DNA of 64,000 bases. It comes from an uncultured Verrucomicrobiae bacterium (GTDB taxonomy: Bacteria; Verrucomicrobiota; Verrucomicrobiia; Limisphaerales; Palsa-1400). The stretch is taken from positions 896,001-960,000 of the forward strand of contig CAVXRD010000001.1 of assembly GCA_963764165.1 (NCBI GenBank), read 5' to 3'. Positions 1 to 64,000 of this stretch are shown in pieces. A program made the translations under genes and the position numbers. Positions within the stretch are counted from its first letter, which is position 1. Each line of letters opens with the position of its first letter. The notes under the pieces are model-generated. The model was not told where the DNA came from. It saw only the letters and a program-made list of their open reading frames with translations, and made no database searches.

Positions 1-121
1 AATCCGAGAGGGCTGGGCGCGGATTTGCCATGGATTGGCGGACCTGCTCAGGGGTGGCTTCCGCCGAGCAGGCCATTAGAGCATCCAGCGGAAGCACGTT
101 AAACTCACTTACAAAACTCAC
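1..121 (-). CDS. 5' end of a gene running off the window; resembles the ThiH (2-iminoacetate synthase) N-terminus
   Basis: GTG at 121 opens a frame to position 1: MSFVSEFNVLPLDALMACSAEATPEQVRQSMANPRPALSD. The ThiH resemblance is recalled, and only 40 codons are visible. Confidence 0.4.
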   Translation of the reverse strand, partial: MSFVSEFNVLPLDALMACSAEATPEQVRQSMANPRPALSD

Positions 122-418
122 GTTGAGGACGATAACAAAGGATGGCGGAATGTCGAACAAGGAACTAGGGAGGGGAAAGATTTAATCAGGAACGACCAAA
201 CTCAGGAAAAGAGGCAAAGGTTGCTTTTCAAAAGACGGGAGTGAGAAGAATTAATGGGACCTAAGCCTTGCGGATGCAAATTAGCCTTCGCGTGAAACCG
301 AGTGAGGCCTCTTTTCCTGAGTTCGGTTGTTCCGGATTAAAATTCTTTCCCAATTTCGGTTGCCAATGGCATTCAAAACGTGTTACATCATGGGGCGTTC
401 GCAGGTTAAACCGCCCGA

Positions 419-883
419 ATGAAAACTCTTCTTTTTGCCTTCGCCTTTGTCGCGGCATTCTTTGCCGTGCCTTTGCTTGATGCTCAAAACTACAGCATCA
501 ATTGGCATACGGTGGCCGGGGGCGGCGGCTCCAGCGCGGGCACGGATGGAACCAATTCCTATTCTGTCACCGGCACTATCGGGCAGCCCGCCACCGCCAC
601 CATGGCGGGCGGCGCTTACTCGCTCACCGGCGGTTTTTGGAGCTTCCTAGCCGCGGTGCAAACGCCGGGTTCGCCAGTGCTGACGATTACCCGTTCTGGA
701 AAACAGGCGGTCATTTCCTGGAATGCTTCGGCAGGCGGATTCGCGTTGCAGCAAACCTCCACTTTGGCCGCCAAGGCGTGGTCATTTTCATCGGCACCCC
801 TGACAACCAACGGTTCAACCATTTCAGCCAGCGTTTCAATAACCAATGGCGGCTACCAGTATTTCCGCCTCATTGCCCAGTAA
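419..883 (+). CDS. Small secreted protein with Verrucomicrobia-type C-terminal domain
   Basis: Signal peptide MKTLLFAFAFVAAFFAVPLLDA, then YSINWHTVAGGGG...YSLTGGFWS; ends YQYFRLIAQ. Confidence 0.8.
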   Translation: MKTLLFAFAFVAAFFAVPLLDAQNYSINWHTVAGGGGSSAGTDGTNSYSVTGTIGQPATATMAGGAYSLTGGFWSFLAAVQTPGSPVLTITRSGKQAVISWNASAGGFALQQTSTLAAKAWSFSSAPLTTNGSTISASVSITNGGYQYFRLIAQ

Positions 884-911
884 CCATCCAATCCTGGATA
901 AAACCAAAACC

Positions 912-3884
912 ATGATCCACCCGACGTTTCGCACCTATCGCCGGCGCGCAGCCGCATTGCTCGCGTGCGCTATTGCCGTTTCCATCTCCATTCACGCCAG
1001 CCCTTCTGCGCTCCAAACGCTTCACGGCCATGTGCCGGCGGCGGCGACGAAGGCTAAACCCGTCTCCAAATTGGATGAGACCACCCACCTGTCCCTGGCC
1101 ATCGGCCTTCCCGCGCGCAATCAAGCCGATCTGACGGCGCTTGTGCATGACCTTTACGACCCGGCCAGCCCCCAATTTCACAAGTATCTGAAGCCCGCCG
1201 AGTTCGCGGCGCGCTTCGGCCCAACCGAGGAAGACTATGCCGCCGTGAAGGCTTACATGGAATCCAATGGATTGCGCGTCACCCAGACGCATTCCAACCG
1301 TCTGCTCGTTGATGTCGACGGTCCCGTGGCGTCGATCCAAAAGGCATTTCATGTCAATATGAATGTCTTCCAGCATCCCAAGGAGAACCGCACCTATTAT
1401 GCGCCGGACAAAGAGCCGTCGCTGGATGCGAACCTGCGCGTCCAGCACATTGCGGGCTTGAACAGTTACCAGCTTCCCAAACCGCTGGTGGTGAAGAGTT
1501 CGAACTCGAATCACACCGAGACCCTCAGCGGCACCGCTCCCGGCGGCAATTTCATGGGCCGCGATTTTCGCAACGCCTACGCTCCCGGCGTGACGCTGTC
1601 TGGCGCGGGCCAATCCGTGGCCCTGGTAGAGTTTGACACTTATTACGCAAAGGACATCACCACTTACGAAACGACCGCGAACCTGCCCGCCGTGAAGCTC
1701 GTCAACGTTCCCATTGATGGATTCAGCAGCGCGCCCGGCGGCGGCGCGATTGAAGTCTCGCTGGACATTGAAATGGCAATTGCGATGGCGCCAGGGTTAT
1801 CGCAAGTCCTCGTTTACGAGGAGGATTACGGCGCGGCAAACGGGGGCGATGACATGCTGAATCAAATGGCTGTCGATGACGCCGCGAACCAAATCTCTTG
1901 CAGTTGGATTTTTGAAATTGATGCGACCACCGACACCATATTCCAGCAGATGGCGGCGCAGGGCCAGTCGTTCTTCACTGCCTGCGGCGACAGTGGCGCC
2001 TATAATTACAATCCGCTGCCCCTTGATTCTGACGCAAACATTATGGTTGTCGGCGGCACAACGCTGACTACGACGGGAGGGGGGGCGGCCTACGTTTCGG
2101 AAACTGTCTGGCAAGGCGCGACAAACTCCAATTATGGCCCGGGCGTGGCTGGCAGCGGCGGCATTAGCAGTGTCTACCCGATCCCATATTGGCAACAGCC
2201 GGTGAACATGTCCTCCAACCTCGGTTCAACGGTCTGGCGCAATGTTCCGGACATTTCCATGACGGCTGACCAGGTCTATGTCACTTACGACAATGGCGCA
2301 ACCACCTCGGTCGGCGGTACGAGTTGCGCAGCCCCTTTGTGGGCTGGATACACCGCGCTGATCAATCAGCAGGCAGCCCTGTATGGCCGCCCGCCGGCTG
2401 GCTTCCTGAACCCAGCCCTCTACAACTTGGCTCATACTTCGCTCTACACGAATTACTTTCACGACACCGTCACCGGCAATAATACGAATTTAAGCGGAAC
2501 AAACAGGTTTTACGCCATGCCTGGCTACGACCTCTGCACCGGCTGGGGGACTCCGGTTGGGCAGGCGCTCATCAACGCGCTTTCGCCGCCGGACAGCCTC
2601 TTTTTTGAGCCAAGCGCAGGGATCAGTTTTTCAATCTTCGGCAAAGGCAGCGTCGCCGGTCAGACGCGCGCGGTCATCTTCACCAACACCGAACTGACCA
2701 CCGTCGAGTGGTCCGCCGGCCCGCGCCCATCGTGGCTGACCATGCCGGTGGTCAAAGCGGCACTTACAAACTTCGGCAGCTCGGCGGTGACATTTACGGT
2801 GGCGACCGCCGCATCCAGCCTTCCGGCGGGAACTTACATGACAAACCTTGTAATTACGAACCTCGATTCAGGGGTCCTTCATATTTTCCCCGTCACACTG
2901 GTGGTCAAGGATCCGCTATCTGTTTCGTTGACAAATAATTTTCTCGTCACCGGCCCGTCTGGGGGGCCATTCACTCCCGCTGCTCCGACGGTCCTGTTGA
3001 GCAACGCCAGCCCAATTACGATTAACTGGACGGCGCAAACCGCTTCGCCGTATTTCACCATGTCGCCCAGCAATGGAACATTCACACCGGGGATGACGAC
3101 CAACGTGTTCGTCACGCCGACGGCTGCGGCCAGCAATCTGTTGATCACCGTCCAAACTGGCAGCCTCGGCTTCACCGACACGACAACCGGGGCGACGATC
3201 AGCCAGCCCTTCACGATTGACGTGGGGAATGGCGATTTTGAGACGGGAGATTTTTCCTATTGGAACTTTAACGCGCAAGATTTCCCGGCAAATTTCGTGG
3301 GAGCCGTCACAAACGGCTGGAACGACTTTGACGGCTACGACTATATTCTATCTGGCGAATTTAGCGCGGTTCTCGGCCAGACAAATGAGCTCGGCTCAAT
3401 TACGCAAACGCTCGTTACCACTCCGGGACAGGCTTACGTGATCTCGCTGTTTATTGACAATCCCGTCGGCGGGGCGACAAATCAGTTCGTCGTAAAATGG
3501 AACGGCTACACGCTCTACAGCAAATTGGAAGTGCCGGTCATCCATTGGACCAACATGCTCCTGCTGGCTTCTTCTGCTACCACAAATTCCACGCTGGAAA
3601 TTGATTTTCGAAACGACCCGGACTATTTCGGATTGGATAACATTACGGTAACGCCAATCTCGCAGCCGCAATTCAGTTCGTTTTCGGTCGGGGCCAGCAC
3701 GATTCAATTTCAGTGGCCCGCCATCACCGGATATCTGTATCGCCTGCAATACACCACCAATCTGGCGGGGCCTTGGACATATTTCGGGAACAACATCAAG
3801 GCGACGAATTCGATTATGACGCTCACCGAACCGCTGCCGGTGGACTTGGTTCGCTATTACCGGTTGGTCTTGAGCGGGTTGTAA
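912..3884 (+). CDS. Secreted S53 (sedolisin/kumamolisin) serine protease with pro-domain and C-terminal Ig/BACON-like and carbohydrate-binding-like domains
   Basis: Signal peptide after ATG 912; pro-domain with FAARFGPT; catalytic motifs EVSLDIE, GDSG, GGTSCAAP; Ca site GYDLCTGWGTP; ends RYYRLVLSGL. Confidence 0.92.
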   Translation: MIHPTFRTYRRRAAALLACAIAVSISIHASPSALQTLHGHVPAAATKAKPVSKLDETTHLSLAIGLPARNQADLTALVHDLYDPASPQFHKYLKPAEFAARFGPTEEDYAAVKAYMESNGLRVTQTHSNRLLVDVDGPVASIQKAFHVNMNVFQHPKENRTYYAPDKEPSLDANLRVQHIAGLNSYQLPKPLVVKSSNSNHTETLSGTAPGGNFMGRDFRNAYAPGVTLSGAGQSVALVEFDTYYAKDITTYETTANLPAVKLVNVPIDGFSSAPGGGAIEVSLDIEMAIAMAPGLSQVLVYEEDYGAANGGDDMLNQMAVDDAANQISCSWIFEIDATTDTIFQQMAAQGQSFFTACGDSGAYNYNPLPLDSDANIMVVGGTTLTTTGGGAAYVSETVWQGATNSNYGPGVAGSGGISSVYPIPYWQQPVNMSSNLGSTVWRNVPDISMTADQVYVTYDNGATTSVGGTSCAAPLWAGYTALINQQAALYGRPPAGFLNPALYNLAHTSLYTNYFHDTVTGNNTNLSGTNRFYAMPGYDLCTGWGTPVGQALINALSPPDSLFFEPSAGISFSIFGKGSVAGQTRAVIFTNTELTTVEWSAGPRPSWLTMPVVKAALTNFGSSAVTFTVATAASSLPAGTYMTNLVITNLDSGVLHIFPVTLVVKDPLSVSLTNNFLVTGPSGGPFTPAAPTVLLSNASPITINWTAQTASPYFTMSPSNGTFTPGMTTNVFVTPTAAASNLLITVQTGSLGFTDTTTGATISQPFTIDVGNGDFETGDFSYWNFNAQDFPANFVGAVTNGWNDFDGYDYILSGEFSAVLGQTNELGSITQTLVTTPGQAYVISLFIDNPVGGATNQFVVKWNGYTLYSKLEVPVIHWTNMLLLASSATTNSTLEIDFRNDPDYFGLDNITVTPISQPQFSSFSVGASTIQFQWPAITGYLYRLQYTTNLAGPWTYFGNNIKATNSIMTLTEPLPVDLVRYYRLVLSGL

Positions 3885-3897
3885 TGAAGCCAGGCAG

Positions 3898-3985
3898 GGG
3901 ACGCCTCGCCGAGGCGTCCGGGGACTTTCGCAGGCCCGACGTGTTCGAATAATGCCACGGCCCGGACGCATCGGCGACGCGTCCC
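3898..3985. repeat. REP-like inverted palindrome doublet
   Basis: GGGACGCCTCGCCGAGGCGTCCGG (3898-3921) and inverted CCGGACGCATCGGCGACGCGTCCC (3962-3985); the same family recurs at 17389-17634. Confidence 0.8.
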
Positions 3986-3999
3986 GGCCTTTTTAAGAT

Positions 4000-4027
4000 T
4001 TGCCGGGGGCGCGCTCTCCCGTATAGT
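4000..4027 (+). promoter_or_regulatory. Putative sigma70 promoter of nadA (leaderless spacing)
   Basis: TTGCCG-N16-TATAGT, with the ATG at 4034 after a 6-nt gap and no room for a Shine-Dalgarno. Confidence 0.5.
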
Positions 4028-4033
4028 GTCGCC

Positions 4034-5050
4034 ATGATTGAGCTGGCCGAACGAGGGCGCGCGCAGGAGTCGGATTTTGTGACGCGCATTCCCCTGCCGC
4101 CGCAGCGCCTTGACGCGCTCTCCCGCGATATTCTCGCGCTCAAGAAAGAGCTGAACGCCGTCATCCTGGCCCACAATTATCAGGTGCCGGAAATTCAGGA
4201 TGTCGCGGATTTTGTGGGTGATTCCCTGGGACTTTCACAACAGGCGGCTAAAACGCAAGCGGATGTCATCGTTTTCTGCGGCGTTCATTTCATGGCGGAA
4301 ACCGCCAAAATACTGAATCCCAACAAGATCGTCCTGCTGCCGGATAAGAATGCCGGCTGCTCATTGGAAAGCAGTTGTCCCGCGCCGAAGCTGGCGGCAT
4401 TGCAAGCCACCAATCCCAATTTTTACACCATCGCCTATATCAATTGCAGCGCGGACGTGAAAGCGTTGAGCGATGTGATTTGCACCAGCGGCAACGCCGT
4501 TAAAATCGTGCAGGCAGCCCCCAAGGATCGCGATTTGCTGTTCGTGCCGGACGAAAATCTAGGCGCGTGGGTCATGGAGCAAACCGGGCGCAAAATGACA
4601 TTGTGGCAGGGAAATTGTTACGCGCACGTGGAGTTTACGCACGCTGGCATCACACGCATCCGCCGGGAATTTCCCGACGCCCCGCTGGTGGCCCATCCGG
4701 AGTGCGTCAAAGCCGTCCGCATGCTGGCCGACGAGGTTTGTTCGACGGAAAAAATGGTGGATTTTTGCAAGCGCAGCCCGGCGCCGGTCTTTTTAATCGC
4801 GACCGAGGCCGGCATGATTCACCGCCTGAACAAGGAATGCCCCGGGAAGCGGTTCGTGCCGGTGCCAGTGGAAAATTGCCGTTGCAACGAGTGCAAATTC
4901 ATGAAGATGAATACGCTCGAAAAACTTTACGACTGCATGGTGAGCCAGGCGCCACGCGTTGAATTAAGCGAGGCGATCATCAAACGCGCCCGCCTGCCGA
5001 TTGACCGGATGCTTGAGATTTCGTCTCAGCCAATTGCGAACGCGGGATGA
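4034..5050 (+). CDS. nadA: Quinolinate synthase A
   Basis: Motifs ILAHNYQ, GDSL, FCGVHFMAETAKILNP, AGCSL, YINCSA, AHPEC, CKFMKMNTL. Confidence 0.97.
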   Translation: MIELAERGRAQESDFVTRIPLPPQRLDALSRDILALKKELNAVILAHNYQVPEIQDVADFVGDSLGLSQQAAKTQADVIVFCGVHFMAETAKILNPNKIVLLPDKNAGCSLESSCPAPKLAALQATNPNFYTIAYINCSADVKALSDVICTSGNAVKIVQAAPKDRDLLFVPDENLGAWVMEQTGRKMTLWQGNCYAHVEFTHAGITRIRREFPDAPLVAHPECVKAVRMLADEVCSTEKMVDFCKRSPAPVFLIATEAGMIHRLNKECPGKRFVPVPVENCRCNECKFMKMNTLEKLYDCMVSQAPRVELSEAIIKRARLPIDRMLEISSQPIANAG

Positions 5051-5120
5051 TCTGCCCGCAATCGTATAGGTCCTATAAGTCATATCAGTCCTATTCCTCC
5101 TATAAAAGGCAGCCCCCTGA

Positions 5121-5149
5121 TTGACGAACTCCCCCAGAAGCCCCATACT
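5121..5149 (+). promoter_or_regulatory. Putative sigma70 promoter
   Basis: TTGACG-N17-CATACT, with the ATG at 5157. Confidence 0.55.
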
Positions 5150-5156
5150 GACTGGC

Positions 5157-6344
5157 ATGAAGCTTAGAAGTCTGCCCGTCCTCCTTTTTGTGGCGGCAGC
5201 GTCCCTCCTCTTTGGTATTCGTTGTGTTGTTGCTGCCTCCGATGGCCCTCGGTCGTCGCTGCCCATTGTTTACGTTCAAGTCTCCAATCCGCTCGCGTCG
5301 GAGCCCGGCGGCAATCCTGGTTCGTTCACCATTTTTCGCTCCGGAAATACAAACACTTCCTTCACGCTGCCAATTTCCCTTGCTGGCACCGCCACCAACG
5401 GCGTTGCCTATGCAGCCATTTCCACCAATATCACCTTCGCGGTGGGTGAGGAATCCACGAACATCGTCGTGACGCCCGAAATCGTGCCGGGCGCGACCGG
5501 TTACAAGACGGTGGTGCTGAATGTCCCTCGCGATAGGGTGAACCGGGGAACGGCGCCCGAATATAATGTGGGCGCTTCCAGCCGGGCCATTGTCTATATC
5601 GTTTACAATTACACCAATATCGCCCCCAAGGTCAGCCTTCTCTCGCCCACCAACGGCGCATCCTACCTCTCGATGCCGAATATCGCCCTGACGGCGACGG
5701 CAAAAGATTCCAACGGCTGGATCACGAGCGTGCAGTTTTTCGCCAATGGCGTCAGCGTTGGCACGGTCACAAATTACCTTGTCGGAGATGGTTACGGGCG
5801 CTCTCTGATCATCCGCGAATCGCATGGCGCCGTCTTCCCGACGGTCTCAAAATCGGTGGATTCGCGCTACGCGTTGGTGTGGACGAATGTCCCGCCGGGC
5901 GCATACAGCTTGACCGCCGTGGCAACGGATAATGCCGGATTGCAGACAACTTCCGCCGCCGTGCAAATCACCGTTACGCCAACATTGCCGAAGGCCATGG
6001 TTCGCATCATAAATCCGGCCAACGGCGCGAGTTTTCCTGCTTTGGCCCCGATCAATATTGTCGCGGCCGCGGGCGAAACAAACGGGGTCGTCAATACGGT
6101 GGAGTTTTTCGTGAATGGAACCAACAGCATCGGCGCCGCCACCAACTATTTGGCAGCCGAGCCGTTCAGCCGGTCATCGCAGCATTCGGCCTGGCTCCCG
6201 TTCTACTTTCAGTGGACCAACGCGCCCATCGGCACTAATGCGCTGACCGCCGTGGTGACCGACAACAACGGAACGACGGCCACGTCCGCGCCGGTGATCA
6301 TCAACATTTCGACGAACGAATTCCATCGTCATCATTGGTGGTAA
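5157..6344 (+). CDS. Secreted protein with a Calx-beta-like domain and two bacterial Ig-like (Big_7 type) domains
   Basis: Signal peptide; ASEPGGNPGSFTIFRSG...LAGTATNG; two repeats of P.V.LxxPxNGASF...VxFFxNG...WTNxPxGxxxLTAVxTDNxG. Confidence 0.8.
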   Translation: MKLRSLPVLLFVAAASLLFGIRCVVAASDGPRSSLPIVYVQVSNPLASEPGGNPGSFTIFRSGNTNTSFTLPISLAGTATNGVAYAAISTNITFAVGEESTNIVVTPEIVPGATGYKTVVLNVPRDRVNRGTAPEYNVGASSRAIVYIVYNYTNIAPKVSLLSPTNGASYLSMPNIALTATAKDSNGWITSVQFFANGVSVGTVTNYLVGDGYGRSLIIRESHGAVFPTVSKSVDSRYALVWTNVPPGAYSLTAVATDNAGLQTTSAAVQITVTPTLPKAMVRIINPANGASFPALAPINIVAAAGETNGVVNTVEFFVNGTNSIGAATNYLAAEPFSRSSQHSAWLPFYFQWTNAPIGTNALTAVVTDNNGTTATSAPVIINISTNEFHRHHWW

Positions 6345-6361
6345 GCTCTCCTTCGGTTGCA

Positions 6362-7387
6362 ATGGATTTTCTAACATTTCCAGAAACGGACCCGACATCA
6401 ATCTACCGCTATCGCGACGGACTTTACGCTGTCGATGTGCTGACGGCAGCGATTTGCCACTTGGATTTGTTCGGCCATCTCGCTTCCCGTCCGTCCGATT
6501 TGCCCACGCTCTGCAAGGCGCTGGAGATTCAGCGGCGCCCGGCCGACGTGATGCTGACTTTGTTCACCGCGATGGGACTGTTGGAAAATCGCGGCGGCGT
6601 CTTCTATTTGACAAAAATGGCGGGCGAACATCTGGTCAAATCCTCGCCATGGTTTATCGGGCCGTATTTCGGGTCGGTCAAGGAACGGCCGGTTTGCCGC
6701 GACATTCTCAACGTGCTGCGCACGGGCCACGCCTCGAATTTCGCCAGCCTGCGGGACGAAAAGCAGTGGAGCAAGGCGATGGAGGACGATGCCTTTGCGA
6801 ATTCCTTCACTGCGGCGATGGATTGCCGGGGCGTCTTTCTCAGCCGCTCGGTGGCGGCGAATCTTGATTGCGCGAAGCATCATCGTTTGCTTGACATTGC
6901 CGGAGGCTCGGGCGTTTACGCCTGCGCCATCGTGGCGCGCCATGCGCATTTGCGGGCGGCGGTTTTGGAGAAGCCGCCGGTGGACCGCGTGACGCGCCGG
7001 AACCTTGAAACGCGCGGCTTCGCGGACCGTGTCGATGTCATCGCAGGCGACATGCTCAACGAGCTGCTGCCCGAGGGATTCGACATGCATCTTTTCTCCA
7101 ACGTGCTCCACGACTGGGACGAAGATCGGGTGCGCCATCTGCTGAAAAAATCGGCGGACGCGCTGCCGGCGGGAGGAATGATTATTATACATGACGCCCA
7201 CATTAATGCGGACAAGACCGGCCCCCTGCCCGTCGCCGCTTACTCCGCGCTCATGATGACCATCACGGAAGGCAAATGCTACTCGGAGACGGAAATGGCG
7301 GAATACTTGACAGAAGCGGGTTTTCGAAAATCCGTCTATACGCCGACGGCCGCTGACCGCAGCATCATCGTCGCCGTGAAGTCTTGA
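6362..7387 (+). CDS. SAM-dependent O-methyltransferase (dimerisation domain plus Methyltransf_2)
   Basis: LLDIAGGSG SAM-binding motif, GDML, SNVLHDW. Confidence 0.88.
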   Translation: MDFLTFPETDPTSIYRYRDGLYAVDVLTAAICHLDLFGHLASRPSDLPTLCKALEIQRRPADVMLTLFTAMGLLENRGGVFYLTKMAGEHLVKSSPWFIGPYFGSVKERPVCRDILNVLRTGHASNFASLRDEKQWSKAMEDDAFANSFTAAMDCRGVFLSRSVAANLDCAKHHRLLDIAGGSGVYACAIVARHAHLRAAVLEKPPVDRVTRRNLETRGFADRVDVIAGDMLNELLPEGFDMHLFSNVLHDWDEDRVRHLLKKSADALPAGGMIIIHDAHINADKTGPLPVAAYSALMMTITEGKCYSETEMAEYLTEAGFRKSVYTPTAADRSIIVAVKS

Positions 7388-7435
7388 ATGATGGATTTCG
7401 CCGCGCCGCAACTTCAAGGGGCGGCGAACAAATTC

Positions 7436-7684
7436 TCAGGAGCGCCGGGAGGGCTTTTCTCCGGCGGCATTTTTGTTTTTTCTGCCCAACAGCCAATACA
7501 CGGGCGCGAATACTGCGAAATTGAAGATGGTGGCCGCGATCCACATCACAACGAGTGCCGCGAGTACAACGAGAATGGCCTGGATAACTCCGGCACCCTT
7601 GCGCAAAAAGTCGAAGAAAACAGAAGTTGCAAGCGCCCCCGCCATTGCGATAGGCGCCAGGATGAACGTCGTGTGCGTTTTCAT
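7436..7684 (-). CDS. Small membrane protein
   Basis: Two hydrophobic segments and a basic C-terminus, directly downstream of lysC. Confidence 0.55.
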   Translation of the reverse strand: MKTHTTFILAPIAMAGALATSVFFDFLRKGAGVIQAILVVLAALVVMWIAATIFNFAVFAPVYWLLGRKNKNAAGEKPSRRS

Positions 7685-7783
7685 GCGATTAATCGAATTT
7701 ACTAATAACACAGTTGATTTCGATACTGAAGCGCAATTTTGAATTTGGCCACAAGCGCGGCGGCCACTCCCCGCTCCCGCGAA

Positions 7784-9007
7784 TCAGACTTGGTTTTCCA
7801 GAAACGCCTTGTGAACCAGCTTCATCGCCTCCTTGCCCTTGGCGATGTCAACAACAACGGAAATCTTGATTTCGCTCGTTGAAATCATCTGGATGTTTAT
7901 CTCCGCATTGGCCAGGACGTCGAACATCCGGGCAGCCACGCCCGGATGACTCCGCATTCCAACGCCAACGATGCTGAGCTTGCCGATTTTTTCGTCGGCG
8001 ATAATTTCGCGCGCACCTATCTTGTGGCGCAGTTCCTCGATGATCTTGGTGGCTTTCAACAAGTCCGGCTTGTCCACGGTGAACGAAAGATCTGTCGACG
8101 GCGCATTTGGCGTCAGGCTGATATTTTGGACGATCATATCGACGTTGATATTGGCGTCGGCGATGGCCTTGAAAACGCGCGCCGACACGCCGGGACGGTC
8201 CGGCACCTGCACCAGCGTTAATTTGGCCTGGTTTTCATCAAGCGAGACGCCGCGAATCACGACGCCTTCCATGCTGCGAGTTTCTTCTTTCACAATGGTT
8301 CCTGGGTTGTCATTGAGGCTGGAGCGGACTTCAAAGGGCACGCCGAATTTTTTGGCGAACTCCACCGAGCGCGATTGCATCACCTTTGCGCCAAGCCCGG
8401 CCAGCTCCAGCATTTCGTCGTAAGAAATTTCGCTCAACTTGGTGGCGTTGGGCACGATGCGCGGATCGGCGGTGTAAACGCCGTCAACATCGGTATAAAT
8501 CTGGCAAAGCTCCGCCTTCAGCGCCGCCGCGAGCGCGATGGCCGTCAAATCCGAACCGCCCCGCCCCAGCGTCGTAATCTGTCCGTCCATCGTCTGGCCT
8601 TGAAATCCGGCGACAATCACGACGCTGCCCTGGTTCAAAAGCGAATGAATGTGGCGCGGCGTGATGTTTTTGATTTTTGCCTTGGTATGAACGCCATCGG
8701 TCATGATGCCGGCCTGCGCGCCAGTCAAAGAAACGGCGGCCACTCCCAGCGCCTGCAAGGCAATGGCAGTCAGCGCGATGGTCGTCTGCTCGCCGGTGGC
8801 CAGGAGCATGTCCATTTCGCGTTCATTAGGCAGCGGCATTAATTGTTTGGCCATCTTGATCAGGCTGTCGGTCACGCCGCTCATCGCTGAGACCACGACC
8901 ACTACCTGGCTGCCCTTGGAATGATAACGAGCCACCCGCTCCGCGACATTTTTGATGCGCTCCGGGTTGGCGACTGAAGTCCCGCCGAATTTCTGTACAA
9001 TCAGCAT
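7784..9007 (-). CDS. lysC: Aspartate kinase (two ACT domains)
   Basis: Start re-set to MLIVQKFGGTSV; motifs VVSAM, TTLGRGGSD, YTDVDGVYTADPR, STSEIKIS. Confidence 0.97.
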   Translation of the reverse strand: MLIVQKFGGTSVANPERIKNVAERVARYHSKGSQVVVVVSAMSGVTDSLIKMAKQLMPLPNEREMDMLLATGEQTTIALTAIALQALGVAAVSLTGAQAGIMTDGVHTKAKIKNITPRHIHSLLNQGSVVIVAGFQGQTMDGQITTLGRGGSDLTAIALAAALKAELCQIYTDVDGVYTADPRIVPNATKLSEISYDEMLELAGLGAKVMQSRSVEFAKKFGVPFEVRSSLNDNPGTIVKEETRSMEGVVIRGVSLDENQAKLTLVQVPDRPGVSARVFKAIADANINVDMIVQNISLTPNAPSTDLSFTVDKPDLLKATKIIEELRHKIGAREIIADEKIGKLSIVGVGMRSHPGVAARMFDVLANAEINIQMISTSEIKISVVVDIAKGKEAMKLVHKAFLENQV

Positions 9008-9312
9008 TTTAACCCGCCGGCCTTTGGTCGGCGGTCGGACAGAGTAAAGTGGATCGCCGGTGAAAGCAATTCGCGTGATTGGGTATTGAAAGGAGAGGCA
9101 ACTTGCTGATGCGTCATGCTTGATGGAATCCGGTTCTGGGATCGTGTGGAATGGCTGCTCGAAAAGACGTTCGGCCCGCGCCGCCGCGAAGACATATCGA
9201 TCCACGGCCATAGCCCGCCGTGGCTGGCGCAATTCGACCGGAAATTAGGAGGGGCCACGGCGAGTTGAAAAAATTTTCGGAAATCGGCGGCTGGTGGGAA
9301 TAGTATTGCAGA

Positions 9313-10914
9313 ATGTCTGAGAGTTACACCGATTCCCAATTGCTGAAGCGTTACGTTTGCGATGGCGCGGACGACGCTTTTGCGATCGTGGTGCAGCGCC
9401 ACATGCCAATGGTTTACGGGGTGGCGCTCAGGCGCACGGCGGATTCGGCGCTGGCGGGCGAGGTGGCGCAGCAGGTCTTTATCCTGCTGGCCAAACGCGC
9501 TGTCTGGCTGGCGAGCCATCCTTCCCTCGGCGGATGGCTGCATCGAACCGCCGTCCATCTTGCCCAGCACGAGCAGCGCGGCGAAATCCGCCGCCGGCAA
9601 CGCGAGGGAACCGCAATTCAAATTGGCGCCTGCATGAAATCCGACGAATCCATCCTCTCCACCATCATGCCTGTTCTGGACGAAGTGCTGCTGGAATTGC
9701 GCGACGCTGACCGCGAAGTGCTGGTGCTTCGCTATTTCGGTGACAAATCGCTGCGCGAAGTGGGCGCGGCGCTTGGCATCACCGAAGACACCGCGCAAAA
9801 ACGCGTGGCCAGGGCGCTCGATGCCCTTACGGAAAGATTCCGCCGCCGCGGATTTGCGCTCGCGGGCGCGGCGGTAGTGGCGCTGGCATTGCAGCCATCC
9901 CCAGCCCACGCCGTTCCCGCAGGCTTGGCCGCGGGAACGGCGAAGGCAGCGCTGGCGGTGGGAGGGGCCCATACTTTTGGGCATTTCACAATTCCAATCA
10001 TTAAGTATATGAGCCTTACCAAACTCCAAACGGCCGCCCTTTGCTTGACGCTTGCCGGCCTGCCGCTGGGTTATCAATTGCATTCGCTAGTGCGTGCCCG
10101 CAAGGAATCCAGCCAGCTCAATTCCAAACTCTCTGCGCTGCGCCTTGAAATTCTCAAGAACGAGCACGCCAGCGCACGAACGGCTGGCAAGATCGCCAGC
10201 CTGGAAGCGCAGGCCTTGCGGAACTCGACAGTCAATAAAACATCCAAGGCACCCGCTCCCAAACTGGACATTTACGCCTGGGATGAAAATTCGCCTTACG
10301 TCCGCCTGCCAAAATCCGTGATGGCGAAGATTCGTTTCGCGCCCTTCGCCGAACGCATCGGGCAGGATGGCAAAACGAATCGCTACCAATTGCCGCCGCT
10401 GGAAGGTGACGGATCGCCCCGGCCCGCCCTCGAAGCGGCGCTCGGCCTTTCCGATGACGAGGCAAAACAATTGCGCGAATTGTGCCAAAACGAATTCAAG
10501 CAATTTCAACAGTTGGCCGCCTCGCACAGCCAAATTACGGAAGGGACTTTTGCCAATGGCAGCAAGCCGACGGTGACCATGGACACTGCCGCCTTCGCCG
10601 ACGAAGGCGCGCAGGTCCGGGATCAGTATCAGGCGCAAGTGGCCGCGCTGATCGGCCAGGATCGGGCTGAGGCGTTCTGGGAGCAGGCGACGCCCATGTT
10701 CCAGGATTTGTTCAACGATTTCGGCGCGAATGGGAGGAAATTGATGCTCATTGATAATCCCGCCGGACTGGAATTGATGAACAGCGACAGCAGGGGATCC
10801 ACCATCGGCTCGCTGAGCCAGCTTAACGGAATGCCGCTGCCGCCCCAACTGCAAGCCTATGCCGACACTTGGGCGGCCCAGCAAAATAATCCCTCGCCTG
10901 CGAAACAACCCTAA
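9313..10914 (+). CDS. ECF sigma factor fused to a transmembrane segment and a long extracytoplasmic C-terminal domain
   Basis: Sigma2 (AFAIVVQRHMPMVYGVALR, QQVF, GWLHR) and sigma4 (DREVLVLRYF...SLREVGAALGITEDTAQKRVARAL), followed by hydrophobic/Ala-rich segments, a coiled coil and a ~230-aa domain. Confidence 0.9.
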   Translation: MSESYTDSQLLKRYVCDGADDAFAIVVQRHMPMVYGVALRRTADSALAGEVAQQVFILLAKRAVWLASHPSLGGWLHRTAVHLAQHEQRGEIRRRQREGTAIQIGACMKSDESILSTIMPVLDEVLLELRDADREVLVLRYFGDKSLREVGAALGITEDTAQKRVARALDALTERFRRRGFALAGAAVVALALQPSPAHAVPAGLAAGTAKAALAVGGAHTFGHFTIPIIKYMSLTKLQTAALCLTLAGLPLGYQLHSLVRARKESSQLNSKLSALRLEILKNEHASARTAGKIASLEAQALRNSTVNKTSKAPAPKLDIYAWDENSPYVRLPKSVMAKIRFAPFAERIGQDGKTNRYQLPPLEGDGSPRPALEAALGLSDDEAKQLRELCQNEFKQFQQLAASHSQITEGTFANGSKPTVTMDTAAFADEGAQVRDQYQAQVAALIGQDRAEAFWEQATPMFQDLFNDFGANGRKLMLIDNPAGLELMNSDSRGSTIGSLSQLNGMPLPPQLQAYADTWAAQQNNPSPAKQP

Positions 10915-10925
10915 CCACGGCCGTT

Positions 10926-11837
10926 ATGAAAAAACTAGTCATTGCCGTCGCCATCGCCGTCATTGGCGTCCTGGTGTGGAAGCATCAGGCAACCGGTCTG
11001 CGTTCCGTGGACGTGCAGAACAGTCGTTTGGCTGCCGCGGTTGCGGAACTGGAAGCCCGCGCCGCGGCTGCGAAATCAAAATCCGATGCCGCAGAGCAAC
11101 GCCTTGCCGCGATCCGGTCTGAATCCCTCCGCACGCCCATTGCGAAAACTGGCGGCGATCCCCGCGAAATCGCGGATACTCACGCGCCCCCCGATCCCGA
11201 TCCGTCGCGCAACGGCGGCTGGCCTGCTGGCGCAAGCTTCATGTATCTGCCGAAGCAATACTTGACGAACGCCTCATTTCGATTGTTTGAGGGCGGCAGG
11301 CTGACAGATGAAGCGGCGGCGCTTTACGGCATGTCCCCCGGGGAACGTGACGCGACGGAAAAAGCGTTCGACTATCTGGTGGAAGAATTTCACAAGATCG
11401 AAATCTCGAAAATGGCAGCGGTTGACCCGCCCGCCGGATGGGGGCCGCTGGCCAATTCCGACACACCCTCAGCCATGCATTTTGATTCGGCGCTGACGTA
11501 TCAAATCCCGGATTTGACCCAGGACATCAACGCCGCGCGCGCCGGATTTGCGGATCAATTGCAACAGGCGCTCGGACAGTCGCGGGCGCAAATGCTTTCG
11601 TCGGCCGCGAGTTCATACCTCGCCGACAATCTCAACGATCTTGGCTCGGGAGATCGCATTGTCGGCTTCATGTGGGAGCCGGAATCGGATGGGACGCATT
11701 CGCTGTGGTACGCGCAGGCGGGCGGCGGCGCCGGGCAGGGATCGTTTCAATTGGTGCAACCCGACCTGGACCCGAATTCGCAAATCGCCTACTACGCCCG
11801 GCTTTTCGGCGTGCCGCTGCCGCAAAAATCCCAATAG
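10926..11837 (+). CDS. Membrane-anchored protein paralogous to the C-terminal domain of the upstream ECF sigma factor
   Basis: N-terminal TM segment and coiled coil; W....YxxLPK, GxSxxE and GQxRA...LNDxG blocks shared with 9313-10914. Confidence 0.75.
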   Translation: MKKLVIAVAIAVIGVLVWKHQATGLRSVDVQNSRLAAAVAELEARAAAAKSKSDAAEQRLAAIRSESLRTPIAKTGGDPREIADTHAPPDPDPSRNGGWPAGASFMYLPKQYLTNASFRLFEGGRLTDEAAALYGMSPGERDATEKAFDYLVEEFHKIEISKMAAVDPPAGWGPLANSDTPSAMHFDSALTYQIPDLTQDINAARAGFADQLQQALGQSRAQMLSSAASSYLADNLNDLGSGDRIVGFMWEPESDGTHSLWYAQAGGGAGQGSFQLVQPDLDPNSQIAYYARLFGVPLPQKSQ

Positions 11838-11848
11838 TTGACGCGCTG

Positions 11849-12553
11849 TTACGGAACCACCTGCTTGATTCGCAGGAAAACATTCGGGCCGCAAATCTGG
11901 TCCAGCCGCTCGAAGCTGGTCGTGTTCGTCCCGGAAAAGGTGTTGCTGCTCGTCGTGCCAAACGTGTTCGTGTAACCCGGCACGGTCGCCCAAACTCCAG
12001 AAGCGAGATTCGAGCTGTATTGCGGGAGAAGCTGCATCGTGTTTGTCCCGCCGAAAAACGTCAGCACGATATTGCTGGACACAGTTGTTTTCAACACGCG
12101 GGTGGGCGCCGGCGCTTGCGGCGGTGTGACGTTAATCACCCCGTAAAACGTGTGGAAATTGCAGATATAATAGAGTCTTGCGGGATAATTAGCGGCCGGA
12201 ATCGCCACCGTGATGGTTCCGCTGCTCACTGCCTGGGCGCTGGCCCCGGAATAGTGCGCGCTCGTCGTCGGATTTGTGCAGATATCCACCGGATGAATGG
12301 AAGCGGAGTTGATGGTGAATTGGTAAGTTGCGCCTGCCGAGACGGTGAAGTTGTAGCTGTCGTCGACATTGGCGTCTTGTGCGGCCTGTCCCGAGCTTTG
12401 ACCGTTGACGACAAATTCATATTCACTGCCTGGGGTGGTGACGGTGAAATTTGGCGGCGAGACGGTCACCTGCTGCTGCGCCTGCGATGCTTGCCAAAGG
12501 GCCGTCATGGCCGAAATTACGATAAATGTGGTCAGCCTGTTGATATGTTTCAT
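11849..12553 (-). CDS. Secreted cupredoxin-like protein with Verrucomicrobia-type C-terminal domain
   Basis: Signal peptide; SIHPV ... LYYICNFH pattern of His/Cys/His copper-type ligands; ends QYSSNL..W...VFLRIKQ. Confidence 0.7.
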   Translation of the reverse strand: MKHINRLTTFIVISAMTALWQASQAQQQVTVSPPNFTVTTPGSEYEFVVNGQSSGQAAQDANVDDSYNFTVSAGATYQFTINSASIHPVDICTNPTTSAHYSGASAQAVSSGTITVAIPAANYPARLYYICNFHTFYGVINVTPPQAPAPTRVLKTTVSSNIVLTFFGGTNTMQLLPQYSSNLASGVWATVPGYTNTFGTTSSNTFSGTNTTSFERLDQICGPNVFLRIKQVVP

Positions 12554-12569
12554 TTGTGGTCTTTTCAGG

Positions 12570-12597
12570 TATGAGCAAAAGATCGAGAATTTGTTCC
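12570..12597 (-). promoter_or_regulatory. ECF-type promoter of the cupredoxin-like gene
   Basis: Minus strand GGAACA-N16-CTCATA; both boxes are identical to those at 12798-12825. Confidence 0.7.
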
Positions 12598-12797
12598 CAA
12601 AAAACGTGCGATTGCTCGAAAACTTGGAATTAGTGTGACAAGGGAGGTCGAGCCGAAGCGACAATGGGAAGGAAAGACGGGCTTGCACCTGGCATACGAC
12701 GGGAAAGCGTTGGTACCCGGCGCTCCAACACAGGCGCAAACCCATACGTTTGATGAACGGGCTTCCAATTTGTTCCAAACTTTTATAAAGATTTTCA

Positions 12798-12825
12798 GGA
12801 ACATTTTGCTGTTTTGTGACTCATA
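12798..12825 (+). promoter_or_regulatory. ECF-type autoregulatory promoter
   Basis: GGAACA-N16-CTCATA ending 14 nt before the sigma ATG at 12840. Confidence 0.7.
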
Positions 12826-12839
12826 ATTAATAAACACGT

Positions 12840-13361
12840 ATGCCAGGCCCGGAATTTGAATCGGTGGTGGCGGGTCATTATGAGCCGCTCTACCGCTTCG
12901 CCATGAGTTTGACTCATTCAGAGCCCGATGCATGCGATTTGACTCAGCAGACGTTTTATATGTGGGCCACCAAAGGGCACCAGCTCAGGGACCAGTCCAA
13001 GGTGAAATCGTGGCTCTTCACGACGCTCTACCGCGCCTTCCTGGAAACGCGCCGCTCTCACGCCCGTTTTCCCCACTCGGAATTGTCGGCGGTCGATGGC
13101 GAATTGCCCGTGATCCATCCCCAGGCCGCGCGCCAATTGGATGCAGCCCACGCGGTCGAAGCGCTCGGGCGGGTGGATGAAGTCTATCGCGCGCCGGTCG
13201 CTTTATTTTACATGGAAGATTGTTCGTATCAGGAAATCGCCAATATTTTGGATGTTCCCATCGGCACCGTCAAATCGCGTCTGGCACGGGGCCTGGCGCA
13301 ATTGAAGAACCTCGTCACCGGCAGCGGCACAGCGCAAAGCCAAGCGGGAGGAGAAATGTGA
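12840..13361 (+). CDS. ECF RNA polymerase sigma factor
   Basis: LYRFAMSL, DACDLTQQTF, KSWLF, SYQEIANILDVPIGTVKSRLARG. Confidence 0.95.
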   Translation: MPGPEFESVVAGHYEPLYRFAMSLTHSEPDACDLTQQTFYMWATKGHQLRDQSKVKSWLFTTLYRAFLETRRSHARFPHSELSAVDGELPVIHPQAARQLDAAHAVEALGRVDEVYRAPVALFYMEDCSYQEIANILDVPIGTVKSRLARGLAQLKNLVTGSGTAQSQAGGEM

Positions 13362-14110
13362 CGATCGCCGAAGCCAAAGAAATTCTCGTCTTGTTCCGGC
13401 CCGGTTCGGCGGATGAGACGGATCCGGATTTTCGCCAGGCGCTGCAACTGGCCAAGAGCGATCCCGAATTGCGCGCTTGGTTTGAGGACCATTGCGAATC
13501 GTACCGGATCATGCGCGGGAAAATGCGCAGCATCCCGGTTCCGGCGGGATTGAAGGAGCAAATCATTTCCGAGCGCAAGGTGCAGCGTTTGTCGATGCTC
13601 AAGCACTGGCGTCCGATCCTTGCCGCCGCCGCTGCTTTGGCATTACTGATTTCGGTGAAAATGGGAGCCTGGCATCGCGGGCCGGAACCGTTCGCCGCTT
13701 ATTGCGCGCAAATGACGGAAAGCGCGCTGCAAAGATACGGGATGGATAAGCTTTCGACGAATGCGCTGGAAATCGGAAGTTTTCTGGCGGAGAGCGAGGC
13801 GCCGACAAATTACACGCTGCCAAATGGCCTGAAGACCACCCAGTTAGTGGGCTGCGCCGTAAAGAGCTGGCAAGACAAGCGCGTTTCCATGCTCTGCTTC
13901 AAAACCGGCCGTCCCCTTCCGCCGGGCGACCAGAGTGACTTGTGGTTGTTTGTCGCGGACCGCGATAAATTGAAAGGCAGCCCGCCGCCGGGAGGTCCAG
14001 TCTTCGGCCGCGTCGATCAGGCCACCATCGCGACGTGGTCCGATGACAAGAAGGTCTATTTGCTGGCGGCGGTAAGCGACGAGGCGCTCCTCGGAAAATT
14101 CGTTCAGTGA
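13358..14110 (+). CDS. Putative anti-sigma factor (single transmembrane segment)
   Basis: GTGA overlap with the sigma stop; cytoplasmic N-domain, TM segment (ILAAAAALALLISV) and periplasmic domain with a Cys pair. Confidence 0.75.
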   Translation: MTIAEAKEILVLFRPGSADETDPDFRQALQLAKSDPELRAWFEDHCESYRIMRGKMRSIPVPAGLKEQIISERKVQRLSMLKHWRPILAAAAALALLISVKMGAWHRGPEPFAAYCAQMTESALQRYGMDKLSTNALEIGSFLAESEAPTNYTLPNGLKTTQLVGCAVKSWQDKRVSMLCFKTGRPLPPGDQSDLWLFVADRDKLKGSPPPGGPVFGRVDQATIATWSDDKKVYLLAAVSDEALLGKFVQ

Positions 14111-14288
14111 GCAGCGATGCCGTCAAAGAAGCAAGTCGTTAAATCCAAACCAGCTTCTCAGAGGCGGAGAAAACGCGGGCTATCATTGCATAACGGGATG
14201 AACGTGCTCGAACTTCTCGGGCGGACTTCTTTGCGCTTGATTCTTCGATTCGGAAGGCTGACAATTGCAGCGAAAAAAGCGATGGATC

Positions 14289-14768
14289 ATGGGATTTTTC
14301 AGTCGCAAACCCAAAATACAGGACGAAGCGTTTAAGGACTTGGCGCATATGTTCTTTAATCTTCCCGATGATCCAACTCCTGGCTCTGAAAATCTGGACC
14401 GGAACGCCTTTGATTTTTCCGTTGAAAGCCTCGCTGTCGTCGATGACTACTTGGAAATGGTGCGCGATCGTGATTTTGACAACCGAGCCCTGACCAAAGT
14501 GATTCTTCGATCTGGTGCTTACGTTGGAGAAGTTATTCGAGGGCACATCAATACAGATCATTGGCTCGATTATAAGGAGGCATCGCGCCTGAGCTCTCAA
14601 ATCACGATGTTCGGCGAAGGCATAGGCACTGCCGGCATCTTATGGGACGGAAAGAGCGGGTTTACGTTCCCTCTTGCCAAAGTCATGAAGTTCCTCGAGA
14701 ACAGCCGCGAGGACAGTGTGAAATTCCTCGCTCAGGCCATTATCATCAGGGCAAAGGAGAACCCTTAG
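14289..14768 (+). CDS. Hypothetical protein (DUF3806-like)
   Basis: FDFSVESLAVVDDYL...GAYVGEVI...FPLAKVMK motif pattern. Confidence 0.6.
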   Translation: MGFFSRKPKIQDEAFKDLAHMFFNLPDDPTPGSENLDRNAFDFSVESLAVVDDYLEMVRDRDFDNRALTKVILRSGAYVGEVIRGHINTDHWLDYKEASRLSSQITMFGEGIGTAGILWDGKSGFTFPLAKVMKFLENSREDSVKFLAQAIIIRAKENP

Positions 14769-15001
14769 CGGCGCCGGGGTTTGGGGCGGCCATTTTCGGC
14801 CGCACGAATATCTTGCAATCCCACAATATGCAGCGGATCGAGAACAGCGGCATAGCCGTCCTTCTCCACAACTACTACTGTTCGCGGGTGGATGATGATG
14901 AACTCCGGATGGGGAACCACGAATTTATCTCCGCTTGAAGTCACAATCGCAAATGGCTTGAACCCTCCCGAAAGACGGCGGCGAATATGATCCACCTTCA
15001 T
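14765..15001 (-). CDS. Small hypothetical protein of a PVC-type family
   Basis: MKVDHIRRRL..FKPFAIVTSSG..FVVPHPE...HIV pattern; family assignment is recalled. Confidence 0.7.
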   Translation of the reverse strand: MKVDHIRRRLSGGFKPFAIVTSSGDKFVVPHPEFIIIHPRTVVVVEKDGYAAVLDPLHIVGLQDIRAAENGRPKPRRR

Positions 15002-15129
15002 ACGGCAAGCATGGTCGCCCGCCAATGATCCGTCAAGCTACGCGATGTCAGAATGCTACGGCGGATTGGGGGATGAGATTGGCCATCTGGGCACCCGGAC
15101 AATGCGCTCCCGAAACCGAATCTGGCACG

Positions 15130-15915
15130 TCATGCTAAATCGAAGCCGATAGTGGTATCATGAGTTCCCCTGAGAAAATGCATCGACTCGTCGAAATAGT
15201 ATTCAATGTTTTCGCGCAAGTGCTTTTGCCATGTGGCCACAGCCTCGCCGCGAAACCACGAATAGCAGGCGAGTCCGTAGCCGAATTGCGCTTCTGATAA
15301 ATAGCCGAGGCTGCTCGCGCTCCATCCCTGTCGGCGGCCATCTTGCCATTGGCTGAATTGAAACCTTGCGTTCGCAGTCAGAATCCCAGCTCCGAAATAA
15401 ACCGTGAGCAGATCAGTCAGGGGTTCGCTGTCCTTCGCGTCGCGTGTGATTCGTCCGTCAGCCAGCAGATGGACGTGCGCAAGCTCGTGGCAAATGGTTG
15501 CGGCCAAAGCGGCTGGGCGGTTCAATCCATTGGCATCCAACGCGATTATTAGCCGCCCGTCCTTGTCCGGGTGCACGTACAAACCAGCGGGGCCCGAACG
15601 CTGCGATGATCCATGAAACCAAGGCATCGCTTGGATCGGCTCCCGCTCCGAGTAATACTGCAGTTCAAGCCGAGACGGATCAACCAGCATGAAGCCGCAT
15701 AGTCGCTGAAACAAATCGTTCCCGTCCGCGTATGAACGATCCCACTTCTTTGGCAATAGTTCGGACGTGGGATCCAGCGGCGGGCGGCGAATTGGGTCGG
15801 GTCCGAACTGCTCTCGCAACCAAATTATTCGGCTCTCCATCCACGTTTTCTCTTCAGGAGTGAGATGGCAGGAAGGCTCCTTAAACTTCCGGGCGAGGTT
15901 GCGGAATAAGCCCAT
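15130..15915 (-). CDS. Hypothetical zinc-metallopeptidase-like protein
   Basis: HExxH motif ICHELAHVHL, followed by EPLTDL..YFGxGI and GYLS. Confidence 0.7.
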   Translation of the reverse strand: MGLFRNLARKFKEPSCHLTPEEKTWMESRIIWLREQFGPDPIRRPPLDPTSELLPKKWDRSYADGNDLFQRLCGFMLVDPSRLELQYYSEREPIQAMPWFHGSSQRSGPAGLYVHPDKDGRLIIALDANGLNRPAALAATICHELAHVHLLADGRITRDAKDSEPLTDLLTVYFGAGILTANARFQFSQWQDGRRQGWSASSLGYLSEAQFGYGLACYSWFRGEAVATWQKHLRENIEYYFDESMHFLRGTHDTTIGFDLA

Positions 15916-15939
15916 AAAGAGGCGAAATGGACCCTTTCA

Positions 15940-16545
15940 TCACAATTGCAATTTCGGAACATCCGGCACGTTGACAAGCCGCGACATGATCATTTCAAAA
16001 ATGCCGACGGCGGCAAAGATGATCGAGCAGATCCAAAGCGGCTTCTTTTTGGTCAGCAGGCACAGGGACGCCATGGCGATGGCTACGGAAAAAAACGAGC
16101 TGGCCAGCGCAAGGCTGCCGCCGATCTGGCTGGCGGCTTTCTGGCGGGCCTCGTATCTGTGGGCAGCTTCCCGGATATCATTCTTGCGGTCGTTGTAATC
16201 CTTGATTTTGGCATCATAGGTCTTCTGCATATCAGCGGTGTCATTGGCGGATGAACTCCTCACCAATTGCGCGCGGTTCAATTCAAACAGATGCTGCTTG
16301 ATCGATTGCGCCTGGTAAAAATTCCAAAAATCCGAAGCCTGCAATTGCGACATCTGGTTCAAGCTCGAGGATTTTCCGGCCCATTGCGTGCCGATGGAGG
16401 CGATGACGGCGAAGAGCACGACCGTAAAGGAAACGTATTTGGTCCACGCCTCCTTGCGCTCCTTTTCTTTTGCCGCCGCGCGGTCGGCCTTCAAATCCGC
16501 GATGAATTCCTTCAGTTCCGCCAATTCACTTTTCAGATCATCCAT
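15940..16545 (-). CDS. DUF4337-like membrane protein
   Basis: TM segment, ASDFWNFYQAQSIKQHL, coiled coil, then two C-terminal TM segments (IAMASLCLLTKKK). Confidence 0.75.
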   Translation of the reverse strand: MDDLKSELAELKEFIADLKADRAAAKEKERKEAWTKYVSFTVVLFAVIASIGTQWAGKSSSLNQMSQLQASDFWNFYQAQSIKQHLFELNRAQLVRSSSANDTADMQKTYDAKIKDYNDRKNDIREAAHRYEARQKAASQIGGSLALASSFFSVAIAMASLCLLTKKKPLWICSIIFAAVGIFEMIMSRLVNVPDVPKLQL

Positions 16546-16802
16546 ATAATATTCGTCAATTCTTACGAGACTGGTTCACGTAATGCAATCATTGCCGATT
16601 CACATTAAGTGGAGCGGCTGTGTTCGACGGAGCGAATCGATGGAGAATCAGCCGCAGCGCGCTGCGATCAATCAGCGCCTTTCGTTCAACGTGCTATAAC
16701 TGGTCTGCGACCCGGTCGCGCTCCTCCTAAGGCCTGCGTCCATCACCGCTTTTTATCACACCCGCGTGCACGCCAGTTGCACTGGCTGCTGCGCCGAAAC
16801 GA

Positions 16803-16839
16803 TTCAGTTGATGAAGAAAAACTCGTTGGAGATTAGGAG
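16803..16839 (-). repeat. Copy 1 (37 bp) of the 3' end of the PSD1/DUF1553 gene; att-like
   Basis: TTCAGTTGATGAAGAAAAACTCGTTGGAGATTAGGAG matches 27627-27663 with 1 mismatch. Confidence 0.9.
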
Positions 16840-17363
16840 GGAGGAGCGGCATCGTGCGCCTCAGTATAGGCGCCGTGGCGGTTGCGCGATGTGATCATTA
16901 TATAATCTCCAAAAAGGGGCAACACCCGCTACATTGTTGACTATAAGGCATTTAAGTAGCTACAAACTGGCAACAAACTGGCAACATGACCGTTACAACC
17001 AGCAACATTTTCGGAACATCGGGGAATTTCCACACCAAGGAAACAAAGGACACGAAGAATTTTGTCTCGCACGCCATTGATTTTGGGAGCGCGACCATCC
17101 GGGGTATTGGGCGATGTCCGGGGTCATGGGGCAATGAGGTTTTTGCCGCAAAAACCAAGGGTGCAATAGGGTGCAATAGCGTGCAACGCCCCAATCACGG
17201 TTTGGGTGTGATTTTAAGCGGGGAGGATATTTGGGCGGACACGCAGGTCCGCCCTGCCAAATTGAGGTAGGGCGGCGCTGCGTCGCCGCCGAAATATTAT
17301 TGAGGGCCTCCACCACATTCAATCATGCCCTCGCGGTTTATTAAGTCGCCCTGCCTAACACCA

Positions 17364-17697
17364 CAGGGCAGACGCATCTTAATTCTGTGGTAGGGACGCC
17401 TCGCCGAGATTGTCTCAAAACTACAAAATCCTCAAAGTGTGTCAATACTACGACTCTTTCATTTGCGATATGGCGCATTTTTATTTTCGGCGAGGGTGTT
17501 TTTGTGGTGCTTTTTAAAGCCGTTTTTGAGTTTTGAGACAGTCTCCGCCGAGGCGTCCGGTTGCGCGTGAAATGCTTCTGGCGTTGTGCATGAATGATGC
17601 CTCACCCCGGACGCCTCGGCGAGGCGTCCCTACCAATCAACGAGCTTGGCCTCGTTGATTTTCAATAGATTACAAGAATTAAGATGCGTCTGCCTTG
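17364..17697. mobile_element. ISAs1-type non-autonomous element (outer MITE)
   Basis: 23-bp terminal inverted repeats CAGGGCAGACGCATCTTAATTCT (22/23 match); 10-bp flanking duplication CCTAACACCA / CCTGACACCA. Confidence 0.75.
17406..17545. mobile_element. 140-bp MITE inserted into a REP palindrome
   Basis: 16-bp inverted repeats GAGA(T/C)TGTCTCAAAAC; 4-bp duplication CGCC; removing it restores GGGACGCCTCGCCGAGGCGTCCGG. Confidence 0.85.
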
Positions 17698-17749
17698 CCT
17701 GACACCACCCTGGGGCGCGAATCCGCAAAATGTCAAAGAACACGCCCAA

Positions 17750-18022
17750 GCAGCCCGTTAAAAAACTATGGACACTGCAGTTTCGCCAAAAGTGGCCCGC
17801 CGACAAGGCGGGACGAAGGAGCATGTCCAAACTGGACCTGTGACTGAGGAGCAACGCAGTCGCCGGGCCACTTTTGGCGAAACCCTTAGGGCTGAGGGCC
17901 TTTTGGCTCGGTTCTTTGTCGTTCCTCACTCCCAGATCCGTTCGGAAATGCTCGCTCGTCTCTCCGCGAACCAACCCAAAACTCCTCTCAGCTGCAATGT
18001 CCATAGTTCTTTAACGGGCTGC
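17750..18022. mobile_element. ~270-bp MITE
   Basis: 31-bp inverted repeats GCAGCCCGTTAAA(A/G)AACTATGGACA(C/T)TGCAG with 2 mismatches; CAA on both flanks. Confidence 0.8.
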
Positions 18023-18240
18023 CAACGGCAACAGGGAGAAAATAATGCCGCAAGCGCTTTTGTCAATTACTTTTGCAAATGCACGTTTCTGTGGTATATA
18101 TGGGAGCATGACAAACGAAATATCGATTGTCCGGGTGAGACCGGAGGCAAAAACATCAGCGGGGGCGCGGGGGGCGGGCCCTTCACGTTTTCAGTGGAAT
18201 GCGATGCTCTCACTGACGGTTGCTCCGAAAGCCTGTCCGT

Positions 18241-18467
18241 AAATCCCGAAGGGATTTTATCATTCAGCCCAGCGTTGGCTCGATTCTGAGAGGGCCTACG
18301 CTGGGTCATGGCGATTAAAAGTTCACAACCCTGAAAGGGTTGAATATCAGATGCTTATGGAGGCGATGCAACTCTTTCAGAGTTGATGGCTTCTTGGCGT
18401 TGACCCAGGGTAGCCCTCTCGGAATCGGGCAACCCTTGGCTAGATGATCCCAATCCCGTTGGGATTG
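18241..18467. repeat. Composite REP-like element of short palindromes
   Basis: AAATCCC-GAA-GGGATTT, CAACCCTGAAAGGGTTG, CAACTCTTTCAGAGTTG and CAATCCC-GTT-GGGATTG in mirror arrangement. Confidence 0.65.
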
Positions 18468-18552
18468 TTCGGCGGGTCGGGAACTGAAATACCACGCGGC
18501 TATTGCATTGAAAATGTGGAGGAACCGAAAAAGGCGTCGCCAACATACTGTA

Positions 18553-18684
18553 ATTGCATATTTTGACGTCACCCAATACAGGCGGATGTTTGCGGTTGCT
18601 TGATTGCGGGCGGCTGCGCAAGTCCGGGCGGCGATATCAAATCAGTTCGGAAGAAGGGGCAATGATCGCGACCAGAATATGTGA
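18553..18684. repeat. 132-bp direct repeat, copy A
   Basis: Aligns end to end with 19622-19753 with scattered substitutions. Confidence 0.9.
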
Positions 18685-18738
18685 ATACTCTAACTTAAAG
18701 CTGCCTTCAGAACTCATGCACCGAACGGATCGATGCGC

Positions 18739-18772
18739 TTGCGAAGCAGATGTCCAACGGATACGTTAGACA
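18739..18772 (+). promoter_or_regulatory. Toxin-antitoxin operon promoter with overlapping operator palindrome
   Basis: TTGCGA-N17-TACGTT; inverted repeat TGTCCAACG-GATA-CGTTAGACA (18751-18772) overlaps the -10 box; ATG at 18775. Confidence 0.65.
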
Positions 18773-18774
18773 CC

Positions 18775-19008
18775 ATGAAAACAATTAGCACGCGCGAGTT
18801 CTTTCATGCTCCGGGCCTCGTCAAGAGTCTGCGGCCGGGGCAAACACTCCTGGTGACGGATAATGGGAACCCCAACTTCATGGTCACGAAGGCGGGATGC
18901 CGCCCCATGAAAACTGCGGCTGATTTGCAGCGGGAGGCCGAGGAGATTTTTCCGGGAAAACGTCCCAGGGTGAATTTCACCAGCTTGATTCGGAAGCTTA
19001 AAAAATGA
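18775..19008 (+). CDS. Antitoxin (Phd/YefM-like)
   Basis: MKTISTREF...LLVTDNGNP; ATGA overlap with the PIN gene. Confidence 0.8.
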   Translation: MKTISTREFFHAPGLVKSLRPGQTLLVTDNGNPNFMVTKAGCRPMKTAADLQREAEEIFPGKRPRVNFTSLIRKLKK

Positions 19009-19484
19009 ATCTTTATGCGGATTCGAGCTTTGTTGTGGCAAGCCGCATCCGGCATGACACTTTTCACAGGCCTGCCTTGCAGTTTTACAAAGGCCATGAA
19101 ACCGACGTTTGGTTTTGGTCGCCCTGGCACCGGGTGGAAGTTTTGAATACTATTCGACAACTGACACGCAATCCCGACCGCAAACGGAGCCTCAGTCAGG
19201 CAGAAGCCAAGGCGTTGATTTACCGGATTGAAACGGACGTGCGCCTCGGTTATTTACTGCACATCGAAGCAGACTGGAGGGATGTGCTTCGGACGGCCAG
19301 CGAAATCAGCGCGGAGAACGCCTTTGCCCGCTCGTGTCCGGCAACGGATTTGCTCCATGTCGCTTACGCAAAGGAATTTGCCGCGGATCTGTTTGTCAGT
19401 TTCGACGACGAACAGGTTTTGCTGGCGCAGTCGGCGGGATTAATGGCCATCAACCCCGTGAATGGGTCTTCTTTGTCGGATTGA
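19005..19484 (+). CDS. VapC-like PIN-domain toxin
   Basis: YADSSF, EV, DLLHVAYA and FVSFDDEQ carry the PIN acidic residues. Confidence 0.9.
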   Translation: MNLYADSSFVVASRIRHDTFHRPALQFYKGHETDVWFWSPWHRVEVLNTIRQLTRNPDRKRSLSQAEAKALIYRIETDVRLGYLLHIEADWRDVLRTASEISAENAFARSCPATDLLHVAYAKEFAADLFVSFDDEQVLLAQSAGLMAINPVNGSSLSD

Positions 19485-19551
19485 GTTGTGGCAGAAGGCC
19501 CCGAAAACCATTGCGCATCGCAGCGGTTTTGGCCGCATTAGCGTCATGGCT

Positions 19552-19590
19552 GGAGAGATGGCAGAGTGGTTTAACGCGCACGCCTGGAAA
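19552..19590 (+). pseudogene. 5' half of tRNA-Ser(GGA), truncated at the end of the anticodon loop
   Basis: GGAGAGATGGCAGAGTGGTTTAACGCGCACGCCTGGAAA followed by unrelated sequence; no 3' half found. Confidence 0.8.
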
Positions 19591-19621
19591 ATGTAAAACC
19601 GTTTTTTGCTTTGGTAATCTC

Positions 19622-19753
19622 ATTGCATATTTTGAAGTCACCCAACACAGGCGCATGTTTGCGGTTGTTTGATTGCGGGCGGCGGCGCAAGTCCGGGCGC
19701 GGATATCAAATCAGCTCGGAAGTGCGGGCAATGACCGCGACAAAAATATGTGA
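19622..19753. repeat. 132-bp direct repeat, copy B
   Basis: Partner of 18553-18684. Confidence 0.9.
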
Positions 19754-20106
19754 TTGAGTTGGTCTGACACAATGCCCTAATGGGCGCCCCTTTCACTTTC
19801 TGCCGATCAAGAGAATCGCCGTGCGGGTGGGATTGGGAACATCAAAGAGCGCCAACGCCGAACTGCATAAATGGATGCAATCCAACGGGAAAGGAACGGC
19901 GCTGCAGCCAACGAAGGCAACAAAATGATCGAGAAAACAGGCAAAAACGAACGAAACTATGGGTTGACCCCTTTTACTGTGCTCGGTTCATTGCTCCCTT
20001 TCAATTTCACGGCAATAGCAACAGGCGATAAAATCCTTCTGCTTCTGGTCCGATGGCAATGGATACCGTCGTCGTGGAATTGGTTGCGATGATGGCGGTT
20101 CCTAAA

Positions 20107-22929
20107 TCAATCCAGCTTGCCTGAGAAAGATCGGTCTTGTACCTGTAATTGCCATGTTTGTCCTCTGGTTCCACTCCAAGCAAGAGTCAATTCGCTATCG
20201 GTTCGACTTGAAGTTACAACAAGCATTGGCAGCTTTGTTGCAACCGCCGGAATATATCTGGTGAGCAAAAAAGCGTGTCTTTGGCCCAATGGATTGAGAC
20301 CATAACCAACTATTTGGCCTTTGTCGTTGATGCCGTTTGCGCACAACAACGTCCATCCGGACGTTTGATCGATCCAAGTGTTCAGGTCAATAAACCTGCC
20401 TCCCGCGTAAAGACAGGCACAGCCTTCTCCGCCAGTATTGTAATCATAAGTAAACCCCACAATCTGACCTTTGTTGTTTATGCTCGTGGCTTCGCTTCCA
20501 TTGGTTCCCAATGTACCCAAGTCAGTCATAGTCCCTGCACAATAAAGGAATGCATGGCCCAACAGAGAGGCATAGCCGAAGTCGTTGCCACTGATTGTAG
20601 AAAACCCAACCACTTGGTTGCTGTCATTAATGCTGTAGGCATCACTGTAACTGCCGCCCAGTGTACCCAAGTAGGTCATCGCTCCCATATTATAAAGGTA
20701 CGCTTCATCAGTTCCTGGGTAGTAATTGATACAGGCGATTAGGCCGTTGTCATTTATGGCGGTCGCTTCACTCTCGGCGTTCGTGTCGCTATCTAGCGTT
20801 CCCAAGTCGCTCATCGTTCCTGCGGAATAGAGAAAGGCATGCCAGGGGCCTGCGACGGTGTTGGCATAACCTACAACCTGTCCACTGTTATTGATACCAG
20901 AAGCTTGGCTGTAAGCGCCTCCCAAAGTACCCAGGTCAGTCATCCTTGCTGCGTTATAAAGGAAGGCGCGGTTCGAGACGCAGTTCCATGAGAACCCAAC
21001 GACTTGACCCTTGTTGTTGATAGCGCAGGCCATGCTGCCGTCGTCATCGCCGCCGAGTGTTCCCAAATTGATCATTGCCCCTTCGCTATAAAGATAGGCA
21101 TAGTCGGCGAGGTCCCCACTAGCATAAGCATCCCCTACCACTTGGCCCATGTTGTTGATAGCAAGTGCTTCGCTGATGCTCCCTCCCAGTGTTCCCAGGT
21201 CGATCACCATAAGATATGTAAGCGCATTTATGAGGTCAGTGCCGCTCGGCGTGCCCCATCCAGTGCAGAGATCGTAGCCGGAAACTGCGAAAAACTGGTT
21301 TGGGCTGGCACTGCTAGTGTTATTCCCAGATGTAATGTCATTGAAGCAGGAGCCGTAATTTGTGCTCTGACCAATCCCATAAATCGCTGGATTGATAAAA
21401 CCCACCGGTGGCATGCCGTTTGTCTCTGCCTGCTGGTTGACGAGCGCCATAAAACCAGCCCAAAGAGGCGCGCCGGCACTAGTCCCTTCTATTGCCTCTT
21501 CTTGGCCATTGTCCGCAACGACAAAAATGTCGTCGGCGACCATGGCAACATCGGGTAGGTTTCTCATCCTCTTCGATCCCCTATTAGCGCTCATATCAAC
21601 TCCCTGTTGCCACTCCGGGATTGGGTACGAAGCGCTGATTCCGCCGCCACTACCTGTACCGTTGTTATCATTCCAAACTGATTCCGAAACCCGCGCTTCA
21701 CCTGAACCGCTCATCGTCAAGGATGTTCCACCCACAATTGTGATACTCGGCTCGTCGACTGGCGATGGAACCCCTCCGACGTAAGCATCCTTGTCGCCAC
21801 TGGAGTTGAAGAAACTTTGCCCTTGCAGGCCAAATTCTTGAAAAATCTGCTCTGTGCTTGCGTCGATGTTAAGGCCGGTCCACGAACAACTGATTTGGTT
21901 GGCTAGATCGTCCGTGGCGATGCGGTTCAAGATGTCATTATCAACCGAAACCACGTCGTTGTTGATGGCCTCGTAAACAAAAACATTAGACAATCCAGGG
22001 GCGATTGAAATCGCCATCTCAATATCCAGAGCAACCTCGCCATTGTCGCTGCCTGGCGTGCCGCTGAATCCATCCAACAACACATTCGACAAGGGTACGG
22101 TGTGTATGCCAGCTTTGCCTTCATAAATGGCGATGTCGTTTGGATAGTAGCCGTCGAATTCAACCAAAGCAACCGCCTGCCCGAAACCAGTCAAACTGAC
22201 TCCCGGCACGTAGGCGGCACGAAAATCGTTGCCCATATAATTACCGCTTGGCCCAGAGCCGTTTTGTGGGGTGGCATTCCGCGGATTTGGTTTCTTCCGG
22301 TGCATGTTGGAGTGCAGACGGATGTAGTTGTCCAAGCCGCTGATGTGCAGGACGGGCACGACCGAATCTAGAGATGGATCAACATCCGGAGCAAAGAAAG
22401 TTCGCGGTTCGGTTGGATGTTGGTAAATAAGAAGGCTAACATGGAACATTTTCTCTATTTGCGCGACCGTCCCACTAACATCCAGCAACGTGCGATTGGG
22501 TTGTGTTCCTGTGACCGTCATGCCATTGGCTTCAACGAAATCTGTGAGAGCCTGATAATCCTCTTTGGTTGGGCCAAATCGCGCTGTGAACTGCACGGGG
22601 GTCAAATACTGGTGATAATCGGAACTTCCCGGGTCATAGATTTGTTTAAACAGTGTGTCGGCCTCTTGTTTCCCGCGTAATGGCAGGCCGATGATGATAC
22701 CCAGACGGGTTAACGGCGCCAAACGACCAACCGGTTGCAGGCGAGCTGTGATCGAAGGAACATGGCCGTGGAGCGTTTGTTTACCCCTCGGCTGCGCGAC
22801 AGCCGCCTGTTGTTGACCAACAACCTGACCTAAAACGGAACCTACTGGCATTAAGACGCCAGCCAAAATCAAGTTGAGGCCGACGATTTGCGCCAGCAAG
22901 TGAAATAGACGTCTCTTGCACGATCCCAT
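20107..22929 (-). CDS. Secreted S53 protease with HAF-type extracellular repeats; the C-terminal domain is frameshifted (restored stop at 20007)
   Basis: Pro-domain; EVALDIE, EGTSAGAP, GYDLCTGWGTP; repeated (D/N/Y)LGTL...AxxINxxGQVVG...AFLY units. Confidence 0.9.
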   Translation of the reverse strand: MGSCKRRLFHLLAQIVGLNLILAGVLMPVGSVLGQVVGQQQAAVAQPRGKQTLHGHVPSITARLQPVGRLAPLTRLGIIIGLPLRGKQEADTLFKQIYDPGSSDYHQYLTPVQFTARFGPTKEDYQALTDFVEANGMTVTGTQPNRTLLDVSGTVAQIEKMFHVSLLIYQHPTEPRTFFAPDVDPSLDSVVPVLHISGLDNYIRLHSNMHRKKPNPRNATPQNGSGPSGNYMGNDFRAAYVPGVSLTGFGQAVALVEFDGYYPNDIAIYEGKAGIHTVPLSNVLLDGFSGTPGSDNGEVALDIEMAISIAPGLSNVFVYEAINNDVVSVDNDILNRIATDDLANQISCSWTGLNIDASTEQIFQEFGLQGQSFFNSSGDKDAYVGGVPSPVDEPSITIVGGTSLTMSGSGEARVSESVWNDNNGTGSGGGISASYPIPEWQQGVDMSANRGSKRMRNLPDVAMVADDIFVVADNGQEEAIEGTSAGAPLWAGFMALVNQQAETNGMPPVGFINPAIYGIGQSTNYGSCFNDITSGNNTSSASPNQFFAVSGYDLCTGWGTPSGTDLINALTYLMVIDLGTLGGSISEALAINNMGQVVGDAYASGDLADYAYLYSEGAMINLGTLGGDDDGSMACAINNKGQVVGFSWNCVSNRAFLYNAARMTDLGTLGGAYSQASGINNSGQVVGYANTVAGPWHAFLYSAGTMSDLGTLDSDTNAESEATAINDNGLIACINYYPGTDEAYLYNMGAMTYLGTLGGSYSDAYSINDSNQVVGFSTISGNDFGYASLLGHAFLYCAGTMTDLGTLGTNGSEATSINNKGQIVGFTYDYNTGGEGCACLYAGGRFIDLNTWIDQTSGWTLLCANGINDKGQIVGYGLNPLGQRHAFLLTRYIPAVATKLPMLVVTSSRTDSELTLAWSGTRGQTWQLQVQDRSFSGKLD

Positions 22930-23037
22930 AAATGACTTGGAATTCAAATTGCCTTGCATGCCAGCGTTTGCTTCAAAGGACAATTTTTCTACGCCGCGCC
23001 CAACTTAAATGCAACCGAAAAGTCGAAGCCAGAACGA

Positions 23038-23161
23038 TTCAGTTGATGAAGAAAAACTCGTTGGAGATCAGGAGCACTTGCGCGAACTTATCCCACGTCC
23101 CCAGTGGCTTGACTTGCGCGCCGGGGATGCGGAAGTTCTCACGGGCGTCCCATAGACCCGT
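23038..23161 (-). repeat. Copy 2 (124 bp) of the 3' end of the PSD1/DUF1553 gene
   Basis: Matches 27627-27750 with 6 substitutions by eye. Confidence 0.92.
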
Positions 23162-23164
23162 AAA

Positions 23165-23212
23165 GGGGTCAGTTAAGGGTATTGGCATATTCCAATACCC
23201 TTAACTGACCCC
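23165..23212. repeat. Perfect hairpin with 21-bp arms, copy A
   Basis: GGGGTCAGTTAAGGGTATTGG-CATATT-CCAATACCCTTAACTGACCCC. Confidence 0.9.
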
Positions 23213-23597
23213 GTTGTCCGATTACGCATCCGCGAGCTCAAGAGCGGACGACAGGAGGTGGAAACAGTTTGGATCGTCACCAGTCTGAGCGCCGAGAAAG
23301 CAGGCGCGGCCCGGCTCTTGGAGCTAGCCCGCCAATACTGGAGCATTGAAAACGGCACACACGACCGCCTCGACGTCAGCAGCGGGGAGGATCGTTGCCG
23401 GGTGCGCCATCCCGTGGCGGCAACGGTGCTCGGGATCCTCCGCCGCGCTGTGCAGGGTGAATATCGAGCATGGGCGCACCGCCAGCGTAGAGTCAGAGAC
23501 AGCACCTGTCCGGCCTTCCTGGAGAAGATGGGCCGACGCGTCCCCTTGGTTCTCCGCTACCTCCTCGGCGATGTCTCAAGACGTTAGAGCGGCCCTG
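23213..23597 (+). mobile_element. ISAs1-family transposase C-terminal remnant with right end
   Basis: VTSL...RQYWSIENGTHDRLDVSSGEDRCRVR matches the ISAs1 RxHWxIENxLHxxLD...ED motif; ends ...GCCCTG at 23597. Confidence 0.85.
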
Positions 23598-23625
23598 GCG
23601 TTGCTTAGCAGTTTTCCCAAGGTGC

Positions 23626-23654
23626 TTGTCAGGAGTTCGGAGCCGTGCTAAGTT
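23626..23654 (+). promoter_or_regulatory. Putative promoter of the second toxin-antitoxin pair
   Basis: TTGTCA-N17-TAAGTT with an extended TG motif; ATG at 23664. Confidence 0.5.
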
Positions 23655-23663
23655 CTCAAGGCC

Positions 23664-23930
23664 ATGCAAGTGACCGTCGAAATGCCCGACCAAATTGCCC
23701 GCCAATGGGGAGACACCCCGGATGCGATTGGCCGTCACATTTTGGAGGATGCAGCCATTGAAGGTTATCGCGCCGGACGCCTTTCGCAACGGCAGGCAGG
23801 CACGATGCTGGGGCTGGACTATTGGCAAACCGAAGCCTTTTTGAGCCAGCGCTCTGTGCCGCTGAATTATTCCCCCGCCGATCTCTCGGATGACAAGGTC
23901 ACGCTGGAAAAAATTCTTTCCGGCTCGTGA
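23664..23930 (+). CDS. UPF0175-family antitoxin
   Basis: AIEGYRAGRLS...AGTMLGL...FL....VPLNY...L..D pattern. Confidence 0.85.
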   Translation: MQVTVEMPDQIARQWGDTPDAIGRHILEDAAIEGYRAGRLSQRQAGTMLGLDYWQTEAFLSQRSVPLNYSPADLSDDKVTLEKILSGS

Positions 23931-24359
23931 GCGTCGTTGTTTCTGATACTTCACCATTGACTACCTGATTTTGTGCCACGCGGCCGACGTGTTGCCCCAG
24001 TTGTTCCACCAAGTGGTGATTCCGCCGACGGTGTTCCGCGAAATGCAGCAGCCCAACACGCCGCCCGCGGTGCGCCAGTGGGCATCCGCGCTGCCGCCTT
24101 GGGTGAACGGGAAGCTATTTGCCTCGCCAAGGAAATCCACGCCGACGCGGTGCTGATGGACGACAAGGCTGGGCGCAACGCGGCCAGGCAGTGCGGTCTG
24201 GCTGTGGTCGGAACCATTGGTTTGCTGGAACAAGCCGCCAAACGAGGGATGGTTGATTTGCCAACTGCACTGGCAAGTCTGCGCCGGACCAACGCCCGGC
24301 TGGACCCCGAACTCATTGAAGCCGCGCTTCTTCGTGGCCAGGCACGGACGCGAAGTTGA
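23927..24359 (+). pseudogene. DUF3368/PIN toxin pseudogene (two frame breaks)
   Basis: VVVSDTSP in one frame; YLIL...LPQLFHQVVIPPTVFREM...LPPW in a second; LGEREAICLA...LMDDKAGR...GTIGLL in a third piece. Confidence 0.85.
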
Positions 24360-24761
24360 GAGCCGCCTAATCTTCCAGCAGAGCAGATTTCCGTTCACCC
24401 CCCCTCCCTCGAATTGACGATTGCCAGAATCGCCGCCTTAAGAACCGCCGGGAGTTTATCCCATGACGCGACTGCTTTAGCCAAATCAGGTACTGGCCGT
24501 GTCCGCGGCCTGTGCGCGCATCCGTGTATAGCCCTCTGTGGCGGATTGCGGAACCATTGTAGTATTTGGCAGAAATTGGATACACTCCCGATAATCCTAT
24601 TCTCAAACGCCGCCATACAATACCTCCGTTGGCCGACATCGGCGTAGCCGCATGCCAAAACTTCATGCCCAGCTTTTACCACGCCCGCCCCCGGCCATGG
24701 CAGGAGGTCCTCCCTTTACCGCCTACACTTCATCGTGCATCTCAATCGCAGGTCCAAGCCA

Positions 24762-25556
24762 TCAATGATGCTCCTTGCTTGGCGGAACGGTATCGACTGA
24801 AGAATTGTTCGTCCCGGCGCCCAACCGCAGCTCGGATGACGCATATTCTGCGATGAGATTCCTTCGTTGCTGGTCCGAATACCTCAAATAATCTGCGTCA
24901 CTAATTCTGATCAGCTTCCGCCAGTTCCGCAGTTCGACCGCAGGAACGGTCGCCCATGAGCTCTCTTCAAGCCGAAGAAAAACCAACTCCTTTGTTCGGC
25001 CATCAATTTCAATCCAAACGTCTGTTCCCGGTTTTGGTCCCCATTCCAAATCGAAAAGCGGAAGCATATCCTTTAAATTTGCTTCCTCGTTCCGCCATCG
25101 AAATTGCTGGCTGACTACGCAGCGGTTGCTTCGTTCTAGCGCCGACACATTCACCCCCATTTTCCAGAGCCAGTTCGTGGCGAGGTGGTACGCGTCATTC
25201 GTGCCAATCGTTGAGGACTGCCTGGAAAGCCAATCATTCCTTCTGGCCACGGGCCAGGTATCCCAAATATTGCCTTTAACTATAAACACCAGTCTTCCGG
25301 CGTCAGAGAATCCATAACTGTAATTGTCCGTTGTCACCCGCCCTGAAAACTTTGGTTGATTCGGAATATCGCCGGCCCATAAGGCTGGCGGAGTGGAAAA
25401 CGCCTCAAACCCCCAAAGGTTAGGAGCAGTTACATTGGTATACCTCAGAGTGCTCGTCTCCACCGGCAGATTTTCCACCAGACCAAGCCGCGGCACCGCC
25501 CAGTTAATATTCGAAACCATTAATGCCACTGCAACGTACTGATAGGCTAAAAACAT
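24762..25556 (-). CDS. Hypothetical protein
   Basis: 264-aa ORF, AT-richer than the core genes; start uncertain. Confidence 0.6.
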   Translation of the reverse strand: MFLAYQYVAVALMVSNINWAVPRLGLVENLPVETSTLRYTNVTAPNLWGFEAFSTPPALWAGDIPNQPKFSGRVTTDNYSYGFSDAGRLVFIVKGNIWDTWPVARRNDWLSRQSSTIGTNDAYHLATNWLWKMGVNVSALERSNRCVVSQQFRWRNEEANLKDMLPLFDLEWGPKPGTDVWIEIDGRTKELVFLRLEESSWATVPAVELRNWRKLIRISDADYLRYSDQQRRNLIAEYASSELRLGAGTNNSSVDTVPPSKEHH

Positions 25557-25610
25557 ATTTTCATCTCCCGCAACGCCCGAAGCTATTGGTTAATGCCCCC
25601 TCGGTAATTA

Positions 25611-25640
25611 ACGAGGGTTCGATTCCCTTCGCCCGCTCCA
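25611..25640 (+). pseudogene. 3' fragment of tRNA-Gly (att-like scar)
   Basis: ACGAGGGTTCGATTCCCTTCGCCCGCTCCA gives the T-arm, Gly-type CCCGC acceptor strand, T discriminator and CCA; no 5' half. Confidence 0.8.
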
Positions 25641-25826
25641 TGAATAATCCACCACTTACAAAGAGACGCAAGTGAAGTGCAAGCAAATCGAGCACTTCCG
25701 GCCCCGAGAATTCAATCCAATTTTTCCGTCAGCGAAGGGAATTGAACCCTCCTTGTCGCCTCACCCCTGGGTGGCAGGCCACCCCCCCGAGGCAAGCCTT
25801 GCGATGCTATGGAAAACGCCGAGAAA

Positions 25827-25873
25827 GGGGTCAGTTAGGGGTATTGGTATATGCCAATACCCTTAACTGACCC
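25827..25873. repeat. Hairpin, copy B
   Basis: GGGGTCAGTTAGGGGTATTGG-TATATG-CCAATACCCTTAACTGACCC, near-identical to 23165-23212. Confidence 0.9.
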
Positions 25874-26046
25874 GTGGCGCACCATTCATAGCCATGTCTC
25901 GCCATACGTCCGAATTTCAGACCAACATAATCGCATATGCTCCGTCCTCCGCCAAGGCGCGCGCTGCTAAGAAGCGACGCGCATCTCGTCAGCCTTGAGC
26001 GTAGCCGCACTTTTCATTTGTCGAAACCGTCGTCATTCAACAATCT

Positions 26047-26241
26047 GTGGCTGTGGGCGTGTCTTCGAAAACGAGCAATGGATTTGCGGCCCCGCCTCGC
26101 ACGGGCAAAGAGATGCGGTCGCTCTACCGCCGAGTAGTCAAGAAGATTACCGCCATGTCGCCTGAACAACGGCTGGCGACGATGGTGCGGGCGGGCATTT
26201 ACACCAAGAGCGGGAAGCTGACCAAACAGTACGGGGGCTGA
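26047..26241 (+). CDS. Small basic hypothetical protein
   Basis: 64-aa ORF ending LATMVRAGIYTKSGKLTKQYGG. Confidence 0.5.
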   Translation: MAVGVSSKTSNGFAAPPRTGKEMRSLYRRVVKKITAMSPEQRLATMVRAGIYTKSGKLTKQYGG

Positions 26242-26336
26242 TAAAAGCGATTCATTCCACAAGCTACGGCTCCCTGCTTCGCACTCCGGGCCATACGTCA
26301 GAGCAGCGCGGCCCCGCGCCTCGCCTGACGATGTTT

Positions 26337-27035
26337 TCAAATCCATTCAGGCGGACGAGTGATCGCTTCGTTTTCGTTCACCCGGACCGTGGCCGGAAAT
26401 AAGTGGCGTGGAATGTCTGTCAACGGGAGCGGTTTGCAGGTCACTCCCATGCGGTGATAATTGTCGTTGCGGCGCTGTTGGCGCTCGTCCTCCAAAACCG
26501 GAACATACACGGTGATTTTTACGTGCGGATAATTCTGGCGCACCCATTCGACGGCGGGTTCAAGGTCGGAATCGCCGGACACAATCACCATTGAATCGGT
26601 CAGCCCCCGAACGGCGTCTTCCAGCAGATTGATCGCAATGTTCACGTCGGTCTTTTTTTCCTCGGCCACTTGGTATTCGAGGCGGCGCATGCAGTCGCGG
26701 GCCTGGCAGGTGACAGTGCGCTCCTGATATTTACCCAGGATGATTCTGACTTTGGGCAACGTGCCGAGTGCCTTCAAATATCGTTTTTGGCGGTCACGCC
26801 GGGTGCTGATGTGTTTCATCGGATCAACCAGCGCCGTGAAAAATTTGACGCTGACAACATCCTCATCCAGCCGCAACGCCTCAAAAAGCGATTGGACATT
26901 CAGCCATTTCCACGCCGGGTTGTGCTGGAATATGCCAAAATACCAGTTGAACGCATCCACGTAGATGGTGCAGCGCTTTTTGGGTTGTGGCGGCGGGTTG
27001 GATTCAGCATAGGGGGAAAAAGGGGCAAAAATCAT
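26337..27035 (-). CDS. NYN-domain (LabA/DUF88, PIN-like) ribonuclease
   Basis: IYVDAFNWY, EEKKTDVNIA, IVSGDSDLEPAV. Confidence 0.92.
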   Translation of the reverse strand: MIFAPFSPYAESNPPPQPKKRCTIYVDAFNWYFGIFQHNPAWKWLNVQSLFEALRLDEDVVSVKFFTALVDPMKHISTRRDRQKRYLKALGTLPKVRIILGKYQERTVTCQARDCMRRLEYQVAEEKKTDVNIAINLLEDAVRGLTDSMVIVSGDSDLEPAVEWVRQNYPHVKITVYVPVLEDERQQRRNDNYHRMGVTCKPLPLTDIPRHLFPATVRVNENEAITRPPEWI

Positions 27036-27101
27036 TAAAATGGGGCTTGATTTTCCGGGCCGAGAGGCCGATATTCATCCCAACTTCTCGCAATTGCGAT
27101 T

Positions 27102-27132
27102 GGGTGATCCGAAAGGGTTGCCCTCTTTTTTT
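27102..27132 (+). terminator. Intrinsic terminator closing a putative small RNA
   Basis: GGGTGATCC-GAAA-GGGTTGCCC followed by TC and a T7 run. Confidence 0.7.
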
Positions 27133-27627
27133 GCCCGGATGGACCGGGCGAACCAGCCTGCAACCAGCCAACTATTCTGCAGAAAGTGTCCGCCGAATCG
27201 GCGGGTAATCCAAAAGCATTCATGCACGTTCTTTTAGCAGGCGCATTCTGTATGAATGGATAAATGATGTCACGGTTGGAAACGCGTAATATATGGGGCG
27301 CCTAACGGCACTCACCGGACATGGCGTTTCGACAACGCTGGTGAAAACCTGCAATGATAACGAGCCACTGTCAATTAAATCCGTTAAGCGCATCGTCCGC
27401 CCAGTTTCCCAGTTTCTTCGTCCCTTGCTTCGTGAGCATCAACCGGTTAAACTGCGGCCATAAGTGTGACTGCCATGCCCAGCGTCGAGAGCGATTGTCG
27501 AAAAGAAGTTTGCCAGCCAAATCCAGCAGCAGCATAGCGCCATAACCAGCCTTTTGGTTTAACGTGCTGCGACTGGTCTGCGACACAGTCGCGCTCCGCA
27601 TAAGGTCCCTCACCCATCACCCACGCT

Positions 27628-30600
27628 TCAGTTGATGAAGAAAAACTCGTTGGAGATCAGGAGCACTTGCGCGAACTTATCCCACGTCGCCAGTGGCTTG
27701 ACTTGCGTGCCGGGGAGGAGGAAGTTCTCGCGAGCGTCCCATAGACCCGTCAAACCGGTCGTTTCCGCGTCCGTCCGCGCCATCAGGACTCGCGGGGCCC
27801 ACTCGAAATAGTTGGCGCGCATTCCTGGCAAAGCTTCGACCATGAAATCGATCGTGTCGCCCTCGCGCACTTCAATGTTATCGAGGGTTGTCATGACCGC
27901 GCCGCTTCGCACCTGCCATTCGTTCAGCAATCCGAGGCGGCTGGAGACGACGAGTCCCTGCCCCGCGCCCTTGGTCGCCAGTTCGCCGCTGATGGAAATG
28001 ACGCCGTCCCGCGGCGCGATCCATCGGCGGATGGCGGCGACGCTGGCTTTGCCGGGAATGCCGCCAGCCGCGTTAAGCTGCACAAAACCCAAACGCGCCT
28101 GAGAGCTGGCGTCTGTTGTCCAGGCGCCGTTTCTGAAATTGGACAGCTTCTGGAAATCCTTCGTGCGCTGGCTCGAATCGTCGAAGAAGCCGGCGCCGTA
28201 ATCCCACGCGGAAGTCGCGGGTTCCACCGCGGCGGCCGACGGCTGCTCACGCGCGTATTCCTCTGCCAGTTCCAGCTCGCGGCCAGTCGGCTGGCGCTGG
28301 AAAAGCAGGCGGTACATCCGCGCGACAGTGGCGGCAGCGTTGTTGGAAGACGCGCCGCAGTGCGCGGCCACGGCCCGCGCGCATTGCGAGATGAGAGGGC
28401 CATTGAGCAAATACAAGGCCTGCGGCGCAACGATGGTCTCGAACCGGCCAGGCGTGCTCGTGTTGGGATCAGCGAAATCAAAGGTGCGAAAAAGGGAGGG
28501 CAGCTTTTGGCGGTCGATATAGGCATAAACTGTGCGGCGCGCGGGCGCGGTGTTTGAAGTGATGTCCACCGGGTGGCCGCCCACCGTGAAATCCAATTCC
28601 CCCGCGACCGACAGCAGAGAATCGCGCATGGCTTCGAAATCGAGACGCACGGGATTCATGCGCCAATACCGGGTATTGTCTGGATCCGTTTTGGAGACGG
28701 CCGCGTCGTAGGTGCTCGCTTGTTGATAGACACTGGAGAGCATGATGAGCCGGTGCAGCTTTTTGAGCGACCAACCGTCCCGCATGAAGCGCGCGGCCAT
28801 GTAATCCAGCAACCCGGCTTGCAAAGGGCGCTCGGAGCGCAGTCCAAAATCACCCGGCGTCGACACGAGCGGCGCGCCGAAGTGATGCATCCAAACGCGA
28901 TTGACAAACACGCGCGCGGTCAGCGGATTTTGCGGACTGACGATGTCCTCCGCCAATTGCAATCGCCCGCTGGCTTTTTCGGGGAACGGTTGCTCTCCCG
29001 GCTGGGCCAGAATCGAGAGAAACTCGCGTGGCGCCTCGGGCCCGCGCGTTTCTGGATTGCCGCGCAGGAACACTTTGGAATTGGCGGGATGCGGTTTGTC
29101 CAGCAAGACCATGGCCCGCGGCGGCGCCCCGGGATCGGTCGCCTCAATGTCCGCCAGCTTCCCCCTGAGCGCGTCGATCCTGTCGCGCATGGAATCGTCA
29201 ATTATATTTAGATTGGTCAATTCGGCGCGCGGCGGATTGAGCGGCGAATCCGGGGCCTCGGCAAACGCAATCAATTCGATCGCGTTGTCATCGCCAGTGC
29301 CAATCGCCGAGAAAACTTGATTGTATGTCGAAGCGGCGTCTTCCAAATTGGCAAAAACCCTGCCGGAAAAAGCCCTGGCCACAAACGGATTCAGGTCGGC
29401 GCCGGTGTATTTGGAGGCGCCGGCCGCCAGAGCCTTCCACGGGGCAAACAGCCGCCCGTGGTTTGTTTCGATCTGCGCCAGATTTGTTTTCCAGCTCAAG
29501 TAGACGGATTTGTGGAGGCCGCGCTCGCGGACCAAGTCGTCTTCAGCGACGGAGTTGCTGGCCAGGGGAGCGGCGTCATGCACGGCCAGCAGGTAGTCTC
29601 CCACCCGCCTGCGCAAGTTCTCGATCACCGCCACTTCGTTGGAACGCGCGCAATCATCCAGCATGGCTTGGGTGGCCTGAATTTTGGCCAGGTAATTCGT
29701 GTAAGCCTCGGACGGAGGCGCGGTCAGCAGCGGCAAATCGGGAGGCTCAGCCGAACTGTTGAAAACGCCGTGCAGCGAATAATAATCGCGCGCCGGTATG
29801 GGATCGAATTTGTGGTCGTGGCAGCGGGCGCAATTGACCGTCAAACCCAGCAATCCGCGCGAAACCACATCGATCCTGTCGTCAATAATATCGTTTTCGT
29901 TCCCGGAGAATCGGCGGCCGACCGTCAAGAAACCCAGGGCCGCCAGATTCCGGTGCTCGTTCGCGCTGGCGGGCAATTGATCGGCCGCCAGTTGTTCGAG
30001 GATGAATTGGTTGACCGGCTCGTCTTCGTTGCAGGCGCGGATCACGTAATCGCGATAAGTGTAGGCGTAAGGCAGCCTCGCGCTGTCGCGCCCGCTGGCG
30101 CTGCCGCTCGTGTCCGCGTATCGGGCCACGTCGAGCCAGTAGCGGCCCCAGCGCTCGCCGTAGCGCGGGGAGGCCAGCAGGCGGTCCACCACTGTGGCGA
30201 AGGCGTCCTTGGAGCGATCGGCCAAAAAGGCGTCCACCTCCTCCGGCGTGGGCGGAAGACCTGTCAAATCAAAAGTCGCGCGGCGAATCAGCGCGCGCTT
30301 GTCCGCCGGGGGCGACGGATGCAGGTTTTTGGCCTGCAAATTCTCGAGGATGAAGGCGTCAAGCGGTGTGCTTATCCATTTCTTGAGCTTGCGGACTTTT
30401 GGCACGGCCGGCTCGGTGATCGGTTGAAAGGCCCAATGCTTGCGCGCCGCCTCCAGCGATTGAGACGCCACGCTGGCGCCAGCCTCGCGCGGGTCCGGCG
30501 CGCCCATTTTCACCCACTCCCGCAAGTCCTCAATTTGCGCATCGCTGAGTTTGTGGTTTTTGGGCGGCATCTTCAAATCCGGGTCTTCATAGCCGATGGC

Positions 30601-30891
30601 CTTGATGAGAAGACTGTCTTCAGGACGACCGGGCACAATCGCGGCCCCGCTGTCACCGCCCTTGAGAAGATCATCGCGCGTGTCAAGCATGAAGCCGCCA
30701 TGAACCTTCTCGCTATGATGGCTGTGGCATCGGTAACAATTCTCGGCCAGCACGGGCCGGACTTTGCTTTCGAAGAAATCCAGGCCCGCCTGGGAGACGG
30801 CATTCGTGGCGGCAGAAACAGTCCAGCAGGCAAAAGACAATCCAACGGCGATAAGACTCGCTCTAAAACGCGCCAGGGCGCCCGCACTCAT
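27628..30891 (-). CDS. PSD1/DUF1553 plus DUF1549 and planctomycete cytochrome c domain protein
   Basis: Signal peptide; FFESKVRPVL..CYRCH; HWAF; YGERWGRYWLDVARYADT; CARCHDHKFDPI; NPLTARVFVNRVW; SNEFFFIN. Confidence 0.95.
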   Translation of the reverse strand: MSAGALARFRASLIAVGLSFACWTVSAATNAVSQAGLDFFESKVRPVLAENCYRCHSHHSEKVHGGFMLDTRDDLLKGGDSGAAIVPGRPEDSLLIKAIGYEDPDLKMPPKNHKLSDAQIEDLREWVKMGAPDPREAGASVASQSLEAARKHWAFQPITEPAVPKVRKLKKWISTPLDAFILENLQAKNLHPSPPADKRALIRRATFDLTGLPPTPEEVDAFLADRSKDAFATVVDRLLASPRYGERWGRYWLDVARYADTSGSASGRDSARLPYAYTYRDYVIRACNEDEPVNQFILEQLAADQLPASANEHRNLAALGFLTVGRRFSGNENDIIDDRIDVVSRGLLGLTVNCARCHDHKFDPIPARDYYSLHGVFNSSAEPPDLPLLTAPPSEAYTNYLAKIQATQAMLDDCARSNEVAVIENLRRRVGDYLLAVHDAAPLASNSVAEDDLVRERGLHKSVYLSWKTNLAQIETNHGRLFAPWKALAAGASKYTGADLNPFVARAFSGRVFANLEDAASTYNQVFSAIGTGDDNAIELIAFAEAPDSPLNPPRAELTNLNIIDDSMRDRIDALRGKLADIEATDPGAPPRAMVLLDKPHPANSKVFLRGNPETRGPEAPREFLSILAQPGEQPFPEKASGRLQLAEDIVSPQNPLTARVFVNRVWMHHFGAPLVSTPGDFGLRSERPLQAGLLDYMAARFMRDGWSLKKLHRLIMLSSVYQQASTYDAAVSKTDPDNTRYWRMNPVRLDFEAMRDSLLSVAGELDFTVGGHPVDITSNTAPARRTVYAYIDRQKLPSLFRTFDFADPNTSTPGRFETIVAPQALYLLNGPLISQCARAVAAHCGASSNNAAATVARMYRLLFQRQPTGRELELAEEYAREQPSAAAVEPATSAWDYGAGFFDDSSQRTKDFQKLSNFRNGAWTTDASSQARLGFVQLNAAGGIPGKASVAAIRRWIAPRDGVISISGELATKGAGQGLVVSSRLGLLNEWQVRSGAVMTTLDNIEVREGDTIDFMVEALPGMRANYFEWAPRVLMARTDAETTGLTGLWDARENFLLPGTQVKPLATWDKFAQVLLISNEFFFIN

Positions 30892-30893
30892 GA

Positions 30894-32339
30894 TTACGCC
30901 AGCAGCGCCTGCACCACGCTGCCCTCGGCACCGGTAAGCCGGAAGTCGCGGCCGGCGCTGCGATACGTCAGCTTCGTGTGGTCGAAGCCGAGGGTTTGCA
31001 GGATGGTGGCGTGCAGATCGGCGATTCCGACTTTGTCTTTGACAGCGTTGCAGCCGAATTGATCGGTCGCGCCGTGAACGTAGCCGCCTTTGACGCCGCC
31101 GCCAGCCATCCAAATCGAAAAGCCGGTGGAGTTATGATCGCGGCCCTGGCCTCTGCCGCCGGCACTGTTTGAATTGATGTCGCTGGTCGGGGTGCGGCCA
31201 AATTCGCCGCCCCAAATCACCAGCGTTTCCTCCAAAAGGCCCCGCTGCTTGAGATCGGCCAATAGAGCGGCGATGGGCTGGTCGCAATCCATGGCGGACT
31301 GGCGAAGGCCACTCTCGATTTGCGTGTGATGGTCCCAGCCGTTGTGCCACGCTTGAACAAACCGGACACCGCGCTCGATCAGGCGGCGCGTAATAAGAAG
31401 CTGCCGGCCCTGCGGGGTGTCGCCGTAAAGGGCGCGAATGCCGGGCGGTTCGCCAGTCAAGTCGAAGGCATCGCTCGCGGCGATCTGCATGTGGAAGGCG
31501 GTTTCGAACGATTGAATACGGCTCTCCAGCGGACCTTCCTCGGCGCACGTTTTAGCGTGCTCTTCCTCGAGGCGATGCAGCAAATCCAGTTGGCGGCGTT
31601 GCTCCGGCAGCGAGGTGGTGGGGCTGCGGATATATTCGATAAGTTTCTCGATCCGCACATTGTGGGTCTCCAGGTAAGTGCCTTGGAAACTCCCGGGCAG
31701 GAACGCGCTCTGCCAGTTTTGTTCGCCGAGCAGGGGCCGTCCGTTGGGGCTCAGCGCGATAAAGCCGGGCAGATTCTGGTTTTCCGTACCCAGGCCGTAG
31801 GTCACCCACGAACCCATGCTCGGCCGGGGGAATCGTGATTCGCCCGTGTTCATGTTCAACATCGCAATGTCGTGGCTCGGCACGGCGGTCTGCATCGAAC
31901 GGATGATGGTCATGTCATCCACATGCTGGGCCAACCGCGGGAAAACTTCGCTGACCTCAATGCCGCTCTGCCCGTGCCGTCTGAATTGGAAAGGCGAGGG
32001 AAAAGCCGCGCCGGGGCGCATGATGGATTTGTCAATCTCCTTAAGCGATTGGCCGGCGAATTTGGCGAGCGCGGGTTTGGGATCAAACGTATCCACGTGC
32101 GACGGCCCGCCCGCCATGAACAGATGAATGACTTGCTTGGCCTTGGCCGGGAATTGCGGGGGACGCGGAGACAAGGGCGATAGAACGCTGTCCGCGCGAG
32201 CCGACGGAGCCAGCCAGCCGGCTGAATCGAGCAGCGACGCCAAACCGAGCGCTCCCATGCCCATGCCGCAACGGCAGAGGAATTTGCGCCGGGTCAGAAA
32301 CCGGTCCGCAGGGTGCATTTGATGTTCCCTCTTGTTCAT
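30894..32339 (-). CDS. DUF1501 protein (Tat-exported)
   Basis: TRRKFL Tat motif; AKQVIHLFMAGGPSHVDTFDPKP; WDHH; GGEFGRTP; GRDH; DLHATIL. Confidence 0.95.
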   Translation of the reverse strand: MNKREHQMHPADRFLTRRKFLCRCGMGMGALGLASLLDSAGWLAPSARADSVLSPLSPRPPQFPAKAKQVIHLFMAGGPSHVDTFDPKPALAKFAGQSLKEIDKSIMRPGAAFPSPFQFRRHGQSGIEVSEVFPRLAQHVDDMTIIRSMQTAVPSHDIAMLNMNTGESRFPRPSMGSWVTYGLGTENQNLPGFIALSPNGRPLLGEQNWQSAFLPGSFQGTYLETHNVRIEKLIEYIRSPTTSLPEQRRQLDLLHRLEEEHAKTCAEEGPLESRIQSFETAFHMQIAASDAFDLTGEPPGIRALYGDTPQGRQLLITRRLIERGVRFVQAWHNGWDHHTQIESGLRQSAMDCDQPIAALLADLKQRGLLEETLVIWGGEFGRTPTSDINSNSAGGRGQGRDHNSTGFSIWMAGGGVKGGYVHGATDQFGCNAVKDKVGIADLHATILQTLGFDHTKLTYRSAGRDFRLTGAEGSVVQALLA

Positions 32340-32590
32340 GGACTGCTTGGAACGGGCACCACAATACATCGTCTAATATGGGAAATAATGCAAGGACAGC
32401 TTTTTCGCGCTTTGTTTGACTCGAAATCTGACATGAAATCGTCCCTGTCTCGACCGGCGAGTCGAAGGATCGAGGCATGTTTCATTGAAGCCCAGCGTAT
32501 CCTGAACGCGGTTGTGCGTTCCGGCCGGGAGATTCCTCGCCGCCAAAAATCTCTTTCCCAAATCGCCGCCTTCATGTTTAGTGGCGTGGA

Positions 32591-33529
32591 ATGACTCACA
32601 AGACTGCTTTGATGTTTGCGGGGCAGGGTTCGCAAAAGGCGGGGATGGGACGCGACTGGGCGGAACAATTTCCGCTCGCCAAATCCATTTTTGAGAAGAG
32701 CGGCGAGATTCTTGGTTTCGATCTCGCCCGCCTTTGTTTTGATGGCCCGGAATCAGAATTGACGCAGACGCAAAATGCACAGCCGGCGATTTTTGTTTCG
32801 AGCTGGGTCGCGCTCCAATTGCTCAAGGAGCGCATGCCCGGTTTCGTTTTCCATGCCACAGCCGGGCTTTCGCTGGGTGAATTGACGGCATTAACGGCAG
32901 TCGGCGTCTTCAGCTTTGAGGATGGGTTGAAAATTTCGCGGCAGCGCGGGAAATTCATGCAGGAAGCATGCGATCTCACCAAGGGCACCATGGCCGCCGT
33001 CATCAATCTCGATCAGGCTGTCCTGGCGGAAGTGTGCGCCACCGCCGATGTCGAAATGGCGAACCTGAATTGCCCCGGCCAAATCGTCATTTCCGGTGAA
33101 ACGGAGAAAATCACCGCCGCCTGCGAACTCGCCAAATCCAAAGGCGCCAAGCGGGCCATGATCTTGAGTGTGGCGGGCGCCTACCATTCGCGTTTGATGG
33201 CCAGCGCGCAGCCGAAGGTCAAAGCGATGCTCGACGGCATCCAGGTGAATTCCCCGAGCGTGCCAGTCATTTCCAATGTTACCGCACGGCCGCACGGCGG
33301 CCCGGACGAAATCCGCAATGGCTTGACCGCGCAGGTCGTTTCGCCGGTCCGCTGGGAGGATTCCGTTCGCTATTTGCTGGCGCAGGGATTCACCCGCTTC
33401 ATTGAACTGGGCCCCGGCGCCGCGTTGAGCGGTTTTCTTAAGCGCATCGATAGCTCCGTCACCATTATGAACGTGGAGAATGTCCCAAGCCTCGAAACCG
33501 CCGTGAAGAGATTGTCCGCGGAACCTTAA
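32591..33529 (+). CDS. fabD: Malonyl-CoA:ACP transacylase
   Basis: FAGQGSQ, QPAI, GLSLGE, NCPGQIVISG, AGAYHS, SPVRW. Confidence 0.97.
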   Translation: MTHKTALMFAGQGSQKAGMGRDWAEQFPLAKSIFEKSGEILGFDLARLCFDGPESELTQTQNAQPAIFVSSWVALQLLKERMPGFVFHATAGLSLGELTALTAVGVFSFEDGLKISRQRGKFMQEACDLTKGTMAAVINLDQAVLAEVCATADVEMANLNCPGQIVISGETEKITAACELAKSKGAKRAMILSVAGAYHSRLMASAQPKVKAMLDGIQVNSPSVPVISNVTARPHGGPDEIRNGLTAQVVSPVRWEDSVRYLLAQGFTRFIELGPGAALSGFLKRIDSSVTIMNVENVPSLETAVKRLSAEP

Positions 33530-33544
33530 TACTCATCCTCGAAT

Positions 33545-34294
33545 ATGTCGCAACCAACACTTGCCAGTCAAATCGCCGTCGTCACAGGAGCCGGGCGCGG
33601 AATCGGACGATCCATCGCGCTCGCCTTTGCCGGAGCGGGGGCGGACGTCGTTTGCGTTTCCAGAACGATGGAAAACGCGCAAAAAGTCGCAAGTGAAATC
33701 ACCGCCCTGGGCCGCAAGGCTTGGGCTCACGCCGTCGATGTCTCGGCCGCCGCCGAGGTGGCCGCCGCCGTCGAGAAAATCCTCGCCGAAGCCGGAAAGG
33801 TGGACATCCTCGTCAACAACGCCGGCGTGACGCGCGATGGCTTGATGATGCGGATGAGCGAAGCCGATTGGGATGCGGTGCTGGACACGAATTTGAAGGG
33901 CGCGTTTTTGTTTACGCAAGCCTTCAGCCGCTCCTTTCTAAAACAGCGATCCGGGCGGATCATCAATATTTCCAGCGTCATTGGCTTGATTGGCAACGCC
34001 GGGCAGTGCAATTATGCGTCAAGCAAAGCGGGCTTGCTGGGCTTCACCAAAGCTGTGGCCAGGGAATTTGCCTCGCGCGGGGTGACGGTCAACGCCATCG
34101 CTCCGGGATTTATCGAAACGGACATGACGGCTGTGCTGTCGGCTGAGATGAAGGCGGAGCTGCTCAAGCGTATTCCGTTGAATTCGCTGGGGCGCCCCGA
34201 AGATATCGCGAATGGCGCGCTTTTTCTGGCGAGCCCGGGGGCCCGGTACATCACCGGGCAGGTGCTGGCCATTGACGGCGGCATGGTGATGTGA
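33545..34294 (+). CDS. fabG: 3-oxoacyl-ACP reductase
   Basis: TGAGRGIG, NNAGVTRD, YASSK, PGFIETDMT. Confidence 0.97.
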   Translation: MSQPTLASQIAVVTGAGRGIGRSIALAFAGAGADVVCVSRTMENAQKVASEITALGRKAWAHAVDVSAAAEVAAAVEKILAEAGKVDILVNNAGVTRDGLMMRMSEADWDAVLDTNLKGAFLFTQAFSRSFLKQRSGRIINISSVIGLIGNAGQCNYASSKAGLLGFTKAVAREFASRGVTVNAIAPGFIETDMTAVLSAEMKAELLKRIPLNSLGRPEDIANGALFLASPGARYITGQVLAIDGGMVM

Positions 34295-34384
34295 GAGAAA
34301 TAGAAAATGAGATTCGGGGCTTGACGCTGCATGGAGCGTCGGGCATAGACAATCAAACTAAATAATTAATAACGGAGTGCATCG

Positions 34385-34630
34385 ATGGCTGAAAAATCTA
34401 TAGAGCAAAGAGTCAAAGAAATCATTGTCGAACAATTGGGCGTCAACCCGGATCAGGTCACGCCAGAAGCCAAGTTCATCGAAGACCTCGGCGCCGATTC
34501 CCTCGACACGGTTGAACTCGTGATGGCTTTGGAAGAAGAATTTGGCAACGAAATCCCGGACGAGCAGGCCGAGAAACTTCAGAGCGTCGGCGATGTCATC
34601 AAGTACATTGAAGACAGCCAGAAGAAATAA
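34385..34630 (+). CDS. acpP: Acyl carrier protein
   Basis: [20 protein letters not shown]. Confidence 0.98.
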
Positions 34631-34681
34631 GCCGGCAGCACTTTGCCTGGGCAGCGCGGTCAAGCTCGCTGCCCTTTTTTT

Positions 34682-35941
34682 ATGGCCAGCCATTGGACAG
34701 AGCGGCGAGTTGTCGTGACGGGGATTGGGGTTGTTACCGCGTTGGGAACCACCCCTGGGGCTTTTTGGGAGAACATCCTTGCCGGCAAGTGCGGCATAGG
34801 GCCAATTCGCTCCTTCGATGCTTCGCACTATACAACGCGAATCGCGGCGGAAATTTCCGATTTCGATCCCGTGCCCGCCTTCCCCAGCCCAAAGGAAGCC
34901 CGCCGCGCGGACCGTTACGGGCAATTGGCGATTTTTGCGGCGCGGCAAGCCTTGATTGACAGCGGCTTGGATTTGGACAAGTCCAACCGCGACGAAATCG
35001 GCGTGTTCCTCGGCTCTGGCATCGGCGGACTTTTGACGATGGAGGAGCAGCATTCCATATTGCTGAGCAAAGGGCCCGGCCGCTTGTCGCCGTTTATGAT
35101 TCCGATGCTCATTCTCAACATGGGTTCAGGGTTGTTTTCGATGTATAATGGATTGCGCGGCCCCAACGTCGCCACGTGCTCAGCCTGCGCGACGGGCACG
35201 CACGCATTGGGCGAAGCGTGGCGCACCATTAAAATGGGAGACGCCGCGGTGATGTTCGCCGGCGGCAGCGAAGCGGCGGTTGTTCCGCTGGGCCTCGGCG
35301 GATTTTGCGCCATGCGCGCCATGAGCACCCGCAACGATGACCCCCAGCACTCCTCCCGCCCGTTTGATCGCGACCGCGATGGCTTCGTGATGGGTGAGGG
35401 CGGCGGCGTCATTGTCCTGGAAGAATTGGAGCACGCCAAGGCTCGCGGCGCCCGTATTTACGCGGAAATGTCCGGTTACGGAAATGTTGCCGACGCGCAT
35501 CACATGACTTCCCCCTCTCCCGGTGGCGAAGGCGCGGCCCGATGCATGAAAATGGCGCTGCGTTCGGCGGCAATGAATCCTTCTCAAATTTCCTACATTA
35601 ACGCCCACGGCACTTCCACTCCGCAGGGCGATGTGGCCGAGACGCAAGCCATCAAGACCGTCTTCGGCGACGACGCCAAAAAAATCGCGGTAAGCTCGAC
35701 CAAAGGCGCAACCGGCCATTTGCTAGGCGCGGCCGGCGGCGTGGAAATGGCCATTTGCATGAAAGCGCTCGAAACAGGCATCGCCCCGCCGACGATCAAT
35801 TTGGAAAATCCTGATCCCGAATGCGATTTGGATTACGTTCCCAACGTGGCGCGTGAAATCAAAGTGGGTGCCGTCATGAATAATTCCTTCGGCTTCGGCG
35901 GCCACAACGCCTGCGTCATTGCGACCAAATTCAATGGCTAG
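34682..35941 (+). CDS. fabF: 3-oxoacyl-ACP synthase II
   Basis: RRVVVTGIG, ACATG, INAHGTST, TKGATGHLLGA, NSFGFGGHN. Confidence 0.97.
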   Translation: MASHWTERRVVVTGIGVVTALGTTPGAFWENILAGKCGIGPIRSFDASHYTTRIAAEISDFDPVPAFPSPKEARRADRYGQLAIFAARQALIDSGLDLDKSNRDEIGVFLGSGIGGLLTMEEQHSILLSKGPGRLSPFMIPMLILNMGSGLFSMYNGLRGPNVATCSACATGTHALGEAWRTIKMGDAAVMFAGGSEAAVVPLGLGGFCAMRAMSTRNDDPQHSSRPFDRDRDGFVMGEGGGVIVLEELEHAKARGARIYAEMSGYGNVADAHHMTSPSPGGEGAARCMKMALRSAAMNPSQISYINAHGTSTPQGDVAETQAIKTVFGDDAKKIAVSSTKGATGHLLGAAGGVEMAICMKALETGIAPPTINLENPDPECDLDYVPNVAREIKVGAVMNNSFGFGGHNACVIATKFNG

Positions 35942-35959
35942 CGCTTGCTTCCTGCGTGT

Positions 35960-36316
35960 TCAAGCGCAAACGCTGACTTTTGAATTCTCATCAAGGGCGG
36001 TGCTGGCACCCATCCAGCGGGGTATCTTAAAGATTGCTGCGGTTCGCTGGCTCTGCAAAATCTTCTTTCCCCGCTGATCCGCCACGAAAATTCCATCGAT
36101 GGAAAAATTCGCTTGCGCTTCCAAGAACGCGGTCGGTTTTCGAGCCACCGTGATCGCGCGCGCGATGCCAGATGCAGGATGTGAATTGGTGATTTCATTC
36201 GCAGACTCCCCTTTTTCAGGAGGAGCCGTTAAGCATTCCTGAACTTCGGTTTTCTCGCCCTTGGCGGGCGGCGGCTCGCTTACCGCCGCCCTAAAAGCTC
36301 CGACTGTGAATTCCAA
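35960..36316 (-). pseudogene. Probable remnant of a PAS-domain sensor protein
   Basis: AFLEAQANFSIDGIFVADQRGKKILQSQR...FKIP resembles the start of a PAS fold, then stops. Confidence 0.5.
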
Positions 36317-36566
36317 GACGCTTGCATGAAGCGGCCAGGGTGTCCAGCGGGTGCGTTTTCTTCTTGCCTGAGATTTTTTTTATACCATAGTGAGTGCCGT
36401 TAACGCTGTGGCGATACAGGCACGGAAGTTCGGAATCTTTTCCAAGAATTCCTTGGTTTGGAGAGGCCGATCACTCGTGGCCCAAAGTCTTGGGGCACCA
36501 ACGGGGGGAGACAAGCAGATGTCGGCCTGCGCGAAATCGCCGCAAGTCGTTGCAATTAAATTGGAT

Positions 36567-36642
36567 GGGGTCGTAGCTCAGTTGGTAGAGCGTCTCGTTC
36601 GCAATGAGAAGGTCAGGGGTTCGACTCCCCTCGGCTCCACCA
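36567..36642 (+). tRNA. tRNA-Ala(CGC)
   Basis: 76 nt, GGGGTCG...CGGCTCC-ACCA with a G3:U70 pair; anticodon arm TCTCG-TTCGCAA-TGAGA; GGTTCGACTCC T-arm. Confidence 0.97.
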
Positions 36643-36687
36643 TCCTGATTTCAAGCACTTGCGTTAGGTTGACTAAAAGCAAGAGCG

Positions 36688-37005
36688 TCATTGATTCAAA
36701 ATGCCCAGGCGCTGACGCTTGAGCTCCACGGAATTGACGGATCGACCGAGGAGTTTAGCGACCTCGGCATCCGGAACTTTTCCGAGGAGTTGAATGTGTT
36801 TTTCGATCCACCGTGCAGGCCGCCGCTCGCCCGCCCAAGCGACAATGGCCAACTCCGAACGTCGGGCTTGGACGGCGGTTCTGGTCCGTCTCAGCAGCAG
36901 GGCCACTTGTTCGTCCGGAGGCGTGCCGAGAATCTTGTCATCTTCCGGCGGCCAGCGATTGGGCTGGCAGGGCGGAATTGCGGCAGGAGCATCGCTCCCG
37001 GACAC
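36688..37005 (-). CDS. Small protein or fragment with two HTH-like repeats
   Basis: Two copies of RW......LG..PD..VA.LL.R....V...R..L.I. Confidence 0.55.
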   Translation of the reverse strand: MSGSDAPAAIPPCQPNRWPPEDDKILGTPPDEQVALLLRRTRTAVQARRSELAIVAWAGERRPARWIEKHIQLLGKVPDAEVAKLLGRSVNSVELKRQRLGILNQ

Positions 37006-37012
37006 ACGTTAA

Positions 37013-39328
<2,316 letters not shown>

Positions 39329-39344
39329 TTAACCACCATAGGAA

Positions 39345-39410
39345 TTGCCTATTAAAATGCAACAACTTCGTTCGGTTCTGGCGGTGGCGCGGACGGGAGA
39401 CTTGAAGCAA
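39345..39410 (+). pseudogene. Degenerate 5' end of a LysR/OxyR-like regulator, divergent from katG
   Basis: MQQLRSVLAVARTGD resembles the LysR HTH start (QLRYxxAVAxxGxF); similarity is lost after that. Confidence 0.5.
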
Positions 39411-39509
39411 AGAATTTGTGGCGGGGCCGACGACGAGAGACGGGAGAGCGATCTGCAATTGTGTTCACGCCCATTGCGCGGAAACCAATTCTTGAGAATT
39501 CACCACCCG

Positions 39510-39692
39510 CTACGCCAGGATTTCTTTAACCACATCGCCAGCCGCGTCCGTGAGGCGATATTGGCGGCCTTGGAATCAGTGCGTCAGCCGTGATGCTCCA
39601 ACCCCCGAGCAAGCCAGAATGGTGGCTTGCAGATCGTGAACATGCACCGTTTTTTCCGTGATGTTAAAAGAAAAATCGTCGTTCTGTCCATG
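39510..39692 (-). pseudogene. Degenerate C-terminal fragment of a DUF1501 gene
   Basis: HGQNDDFSFNITEKTVHVHDLQATIL...RLTH*FQGRQYRLTDAAGDVVKEILA* aligns to the C-terminus of 30894-32339; contains an internal stop. Confidence 0.8.
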
Positions 39693-39832
39693 TGCCCTCC
39701 CGTGACAGGAACCGGAAATTGACTTCGCAGAGGAATTTAGGGAAAATTGCTTCAATGTCCGCAGTCAGGTCCTCCGTACATAATGGCGCAATAGCGCAGT
39801 TGTTTGCGCCAAAATCGCCCAAACTTTCGTTC

Positions 39833-42800
39833 ATGGAATTCTTGTGGCGATTGGCTTGGGTCGTGATTCTGCCTCTGTCGATCTCACAGGCTGCCGCCGC
39901 GAACAATTATCTGGTGGATTGCTGGCTCAACCGGGACGGTTTGCCACAAAGCTCGGTGACCTCCATCGCGCAAACGCAGGACGGTTATCTGTGGCTGGGG
40001 ACGTTTAATGGGCTGGTCCGATTCGACGGCGTGAGATTTGTGGTTTTCGACGATGCCACGACCTCCGCATTGCCGAATAACCGCATTGTTGAATTATTGG
40101 CGGATCGGAATGGGCGTTTGTGGATCATGTCCGAAAAGGGCGATCTTACGGTTTGCTCCAATGGTGTTTTCAATGTCGTTACCAATTTGTATCCGGGCCT
40201 GCCGGAAAAAATTCACGGCATGGCCGAGGGGATTGATGGCATCTGGCTGCAAGCCGAGACTGGCGCATATTATTATTTGCGAAACTCCAAAGCCATCCAG
40301 GTCGCAAATATCGAGAGTCCCAAGTTTGGCACTCCCTATTCGTCCGTGGTGGATGGAGACGGTGTTCTTTGGGTGACGCAATGGCGGGCACTCCGGAAGC
40401 TGGAAGGAACAAACTTCGTCACGGTTGAGACCCGGGAGCCCGGTCGTGGTTTTCCCCGAGATACTTTAACTCGCACGAAGGACGGGACGCTCCTTGCGGC
40501 GGGGATGGATCTCGGTCTGCGCTGGTACCGCCACGGCAAACTCGTCCAAGGTCCGATCGCCCTGCCCGTTCCTGTGGTTGGATGCCAGAACGTCATGGAA
40601 GACAAGGATGGCAATGTCTGGGTCGCGACCGTCAATGCCGGGTTGCTCTGTTATCAAACCAACCATCAATGGCAGGTGCTCTCGGTTTCAAATGGGCTCT
40701 CGATTAATTCGCTGCGCCGCGTCTATCAAGACGCACAAGGTCACATTTGGGTGGGAACGGACGGGGGAGGGTTGAATTTGTTGCGGCAGCCTCGAATCGA
40801 GATGTTGGGCGAAAGCCGGGGCCTGGCGGGAAAAGTTGTGATGAGCGTTTCATCGAATCCCGACGGTGGCGTTTGGATTTCTTTGAATGGCCAGGGAATT
40901 CAAAAGGCGCAGGGGGGCAAAATTGTGCAGATCGCATTTCCTGGGCTTATAACAAAATCCAGTGTCGCAAACTGCCTGCTGGCCGACGCCAACAAGGGCA
41001 TGTGGATAAGCCCTCTTAACGACGGCGGCCTGTGGCGCGCCGATGCCAAAGAAATTCGACAATTCGGCAACAAGGGGGCTCGAACGCGGCAATACGTCTA
41101 CTCCATTTACGAAGATCACCAAGGCGCCATATGGATGGGCGACCTCTTCGGCTTGACGCGATTCAAGAATGGAGAATTTAGAAACTTCACCCCGTCCGAT
41201 GGCGTCCCGGAGAAAGCGATTCGGGCCATGGCGGAGGACAGGGATGGCGTGCTCTGCCTTGGTGTCGAACAGTATGGTTTGATGCGCTGGAGCGGCGGCA
41301 AATTTTCGGTTTTCTCCAAGCGAGAGGGGCTGGTGGATGATCGCATCTGGTCGCTTTGCGCGGACAAGGCGGGAACGATTTGGGTGGGCACGTATGGCAG
41401 CGGCCTCGCGCGCTTCACGCATGGTCATTTTGACTGCCTGAAAAATGCGCTGCCCGTTCGTGAAATCGCCAGCTTGATCGCCGATGACAATGGCGGTCTG
41501 TGGGCGGGCACGGGTCAAGGCTTGTTTTGCATGAGAATCGAGGAGCTCAATGCCATGGCGGATGGCAAGCTTGGCCAGGTGAGTTTCCGTCAATTCGGGC
41601 CGAATGACGGCATGTACACCCAGGAATGTTCGGGTGGCCATCAACCTTCAGTTTGCAAGACTCCGGATGGGCGCTTGTGGTTCGCCACTGTGGGCGGCGT
41701 GGCCATCGTCGACCCGGCCAACCTTGGGCCTGAGCCTTCCGCGCCCCGCGTCCTCGTTGAGCAGGTCCGGGTGGACAATGTACCCGCGTTTGCGTCCGGC
41801 ATGTCCAACGGGCCGGTGATTGTTCCAGCCGGGGTTCATCACCTTGAGATTCGTTACACGGGGATTAGCTTTGATGATCCCAAACGGATTCAATTTCGGT
41901 ATCGGCTCGCGCGCACCGATGTAGAAAGCGCCGCCCAGCCCTGGACAGATGCCGGCGAACAGCGCGTCACGCAATTTGAAGCTGTCCCACCCGGCATGTA
42001 TCTGTTCCAGGTGTCAACGCGCAATGGCGAAGGAATATGGAGTTCGGATGCCGCTGCGGTCGAAATTACGGTTCTGCCTGAGTTTTGGCAGCGAGCCTCC
42101 TTTCAGGCCGCCAGCATCTCGGCGGCGGGATTGCTGCTCTACGGGCTTTATGCCCGGCGCGTAAGCCGTTTCAAACGGCGGCAGGCCGAGCAGGCCGCGT
42201 TTGCGGTGAAACTCATTGAATCGCAGGAGCGCGAGCGAAAGCGGCTTGCGAGCGAGCTGCACGATGGCTTGGGCCAGGATCTTCTGATTATCAAAAACCG
42301 CGCCGCTCTGGTGTTGAATGACGCCGTTGTTTCGCCCCCGCCATTGGAGGTGCTGCGCGAGATTTCAGCGGTGGCGAGCCAGGCCATCGCTGGAGCGCGG
42401 GAGATTTCGCAAAACTTGCGTCCTTATCAATTGGATCACTTGGGACTGGCGAAAGCGCTGGAAGGAATTTGCCGAAAGGTTCGACAAGCCTCTCCCACCA
42501 AGTTGACGTGCGAGTTTCGTGAAATCGACGGAATATTCACGCCGGAACAAGAGATTAACATTTATCGAATCGTGCAGGAGGCGTTAAACAATATTGTGAA
42601 GCATGCTCAAGCCACTGAAGGAAACATCCAAATGCGTCGAGAAAATGGAAAAGCCGTTCTGGTCATTCAGGACAATGGAAGAGGCATCAGCCCGGGAGCC
42701 AAGCACGCCTCCACCGAATTGAGCGGAGGTCTCGGATTTACCAGCATGCGGGAGCGGGTCCGGATGATGGGTGGCAAGCTGGAACTAAAATCAGCGCCAG

Positions 42801-42838
42801 GCGCCGGCACACGAATAAGCATTGAGTTGCCGCTATGA
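39833..42838 (+). CDS. Sensor histidine kinase with beta-propeller (Reg_prop) and Y_Y_Y ligand-binding region and HisKA_3/HATPase
   Basis: GLPQSSVTSIAQTQDGYLWLGT repeats; TM segment; QERERKRLASELHDGLGQ; YRIVQEALNNIVKH; DNGRG. Confidence 0.95.
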   Translation: MEFLWRLAWVVILPLSISQAAAANNYLVDCWLNRDGLPQSSVTSIAQTQDGYLWLGTFNGLVRFDGVRFVVFDDATTSALPNNRIVELLADRNGRLWIMSEKGDLTVCSNGVFNVVTNLYPGLPEKIHGMAEGIDGIWLQAETGAYYYLRNSKAIQVANIESPKFGTPYSSVVDGDGVLWVTQWRALRKLEGTNFVTVETREPGRGFPRDTLTRTKDGTLLAAGMDLGLRWYRHGKLVQGPIALPVPVVGCQNVMEDKDGNVWVATVNAGLLCYQTNHQWQVLSVSNGLSINSLRRVYQDAQGHIWVGTDGGGLNLLRQPRIEMLGESRGLAGKVVMSVSSNPDGGVWISLNGQGIQKAQGGKIVQIAFPGLITKSSVANCLLADANKGMWISPLNDGGLWRADAKEIRQFGNKGARTRQYVYSIYEDHQGAIWMGDLFGLTRFKNGEFRNFTPSDGVPEKAIRAMAEDRDGVLCLGVEQYGLMRWSGGKFSVFSKREGLVDDRIWSLCADKAGTIWVGTYGSGLARFTHGHFDCLKNALPVREIASLIADDNGGLWAGTGQGLFCMRIEELNAMADGKLGQVSFRQFGPNDGMYTQECSGGHQPSVCKTPDGRLWFATVGGVAIVDPANLGPEPSAPRVLVEQVRVDNVPAFASGMSNGPVIVPAGVHHLEIRYTGISFDDPKRIQFRYRLARTDVESAAQPWTDAGEQRVTQFEAVPPGMYLFQVSTRNGEGIWSSDAAAVEITVLPEFWQRASFQAASISAAGLLLYGLYARRVSRFKRRQAEQAAFAVKLIESQERERKRLASELHDGLGQDLLIIKNRAALVLNDAVVSPPPLEVLREISAVASQAIAGAREISQNLRPYQLDHLGLAKALEGICRKVRQASPTKLTCEFREIDGIFTPEQEINIYRIVQEALNNIVKHAQATEGNIQMRRENGKAVLVIQDNGRGISPGAKHASTELSGGLGFTSMRERVRMMGGKLELKSAPGAGTRISIELPL

Positions 42839-43479
42839 CGACAGTTTTGATTGCCGACGATCACCCGGTTTACCGGGAAGGATTGCGACGCGTTATGGAA
42901 TCCAGCCCGGCCATCCGCATCGTCCAGGAAGCCTCCAACGGCCAGGAAGCGTTGCGCTTCATACAACAATCGCCGCCGGACGTCGCGGTCCTGGATGTCA
43001 ACATGCCGCTGATGAACGGGCTTGAAGTGGCCCGCCAAATGAAGGCCTGCCAGTCCCCTGCCCGGATCGTTTTCCTCACCATGCATCAGGAAGAGGACCT
43101 GTTTAACGAAGCCATGGACGTTGGCGCCATGGGCTTCGTGCTTAAGGAAAGCGCCATGTCGGACATTCTGGCGAGCATCACGACTGTGGCCCAGGGGCAG
43201 TATTATCTTAGCCCGGCGATTTCAGCATTCCTCGTGCGCAGGCAGGCCGGCAAAATGGCCCTTGAAGCCAAACATCAAGGCATCGCCCGCCTGACGCCCG
43301 CCGAGCGCAAAATTTTGCGCCTGATCGCCGAGAACCGCACCAGCAAGGAAGTGGCCCACGAACTCGGCTTAAGTGTCCGCACCGTGGAAAACCATCGGGC
43401 CAACATTTGCGCCAAGCTGGAACTGCGCGGCATTCACAGTTTGGTTCGGTTTGCATTCGAAAATCGGTCTCATCTTTAA
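42835..43479 (+). CDS. NarL/LuxR-family response regulator
   Basis: IADDH, LDVNMP, K; LuxR-type HTH (LTPAE...TVENHRANICAKL); ATGA overlap with the kinase. Confidence 0.96.
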   Translation: MTTVLIADDHPVYREGLRRVMESSPAIRIVQEASNGQEALRFIQQSPPDVAVLDVNMPLMNGLEVARQMKACQSPARIVFLTMHQEEDLFNEAMDVGAMGFVLKESAMSDILASITTVAQGQYYLSPAISAFLVRRQAGKMALEAKHQGIARLTPAERKILRLIAENRTSKEVAHELGLSVRTVENHRANICAKLELRGIHSLVRFAFENRSHL

Positions 43480-43496
43480 GCCGTTTTCTTGGAGCG

Positions 43497-43525
43497 TGAG
43501 TAAAACTACTCAGGCCGAATGAGTA
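43497..43525. promoter_or_regulatory. Putative NarL-type operator
   Basis: Perfect palindrome TGAGTA-AAAC-TACTCA (43497-43512) plus a further TGAGTA at 43520-43525. Confidence 0.55.
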
Positions 43526-43571
43526 GGCACCGCTATACACAGGCAGATTGCATTCCGCTATCGTGGCTAGA

Positions 43572-43961
43572 GTGGCCACAACTACCGACGATATAAACCC
43601 GATCATTAATGTCGTTTTGATCGCGGACGACCATGCCCCCTTTAGAGGCCTCGTGCGAAGCCTGTTTTCTTCGGAGACAACACATTTCATCGAATGCGGT
43701 GATGGCGAGGCGGCCGTGCGAGCCTATTCGGAGAAGCGTCCAAATTGGGTTTTGATGGACGTCGAAATGAAGGGGATGAGCGGATTGAAGGCCACCCGGC
43801 TCATCAAGGACAAATACCCGGAAGCGCGCGTGATCATTGTAACTCAATATGACGATCACGACCTATGCGCAAAAGCGGGCGAAGCGGGAGCATGCGCTTT
43901 TATCCTGAAAGACAACATTGCCGATTTGCGCCGTTATCTCAACGCAACGCGCCCTGCCTAA
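43572..43961 (+). CDS. Single-domain response regulator (receiver only)
   Basis: VLIADDH, LMDVEM, T and K conserved; start uncertain (GTG 43572 or 43563, or TTG 43548). Confidence 0.85.
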   Translation: MATTTDDINPIINVVLIADDHAPFRGLVRSLFSSETTHFIECGDGEAAVRAYSEKRPNWVLMDVEMKGMSGLKATRLIKDKYPEARVIIVTQYDDHDLCAKAGEAGACAFILKDNIADLRRYLNATRPA

Positions 43962-43964
43962 TGT

Positions 43965-46900
43965 ATGAAAACACAGAATAAATATCCGAGCAAACGCTCG
44001 ATTGCGCTGGTCCGAGCTGTCGCGCGTGTTTTGGTTTTGACTGCCCTGCTCGCCGCCTGGCCCGCCTTTGCCCTGCCCGTCATCTACGTCAACCAGCATG
44101 CATCCGCCGCCTCGGCCCAGACGGGCGTTAACTGGGCCAACGCGTATAAGGAATTGCGCAACGCGTTGCCCGCCGCCAATGCCATCGCCGCGACCAACGG
44201 ACAGGGTGTCGAAATATGGGTGGCTTCCGGCACGTATTATCCTGACGTGCAAAGCTCCCAGAATCGATTTGCGACCTTTAACGTCGGCAGCAAGGTGACC
44301 ATTCGCGGCGGTTTCGCAGGGTCTGAGACCAGCCCCACCCAGCGGTTGCCCGCGTTCGACCAATTTGGCAACCCCGCGTTCTTGACGGTGCTCAGCGGCG
44401 ACATTGGCCAGCCGATGATCACACAGTTGAGTTCGACGAACACCTTGTCGCAATTCCTGAACACGCCGAATTTTCCTTACTTCACGAATGCGGTGGGGCC
44501 AGGTTCACTTGCCAACGACCAGGACAATTGTTTTAACGTCGTGACACTAAAGAATGTCGCGGGTGTCTCGCTGGATTCGCTGGTCATTTACGGCGGCTAC
44601 GCTGGAAATTTAATGGAAGACGGGACAAATGTAGTATCCGTCAACGAACTGGAAAGCATAGGACTGTGGAATTCGAACAGCGTGACCAGTCCGCTCTACC
44701 CACTCACGAATATTGTGGCCGGCGGTGGCATACTCTTGACCTTTCCGCCGTCCAATATCCACCGCCCCGCTTCCGAAATCGCCCTGACCATGACCAATTG
44801 CGCGGTCTGGGGCAACTATAGCGCGGGCTACGGCGGCGGCATGTGCGTCTACGGCGGCAATATCATCCTTCGAAACTGCCAGTTTGAATACAACGTGGCA
44901 GGCATGGACGGCGGAGCAATTTGGGATGCCAGCGTCCACTCGGAAATCGATTTATGCACCTTTGAGCGCAACGTGGCGACGGAGTCCGGGGGCGCGATTG
45001 GCTACATCACGTTTGACTTTCCGTTCACCGTCGCGAACGCCGAGCAGGAAGTGTCGACAAACAGCACGCTGGTCTCCCAGCAGGTCGAATCCATTGTGCA
45101 TACAGTGACGCGCGGGCTTGGCGTTACTAAAACGGCCATGGGGGAGCTTGGACTGACAGAGGAACTCCAGAATGGCGTCAGCGCCGCTTACACATCGCTC
45201 AAAGCGTGGTGGCCATCGGGTTCAGGCGGCATTGAAGGCGCCAATGCCTCCCTGGCGGGAATTCGCGACCTGCAGGATGCCGCCGCAACTCCAACCGGAC
45301 CGAGTTCTCAAGAAATTGCCGATCTGTGGATTAGGAATTTCGGTTCCTCGACCACTTCCGAGGCTGCGGCGGCCGAAATCGCCGAAGATGCCGCCGCAGA
45401 TGCGGAGGATGATATTCCCATTGGGAAACTGTTTGATTTGACGGACGGAGCGGACCTGCCGTTCGCCGTCATCAACCTTGGAACCGACATCGCCATCCTC
45501 GCCGGAGACACGAACGGAATCGGTGGAGAAATTGCGCTGGCCCTTAACAGCAGCACCTCGCAAATCCTATTCTTGGCATCACCTCTGTCGTGGATAATTT
45601 CCGCAGTTGAAGCCGAAATAAGCGATATCGAGTCTCTTGCGGTCGACGCGCCGCCAGAAGATCTCAAGAGCACCTACAAGAAGGCCCAGTTGGGGCAATA
45701 CAACGCGGCTCCGGCTTCCCTTTTGAACGGATGCGTTTTCTCCAACAACACTGCGAACCTGGATGGAGGCGCCTTCAGCGAAGCTTATAAAAACGTGCAA
45801 GCACAAGGCTGCTGGTTCGGAAATAACGACGGCGGTGTTTCCGGCGGCGCAATCTCTTGCGGAGATTGGTGTTTGGCCTACATCGCGGATTCCGCCTTCT
45901 ACGGAAACTCCAGCGAGAACGGCTACAGCGCGGTTCTTAACTGGGGAAATTCGCGAACGTATCTCTATAACAGCACCCTGGTGGGCAATGGGTCGCCGAA
46001 TACCAATTATGCCACGGCGATTGGCAATCAAACCGGATCGGATGTGAAGGTCATCAATTGCGTTCTGTGGGGCAACACCAATGCGGTTAACCGGACGGGA
46101 GGCGCTGACATCACCACCATTACGCGCGCGCTTTTGCCGCCGTCGTCGCAAGCGGCCTACGATTCCATGGGTTCTGCCCAGGGCGACCTCGTCGCCACCT
46201 GCGATGTTTTCAACTCGGACGTCCAAAACGTCGGCCCCTTGGGCACGAAGATATATGACGTCGTGACCGAACAACCCGCCAGCATCGGGCAATCGCTGTT
46301 GAATGTCTTGGATTTCAGTTTCGGCGGAGAGCAGGAGCCAACGATCACGGCCACCGCCGTCTCATTGCCCGCGCCGACTTACGAACAATTCCAATTCGAG
46401 CCGCTAAGCGTGTCAACGGATGTTTATGATGCGATTAACAATATCTATCAGGATGTCATTTGGTGGGACTTCGCTGGTCTGGCAGAAACTGTCGGCTTTG
46501 TCAACATCGGGGAAGGGACAGTGACGTGGCCTTATGAAGGGGCTACCGTTGAACCCGGTGACTACAACAACAACCCTCAGTTGGGAGGCTTCGAGGGCAT
46601 TGATCCAAAATCGTCCTCGCCCATCAGCGCGGGATATGATTACCCGCTGGAAATTTACGGACAATTTCTTTGGTCTGCTTATGCGGAAAGCTCACTGCCA
46701 TCGTTCAACGTGGCCCGTGAGAACGACCCGGCGATGGACGCGTTTGACTCCTACAACGAATACGATATCCACGGTCTCAGGCGGGAGGGTTCAATAGGCG
46801 CCTCCGATCCGCTGGCAACCTCCACCGCGTCCGAGAATGGCATCTCTCCTTTGGCAGCGCCCTTGGAGCTAGGACTTATCGGCAATGGGAGCGGCCCCGT

Positions 46901-49900
46901 CCTGTTCGTAAACGCCAGTGCGACGGGGAATGGAAGCGGCAGTTCATGGGCGAATGCCGTGACTAGCTTTTCCCAAGCTGTGCAAACATTGCTTCCCACT
47001 GGCGCGCAAATTTGGGTTGCAGGCGGCAATTACGCCGCCAATGGTGTGACGGTGGCGGCGAGCACGGTGATTTACGGCGGCTTTGCCGGCACGGAATCCA
47101 ATTTAACCGGGCGCGTTTTGGGAGCGCATCCAACCGTCGTGCATGGCAACGGCAGCGGGGCCGTTTTAATTTTGAACGGCGCCGTGATGATCGACGGATT
47201 GAACATAACGGGCGGCGGTTATTCCGACGAGTATAATGGCGGCGGTGGTGTGTATTCCTCCGACTCCATTGACCTTGCTACTTTCTCCAATTGCGTCTTC
47301 AGCAATAACACAGCCAACGAGGGTGGAGCGATGTATCTGATGGGTCCCGCATTGATCGCGAACTGTTCCTTCTTAAACAACAGCGCCAGCTACGAGGGCG
47401 GAGCACTGATGCTTGAGGATTACACCAACTACAGCGGCGATGTAAGGCTGTATGATTGCGTTTTTGCCGGAAACTCCGCGGCCTATGGCGGCGGCGTCCT
47501 TATTCGCGGCCCCGATGTGAACACCGGCGTCGAGTTTCATGTTGTCAATGACACGTTTTATAACAACCGATCCACCTCCAGCACGCCTTACCGTTCAGCC
47601 AGCCAGCCGGGCGGCGGCGGACTTTTGTTTGATGACAGCGAGACTGGCTTTTTGACGGTCCAGAACTGCATTTTCTGGCAAAATTCAGCGCCGGGCGGAG
47701 CGAACATAGAATGGCAGCAGTTGGAAGCAGCTCCTTACACGCTTTACGAATCCTATTCGCCGATTGAGTATGGTTATCGCCAATTTGCCGTGGGCTCCTC
47801 GCTCATCGAAGGCATGGGAGTGTATTCGAGCCCGCAACCCTTTGACGAGAACGACATTGGATATCCGAATTATCCCGCATATCTGGCGGCGAGCAATGCG
47901 CTTTCCCTGGACCCGCTCTTTGCGAATCCAGCCGCCAACAACTTCAATTTGACAGCGGGTTCTCCCGCGTTGGGTGCCGGCATCGGCTCAGGCTTGCCCG
48001 CCGGGTTCCCCTACTCCGACCTGGCGGGAAACCCGCGGGAAATTGGCTCACGCCTGGACCTGGGCGCCTATGAATATCAGGGGGCAGTTAACCCTTATGG
48101 CGTTGAGGTGACGGCTTACCAAGGCTGTGGCGGCGGATTAGGCAATGCCACGATGCAGGCCACCTGGAACATGAACACCGCCGTCAGCGGATTGCAGTGG
48201 CAAGTGTATTATCCTGGGGCAACCGGCTGGAGCAATGTCAGTGGACAATATTACACAGGAATCAATTCCAGCAACTTGAACATCACAGGATTGCCGCCCT
48301 CGCTCAACGGAACCTTCTACCGACTGGTGGCAAATTCGCCGCCGGGATTTGCCTCGTCACCCGTGGCAATAGCGTTCTCGCCGATAATCTATGTCAATTC
48401 GCGCCAGGGTTACGCTGGCAATGGCACGTCATGGAACAATGCTTTCGTGGATATCCAGAGCGCTCTTGACGTCTCGACAGGCTGCCAGCAAATCTGGGTC
48501 GCAGGAGGCATTTACAATGGAGACTTGTTCATCGGCAATAATCAAAGCGTCGGTCTGATCGGCGGGTTTGCCGGCAATGAGACAAGTCTGGCCCAGCGCA
48601 ATTGGCGGGCGAACCCAACAATCCTCAGCGGCCAAGGCGCCGGCAACGCCAATCCGTTGGTGGAAATGGAAGGCAGCGCCGTGATGGACGGCTTCATCTT
48701 GACAGGTTCAACGAGCTATTCGGTGGTGGACTGTTACGGCAACACGCCTTCCCTTCAGAACTGCAACATCACCAACAACCAGGGGACGGCGGCGATGTTT
48801 AACAACTGCGTCTCTGCATCCGTGGTTAACTGCATGGTGCAAAGCAACGGCGGCGGCGGCCTTAGCTCCAGCGGCCCGCTCAGCGTCGTCAACTCCCTCA
48901 TCGTCAATAACAACTCCGCGTTCCTGGCCGCCATCAACGCCTATAGCCAATTGTCCGTGATCGGCTGCACCATCGCAGGCAATCAGGGCTACACGTGCGG
49001 CGGAATTGAAACCATCAATGCCGCGGTCACCATTAAAAACTCAATCTTATGGCAAAATACCGCCAACCCCATTTACGCCACTCCTTCGCTGATGGAGTTG
49101 TCAGCGCAGGGCAGCTCGCTTTCAATAGCCAATACCATTATCGAAAATTGGAACGGCGGCGGAGCATTGCCGTTTGACCCGTTATTCGTTTCGTCCGCCA
49201 CTAACTTTCAATTGACAGCGCATTCGCCTGCCATAGGCGCGGGCAATCCTTCCGAGATCGACGGACAGGCGACGGACTTGGCGGGAAATCCGCGCGTGAG
49301 TTTCCGCAACAACACGACCCAGGTGGACTTGGGGGCCTACGAATATGCGGGCGCGGCGAGCAGCCCGGTGGCGCTTTATGGATCGCCGAAATCGATCACC
49401 AGTTGCACAACCGCCAATCCCATCTCCTTCACGGTAGCCGCCTCGAACAGCTTGGACAGCGTGACTTGGCTGGTGAACGAGGGTCACGGGTTTGCAACCG
49501 CCACCGCGGGAGCTACCTTCCAACTGACGCAAAGCTCCGGCGTCACGAATACGGCCACGCTGACCATCCCCACTCCTTTGCAAAGCATGAACGGCTGGCA
49601 GTTTGAAGCGCAGATTGGCTCGTACACAACTCTGCCGGCCATTTTGAATTTCGTGCCGCCGACAGTGATTTACGTCAATCAATCAGCCCCTGGAGCCAAC
49701 AACGGCACAAGTTGGAATGACGCTTACACGAGCCTCGCCAGCGCCGTGGCGGAAGCGAACGGCTGCTCGCAAATCTGGGTGGCGGGCGGCATTTACAGCA
49801 ATCCGGGCGGCGCCAGTTATTCCCTGCCGGAGGGAGCCGGGCTCTATGGCGGTTTTGCCGGTTACGAGGATGCACTGAATGAGCGAAGCCCCAACAACAG

Positions 49901-52900
49901 CCCAACCATTTTGACCACCGACAATTCCGATGACATCATTTCGCTCGGTCAATATGCCAAACTAACGCCAGCCACGGTGGTGGATGGTTTCACATTTCAG
50001 CTTAACACCGGAGTGGGAATCGGGAATTACAGCGGGGCCGCAACTGTCCGCAACTGCAGCTTTGAAGGACCGACGATTTTTGCAATCTACAATGTCGACT
50101 ATTCGGGTTCTATCACCGGGAGCACATTTTCCAACGTTCAAGGAGTAGCGATTCAGAGTGAATTCTCCAGCCCGGTGATTGCCAGCAACACCTTCCTGAA
50201 TTGCAGTTCATCCGCGAACTTCCCCTTGCTATATGGCGAGGACTCCGTGCAATCCGTCGCGGCCTGCTCCTTCGTAAGGAACACTACCGCCTGCGTCGGC
50301 AGTGAAAATGGCGGCGGGGTCACACTCACGCGCAGTTCGTTCCTGAGCAATAACGCTCCCTCGGGAGCCGTATATCTGACCGGAGGGAGCGTGGCCAGCA
50401 CCATCAGCGACTGCTTATTCGTCGCCAACAGCAATGCGTTTCGCGGTTCGGCCATCCAGGACTACAATAACAACACCACGGTGGTCAATTGCACGTTCGC
50501 CGACAACGTGACGGCTTACGGAGGCGCACTCTACTTTTCTGAAGGCGGTGCAGTCATTGCCAATAGCATCCTCTGGAGCAATACCGCAACTCTTGCGAGC
50601 GCGTATTTCGTCTTGCCCGAAGTGCAGCAGGTGCAAGTGGCCGCAGGAACTATCATCGTGTCCAACACGGACGTCGAGGGCTTGAATAAGTTCAACGGCA
50701 GCGGCAATATGGGTTACAATCCCCAATTCAACTTTCCGCCGTATGATTTCAGCTTGTCGACGAATTCTCCGCTGATCAACGCAGGCAGTTTGAATTTTGC
50801 GTCAGCGGCAGGCGCGGTCGATCTCGCAGGGGCCAACCGCACCGCGCGAGGTGCGATTGATATGGGCGCTTACGAATTTCAAGGAACACCCGCCACACCG
50901 GTCTATTCGACGGGAATTCCAGGATTGGTCAGTTTGTGCTCCGGTCGCGCCAATACCCTCAGCGTTCCGCTGACGGCCAATCTAACAAATGGATTCGTTT
51001 GGCAATTATGGTCGCCGACGGGCGACGTGACGGAACTTGGGGATGCCAACAGCTCGGCGCCCGGTTATTCGATCGCCGTTGGGAACAACCAGACTTCCAT
51101 CACTTTCCAGCCTTCCGAGAGTTTGATTGGATCGTCTTTTGTAGCGTTGGAAGCGGACGGTTCCAACGCCGTTGTCACCATCGCCGGACTGCAAGATCCG
51201 GAAATCATTTACGTGAATTCGGCGGCGGCGGGCGCCAACACTGGGACAAGTTGGACGGATGCGTTCACCAGCTTGCAGCCAGCGCTGAATCAGGCCTCGT
51301 GCTCGGATATCTGGGTCGCGGGCGGCCCCTATGTGGCCTCGACGTTTACTGTCAACAACGACGTGCATGTTTACGGTGGATTCGCAGGAGGAGAGACCAA
51401 CGTTTCCCAACGCAACTGGCAAATCAACACCACGACCCTCCAAGGCTCTGGCAATGACTTCACCATTCAAACCTTTGGATCCCCGCTCTTTGACGGCTTC
51501 ACGATCGCTTCCTCGGCGGCAACGCATTCGGCCGTGTTCTTATACGGTGGCAGCCCCACGCTTCAGAATTGCGTATTCCAAAACGTGACTGGCGGCGCGA
51601 TACAAACTGAAGGCGCATCCGCGCAGATCGTCGCCTGTCAGTTCCGCGGCAATTCTGCGCAGAACAATAGCGCCGGGGGAGCCATTGACAATTCATTTCA
51701 TTCAATCATGCTGGTGGATCAGTGCATTTTCACCGGCAACAATGCCATCAGCGGCGGCGCTGTGTTCAATGACAACACTTCCGCTATCACGCTGCTGAAT
51801 TGCTTGTTCACCAGCAACAACGCAACGGATGGCGGCGCAATTTACAATCTCGGGCAGGCTACCGCGATCAATTGCACGCTATATGGCAACACGGCCGAGA
51901 GGGGTGGAGCTTGGGAGCAGTATTCATCGGGCAGCGCGCCGGCCTCGGCCACCATCATTAATTCTATTTTGTGGAACAACGCCGCCACCGGCTATGGCAT
52001 TGTTTCCTATTCCTTGGAGGACTCGGAAGCAGACGGGACCAATATCGCCATTTCCTATTCAACAGTGCAGGGAATCACGCCTGGATATGCCAATCTCTCC
52101 ACCGATCCCCTGTTTGCAAATCCGTCAACGGGAAACTTTGCGTTGTCGCCATGGTCTCCCGCCATCGGCAGGGGTGAACCTTGGCCGGGATTGAATTGGA
52201 CCAATTACCTCTCAGTCGATTTGAACGGGACGCCGCGCTCGCCGACCAGTGATGACCAAGGCGCTTACGTGGCAGCCGGCCACTCAAACACACTTAATTT
52301 CGATTCTCCATTGACCTCAGCGGCGGGCTGCGTTGGCGGGTCAGCCATCTTCGGCATCAGCTATCCGCCAGGGAGTGGATATAACATCGCTTGGCTGGTA
52401 AACACCGGCTCTGGCTTTGCCAGCGTGGCATCCGTTTTTCCAGGAGGCGGATACACGATCAGCAACGGTCTTGGTGGTTCCTCACTTAGTTTTGAGGCGC
52501 TGCCGCTGGCCCTGAACGGGATGCAGGTCGAATTCCAGGTCGGAAGCGCAAGCTACACATCCCCACCCGCCACCCTGACCGTTTCCTCGCCAACGGTGAT
52601 ATACGTGAATGCCGCCGCAACCGGCGCCAATAACGGCACGAGCTGGACGGATGCCTATACCAACTTGATTTCGACGCTAAGTTCCGCTCCCAGTTGCACT
52701 GCGATCTGGGTCGCGGGAGGAAACTACGTTCCAAGCGGCTCGCAGCAGACGTTTGTTTTGCAGCCTGACCAGCAAATTTACGGAGGGTTTGCCGGAAACG
52801 AAACAAACGTGAACGAACGCGTCTTTGGGATGCATCCCACCTTATTGGGAAACCTGCTAATAGAGGCCACGGATAGTTCCATCGACGGCAACTCAAGGCT

Positions 52901-55900
52901 GGATGGGCTCTGCTTTACAAACTATGGCGGCAATGCCACCTTGGTATACTTGTCTGGATGCGGCCCGGTGGTTGCCAATAGCGTTTTCACGGGAGGAAAT
53001 TTCGAGGTGGACGCGGCAAGTTCAACCGCGACTTTTACCAACTGCAGCTTCCTAAACAATGGATCTGATTCATGCATTTTCACCTTCGGCAGCACCAATG
53101 TTGAGCCCACCATCGAGGGTTGTCAGTTTATCGGCAATCTAACAGGCATCTACGCTGAAGGCCCGGTGAGCGTGGCAGGCTGCTTGTTCGAATCCAATCT
53201 GAATACGGCCGTCATCGGGCAATCCGGCCGGATTGCCGGCTCCTCATTCATTGGCAACATCGCAGATTCATATGCAGTCGCCAGCGGCGTCCTTCTCCAA
53301 GGCACATCAAAGATTTCGAGCTGCCTGTTCGCTTGGAATAGTGGAGCCAACGCGCCCGTGTATGTGGAAGGCGGCCAAGTTGTCAACTGCACGTTTGTCC
53401 ACAACGAGGGATGGGTCGGGGCGGCGGATGGCACTTGCAATCTCGCCAACTGCCTGGTTTGGAAGAATAGCGGCCAATACGGTAATTTCTACGGCAGCGT
53501 CAATGTTAGCCAATCGCAAGTGGATTCCTATTATCCATACTTTGTCAACGACGCGGGCGGAAACTGGCAACTGACTTCGAACTCCCCCGCCCTTCGCGCC
53601 GGGGGCGTTGGCAACGTGATTGACACCGTGGACCTGGCGGGCAATCCGCGCACAACAGGCGGCCAGGTGGATTTGGGCGCGTATGAATACACCAATGCGC
53701 AAGTTGCGCCGGCTTTTATTGCCGGACTTCCGGCCAGCGTGACGATTTGTTCCGAGAATGGGACTGGTTTGCAAGGTGGAGCATCCATTTCCGTCGCGGG
53801 CGCGGCGGGATACACCTACACATGGCAGCAAGTTGGCGGCGGGGTTGTCACCAATAACGCCGATGTAACGATCTCCTCGTCAGCCAATGCAAGCGTGCTC
53901 TTTTTCCCGGACCCAGGTATTCAGTTGAACGGCGCATCTTTCCAGGTGACCGCACAAACGCCATACGGCTCAGTGGCGGTTCCCGGGACTGCCACGCTGA
54001 CGGTGCTGCCGCGGCAGATCATTTACGTCAACGCCAGCAACATCATCAGCGGGGACGGCAGCAGTTGGGCAAACGCTTACACAAGCTTGACGCCAGCGTT
54101 GGCCGAAGCCGGCAACAATCCCTGTTCAGAAGTCTGGGTGGCGGCGGGCGTCTACAAACCGCAATCGCTTGGAGTGCCGAATGGCATCCCAATCCTCGGC
54201 GGATTCGCCGGTTGGGAGACCTCGAATTTGCAACGCAATTGGACCAATAACGTCACAGTATTAGGCGGCAGCGGAGGCCCGCTGACTCAATACACTAGCG
54301 ATAGCTTTGGCCTGACTTACTCCAGCGGCACTGGCGGCCCGCTCTTGGAAAACGTCAGCGTGCTCGATGGATTTACGGTTAGCAATTGCTCAGGAGCGGC
54401 ACTGCTTCTTTCGCTTTCCACGCCACCCGTGATAGCCAATTGCACCTTCGTCCAGAACACCGGCACTGCCGACCCCAATTCCGACGCCGCCCTGATTTCG
54501 TTCGTGACCGACGAGACGGTTGTCGTCACCAACTGCGTCTTTCAAAACAACCAGAATATTCTCCTGCGAATGGCGATCAGTTTGGTTGCAAACAACGTCA
54601 ACCAGCTAGTCGACGTCACCGGCTGCCTATTCGAAAGCAACAGCGTCACGCCAGTCGTCATGCTCGACGCCGGGCGATTGCTCCTGGAAGGTTGCCGATT
54701 TCTTACCAACCAGACAGCGGACACAGGCACCATTTATACCGGCTACGGCACTACTGCCCTGGATCGGTGCATCTTGGCGGGCAACGCGGGACAGGATCTG
54801 AACTACACCGGCGGCGGGGCCGCGTTGGAGTGCGACTACGGAACAGTGACCATCAAGAACTCCCTGCTGGTGGGCAACAGCGGCAGATTTTGCGGAGCGA
54901 TTGAAAACAGCATGTCGACTGTTGTGGTGGAGAATTGCGATGTGGTGCAAAACACCGGGAATTACTCTTGCGGCGGGATTTTTAACGGCGCCGGCGGCAC
55001 TCTAACCCTCGCCAACTCGATCTTCTGGAACAATAGCGCCATCCAGGACGGAGGAACACTTGCGGAGCAGCAGATTTACAACAGTCAATCCATTCAGGAG
55101 TATTACAACCTAGGCAACCTCATCAACTGTTGCGTTCAGGGGCTGCCTGAATACTACATCGGCGGATATTTTTACGATCCGCTGTTTGTCAATCCGTCCG
55201 CGGGCAATTACCATTTGCAAAGCGTTTCGCCGTATTTGAATTCCGGCAACAACACCTACGCCTCCAGTCTGGATCTGGATGGCAATGCGCGCATTGCGGG
55301 TGGAACAGTTGATCTGGGTTGCTACGAATTCGCCGGCACGGCGGGCGCGCCGGAACAAATCTTCCAGCAGCCGGTGTCGCAGACCGTATGCGCTGGCAAT
55401 CCGGCCAATTTTGCTTACCTCTACCAAAGCGGCACGGTGCAATGGTATTGGAACAACGGCAGCGGCTTTCAACCGGTGGTCAACAGCGCCTCGCAGTATG
55501 TGCAGGCTTCGACAGTAACGCTGCCCAACGGCACTGTGGGTGGCGGCCCCCTGACTGCTTTATCATCCACCTTGATCGTCACCAACACTTCTACCGATTT
55601 CAACGGATATCAATACATGGCGGTCCTGGATAACTACACCAATCCTGTCTCCGTGCTGACTGTAAACCCCCGCTCTGTTATTTATGTGAATAGCAATTCA
55701 CGCGGCGCCAACAGCGGCGCGGACTGGCTGGACGCCTTCACGAATCTCGATGAGGCTCTCGGCATGGCCGGGGGCTGCGAACAAGTCTGGGTCGCCCAGG
55801 GAACCTACATTCCATCGACCAGCTTTGTTCTCCAGCAGGGAGTAGAGGTTTACGGAGGCTTCGCGGGCACGGAAACGAATCTGGCTCAACGCGACTGGAC

Positions 55901-58900
55901 AAATTACCCGGCGCATCTACTGGGAAACGGCTCATATGCCCTCGTGGACAACGCGCAAAACGGACTCAACGCCGCGACGCTCCTGGACGGGTTCACGTTG
56001 ACCGGCGCCGGATCATTTCCGGCTGTAATTAATTACCAAAGCAGCCCTGCGTTCGCAAATTGCTCATTTGTCAACAACAGCAACGCGGGCTTCGGCCAGG
56101 CCATCGTGGAAAATCAGTCGGGGTCGCCTGTCTTCAATAACTGCCTCTTTGCCAGCAACAGCCAATTGTGTGTTTACAATTTCACGGCGTCACCGGCCTT
56201 CAACGGCTGCCAGTTTATCGGCAACCAGAATTCCAATGGTGTGGGCACTGTGGAAAGTTTTGGTGATACCAGCCATCTCTTGCAAAGCGGCCCGCAGTTT
56301 ATCGGATGCAAGTTTATTGGCAACTCGGCCCAGCAGGCTGGCGCCATTTTCAACGACAACGGGGTTTGCCAGGCTGTTAACTGCGTGTTTTCCAACAACA
56401 CCTGCGGCAACATTGGGGAAGGCGGCGCACTCGTCAATTCTCAGAGCGGCGGACTATCCGTCTTTGGCGTCACGAATTGTTTGTTCGTCAGCAACTCCGC
56501 CTACACGGGAGGGGCGACAGGGAACGATGGCGGACTGCTATACCTTGTCAATTGCACCGTCACACGCAACACGGCCGCCCAAGCCCCGGCCGGCTTGTTT
56601 GACAGGCAGACTGGGGGCGGCACGTTTTGTTTGAACTCAATCGTTTGGCAGAATCTGGCGAGCGGCGTGGAGAGCACGCCATCCGAAATGACGGACTCGG
56701 TCTTCTCTTCAAATTCTTGCATCGAAGGAATTGCTCCGGCGGGATACTCTGTCGGTGGCGGAGTGATCCAATATGATCCGCTCTTTGTCAATCCGGCCAC
56801 TGGCAATTGGCAATTGTCCCCCAACTCTCCGGCCATTGCCGCAGGCAACCCTCAACTCGACGGCAGCGTCAGCACAGATTTGGCGGGCAATCCCCGCGTT
56901 GTGAATGGAACGGTGGATCTGGGGGCCTACGAATTGGGACTGCCGCGCTCCGCCTCGCCTCTCGAATTGGTGTCGGGGCCGGAATCCCAAACGATCTGCG
57001 CGGGCGAGAGTGCCATCTTTACCGCGACCGGAAATGCGGGTGTCAATTATACATGGGAGTATAACATTGGGTCCGGCTGGAATTCTTTGTCTTCCGGCGG
57101 CAGCCAGACCCTGGCCACCACGTCAACCAGCACCACCCTGACAGTCTCCAATGCGCCTCAATCGCTCAATGGCATCCAATACCGCTTGAACGTGTCCACA
57201 GCAACAGCGACTAATCAATTCTACGCTACATTGACGGTGACTCCTTCGGGCGTGATCTATGTCAATGCTGCGGCCGGTGCAGGTGGCAATGGCACTTCGT
57301 GGGCGCAGGCCTACAACAATCTAGCCGTAGCTTTGCAAAACGTGGCCGCCTGCGACTCAATCATCTGGGTGGCCCACGGAACCTATGCCTCTTCAAATCT
57401 CAATGTTCAACCCGGTGTTTCGCTCTATGGGGGTTTCGTTGGCACAGAAACCAATCTCACCCAGCGCCAGTGGCAGGCCAATCCCTCAGTGCTATCGGGC
57501 GGAATCGCTTTCCTCGGCGATGCGCCGCTGCCAGGTTCTTCGCCGACAATTCTGGATGGCTTTTACGCCGAGGGCGGCACAGTCGGCGTATCCATTTCAG
57601 GCGCCTATCCGCCGACGCTCGCTACCGTATCTGTGCAAAATTGCGTCATCGCCAACAATTCCCAATACGGCGTCACCATCTCTGAACCAGCCGCCAGCGG
57701 AAGCGTGGTGCAGAACTGCCTGATTGAATCGAATGGCCTGGCGGGCGCGTTCCTTTGGAACTGCAGCGCCACTGTCCTCAACTGCGTCATAACGGCCAAC
57801 GGAAATGCCACGACGCTGGGTGGCGGCGTGGTGTTGTATGGAGTTGACAACGGGACCCTTTTATCCAGCGCGCAACCGACCGTTGAAAACTGCTTGATCC
57901 ATGGAAATTTCGCCCAGCAGGGCGGCGGCATGTATGCGTATTCGAGCGTGTCGAGCTTTGTCGAACCAACGATCGTCAATTGCGTCATCGAAAGCAATTT
58001 GGCTGGGGCGGGCAGCGCGCTTTATTCGCAGAACAGCTACGTCTCAGTCATCAATGACACCATTGTCAATAATACCGGCACCGCGCCCTATCCCGGCTAC
58101 GGCGCGGCCATATCCGGCGCGGCGCTGAATCCAGATTCAGTTTTGATCACCATTGAAAATTCGATTTTGTGGAACAACTTGGCGGCGGGAACCAATGGCG
58201 TGGCCGCGGAATATTTTGCGCCGCTGCAAAACATCGTGGAATACCTGGTTTATAATTCGGACGTCGAAGGATATCCGGCATCAGCAGGAAGCGGCAATCT
58301 GGGCGCGGATCCTCTTTTTGTTGACAGCGCCACGAATTTGCAATTATCCGCCTCCTCACCGCTGCTGGGTGCTGGCAACGCTTCGGATATCGCCGGCTAT
58401 GCCTTGGATGCGGCGGGAGCGCCTCGCCTCATTAACAACCGTGCCGACCTTGGCGCATATGAATTCCAAGGAACGCCCTCGTCTGCCGTAACAGTCTCGC
58501 AGTATCCCGTGTCCACGATTTATTCCCCCTGCTCCAGCACGTTGACAGTGGTCGCCAGCGGTAACGCGCTGACTTACCAATGGCAAGTGAACACAGGCGC
58601 CGGTTTTGTGAACATTCCGGGCGCTACGAGCTCGTCATTTACAGCAAGCCCGGCACCCGCCAATGGAACACAATATCGCTGCCTCATCGCCAGCGCCGGA
58701 GGCTCCGCCTCGCCGACGACAGCGGCAACGATGACCGTTTATCCACTCGTTTGGTATGTGAATGCGGCAAGCCCGGGCGGTGATGGAACGTCTTGGGCAA
58801 CGGCTTTTACCACGCTGGAACAAGCGCTGGCCAACCCATTGCTCCAGCATTGCGGTGAACAAATTTGGGTCGCGGCGGGAATCTATCAGCCTACCAACAA

Positions 58901-61900
58901 CCCATATAATTCATATATCCCGCTGAGCCTGTTGGAAGGCGTAACACTGTACGGCGGATTTAGCGGAACAGAAACCAACCTGAGCCAGCGCAATTGGATT
59001 GCCCACCAAACTATTCTTGACGGCAGCAAGCTGGAGGCAAGCTCAGCTATCATCAACAACCTGAGCAGCATGGACGGCTCCGCCTCAGTTGATGGATTCG
59101 TATTCCAGAATGCCCAGACGGGAGTGGAGAACAATACAGGGGCAAATCCCACAGTCGCGAATTGCACTTTCCTCACCAGCATAGAACAGCCTCTTTACAA
59201 CTATCAGAACAGCGCGCTCATTACGAACTGCGTCTTTAACGGATGCGGTGAAGCTTACAACCAGGACTCCTCCAGCAAATACGTGGGTTGCACATTCGAG
59301 AATACCACTAACTCGGCAATTCTCTTTTTCAATGATGCCGGTGTCGGAGCCCAAGGAACCATCGCGCGCTGCCAATTCGTTAACAACACCGGCGGCTGCG
59401 TTTCCGTTAACGCATCAGTCCTGATAAGTGATTCGCTGTTCACGGGCAATTATGGCAACAGCCGCGAGGTGATATTCGTGGATCAAGCCACCCTGCGCCT
59501 TGTAAACTGCACATTCACGGGCAACAGCGGAGCCAACGCCGCTTTCCTTATCGGCGAGGAGCAGGCGAGCATCGGCATTTATAATTCCATCTTTTGGAAT
59601 AATTACTGCGGGTTGACTCAAGATTCATCAGAGCGGGGCATGTTTGGATATCCTGGCTATACATTCACCCAAGTAGCCGAAGCGGCCAACAATGACATTC
59701 AGTCCCCTTCCCTCCAGTTCAACGGAAACGGCAACGTGAGCCTGGATCCGATCTTCCAGATGCCGCTGCCACCGTTGACTTCCGAGGGGCCGATTGCGGC
59801 GAGCGGGGATTTCCATCTTACGGCGGATTCGCCGCTGCTTGCAGCGGGCGCTGTTGGGCAGGTCGCCGATTCGGTGGATTTCGACGGAATGCCGCGTGAA
59901 GTCAATGGTTCCGTGGCGATGGGTGCTTACGAATACCAAGGCGGACAAGGCTCGCCGGTGGTGATCACGCAGCAGCCGGAATCATTCGTGTATTGCTCCA
60001 GCGCCACGAATTACTTTGAAATTGGCATCAGCGGAGCGGAGGTAAATTATCAATGGCAAGTCAATCAAAACAACGGGCTTGGTTTCGCTTCCATCAGCGC
60101 CGCCACGAATGCGGTATTACCCATTGTCAATGCCACCATTGCTGAAAATGGATGGCAGTATCGCTGCCTGGTCAGCGCGGCCGGAGGCGAATTGTATTCC
60201 AGCACAGCCTCTTTGACCATTTATCCCAATCGCCTTTACGTCAACGCGACCAGTGCCGGCGGCGACGGTTTGTCATGGGCCACCGCCTTCAACACATTGC
60301 ATCAGGCCCTCAATGCTCCGGTGGATCCTTGCTCAGAAAATCAGGTTTGGCTCGCCGCCGGAACCTATTCCGACGTGAATCTGGCGGAGACCGAGTTGCA
60401 AATAGTCGGCGGTTTTGCCGGGACCGAGACGAATGCCGCGCAGCGGACGTTCACCAGCGCGCCAACGATCATCACAAGCACTCTCTACTATAACGGTTCC
60501 TTGGTCGATGGGGTCACCTTCAACGGCGCGGTGCTGGATTGCGTCAGCGACACAACAGTTACCAATTGCGCTTTTGTCAATGGAACAGGAGGAGGCGGTT
60601 GGTCCAGCGTGATGCTGAATTGGGAAGCGTATACGGGACAAGAGGCCGGCCAGGGAAGCGTCGTCGTCAATTGCCGTTTCACAAATGATGCCTACGGCGT
60701 CTTCGCCGGTTTGAACGCAACGGTTTCCAACTGCTGGTTTGTGGGGCAACGGGATGAGGCCATCAGCGGGCCGCCATATAATAGCTTTAATTCCAGCTCC
60801 AGCGTCGTTATCAATCATTGTTCGTTTATCTCAAATCTGGACACTTGTTTGGCGTTCGACAGCCAAGGATACATTGGGCAAAACATTTCGATCCTTCATT
60901 CGGTGTTCGAATACAACAACAGTTGGCCGGTTTTCTCAGCGGCGGATAACATTGCGATGAAGGATTCGTTGGTGGCGAATAACGGGAATGGAATATACCT
61001 TCAGTACGGATCAGGCAGCTTCACCGGTTGCACGATCGTTGGAAACCAAGGCGAGGGCGTCAACGCCAACTATGCTGCGTTGAATTTGACTAATACGGTG
61101 TTGTGGGGAAATTCGCAAGGCGGTTACTTTTCAGTGTCTGGCTATCCTCTAACGTTCGACCATTGCTGGGTGCAAGGCAGCGCTTCCGACCCTGTGTTCG
61201 CCGGGGTCGGCAATTACACTTTGTCGCCATGCTCGCCACTCATCGGCGCGGGTGATGTCAGCGCCGCCAACGGCGACCCGCTTGACCTGGCCGGCAACCC
61301 CCGCACCTACAATGGCTCGGTGGATATTGGCGCCTACCAATTCGAGGGAGTTCAAGCGGCCGCCTTCTCCATCGCTGCGCAACCGTCAAATCAATTGGGC
61401 GACTCGGCCAACGCAGTTGAGTTCACGGTTCAGACTTCGCGCGCAGCGGGTGCTTATCAATGGCAGGAGGCCGGCCCCGGGGGCGCCTTTACCAACCTGG
61501 TTGACGGAGGCGTTTATCTGGGAAGCCAGACCGCGACATTAACAGTCACCAACGCCTCCCCATCAATGAATGGCAGCCAATTCCAATGTGTTGTCGCTTC
61601 TCCTGAAGGCTGCACGCTGGTCTCTTCCGTGGCGGAGTTAGTCTATGGCATTCCGCTGGCTGCGGCATTGGAGGCGCCAACTGGCGTGACCGTAAACTTT
61701 TCCGGAGCCGCGCCCTGGTTTGGCGAGACGAATGTGACACATGATGGCCTCGTCGCTGCTCAAAGCGGTGGCGGCCTTCGGAATGGACAAGAAAGCACCA
61801 TGACGGCCGAGGTTCAAGGACCAGCCACTGTTAGCTTCTGGTGGTATCTTTCCAGTTACGGCAGGTTGCAGTTTACGGTGGATAACTCTTCCATTGCGGC

Positions 61901-64000
61901 CATCGATAATGAAGTTGGCCCCTGGCAACAAGTAACGTTTCAAATCGCAAGCGGGTCGCATCAATTGCAATGGAATTTTGAAGAATATCAAACTGGCTTA
62001 GGTGTGGATGCCGCCTGGGTATCTCAGTTAACCGTTGTGGGCAATCCCGGCGTCTCCGCATTGCCCGCCCTTACCGTCGTGCCGCAAGGCGCTAGCCAAA
62101 CCTACTCTGTCACCACGACGGGCAACGCGCCGTTCACTTATCAATGGTATTTTGACGGTTCCCAAATCGGCGGAGCTACGTCTTCCACCTACTCCGTTTC
62201 CAGTGTCCAGCCGTCCAACGCCGGCACGTATTCTGTGGTGGTGGGCAACGTCCTCGGTTCGGTTGATGCTTCGAATGCGGTCTTGGCCGTGACCGGGCCG
62301 CTGTCAGCGGCCCTTGCGAATTCGGCCAACACGTGGCTGACGGGCGGTGACGCCCCTTGGTTTGCCGAAACCAACGTAACTTATGGAACGAACGCCTATG
62401 CCGCCCAATCCGGCAGCATCGGAGCCAATCAGCAAAGTTGGATGCAGACGACGATTTCCGGACCAGGCACTCTATCGTTTCTATGGCAGGTCTCGTCTCT
62501 CACCAACCATGGGTTGCTGGAATTCTCGATTAATGGGGTGTCGACCAATCAGTTGACGGGACAAGCCCCGTGGCAGGGTTACACCAATCATTTCGATGCG
62601 GGCACCTACACCTTCCGCTGGACTTACTTGCAAGATGGTCAAGTCAGCGCCGCAACCAACGCTGGCTGGGTCGATCAGGCAGCGTTTGCGCTTGACGCAA
62701 GTGTAAGTTTTGCCGTGACCAACAATGCCGACAGCGGTCCCGGCACCCTGCGCCAGGCCATCCTGGATGCCAACGCGACCCCCGTCTTCAGTGTTATCGA
62801 TGCTACTTCCATTACAGGCGCGATTAATTTGCAGAGCATGCTGCCGATTATCACCAACGCCATCAGTCTGAAAGGCCCCGGCAGTTCGAGCCTGACCATC
62901 AATGGAGGTGGCACGAACCGCATCTTCTTTGTTGATGCACCCAACCTTAGTGTCACTTTCAGCGGAGTGACTTTATCCAACGGATTGGCTCGCGGCGGCA
63001 ACGGCGGTGATTCCGGAGGTGGCGGCGGAATGGGCGCAGGTGGCGCGCTCTTCGTCAACGGTGGCGCCATCACGGTTTCAAGCGTTAGTTTTCTCAACAA
63101 CGCCGCACAAGGTGGCGTTGGGTCGAGTTCTCAAAACAACAGCTTCGGGAGCGCCGGCGGCGGTGGCGGAATGGGTGGCAACGGCGGCGGTGGACAATTT
63201 GGCAGCGGCGGTGGCGGCGGTTTGCTCGGCAACGGCGGCATTGGCGGCGAAGGCGGTGGCGGCGGTGGCGGCGGCGGTCTCTATGCCAACGGCGGCAACG
63301 GCGATTCCCAACAGACAGGCGGCGGCGGTGGCGGAGGTTTAACGGCGGGTTCGAATGCGGATTCAACCCAGGATAGCGGCGGCCTTGGCGGCATCGACGG
63401 TGGCATGGGCGCGTCGGTTTCCGAAATTTACACCAATGGCGGCGACATCGTCGTGGCAACAAACGCCGCCCCTGGCGAAGCTTTTGGCGGCGGCGGCGGC
63501 GGCGCGGGTGGGCTGTGGGGAACACAAGGTGGCGGCGTGATCTATGCTCCAACAGCCGCAACTGCCGGCGCCAACGGAGGCAAATACGGTGGTGGCGGCG
63601 GCGAAAGCGGCAGCCTGCAAAATAACCGCACCGGCGGCGGCGGCAACGGCGGTGATTTCGGCGGCGGCGGCGGCCAAAGCGGAGACGCTTCCGGCAATGG
63701 CACAGGGCAAGGTGGATTCGGCGGTGGCGGCGGCGGCGGCGGCAACGGTTACACTGGCCGCACCGAATTGGCCGGGAATGGCGGATTCGGCGGTGGAGGG
63801 GGCGGCGGCGGATCATATGGTGGCGACGGCGGTTATCCTGGACCTTACGGTGGCGGTTCCGGTATTTCGGAATTTGGAGATGTAGGGCCGGGCGGAGGCG
63901 GTGCGGCGTTGGGCGGAGCGGTTTTTGTGCGCGCCAACATTGGCACCTCGATTCACATTATTGACAGCGTCGCGGACAACGGTTCAGTTACCGGGGGCGC
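43965..64000 (+). CDS. Giant secreted multi-module protein (>6,670 aa, 3' end outside the window): 11 beta-helix/choice-of-anchor-Q modules with Ig linkers, then other domains and a Gly-rich region
   Basis: ATG 43965 with signal peptide (...VLTALLAAWPAFA). The same frame reads as sensible protein at every point I checked through IDSVADNGSVTGG at 64000. The ORF track lists nothing in this frame, which is expected if there is no stop. Confidence 0.93.
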   Translation, partial: MKTQNKYPSKRSIALVRAVARVLVLTALLAAWPAFALPVIYVNQHASAASAQTGVNWANAYKELRNALPAANAIAATNGQGVEIWVASGTYYPDVQSSQNRFATFNVGSKVTIRGGFAGSETSPTQRLPAFDQFGNPAFLTVLSGDIGQPMITQLSSTNTLSQFLNTPNFPYFTNAVGPGSLANDQDNCFNVVTLKNVAGVSLDSLVIYGGYAGNLMEDGTNVVSVNELESIGLWNSNSVTSPLYPLTNIVAGGGILLTFPPSNIHRPASEIALTMTNCAVWGNYSAGYGGGMCVYGGNIILRNCQFEYNVAGMDGGAIWDASVHSEIDLCTFERNVATESGGAIGYITFDFPFTVANAEQEVSTNSTLVSQQVESIVHTVTRGLGVTKTAMGELGLTEELQNGVSAAYTSLKAWWPSGSGGIEGANASLAGIRDLQDAAATPTGPSSQEIADLWIRNFGSSTTSEAAAAEIAEDAAADAEDDIPIGKLFDLTDGADLPFAVINLGTDIAILAGDTNGIGGEIALALNSSTSQILFLASPLSWIISAVEAEISDIESLAVDAPPEDLKSTYKKAQLGQYNAAPASLLNGCVFSNNTANLDGGAFSEAYKNVQAQGCWFGNNDGGVSGGAISCGDWCLAYIADSAFYGNSSENGYSAVLNWGNSRTYLYNSTLVGNGSPNTNYATAIGNQTGSDVKVINCVLWGNTNAVNRTGGADITTITRALLPPSSQAAYDSMGSAQGDLVATCDVFNSDVQNVGPLGTKIYDVVTEQPASIGQSLLNVLDFSFGGEQEPTITATAVSLPAPTYEQFQFEPLSVSTDVYDAINNIYQDVIWWDFAGLAETVGFVNIGEGTVTWPYEGATVEPGDYNNNPQLGGFEGIDPKSSSPISAGYDYPLEIYGQFLWSAYAESSLPSFNVARENDPAMDAFDSYNEYDIHGLRREGSIGASDPLATSTASENGISPLAAPLELGLIGNGSGPVLFVNASATGNGSGSSWANAVTSFSQAVQTLLPTGAQIWVAGGNYAANGVTVAASTVIYGGFAGTESNLTGRVLGAHPTVVHGNGSGAVLILNGAVMIDGLNITGGGYSDEYNGGGGVYSSDSIDLATFSNCVFSNNTANEGGAMYLMGPALIANCSFLNNSASYEGGALMLEDYTNYSGDVRLYDCVFAGNSAAYGGGVLIRGPDVNTGVEFHVVNDTFYNNRSTSSTPYRSASQPGGGGLLFDDSETGFLTVQNCIFWQNSAPGGANIEWQQLEAAPYTLYESYSPIEYGYRQFAVGSSLIEGMGVYSSPQPFDENDIGYPNYPAYLAASNALSLDPLFANPAANNFNLTAGSPALGAGIGSGLPAGFPYSDLAGNPREIGSRLDLGAYEYQGAVNPYGVEVTAYQGCGGGLGNATMQATWNMNTAVSGLQWQVYYPGATGWSNVSGQYYTGINSSNLNITGLPPSLNGTFYRLVANSPPGFASSPVAIAFSPIIYVNSRQGYAGNGTSWNNAFVDIQSALDVSTGCQQIWVAGGIYNGDLFIGNNQSVGLIGGFAGNETSLAQRNWRANPTILSGQGAGNANPLVEMEGSAVMDGFILTGSTSYSVVDCYGNTPSLQNCNITNNQGTAAMFNNCVSASVVNCMVQSNGGGGLSSSGPLSVVNSLIVNNNSAFLAAINAYSQLSVIGCTIAGNQGYTCGGIETINAAVTIKNSILWQNTANPIYATPSLMELSAQGSSLSIANTIIENWNGGGALPFDPLFVSSATNFQLTAHSPAIGAGNPSEIDGQATDLAGNPRVSFRNNTTQVDLGAYEYAGAASSPVALYGSPKSITSCTTANPISFTVAASNSLDSVTWLVNEGHGFATATAGATFQLTQSSGVTNTATLTIPTPLQSMNGWQFEAQIGSYTTLPAILNFVPPTVIYVNQSAPGANNGTSWNDAYTSLASAVAEANGCSQIWVAGGIYSNPGGASYSLPEGAGLYGGFAGYEDALNERSPNNSPTILTTDNSDDIISLGQYAKLTPATVVDGFTFQLNTGVGIGNYSGAATVRNCSFEGPTIFAIYNVDYSGSITGSTFSNVQGVAIQSEFSSPVIASNTFLNCSSSANFPLLYGEDSVQSVAACSFVRNTTACVGSENGGGVTLTRSSFLSNNAPSGAVYLTGGSVASTISDCLFVANSNAFRGSAIQDYNNNTTVVNCTFADNVTAYGGALYFSEGGAVIANSILWSNTATLASAYFVLPEVQQVQVAAGTIIVSNTDVEGLNKFNGSGNMGYNPQFNFPPYDFSLSTNSPLINAGSLNFASAAGAVDLAGANRTARGAIDMGAYEFQGTPATPVYSTGIPGLVSLCSGRANTLSVPLTANLTNGFVWQLWSPTGDVTELGDANSSAPGYSIAVGNNQTSITFQPSESLIGSSFVALEADGSNAVVTIAGLQDPEIIYVNSAAAGANTGTSWTDAFTSLQPALNQASCSDIWVAGGPYVASTFTVNNDVHVYGGFAGGETNVSQRNWQINTTTLQGSGNDFTIQTFGSPLFDGFTIASSAATHSAVFLYGGSPTLQNCVFQNVTGGAIQTEGASAQIVACQFRGNSAQNNSAGGAIDNSFHSIMLVDQCIFTGNNAISGGAVFNDNTSAITLLNCLFTSNNATDGGAIYNLGQATAINCTLYGNTAERGGAWEQYSSGSAPASATIINSILWNNAATGYGIVSYSLEDSEADGTNIAISYSTVQGITPGYANLSTDPLFANPSTGNFALSPWSPAIGRGEPWPGLNWTNYLSVDLNGTPRSPTSDDQGAYVAAGHSNTLNFDSPLTSAAGCVGGSAIFGISYPPGSGYNIAWLVNTGSGFASVASVFPGGGYTISNGLGGSSLSFEALPLALNGMQVEFQVGSASYTSPPATLTVSSPTVIYVNAAATGANNGTSWTDAYTNLISTLSSAPSCTAIWVAGGNYVPSGSQQTFVLQPDQQIYGGFAGNETNVNERVFGMHPTLLGNLLIEATDSSIDGNSRLDGLCFTNYGGNATLVYLSGCGPVVANSVFTGGNFEVDAASSTATFTNCSFLNNGSDSCIFTFGSTNVEPTIEGCQFIGNLTGIYAEGPVSVAGCLFESNLNTAVIGQSGRIAGSSFIGNIADSYAVASGVLLQGTSKISSCLFAWNSGANAPVYVEGGQVVNCTFVHNEGWVGAADGTCNLANCLVWKNSGQYGNFYGSVNVSQSQVDSYYPYFVNDAGGNWQLTSNSPALRAGGVGNVIDTVDLAGNPRTTGGQVDLGAYEYTNAQVAPAFIAGLPASVTICSENGTGLQGGASISVAGAAGYTYTWQQVGGGVVTNNADVTISSSANASVLFFPDPGIQLNGASFQVTAQTPYGSVAVPGTATLTVLPRQIIYVNASNIISGDGSSWANAYTSLTPALAEAGNNPCSEVWVAAGVYKPQSLGVPNGIPILGGFAGWETSNLQRNWTNNVTVLGGSGGPLTQYTSDSFGLTYSSGTGGPLLENVSVLDGFTVSNCSGAALLLSLSTPPVIANCTFVQNTGTADPNSDAALISFVTDETVVVTNCVFQNNQNILLRMAISLVANNVNQLVDVTGCLFESNSVTPVVMLDAGRLLLEGCRFLTNQTADTGTIYTGYGTTALDRCILAGNAGQDLNYTGGGAALECDYGTVTIKNSLLVGNSGRFCGAIENSMSTVVVENCDVVQNTGNYSCGGIFNGAGGTLTLANSIFWNNSAIQDGGTLAEQQIYNSQSIQEYYNLGNLINCCVQGLPEYYIGGYFYDPLFVNPSAGNYHLQSVSPYLNSGNNTYASSLDLDGNARIAGGTVDLGCYEFAGTAGAPEQIFQQPVSQTVCAGNPANFAYLYQSGTVQWYWNNGSGFQPVVNSASQYVQASTVTLPNGTVGGGPLTALSSTLIVTNTSTDFNGYQYMAVLDNYTNPVSVLTVNPRSVIYVNSNSRGANSGADWLDAFTNLDEALGMAGGCEQVWVAQGTYIPSTSFVLQQGVEVYGGFAGTETNLAQRDWTNYPAHLLGNGSYALVDNAQNGLNAATLLDGFTLTGAGSFPAVINYQSSPAFANCSFVNNSNAGFGQAIVENQSGSPVFNNCLFASNSQLCVYNFTASPAFNGCQFIGNQNSNGVGTVESFGDTSHLLQSGPQFIGCKFIGNSAQQAGAIFNDNGVCQAVNCVFSNNTCGNIGEGGALVNSQSGGLSVFGVTNCLFVSNSAYTGGATGNDGGLLYLVNCTVTRNTAAQAPAGLFDRQTGGGTFCLNSIVWQNLASGVESTPSEMTDSVFSSNSCIEGIAPAGYSVGGGVIQYDPLFVNPATGNWQLSPNSPAIAAGNPQLDGSVSTDLAGNPRVVNGTVDLGAYELGLPRSASPLELVSGPESQTICAGESAIFTATGNAGVNYTWEYNIGSGWNSLSSGGSQTLATTSTSTTLTVSNAPQSLNGIQYRLNVSTATATNQFYATLTVTPSGVIYVNAAAGAGGNGTSWAQAYNNLAVALQNVAACDSIIWVAHGTYASSNLNVQPGVSLYGGFVGTETNLTQRQWQANPSVLSGGIAFLGDAPLPGSSPTILDGFYAEGGTVGVSISGAYPPTLATVSVQNCVIANNSQYGVTISEPAASGSVVQNCLIESNGLAGAFLWNCSATVLNCVITANGNATTLGGGVVLYGVDNGTLLSSAQPTVENCLIHGNFAQQGGGMYAYSSVSSFVEPTIVNCVIESNLAGAGSALYSQNSYVSVINDTIVNNTGTAPYPGYGAAISGAALNPDSVLITIENSILWNNLAAGTNGVAAEYFAPLQNIVEYLVYNSDVEGYPASAGSGNLGADPLFVDSATNLQLSASSPLLGAGNASDIAGYALDAAGAPRLINNRADLGAYEFQGTPSSAVTVSQYPVSTIYSPCSSTLTVVASGNALTYQWQVNTGAGFVNIPGATSSSFTASPAPANGTQYRCLIASAGGSASPTTAATMTVYPLVWYVNAASPGGDGTSWATAFTTLEQALANPLLQHCGEQIWVAAGIYQPTNNPYNSYIPLSLLEGVTLYGGFSGTETNLSQRNWIAHQTILDGSKLEASSAIINNLSSMDGSASVDGFVFQNAQTGVENNTGANPTVANCTFLTSIEQPLYNYQNSALITNCVFNGCGEAYNQDSSSKYVGCTFENTTNSAILFFNDAGVGAQGTIARCQFVNNTGGCVSVNASVLISDSLFTGNYGNSREVIFVDQATLRLVNCTFTGNSGANAAFLIGEEQASIGIYNSIFWNNYCGLTQDSSERGMFGYPGYTFTQVAEAANNDIQSPSLQFNGNGNVSLDPIFQMPLPPLTSEGPIAASGDFHLTADSPLLAAGAVGQVADSVDFDGMPREVNGSVAMGAYEYQGGQGSPVVITQQPESFVYCSSATNYFEIGISGAEVNYQWQVNQNNGLGFASISAATNAVLPIVNATIAENGWQYRCLVSAAGGELYSSTASLTIYPNRLYVNATSAGGDGLSWATAFNTLHQALNAPVDPCSENQVWLAAGTYSDVNLAETELQIVGGFAGTETNAAQRTFTSAPTIITSTLYYNGSLVDGVTFNGAVLDCVSDTTVTNCAFVNGTGGGGWSSVMLNWEAYTGQEAGQGSVVVNCRFTNDAYGVFAGLNATVSNCWFVGQRDEAISGPPYNSFNSSSSVVINHCSFISNLDTCLAFDSQGYIGQNISILHSVFEYNNSWPVFSAADNIAMKDSLVANNGNGIYLQYGSGSFTGCTIVGNQGEGVNANYAALNLTNTVLWGNSQGGYFSVSGYPLTFDHCWVQGSASDPVFAGVGNYTLSPCSPLIGAGDVSAANGDPLDLAGNPRTYNGSVDIGAYQFEGVQAAAFSIAAQPSNQLGDSANAVEFTVQTSRAAGAYQWQEAGPGGAFTNLVDGGVYLGSQTATLTVTNASPSMNGSQFQCVVASPEGCTLVSSVAELVYGIPLAAALEAPTGVTVNFSGAAPWFGETNVTHDGLVAAQSGGGLRNGQESTMTAEVQGPATVSFWWYLSSYGRLQFTVDNSSIAAIDNEVGPWQQVTFQIASGSHQLQWNFEEYQTGLGVDAAWVSQLTVVGNPGVSALPALTVVPQGASQTYSVTTTGNAPFTYQWYFDGSQIGGATSSTYSVSSVQPSNAGTYSVVVGNVLGSVDASNAVLAVTGPLSAALANSANTWLTGGDAPWFAETNVTYGTNAYAAQSGSIGANQQSWMQTTISGPGTLSFLWQVSSLTNHGLLEFSINGVSTNQLTGQAPWQGYTNHFDAGTYTFRWTYLQDGQVSAATNAGWVDQAAFALDASVSFAVTNNADSGPGTLRQAILDANATPVFSVIDATSITGAINLQSMLPIITNAISLKGPGSSSLTINGGGTNRIFFVDAPNLSVTFSGVTLSNGLARGGNGGDSGGGGGMGAGGALFVNGGAITVSSVSFLNNAAQGGVGSSSQNNSFGSAGGGGGMGGNGGGGQFGSGGGGGLLGNGGIGGEGGGGGGGGGLYANGGNGDSQQTGGGGGGGLTAGSNADSTQDSGGLGGIDGGMGASVSEIYTNGGDIVVATNAAPGEAFGGGGGGAGGLWGTQGGGVIYAPTAATAGANGGKYGGGGGESGSLQNNRTGGGGNGGDFGGGGGQSGDASGNGTGQGGFGGGGGGGGNGYTGRTELAGNGGFGGGGGGGGSYGGDGGYPGPYGGGSGISEFGDVGPGGGGAALGGAVFVRANIGTSIHIIDSVADNGSVTGG

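Follow-up and report, generated by a model that had tools for sequence, protein, structure and literature searches.

A giant beta-helix protein of an uncultured Verrucomicrobiae bacterium with an unclassified, predicted helical insert in its first module

A single reading frame opens at position 43965 of the window (the whole stretch of 64,000 nucleotides analyzed here, from a contig of an uncultured Verrucomicrobiae bacterium) and is still open at its end, which raises the questions whether such a frame is a genuine gene and what its product might do. According to the accessible part of one source (10.1101/2023.11.21.568195), Verrucomicrobiota frequently encode proteins of at least 10,000 aa, and giant proteins in general are proposed to act in adhesion. 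Tandem beta-helix giants of other PVC lineages have been proposed to be catabolic or predatory (accessible part of PMC12057145), and giant proteins of Chlorochromatium are reported to cross into the partner cell (accessible part of 10.64898/2026.03.19.712371). Giant PVC proteins are known, but have rarely been sorted into families whose functional end could be tested. Our reading of this locus, to which we assign a probability of roughly 0.55, is that the protein is a secreted, surface-tethered adhesive fiber, in which a C-terminal tail sorts or anchors the molecule, about 45 domains form a rod, and the first module presents a variable helical head.

The initial annotation had described one frame open from the ATG at 43965 past the window end, over at least 6,678 codons, beginning with a signal peptide. 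Traced through the genome contig, this frame (G000:C1:939965-973936, G000 being this genome) continues to a stop at the window-equivalent position 77,936, about 14 kb past the window end, and contains none of the in-frame stops that were to be checked for. The window part (43965..64000, + strand) holds the first 6,678 of 11,323 codons. The protein of 11,323 aa has a mass of ~1.15 MDa (~1,150 kDa) and, without the signal peptide, a pI of 4.05; N-x-S/T sequons are mildly above expectation (219 vs 172). The signal peptide (43965..44072, +) is of the Sec type as read by eye, with a K/R n-region, an apolar core and an AFA site, and homologues have similar N-termini. The closest titled records come from Verrucomicrobiia or Verrucomicrobiota, and one is labeled Saccharimonadales.

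A second genus of this family, represented by contig G012:C116, encodes an orthologue with all 11 beta-helix modules in the same order, so that the array was neither misassembled nor recently amplified. Colinearity extends through the Ig region, the first Gly-rich unit, the stalk and the first NHL unit; that contig stops before the C-terminus of the orthologue. Each module of the giant best matches its positional counterpart (34-48% identity), the second-best match being lower every time. This positional conservation across genera fits either module specificity or plain descent. That paralogous genes were misassembled here, or that the gene is an unexpressed relic, might be suspected from the state of the largest paralogue in this assembly, which is frameshifted and runs off its contig. 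However, the independent genome is fully colinear with the giant, GC3 is even along the gene (0.62-0.69), DNA repeats between modules are absent, the only long repeats of the gene lying in its last Fn3 units (89% over 814 bp), and homologue pairs are under purifying selection. An artefact of this kind is extremely improbable, and the giant is a real, intact gene.

Searching for the module motif gave exactly 11 starts, at 44082, 46902, 48387, 49668, 51207, 52599, 54021, 55680, 57255, 58752 and 60234, each within 3 nt of the start given in the initial annotation. The beta-helix and choice-of-anchor Q identity proposed there agrees with the profiles: PF13229, for right-handed beta-helices, matches two of the six module-containing pieces of the giant, and 9 of the 11 module ends pass the curated cut-off of NF041518, modules 1 and 5 being unlisted. 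By its sequence, the giant belongs to the choice-of-anchor Q beta-helix proteins. An Ig domain had been described as usual after a module; by inspection, an Ig-like segment of 96-117 aa follows each of modules 2-11, and module 1 is followed only by a 31-aa linker with no Ig. Modules 2-11, each with its choice-of-anchor Q cap and Ig-like spacer, occupy 46902..61676 (+); they are 27-39% identical to one another and 21-26% identical to module 1. This divergence, the colinear orthologue and a DNA self-comparison of the gene that gave no match between modules bear out the earlier view that the array did not arise by recent tandem amplification. Of the very long, rigid adhesin or glycan-binding fiber envisaged in the same annotation, the part that stands is a long secreted beta-helix/Ig fiber, given the PF13229 and NF041518 matches and the colinear orthologue. 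C.F..N ladders are conserved across 80 modules drawn from eight homologues and from the own-genome copies of the family.

Module 1 (44079..46901, +) differs from modules 2-11: it is a distinct head, overlooked in the initial annotation, with a beta-helix and five family-specific loops. One of these is a large insert, predicted to be alpha-helical (aa 346-585; 45000..45719, +), with a variable N-half and a conserved, hairpin-like C-half; in module 1, the module profile aligns to the two flanks of this insert but not to the insert itself. The other four loops include the GAD and NxGEG motifs, in a comparison of family residues from which P0005, P0034, P0042 and proteins shorter than 700 aa were left out. 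Across 23 non-redundant homologues, the insert is 151-238 aa long. Its median identity is 14% in the N-half and 26% in the core, against 37-39% in the flanks. The C-half is marked by the conserved motifs AY-x6-V-x3-D-x9-G, xDxN and W-x2-F-x3-F-N-x-Y-A-T-P-x-G and a closing YN. Statements on the fold of the insert rest on hydrophobic periodicity, which is helical in five of six segments, peaking at 85-110 degrees, and peaks at 145 in the last (a spurious second hit in P0030 was dropped from the hydrophobicity and periodicity analysis). The window insert lacks several of the family aromatics (Y493T, W527L, F534I, Y537L) and so may act unlike the rest of the family. P0042 has ~300 extra residues inside the N-half of its head insert.

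A profile of the insert gave 47 matches (E<=0.001), some of them input sequences of the profile, among 1.84 billion representatives of 50% identity clusters. The flanking beta-helix is also matched in 45 of these 47 carriers, the other two being fragments of 159 and 117 aa. Proteins of at least 4,000 aa make up 22 of the 47, and names of carriers in NCBI or IMG are generic. The head module is N-terminal in every full-length carrier bar P0034, where it is internal (~residue 850) and sits behind LamG and RCC1-like repeats. The distribution is rare and patchy: the insert occurs in 3 of 401 phylum genomes and 8 of 401 order genomes, G000 counted, and in none of four same-genus genomes, and the whole-module-1 profile is present in 5 of 30 family relatives. 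Searches of the insert against Pfam, NCBIfam, PHROGs and PDB sequences returned no family. Two word-seeded searches, over 88-433 aa and 453-2,000 aa, gave no match either; the second missed known members, so both null results are weak. No description of this head or of the tail was found in the literature searched, most subscription journals and supplements lying outside its scope, and the phrase 'choice-of-anchor Q' is absent from that literature.

G000 itself encodes three paralogues, and in all four proteins module 1 is interrupted by a long insert at the same rung. Two of the paralogues lie at C3:374070-397661 and C2:453433-468210; the third and largest, from C2:3573935 onward, is frameshifted after 732 codons and then stays open to the end of the contig, over at least 13,029 codons. 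The frameshift falls where module 1 ends, and the upstream NarL gene is likewise split (G000:C2:3572896-3576130), as by sequencing error or decay. This paralogue reaches the contig end in identical MBG repeats, and C5 begins in a similar open stalk frame, on which it may continue. Integrase-, transposase- and relaxase-like genes, recognized by eye upstream of two paralogues (C2:468700-477000 and C2:3563000-3569600), hint at mobile islands.

The insert does not behave as a swapped cassette. In every close pair with computable dS, dN is lower than dS, and each of the six close pairs forms sisters in the insert tree as well as in the flank tree (both calculated without L120), the insert tree being 1.7 times longer. 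The insert is thus an integral, faster-evolving domain of the head, and cassette swapping is not supported, given the congruence of these pairs. To judge from its sequence, module 1 with its insert likely forms a target-binding head.

Beyond the module array, the protein continues with Ig, Gly-rich, NHL, MBG, Fn3, LamG and FG-GAP units and ends in a 76-aa tail. The recognizable binding domains lie in its second 4,645 residues, past the reach of the initial annotation; Pfam and NCBIfam identify a PATR repeat, two NHL propellers, MBG units, Fn3-like units, LamG and FG-GAP repeats there. The window still covers an Ig domain (Pfam Ig_3) between two beta-rich segments left unassigned on inspection (61677..62714, +) and the first Gly-rich unit (62715..64000, +), which extends past the window end and closes with a PATR repeat. 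A second Gly-rich unit, at aa 8870-9500, is 45% identical to the first. Phage gp38 adhesins contain polyglycine-II bundles, and by analogy the two Gly-rich units may form such bundles. Profiles built from intact units show that MBG units are split around the first NHL propeller (aa 7173-7214 and 7490-7531) and around the second (aa 8314-8360 and 8647-8683), and that an Fn3 unit is split around LamG (aa 9892-9947 and 10156-10185). Binding-type domains are thus grafted into loops of rod domains in a repeated design.

The search beyond the window for a C-terminal anchor, advised in the initial annotation, found the stop and a tail with the motif ...TNL..W...F.D...FYR, but no T9SS, autotransporter or LPXTG anchor. 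A tail profile of 76 positions, seeded from this genome and run on its 25,901 ORFs, gave 171 hits in 169 ORFs and none in reversed ORFs; for the giant the score is 70.6 bits (aa 11254-11320). The hit lies within 25 aa of the stop in 154 cases and is internal in 17. A signal-peptide-like start, by a crude rule, is present in 97 of the 154 tail ORFs and in 509 of 1,833 other long ORFs. The tail also ends 17 of the 22 insert-bearing representatives of at least 4,000 aa and is present in 42 of the 151 phylum genomes searched. It has no convincing Pfam match and no NCBIfam match, and against the PDB gave weak matches only (a chitosanase accessory domain, E 0.03). SprA, PorP and CTD models found no match in this genome, and control genomes were equally silent; in the last 545 aa of the giant no autotransporter beta-barrel family was matched. 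The C-terminal element is a tail of this lineage and, judging by its position, likely sorts or anchors the giant in the envelope.

Two secreted sedolisin-like proteases with prodomains were recognized by eye in the window (846-3884, +, and 20107-22983, -), the first of which ends in the same kind of tail. G000 contains more than 60 frames of at least 1,500 codons, many with the shared tail at the end, as well as several RHS-like or TPS-like proteins, by eye. The homologous giants L240-L243 (G657:C1, G707:C15; 11,454 and 9,927 codons) end in another tail (..GA[IV]LQ..G.F), which is also found on other large G000 proteins.

Upstream of the giant lie genes for a sensor histidine kinase with Reg_prop beta-propeller and Y_Y_Y input, HisKA_3 and HATPase domains (39692..42838, +), a NarL/LuxR-type response regulator with Response_reg and GerE domains (42835..43479, +) and a single-domain receiver protein (43548..43961, +), all assigned by Pfam. 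The receiver stop is 3 nt before the ATG of the giant, so the two genes are likely co-transcribed. A three-hexamer box, TGAGTA-N4-TACTCA-N7-TGAGTA, lies at 43497..43525 and is probably a binding site of the adjacent NarL-type regulator. The pattern TRNGTA-N4-TACNYA, drawn after the sites were seen, occurs twice in the 7 Mb genome, both times between a NarL gene and a receiver-giant pair, and 11-16 times in three base shuffles; a similar box is found in locus L129. Kinase, NarL regulator and lone receiver precede both the giant and the C2 paralogue. By eye, the two-component pair lies upstream of two of the four paralogues and a similar kinase or regulator is present in 5 of 20 other loci. Propeller kinases are not enriched beside tail genes (3/12 vs a 27% background), and promoter and terminator scans stayed at chance level. 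Farther upstream, before the sensor kinase, are fabD, fabG and fabF and a catalase-peroxidase gene (32591-35941, +, and 37013-39259, -), and a planctomycete-type cytochrome c protein adjoins a DUF1501-like gene by eye (27628-32369, -). Just downstream of the giant are convergent Hen1-type methyltransferase-like and polynucleotide kinase-phosphatase-like genes (L001:14359-19207, -), by eye an RNA repair pair.

How these parts work together admits several readings. Polysaccharide lyases and hydrolases of the beta-helix type carry catalytic Lys, Arg or Asp on their rungs, and every beta-helix of the giant could be such an enzyme with its own substrate. The fold class is common to pectate-lyase-like enzymes (PF13229), the sensor encoded upstream is of the propeller/Y_Y_Y type, and a catabolic role has been proposed for one PVC giant that combines tandem CASH beta-helices with a PL6 domain (accessible part of PMC12057145). 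However, charged residues conserved in at least 60% of the 80 modules are confined to the N-cap and the choice-of-anchor Q segment, the sole charged residue of note on the rungs being R204, at 51%; rungs without a well-conserved charged residue make lyase activity unlikely. Each of modules 2-11 contains 0-2 lysines, the giant matched no CAZyme-type family in Pfam or NCBIfam, and PDB sequence searches with modules 1 and 5 gave no match. An array of enzymes is accordingly a very unlikely reading, and modules 2-11 are better read, from their sequences, as structural or binding units. The orientation of the fiber might also be the reverse of the one we prefer. LapA-type adhesins of T1SS hold an anchor or retention plug in the envelope of the producer and have a distal adhesive end; the head of the giant would then be the plug, and the C-terminal LamG, FG-GAP and NHL units the adhesive end. 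The head is constant across homologues and the downstream domains vary (PKD, cadherin, YDG, FG-GAP, LamG), and the known binding-type domains cluster toward the C-terminus. Yet the 154 ORFs that share the tail include a sedolisin-like protease with an N-terminal working domain, which fits a C-terminal sorting or anchor role, and a variable region of 14% identity is hard to explain in a generic anchor; we consider the reversed polarity unlikely.

The head, at the tip of a long fiber, might also act on membranes: its insert would enter the membrane of a target cell in the manner of a translocator or a pore-forming hairpin, and so serve contact-dependent attack or firm docking. The core is laid out as an apolar helix, a short GxDxN turn, an aromatic amphipathic helix, a TP kink and an apolar helix, with a mid-helix Asp in 81% of rows, and the window insert is acidic (33 D/E vs 9 K/R). 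A KD19 of 1.6 is reached by 46% of 39 inserts compared with 1.2% of 242 beta-helix control stretches, and the weak leads all point to membrane-inserting helices (SseC 0.79, colicin 0.86, XaxA E 0.045 in 1/29). Nevertheless, helix A reaches 1.6 in 20 of 47 cases and helix C in 0 of 45, and the helix A median of 1.56 is equaled by the best helix of the soluble enzymes FabF and FabG. Soluble controls spanned 1.42-1.56, and the kinase chosen as membrane control scored only 1.22. Since the hydrophobicity of the key helix does not exceed that of core helices in soluble enzymes, membrane insertion, though possible, is not supported. Moreover, Atlas scores stay below 0.9 with low recognition values, insert net charge ranges from -21 to +9, no Pfam toxin family was matched at E<=1 in 23 insert members, and no conserved small immunity-like neighbor was seen upstream of the loci or downstream of the window gene. 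A likeness to colicin E1 was dropped (HHalign 0.3%), and no family HMM or profile of the colicin, SseC, RTX and XaxA domains matched the insert. The six pairs that are sisters in both trees indicate that the insert is not exchanged in the manner of a polymorphic toxin, a class rejected on these pairs and on the lack of a conserved small neighbor gene. A membrane-engaging head is therefore doubtful. Similarly improbable is the combined picture of a new Verrucomicrobiota contact-fiber family with rods of 0.5-1.4 MDa, export by an undescribed C-terminal-tail route, a hairpin on the distal beta-helix that enters the membrane of a partner or prey cell, and target-diversified paralogues.

The adhesive-fiber reading, against which count the 17 internal tails among 171 hits, the internal head of P0034, the lost aromatics of the window insert and the limited occurrence of the two-component pair, would work as follows. 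The protein would leave the cell by Sec export through its signal peptide and be sorted to the outer envelope through the 76-aa tail. A rod of 11 beta-helix units and Ig, MBG and Fn3 units, whose folds are predicted, would hold the head away from the cell, at roughly 200-300 nm if extended (an estimate from typical domain sizes). Binding-type domains split rod domains (NHL in both MBG units, LamG in Fn3, the helical insert in beta-helix 1) and would hence project sideways. The conserved C-half of the insert might serve as scaffold and its variable N-half set the target, so that four divergent paralogues would address four targets. The upstream propeller-type two-component system would control expression through the hexamer box.

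The locus defines a family by a head domain of ~200 aa that can be expressed alone and occurs only in the same beta-helix of secreted giants. Because the giants are tied to a tail of ~150 secreted proteins in one genome, an export or anchoring route of Verrucomicrobiota becomes testable. Should the head insert into membranes, abundant soil and freshwater bacteria would have a contact-dependent interaction system of a new kind.

By the tests run, the giant is not T9SS cargo, an autotransporter or a polymorphic toxin. Module cap and rungs are like those of choice-of-anchor Q proteins (NF041518, PF13229), but the giant has 11 modules in tandem with Ig spacers and an insert of 150-240 aa in the first; Bacteroidota relatives in the loci fetched end in a T9SS CTD, in contrast to the Verrucomicrobial tail. 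T9SS cargo adhesins (type A CTD, PF18962, TIGR04183) similarly combine a signal peptide with a small beta-rich C-terminal domain present on many secreted proteins, but the tail does not align to the CTD (HHalign 0.2%), and a type A CTD is absent from the C-terminus of the giant. Chlamydial Pmp proteins and autotransporters (TIGR01376, PF02415, PF12951) share the GGA(I/L/V) and FxxN rung motifs of module 1 and the PATR repeat, whereas the giant is far longer, multi-modular and without a C-terminal barrel match. Filaments of the CdiA/FHA type are long beta-helix rods with a variable region set in, as is the giant, in which, however, the insert is co-inherited with its flanks and no hemagglutination/TPS domain, partner transporter, C-terminal toxin or immunity gene was seen. 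The giants of Omnitrophota and other PVC bacteria, as described in the accessible parts of 10.1101/2023.11.21.568195 and PMC12057145, also exceed 10,000 aa and are extracellular with adhesion-type domains; the present giant differs in that no SecA, transmembrane array, RHS or hydrolase domains were found, and this module and head are not described in those parts. In its working, the protein would resemble a modular surface adhesin. Giants of the Verrucomicrobiota are already on record; the surprising part is the unclassified head domain.
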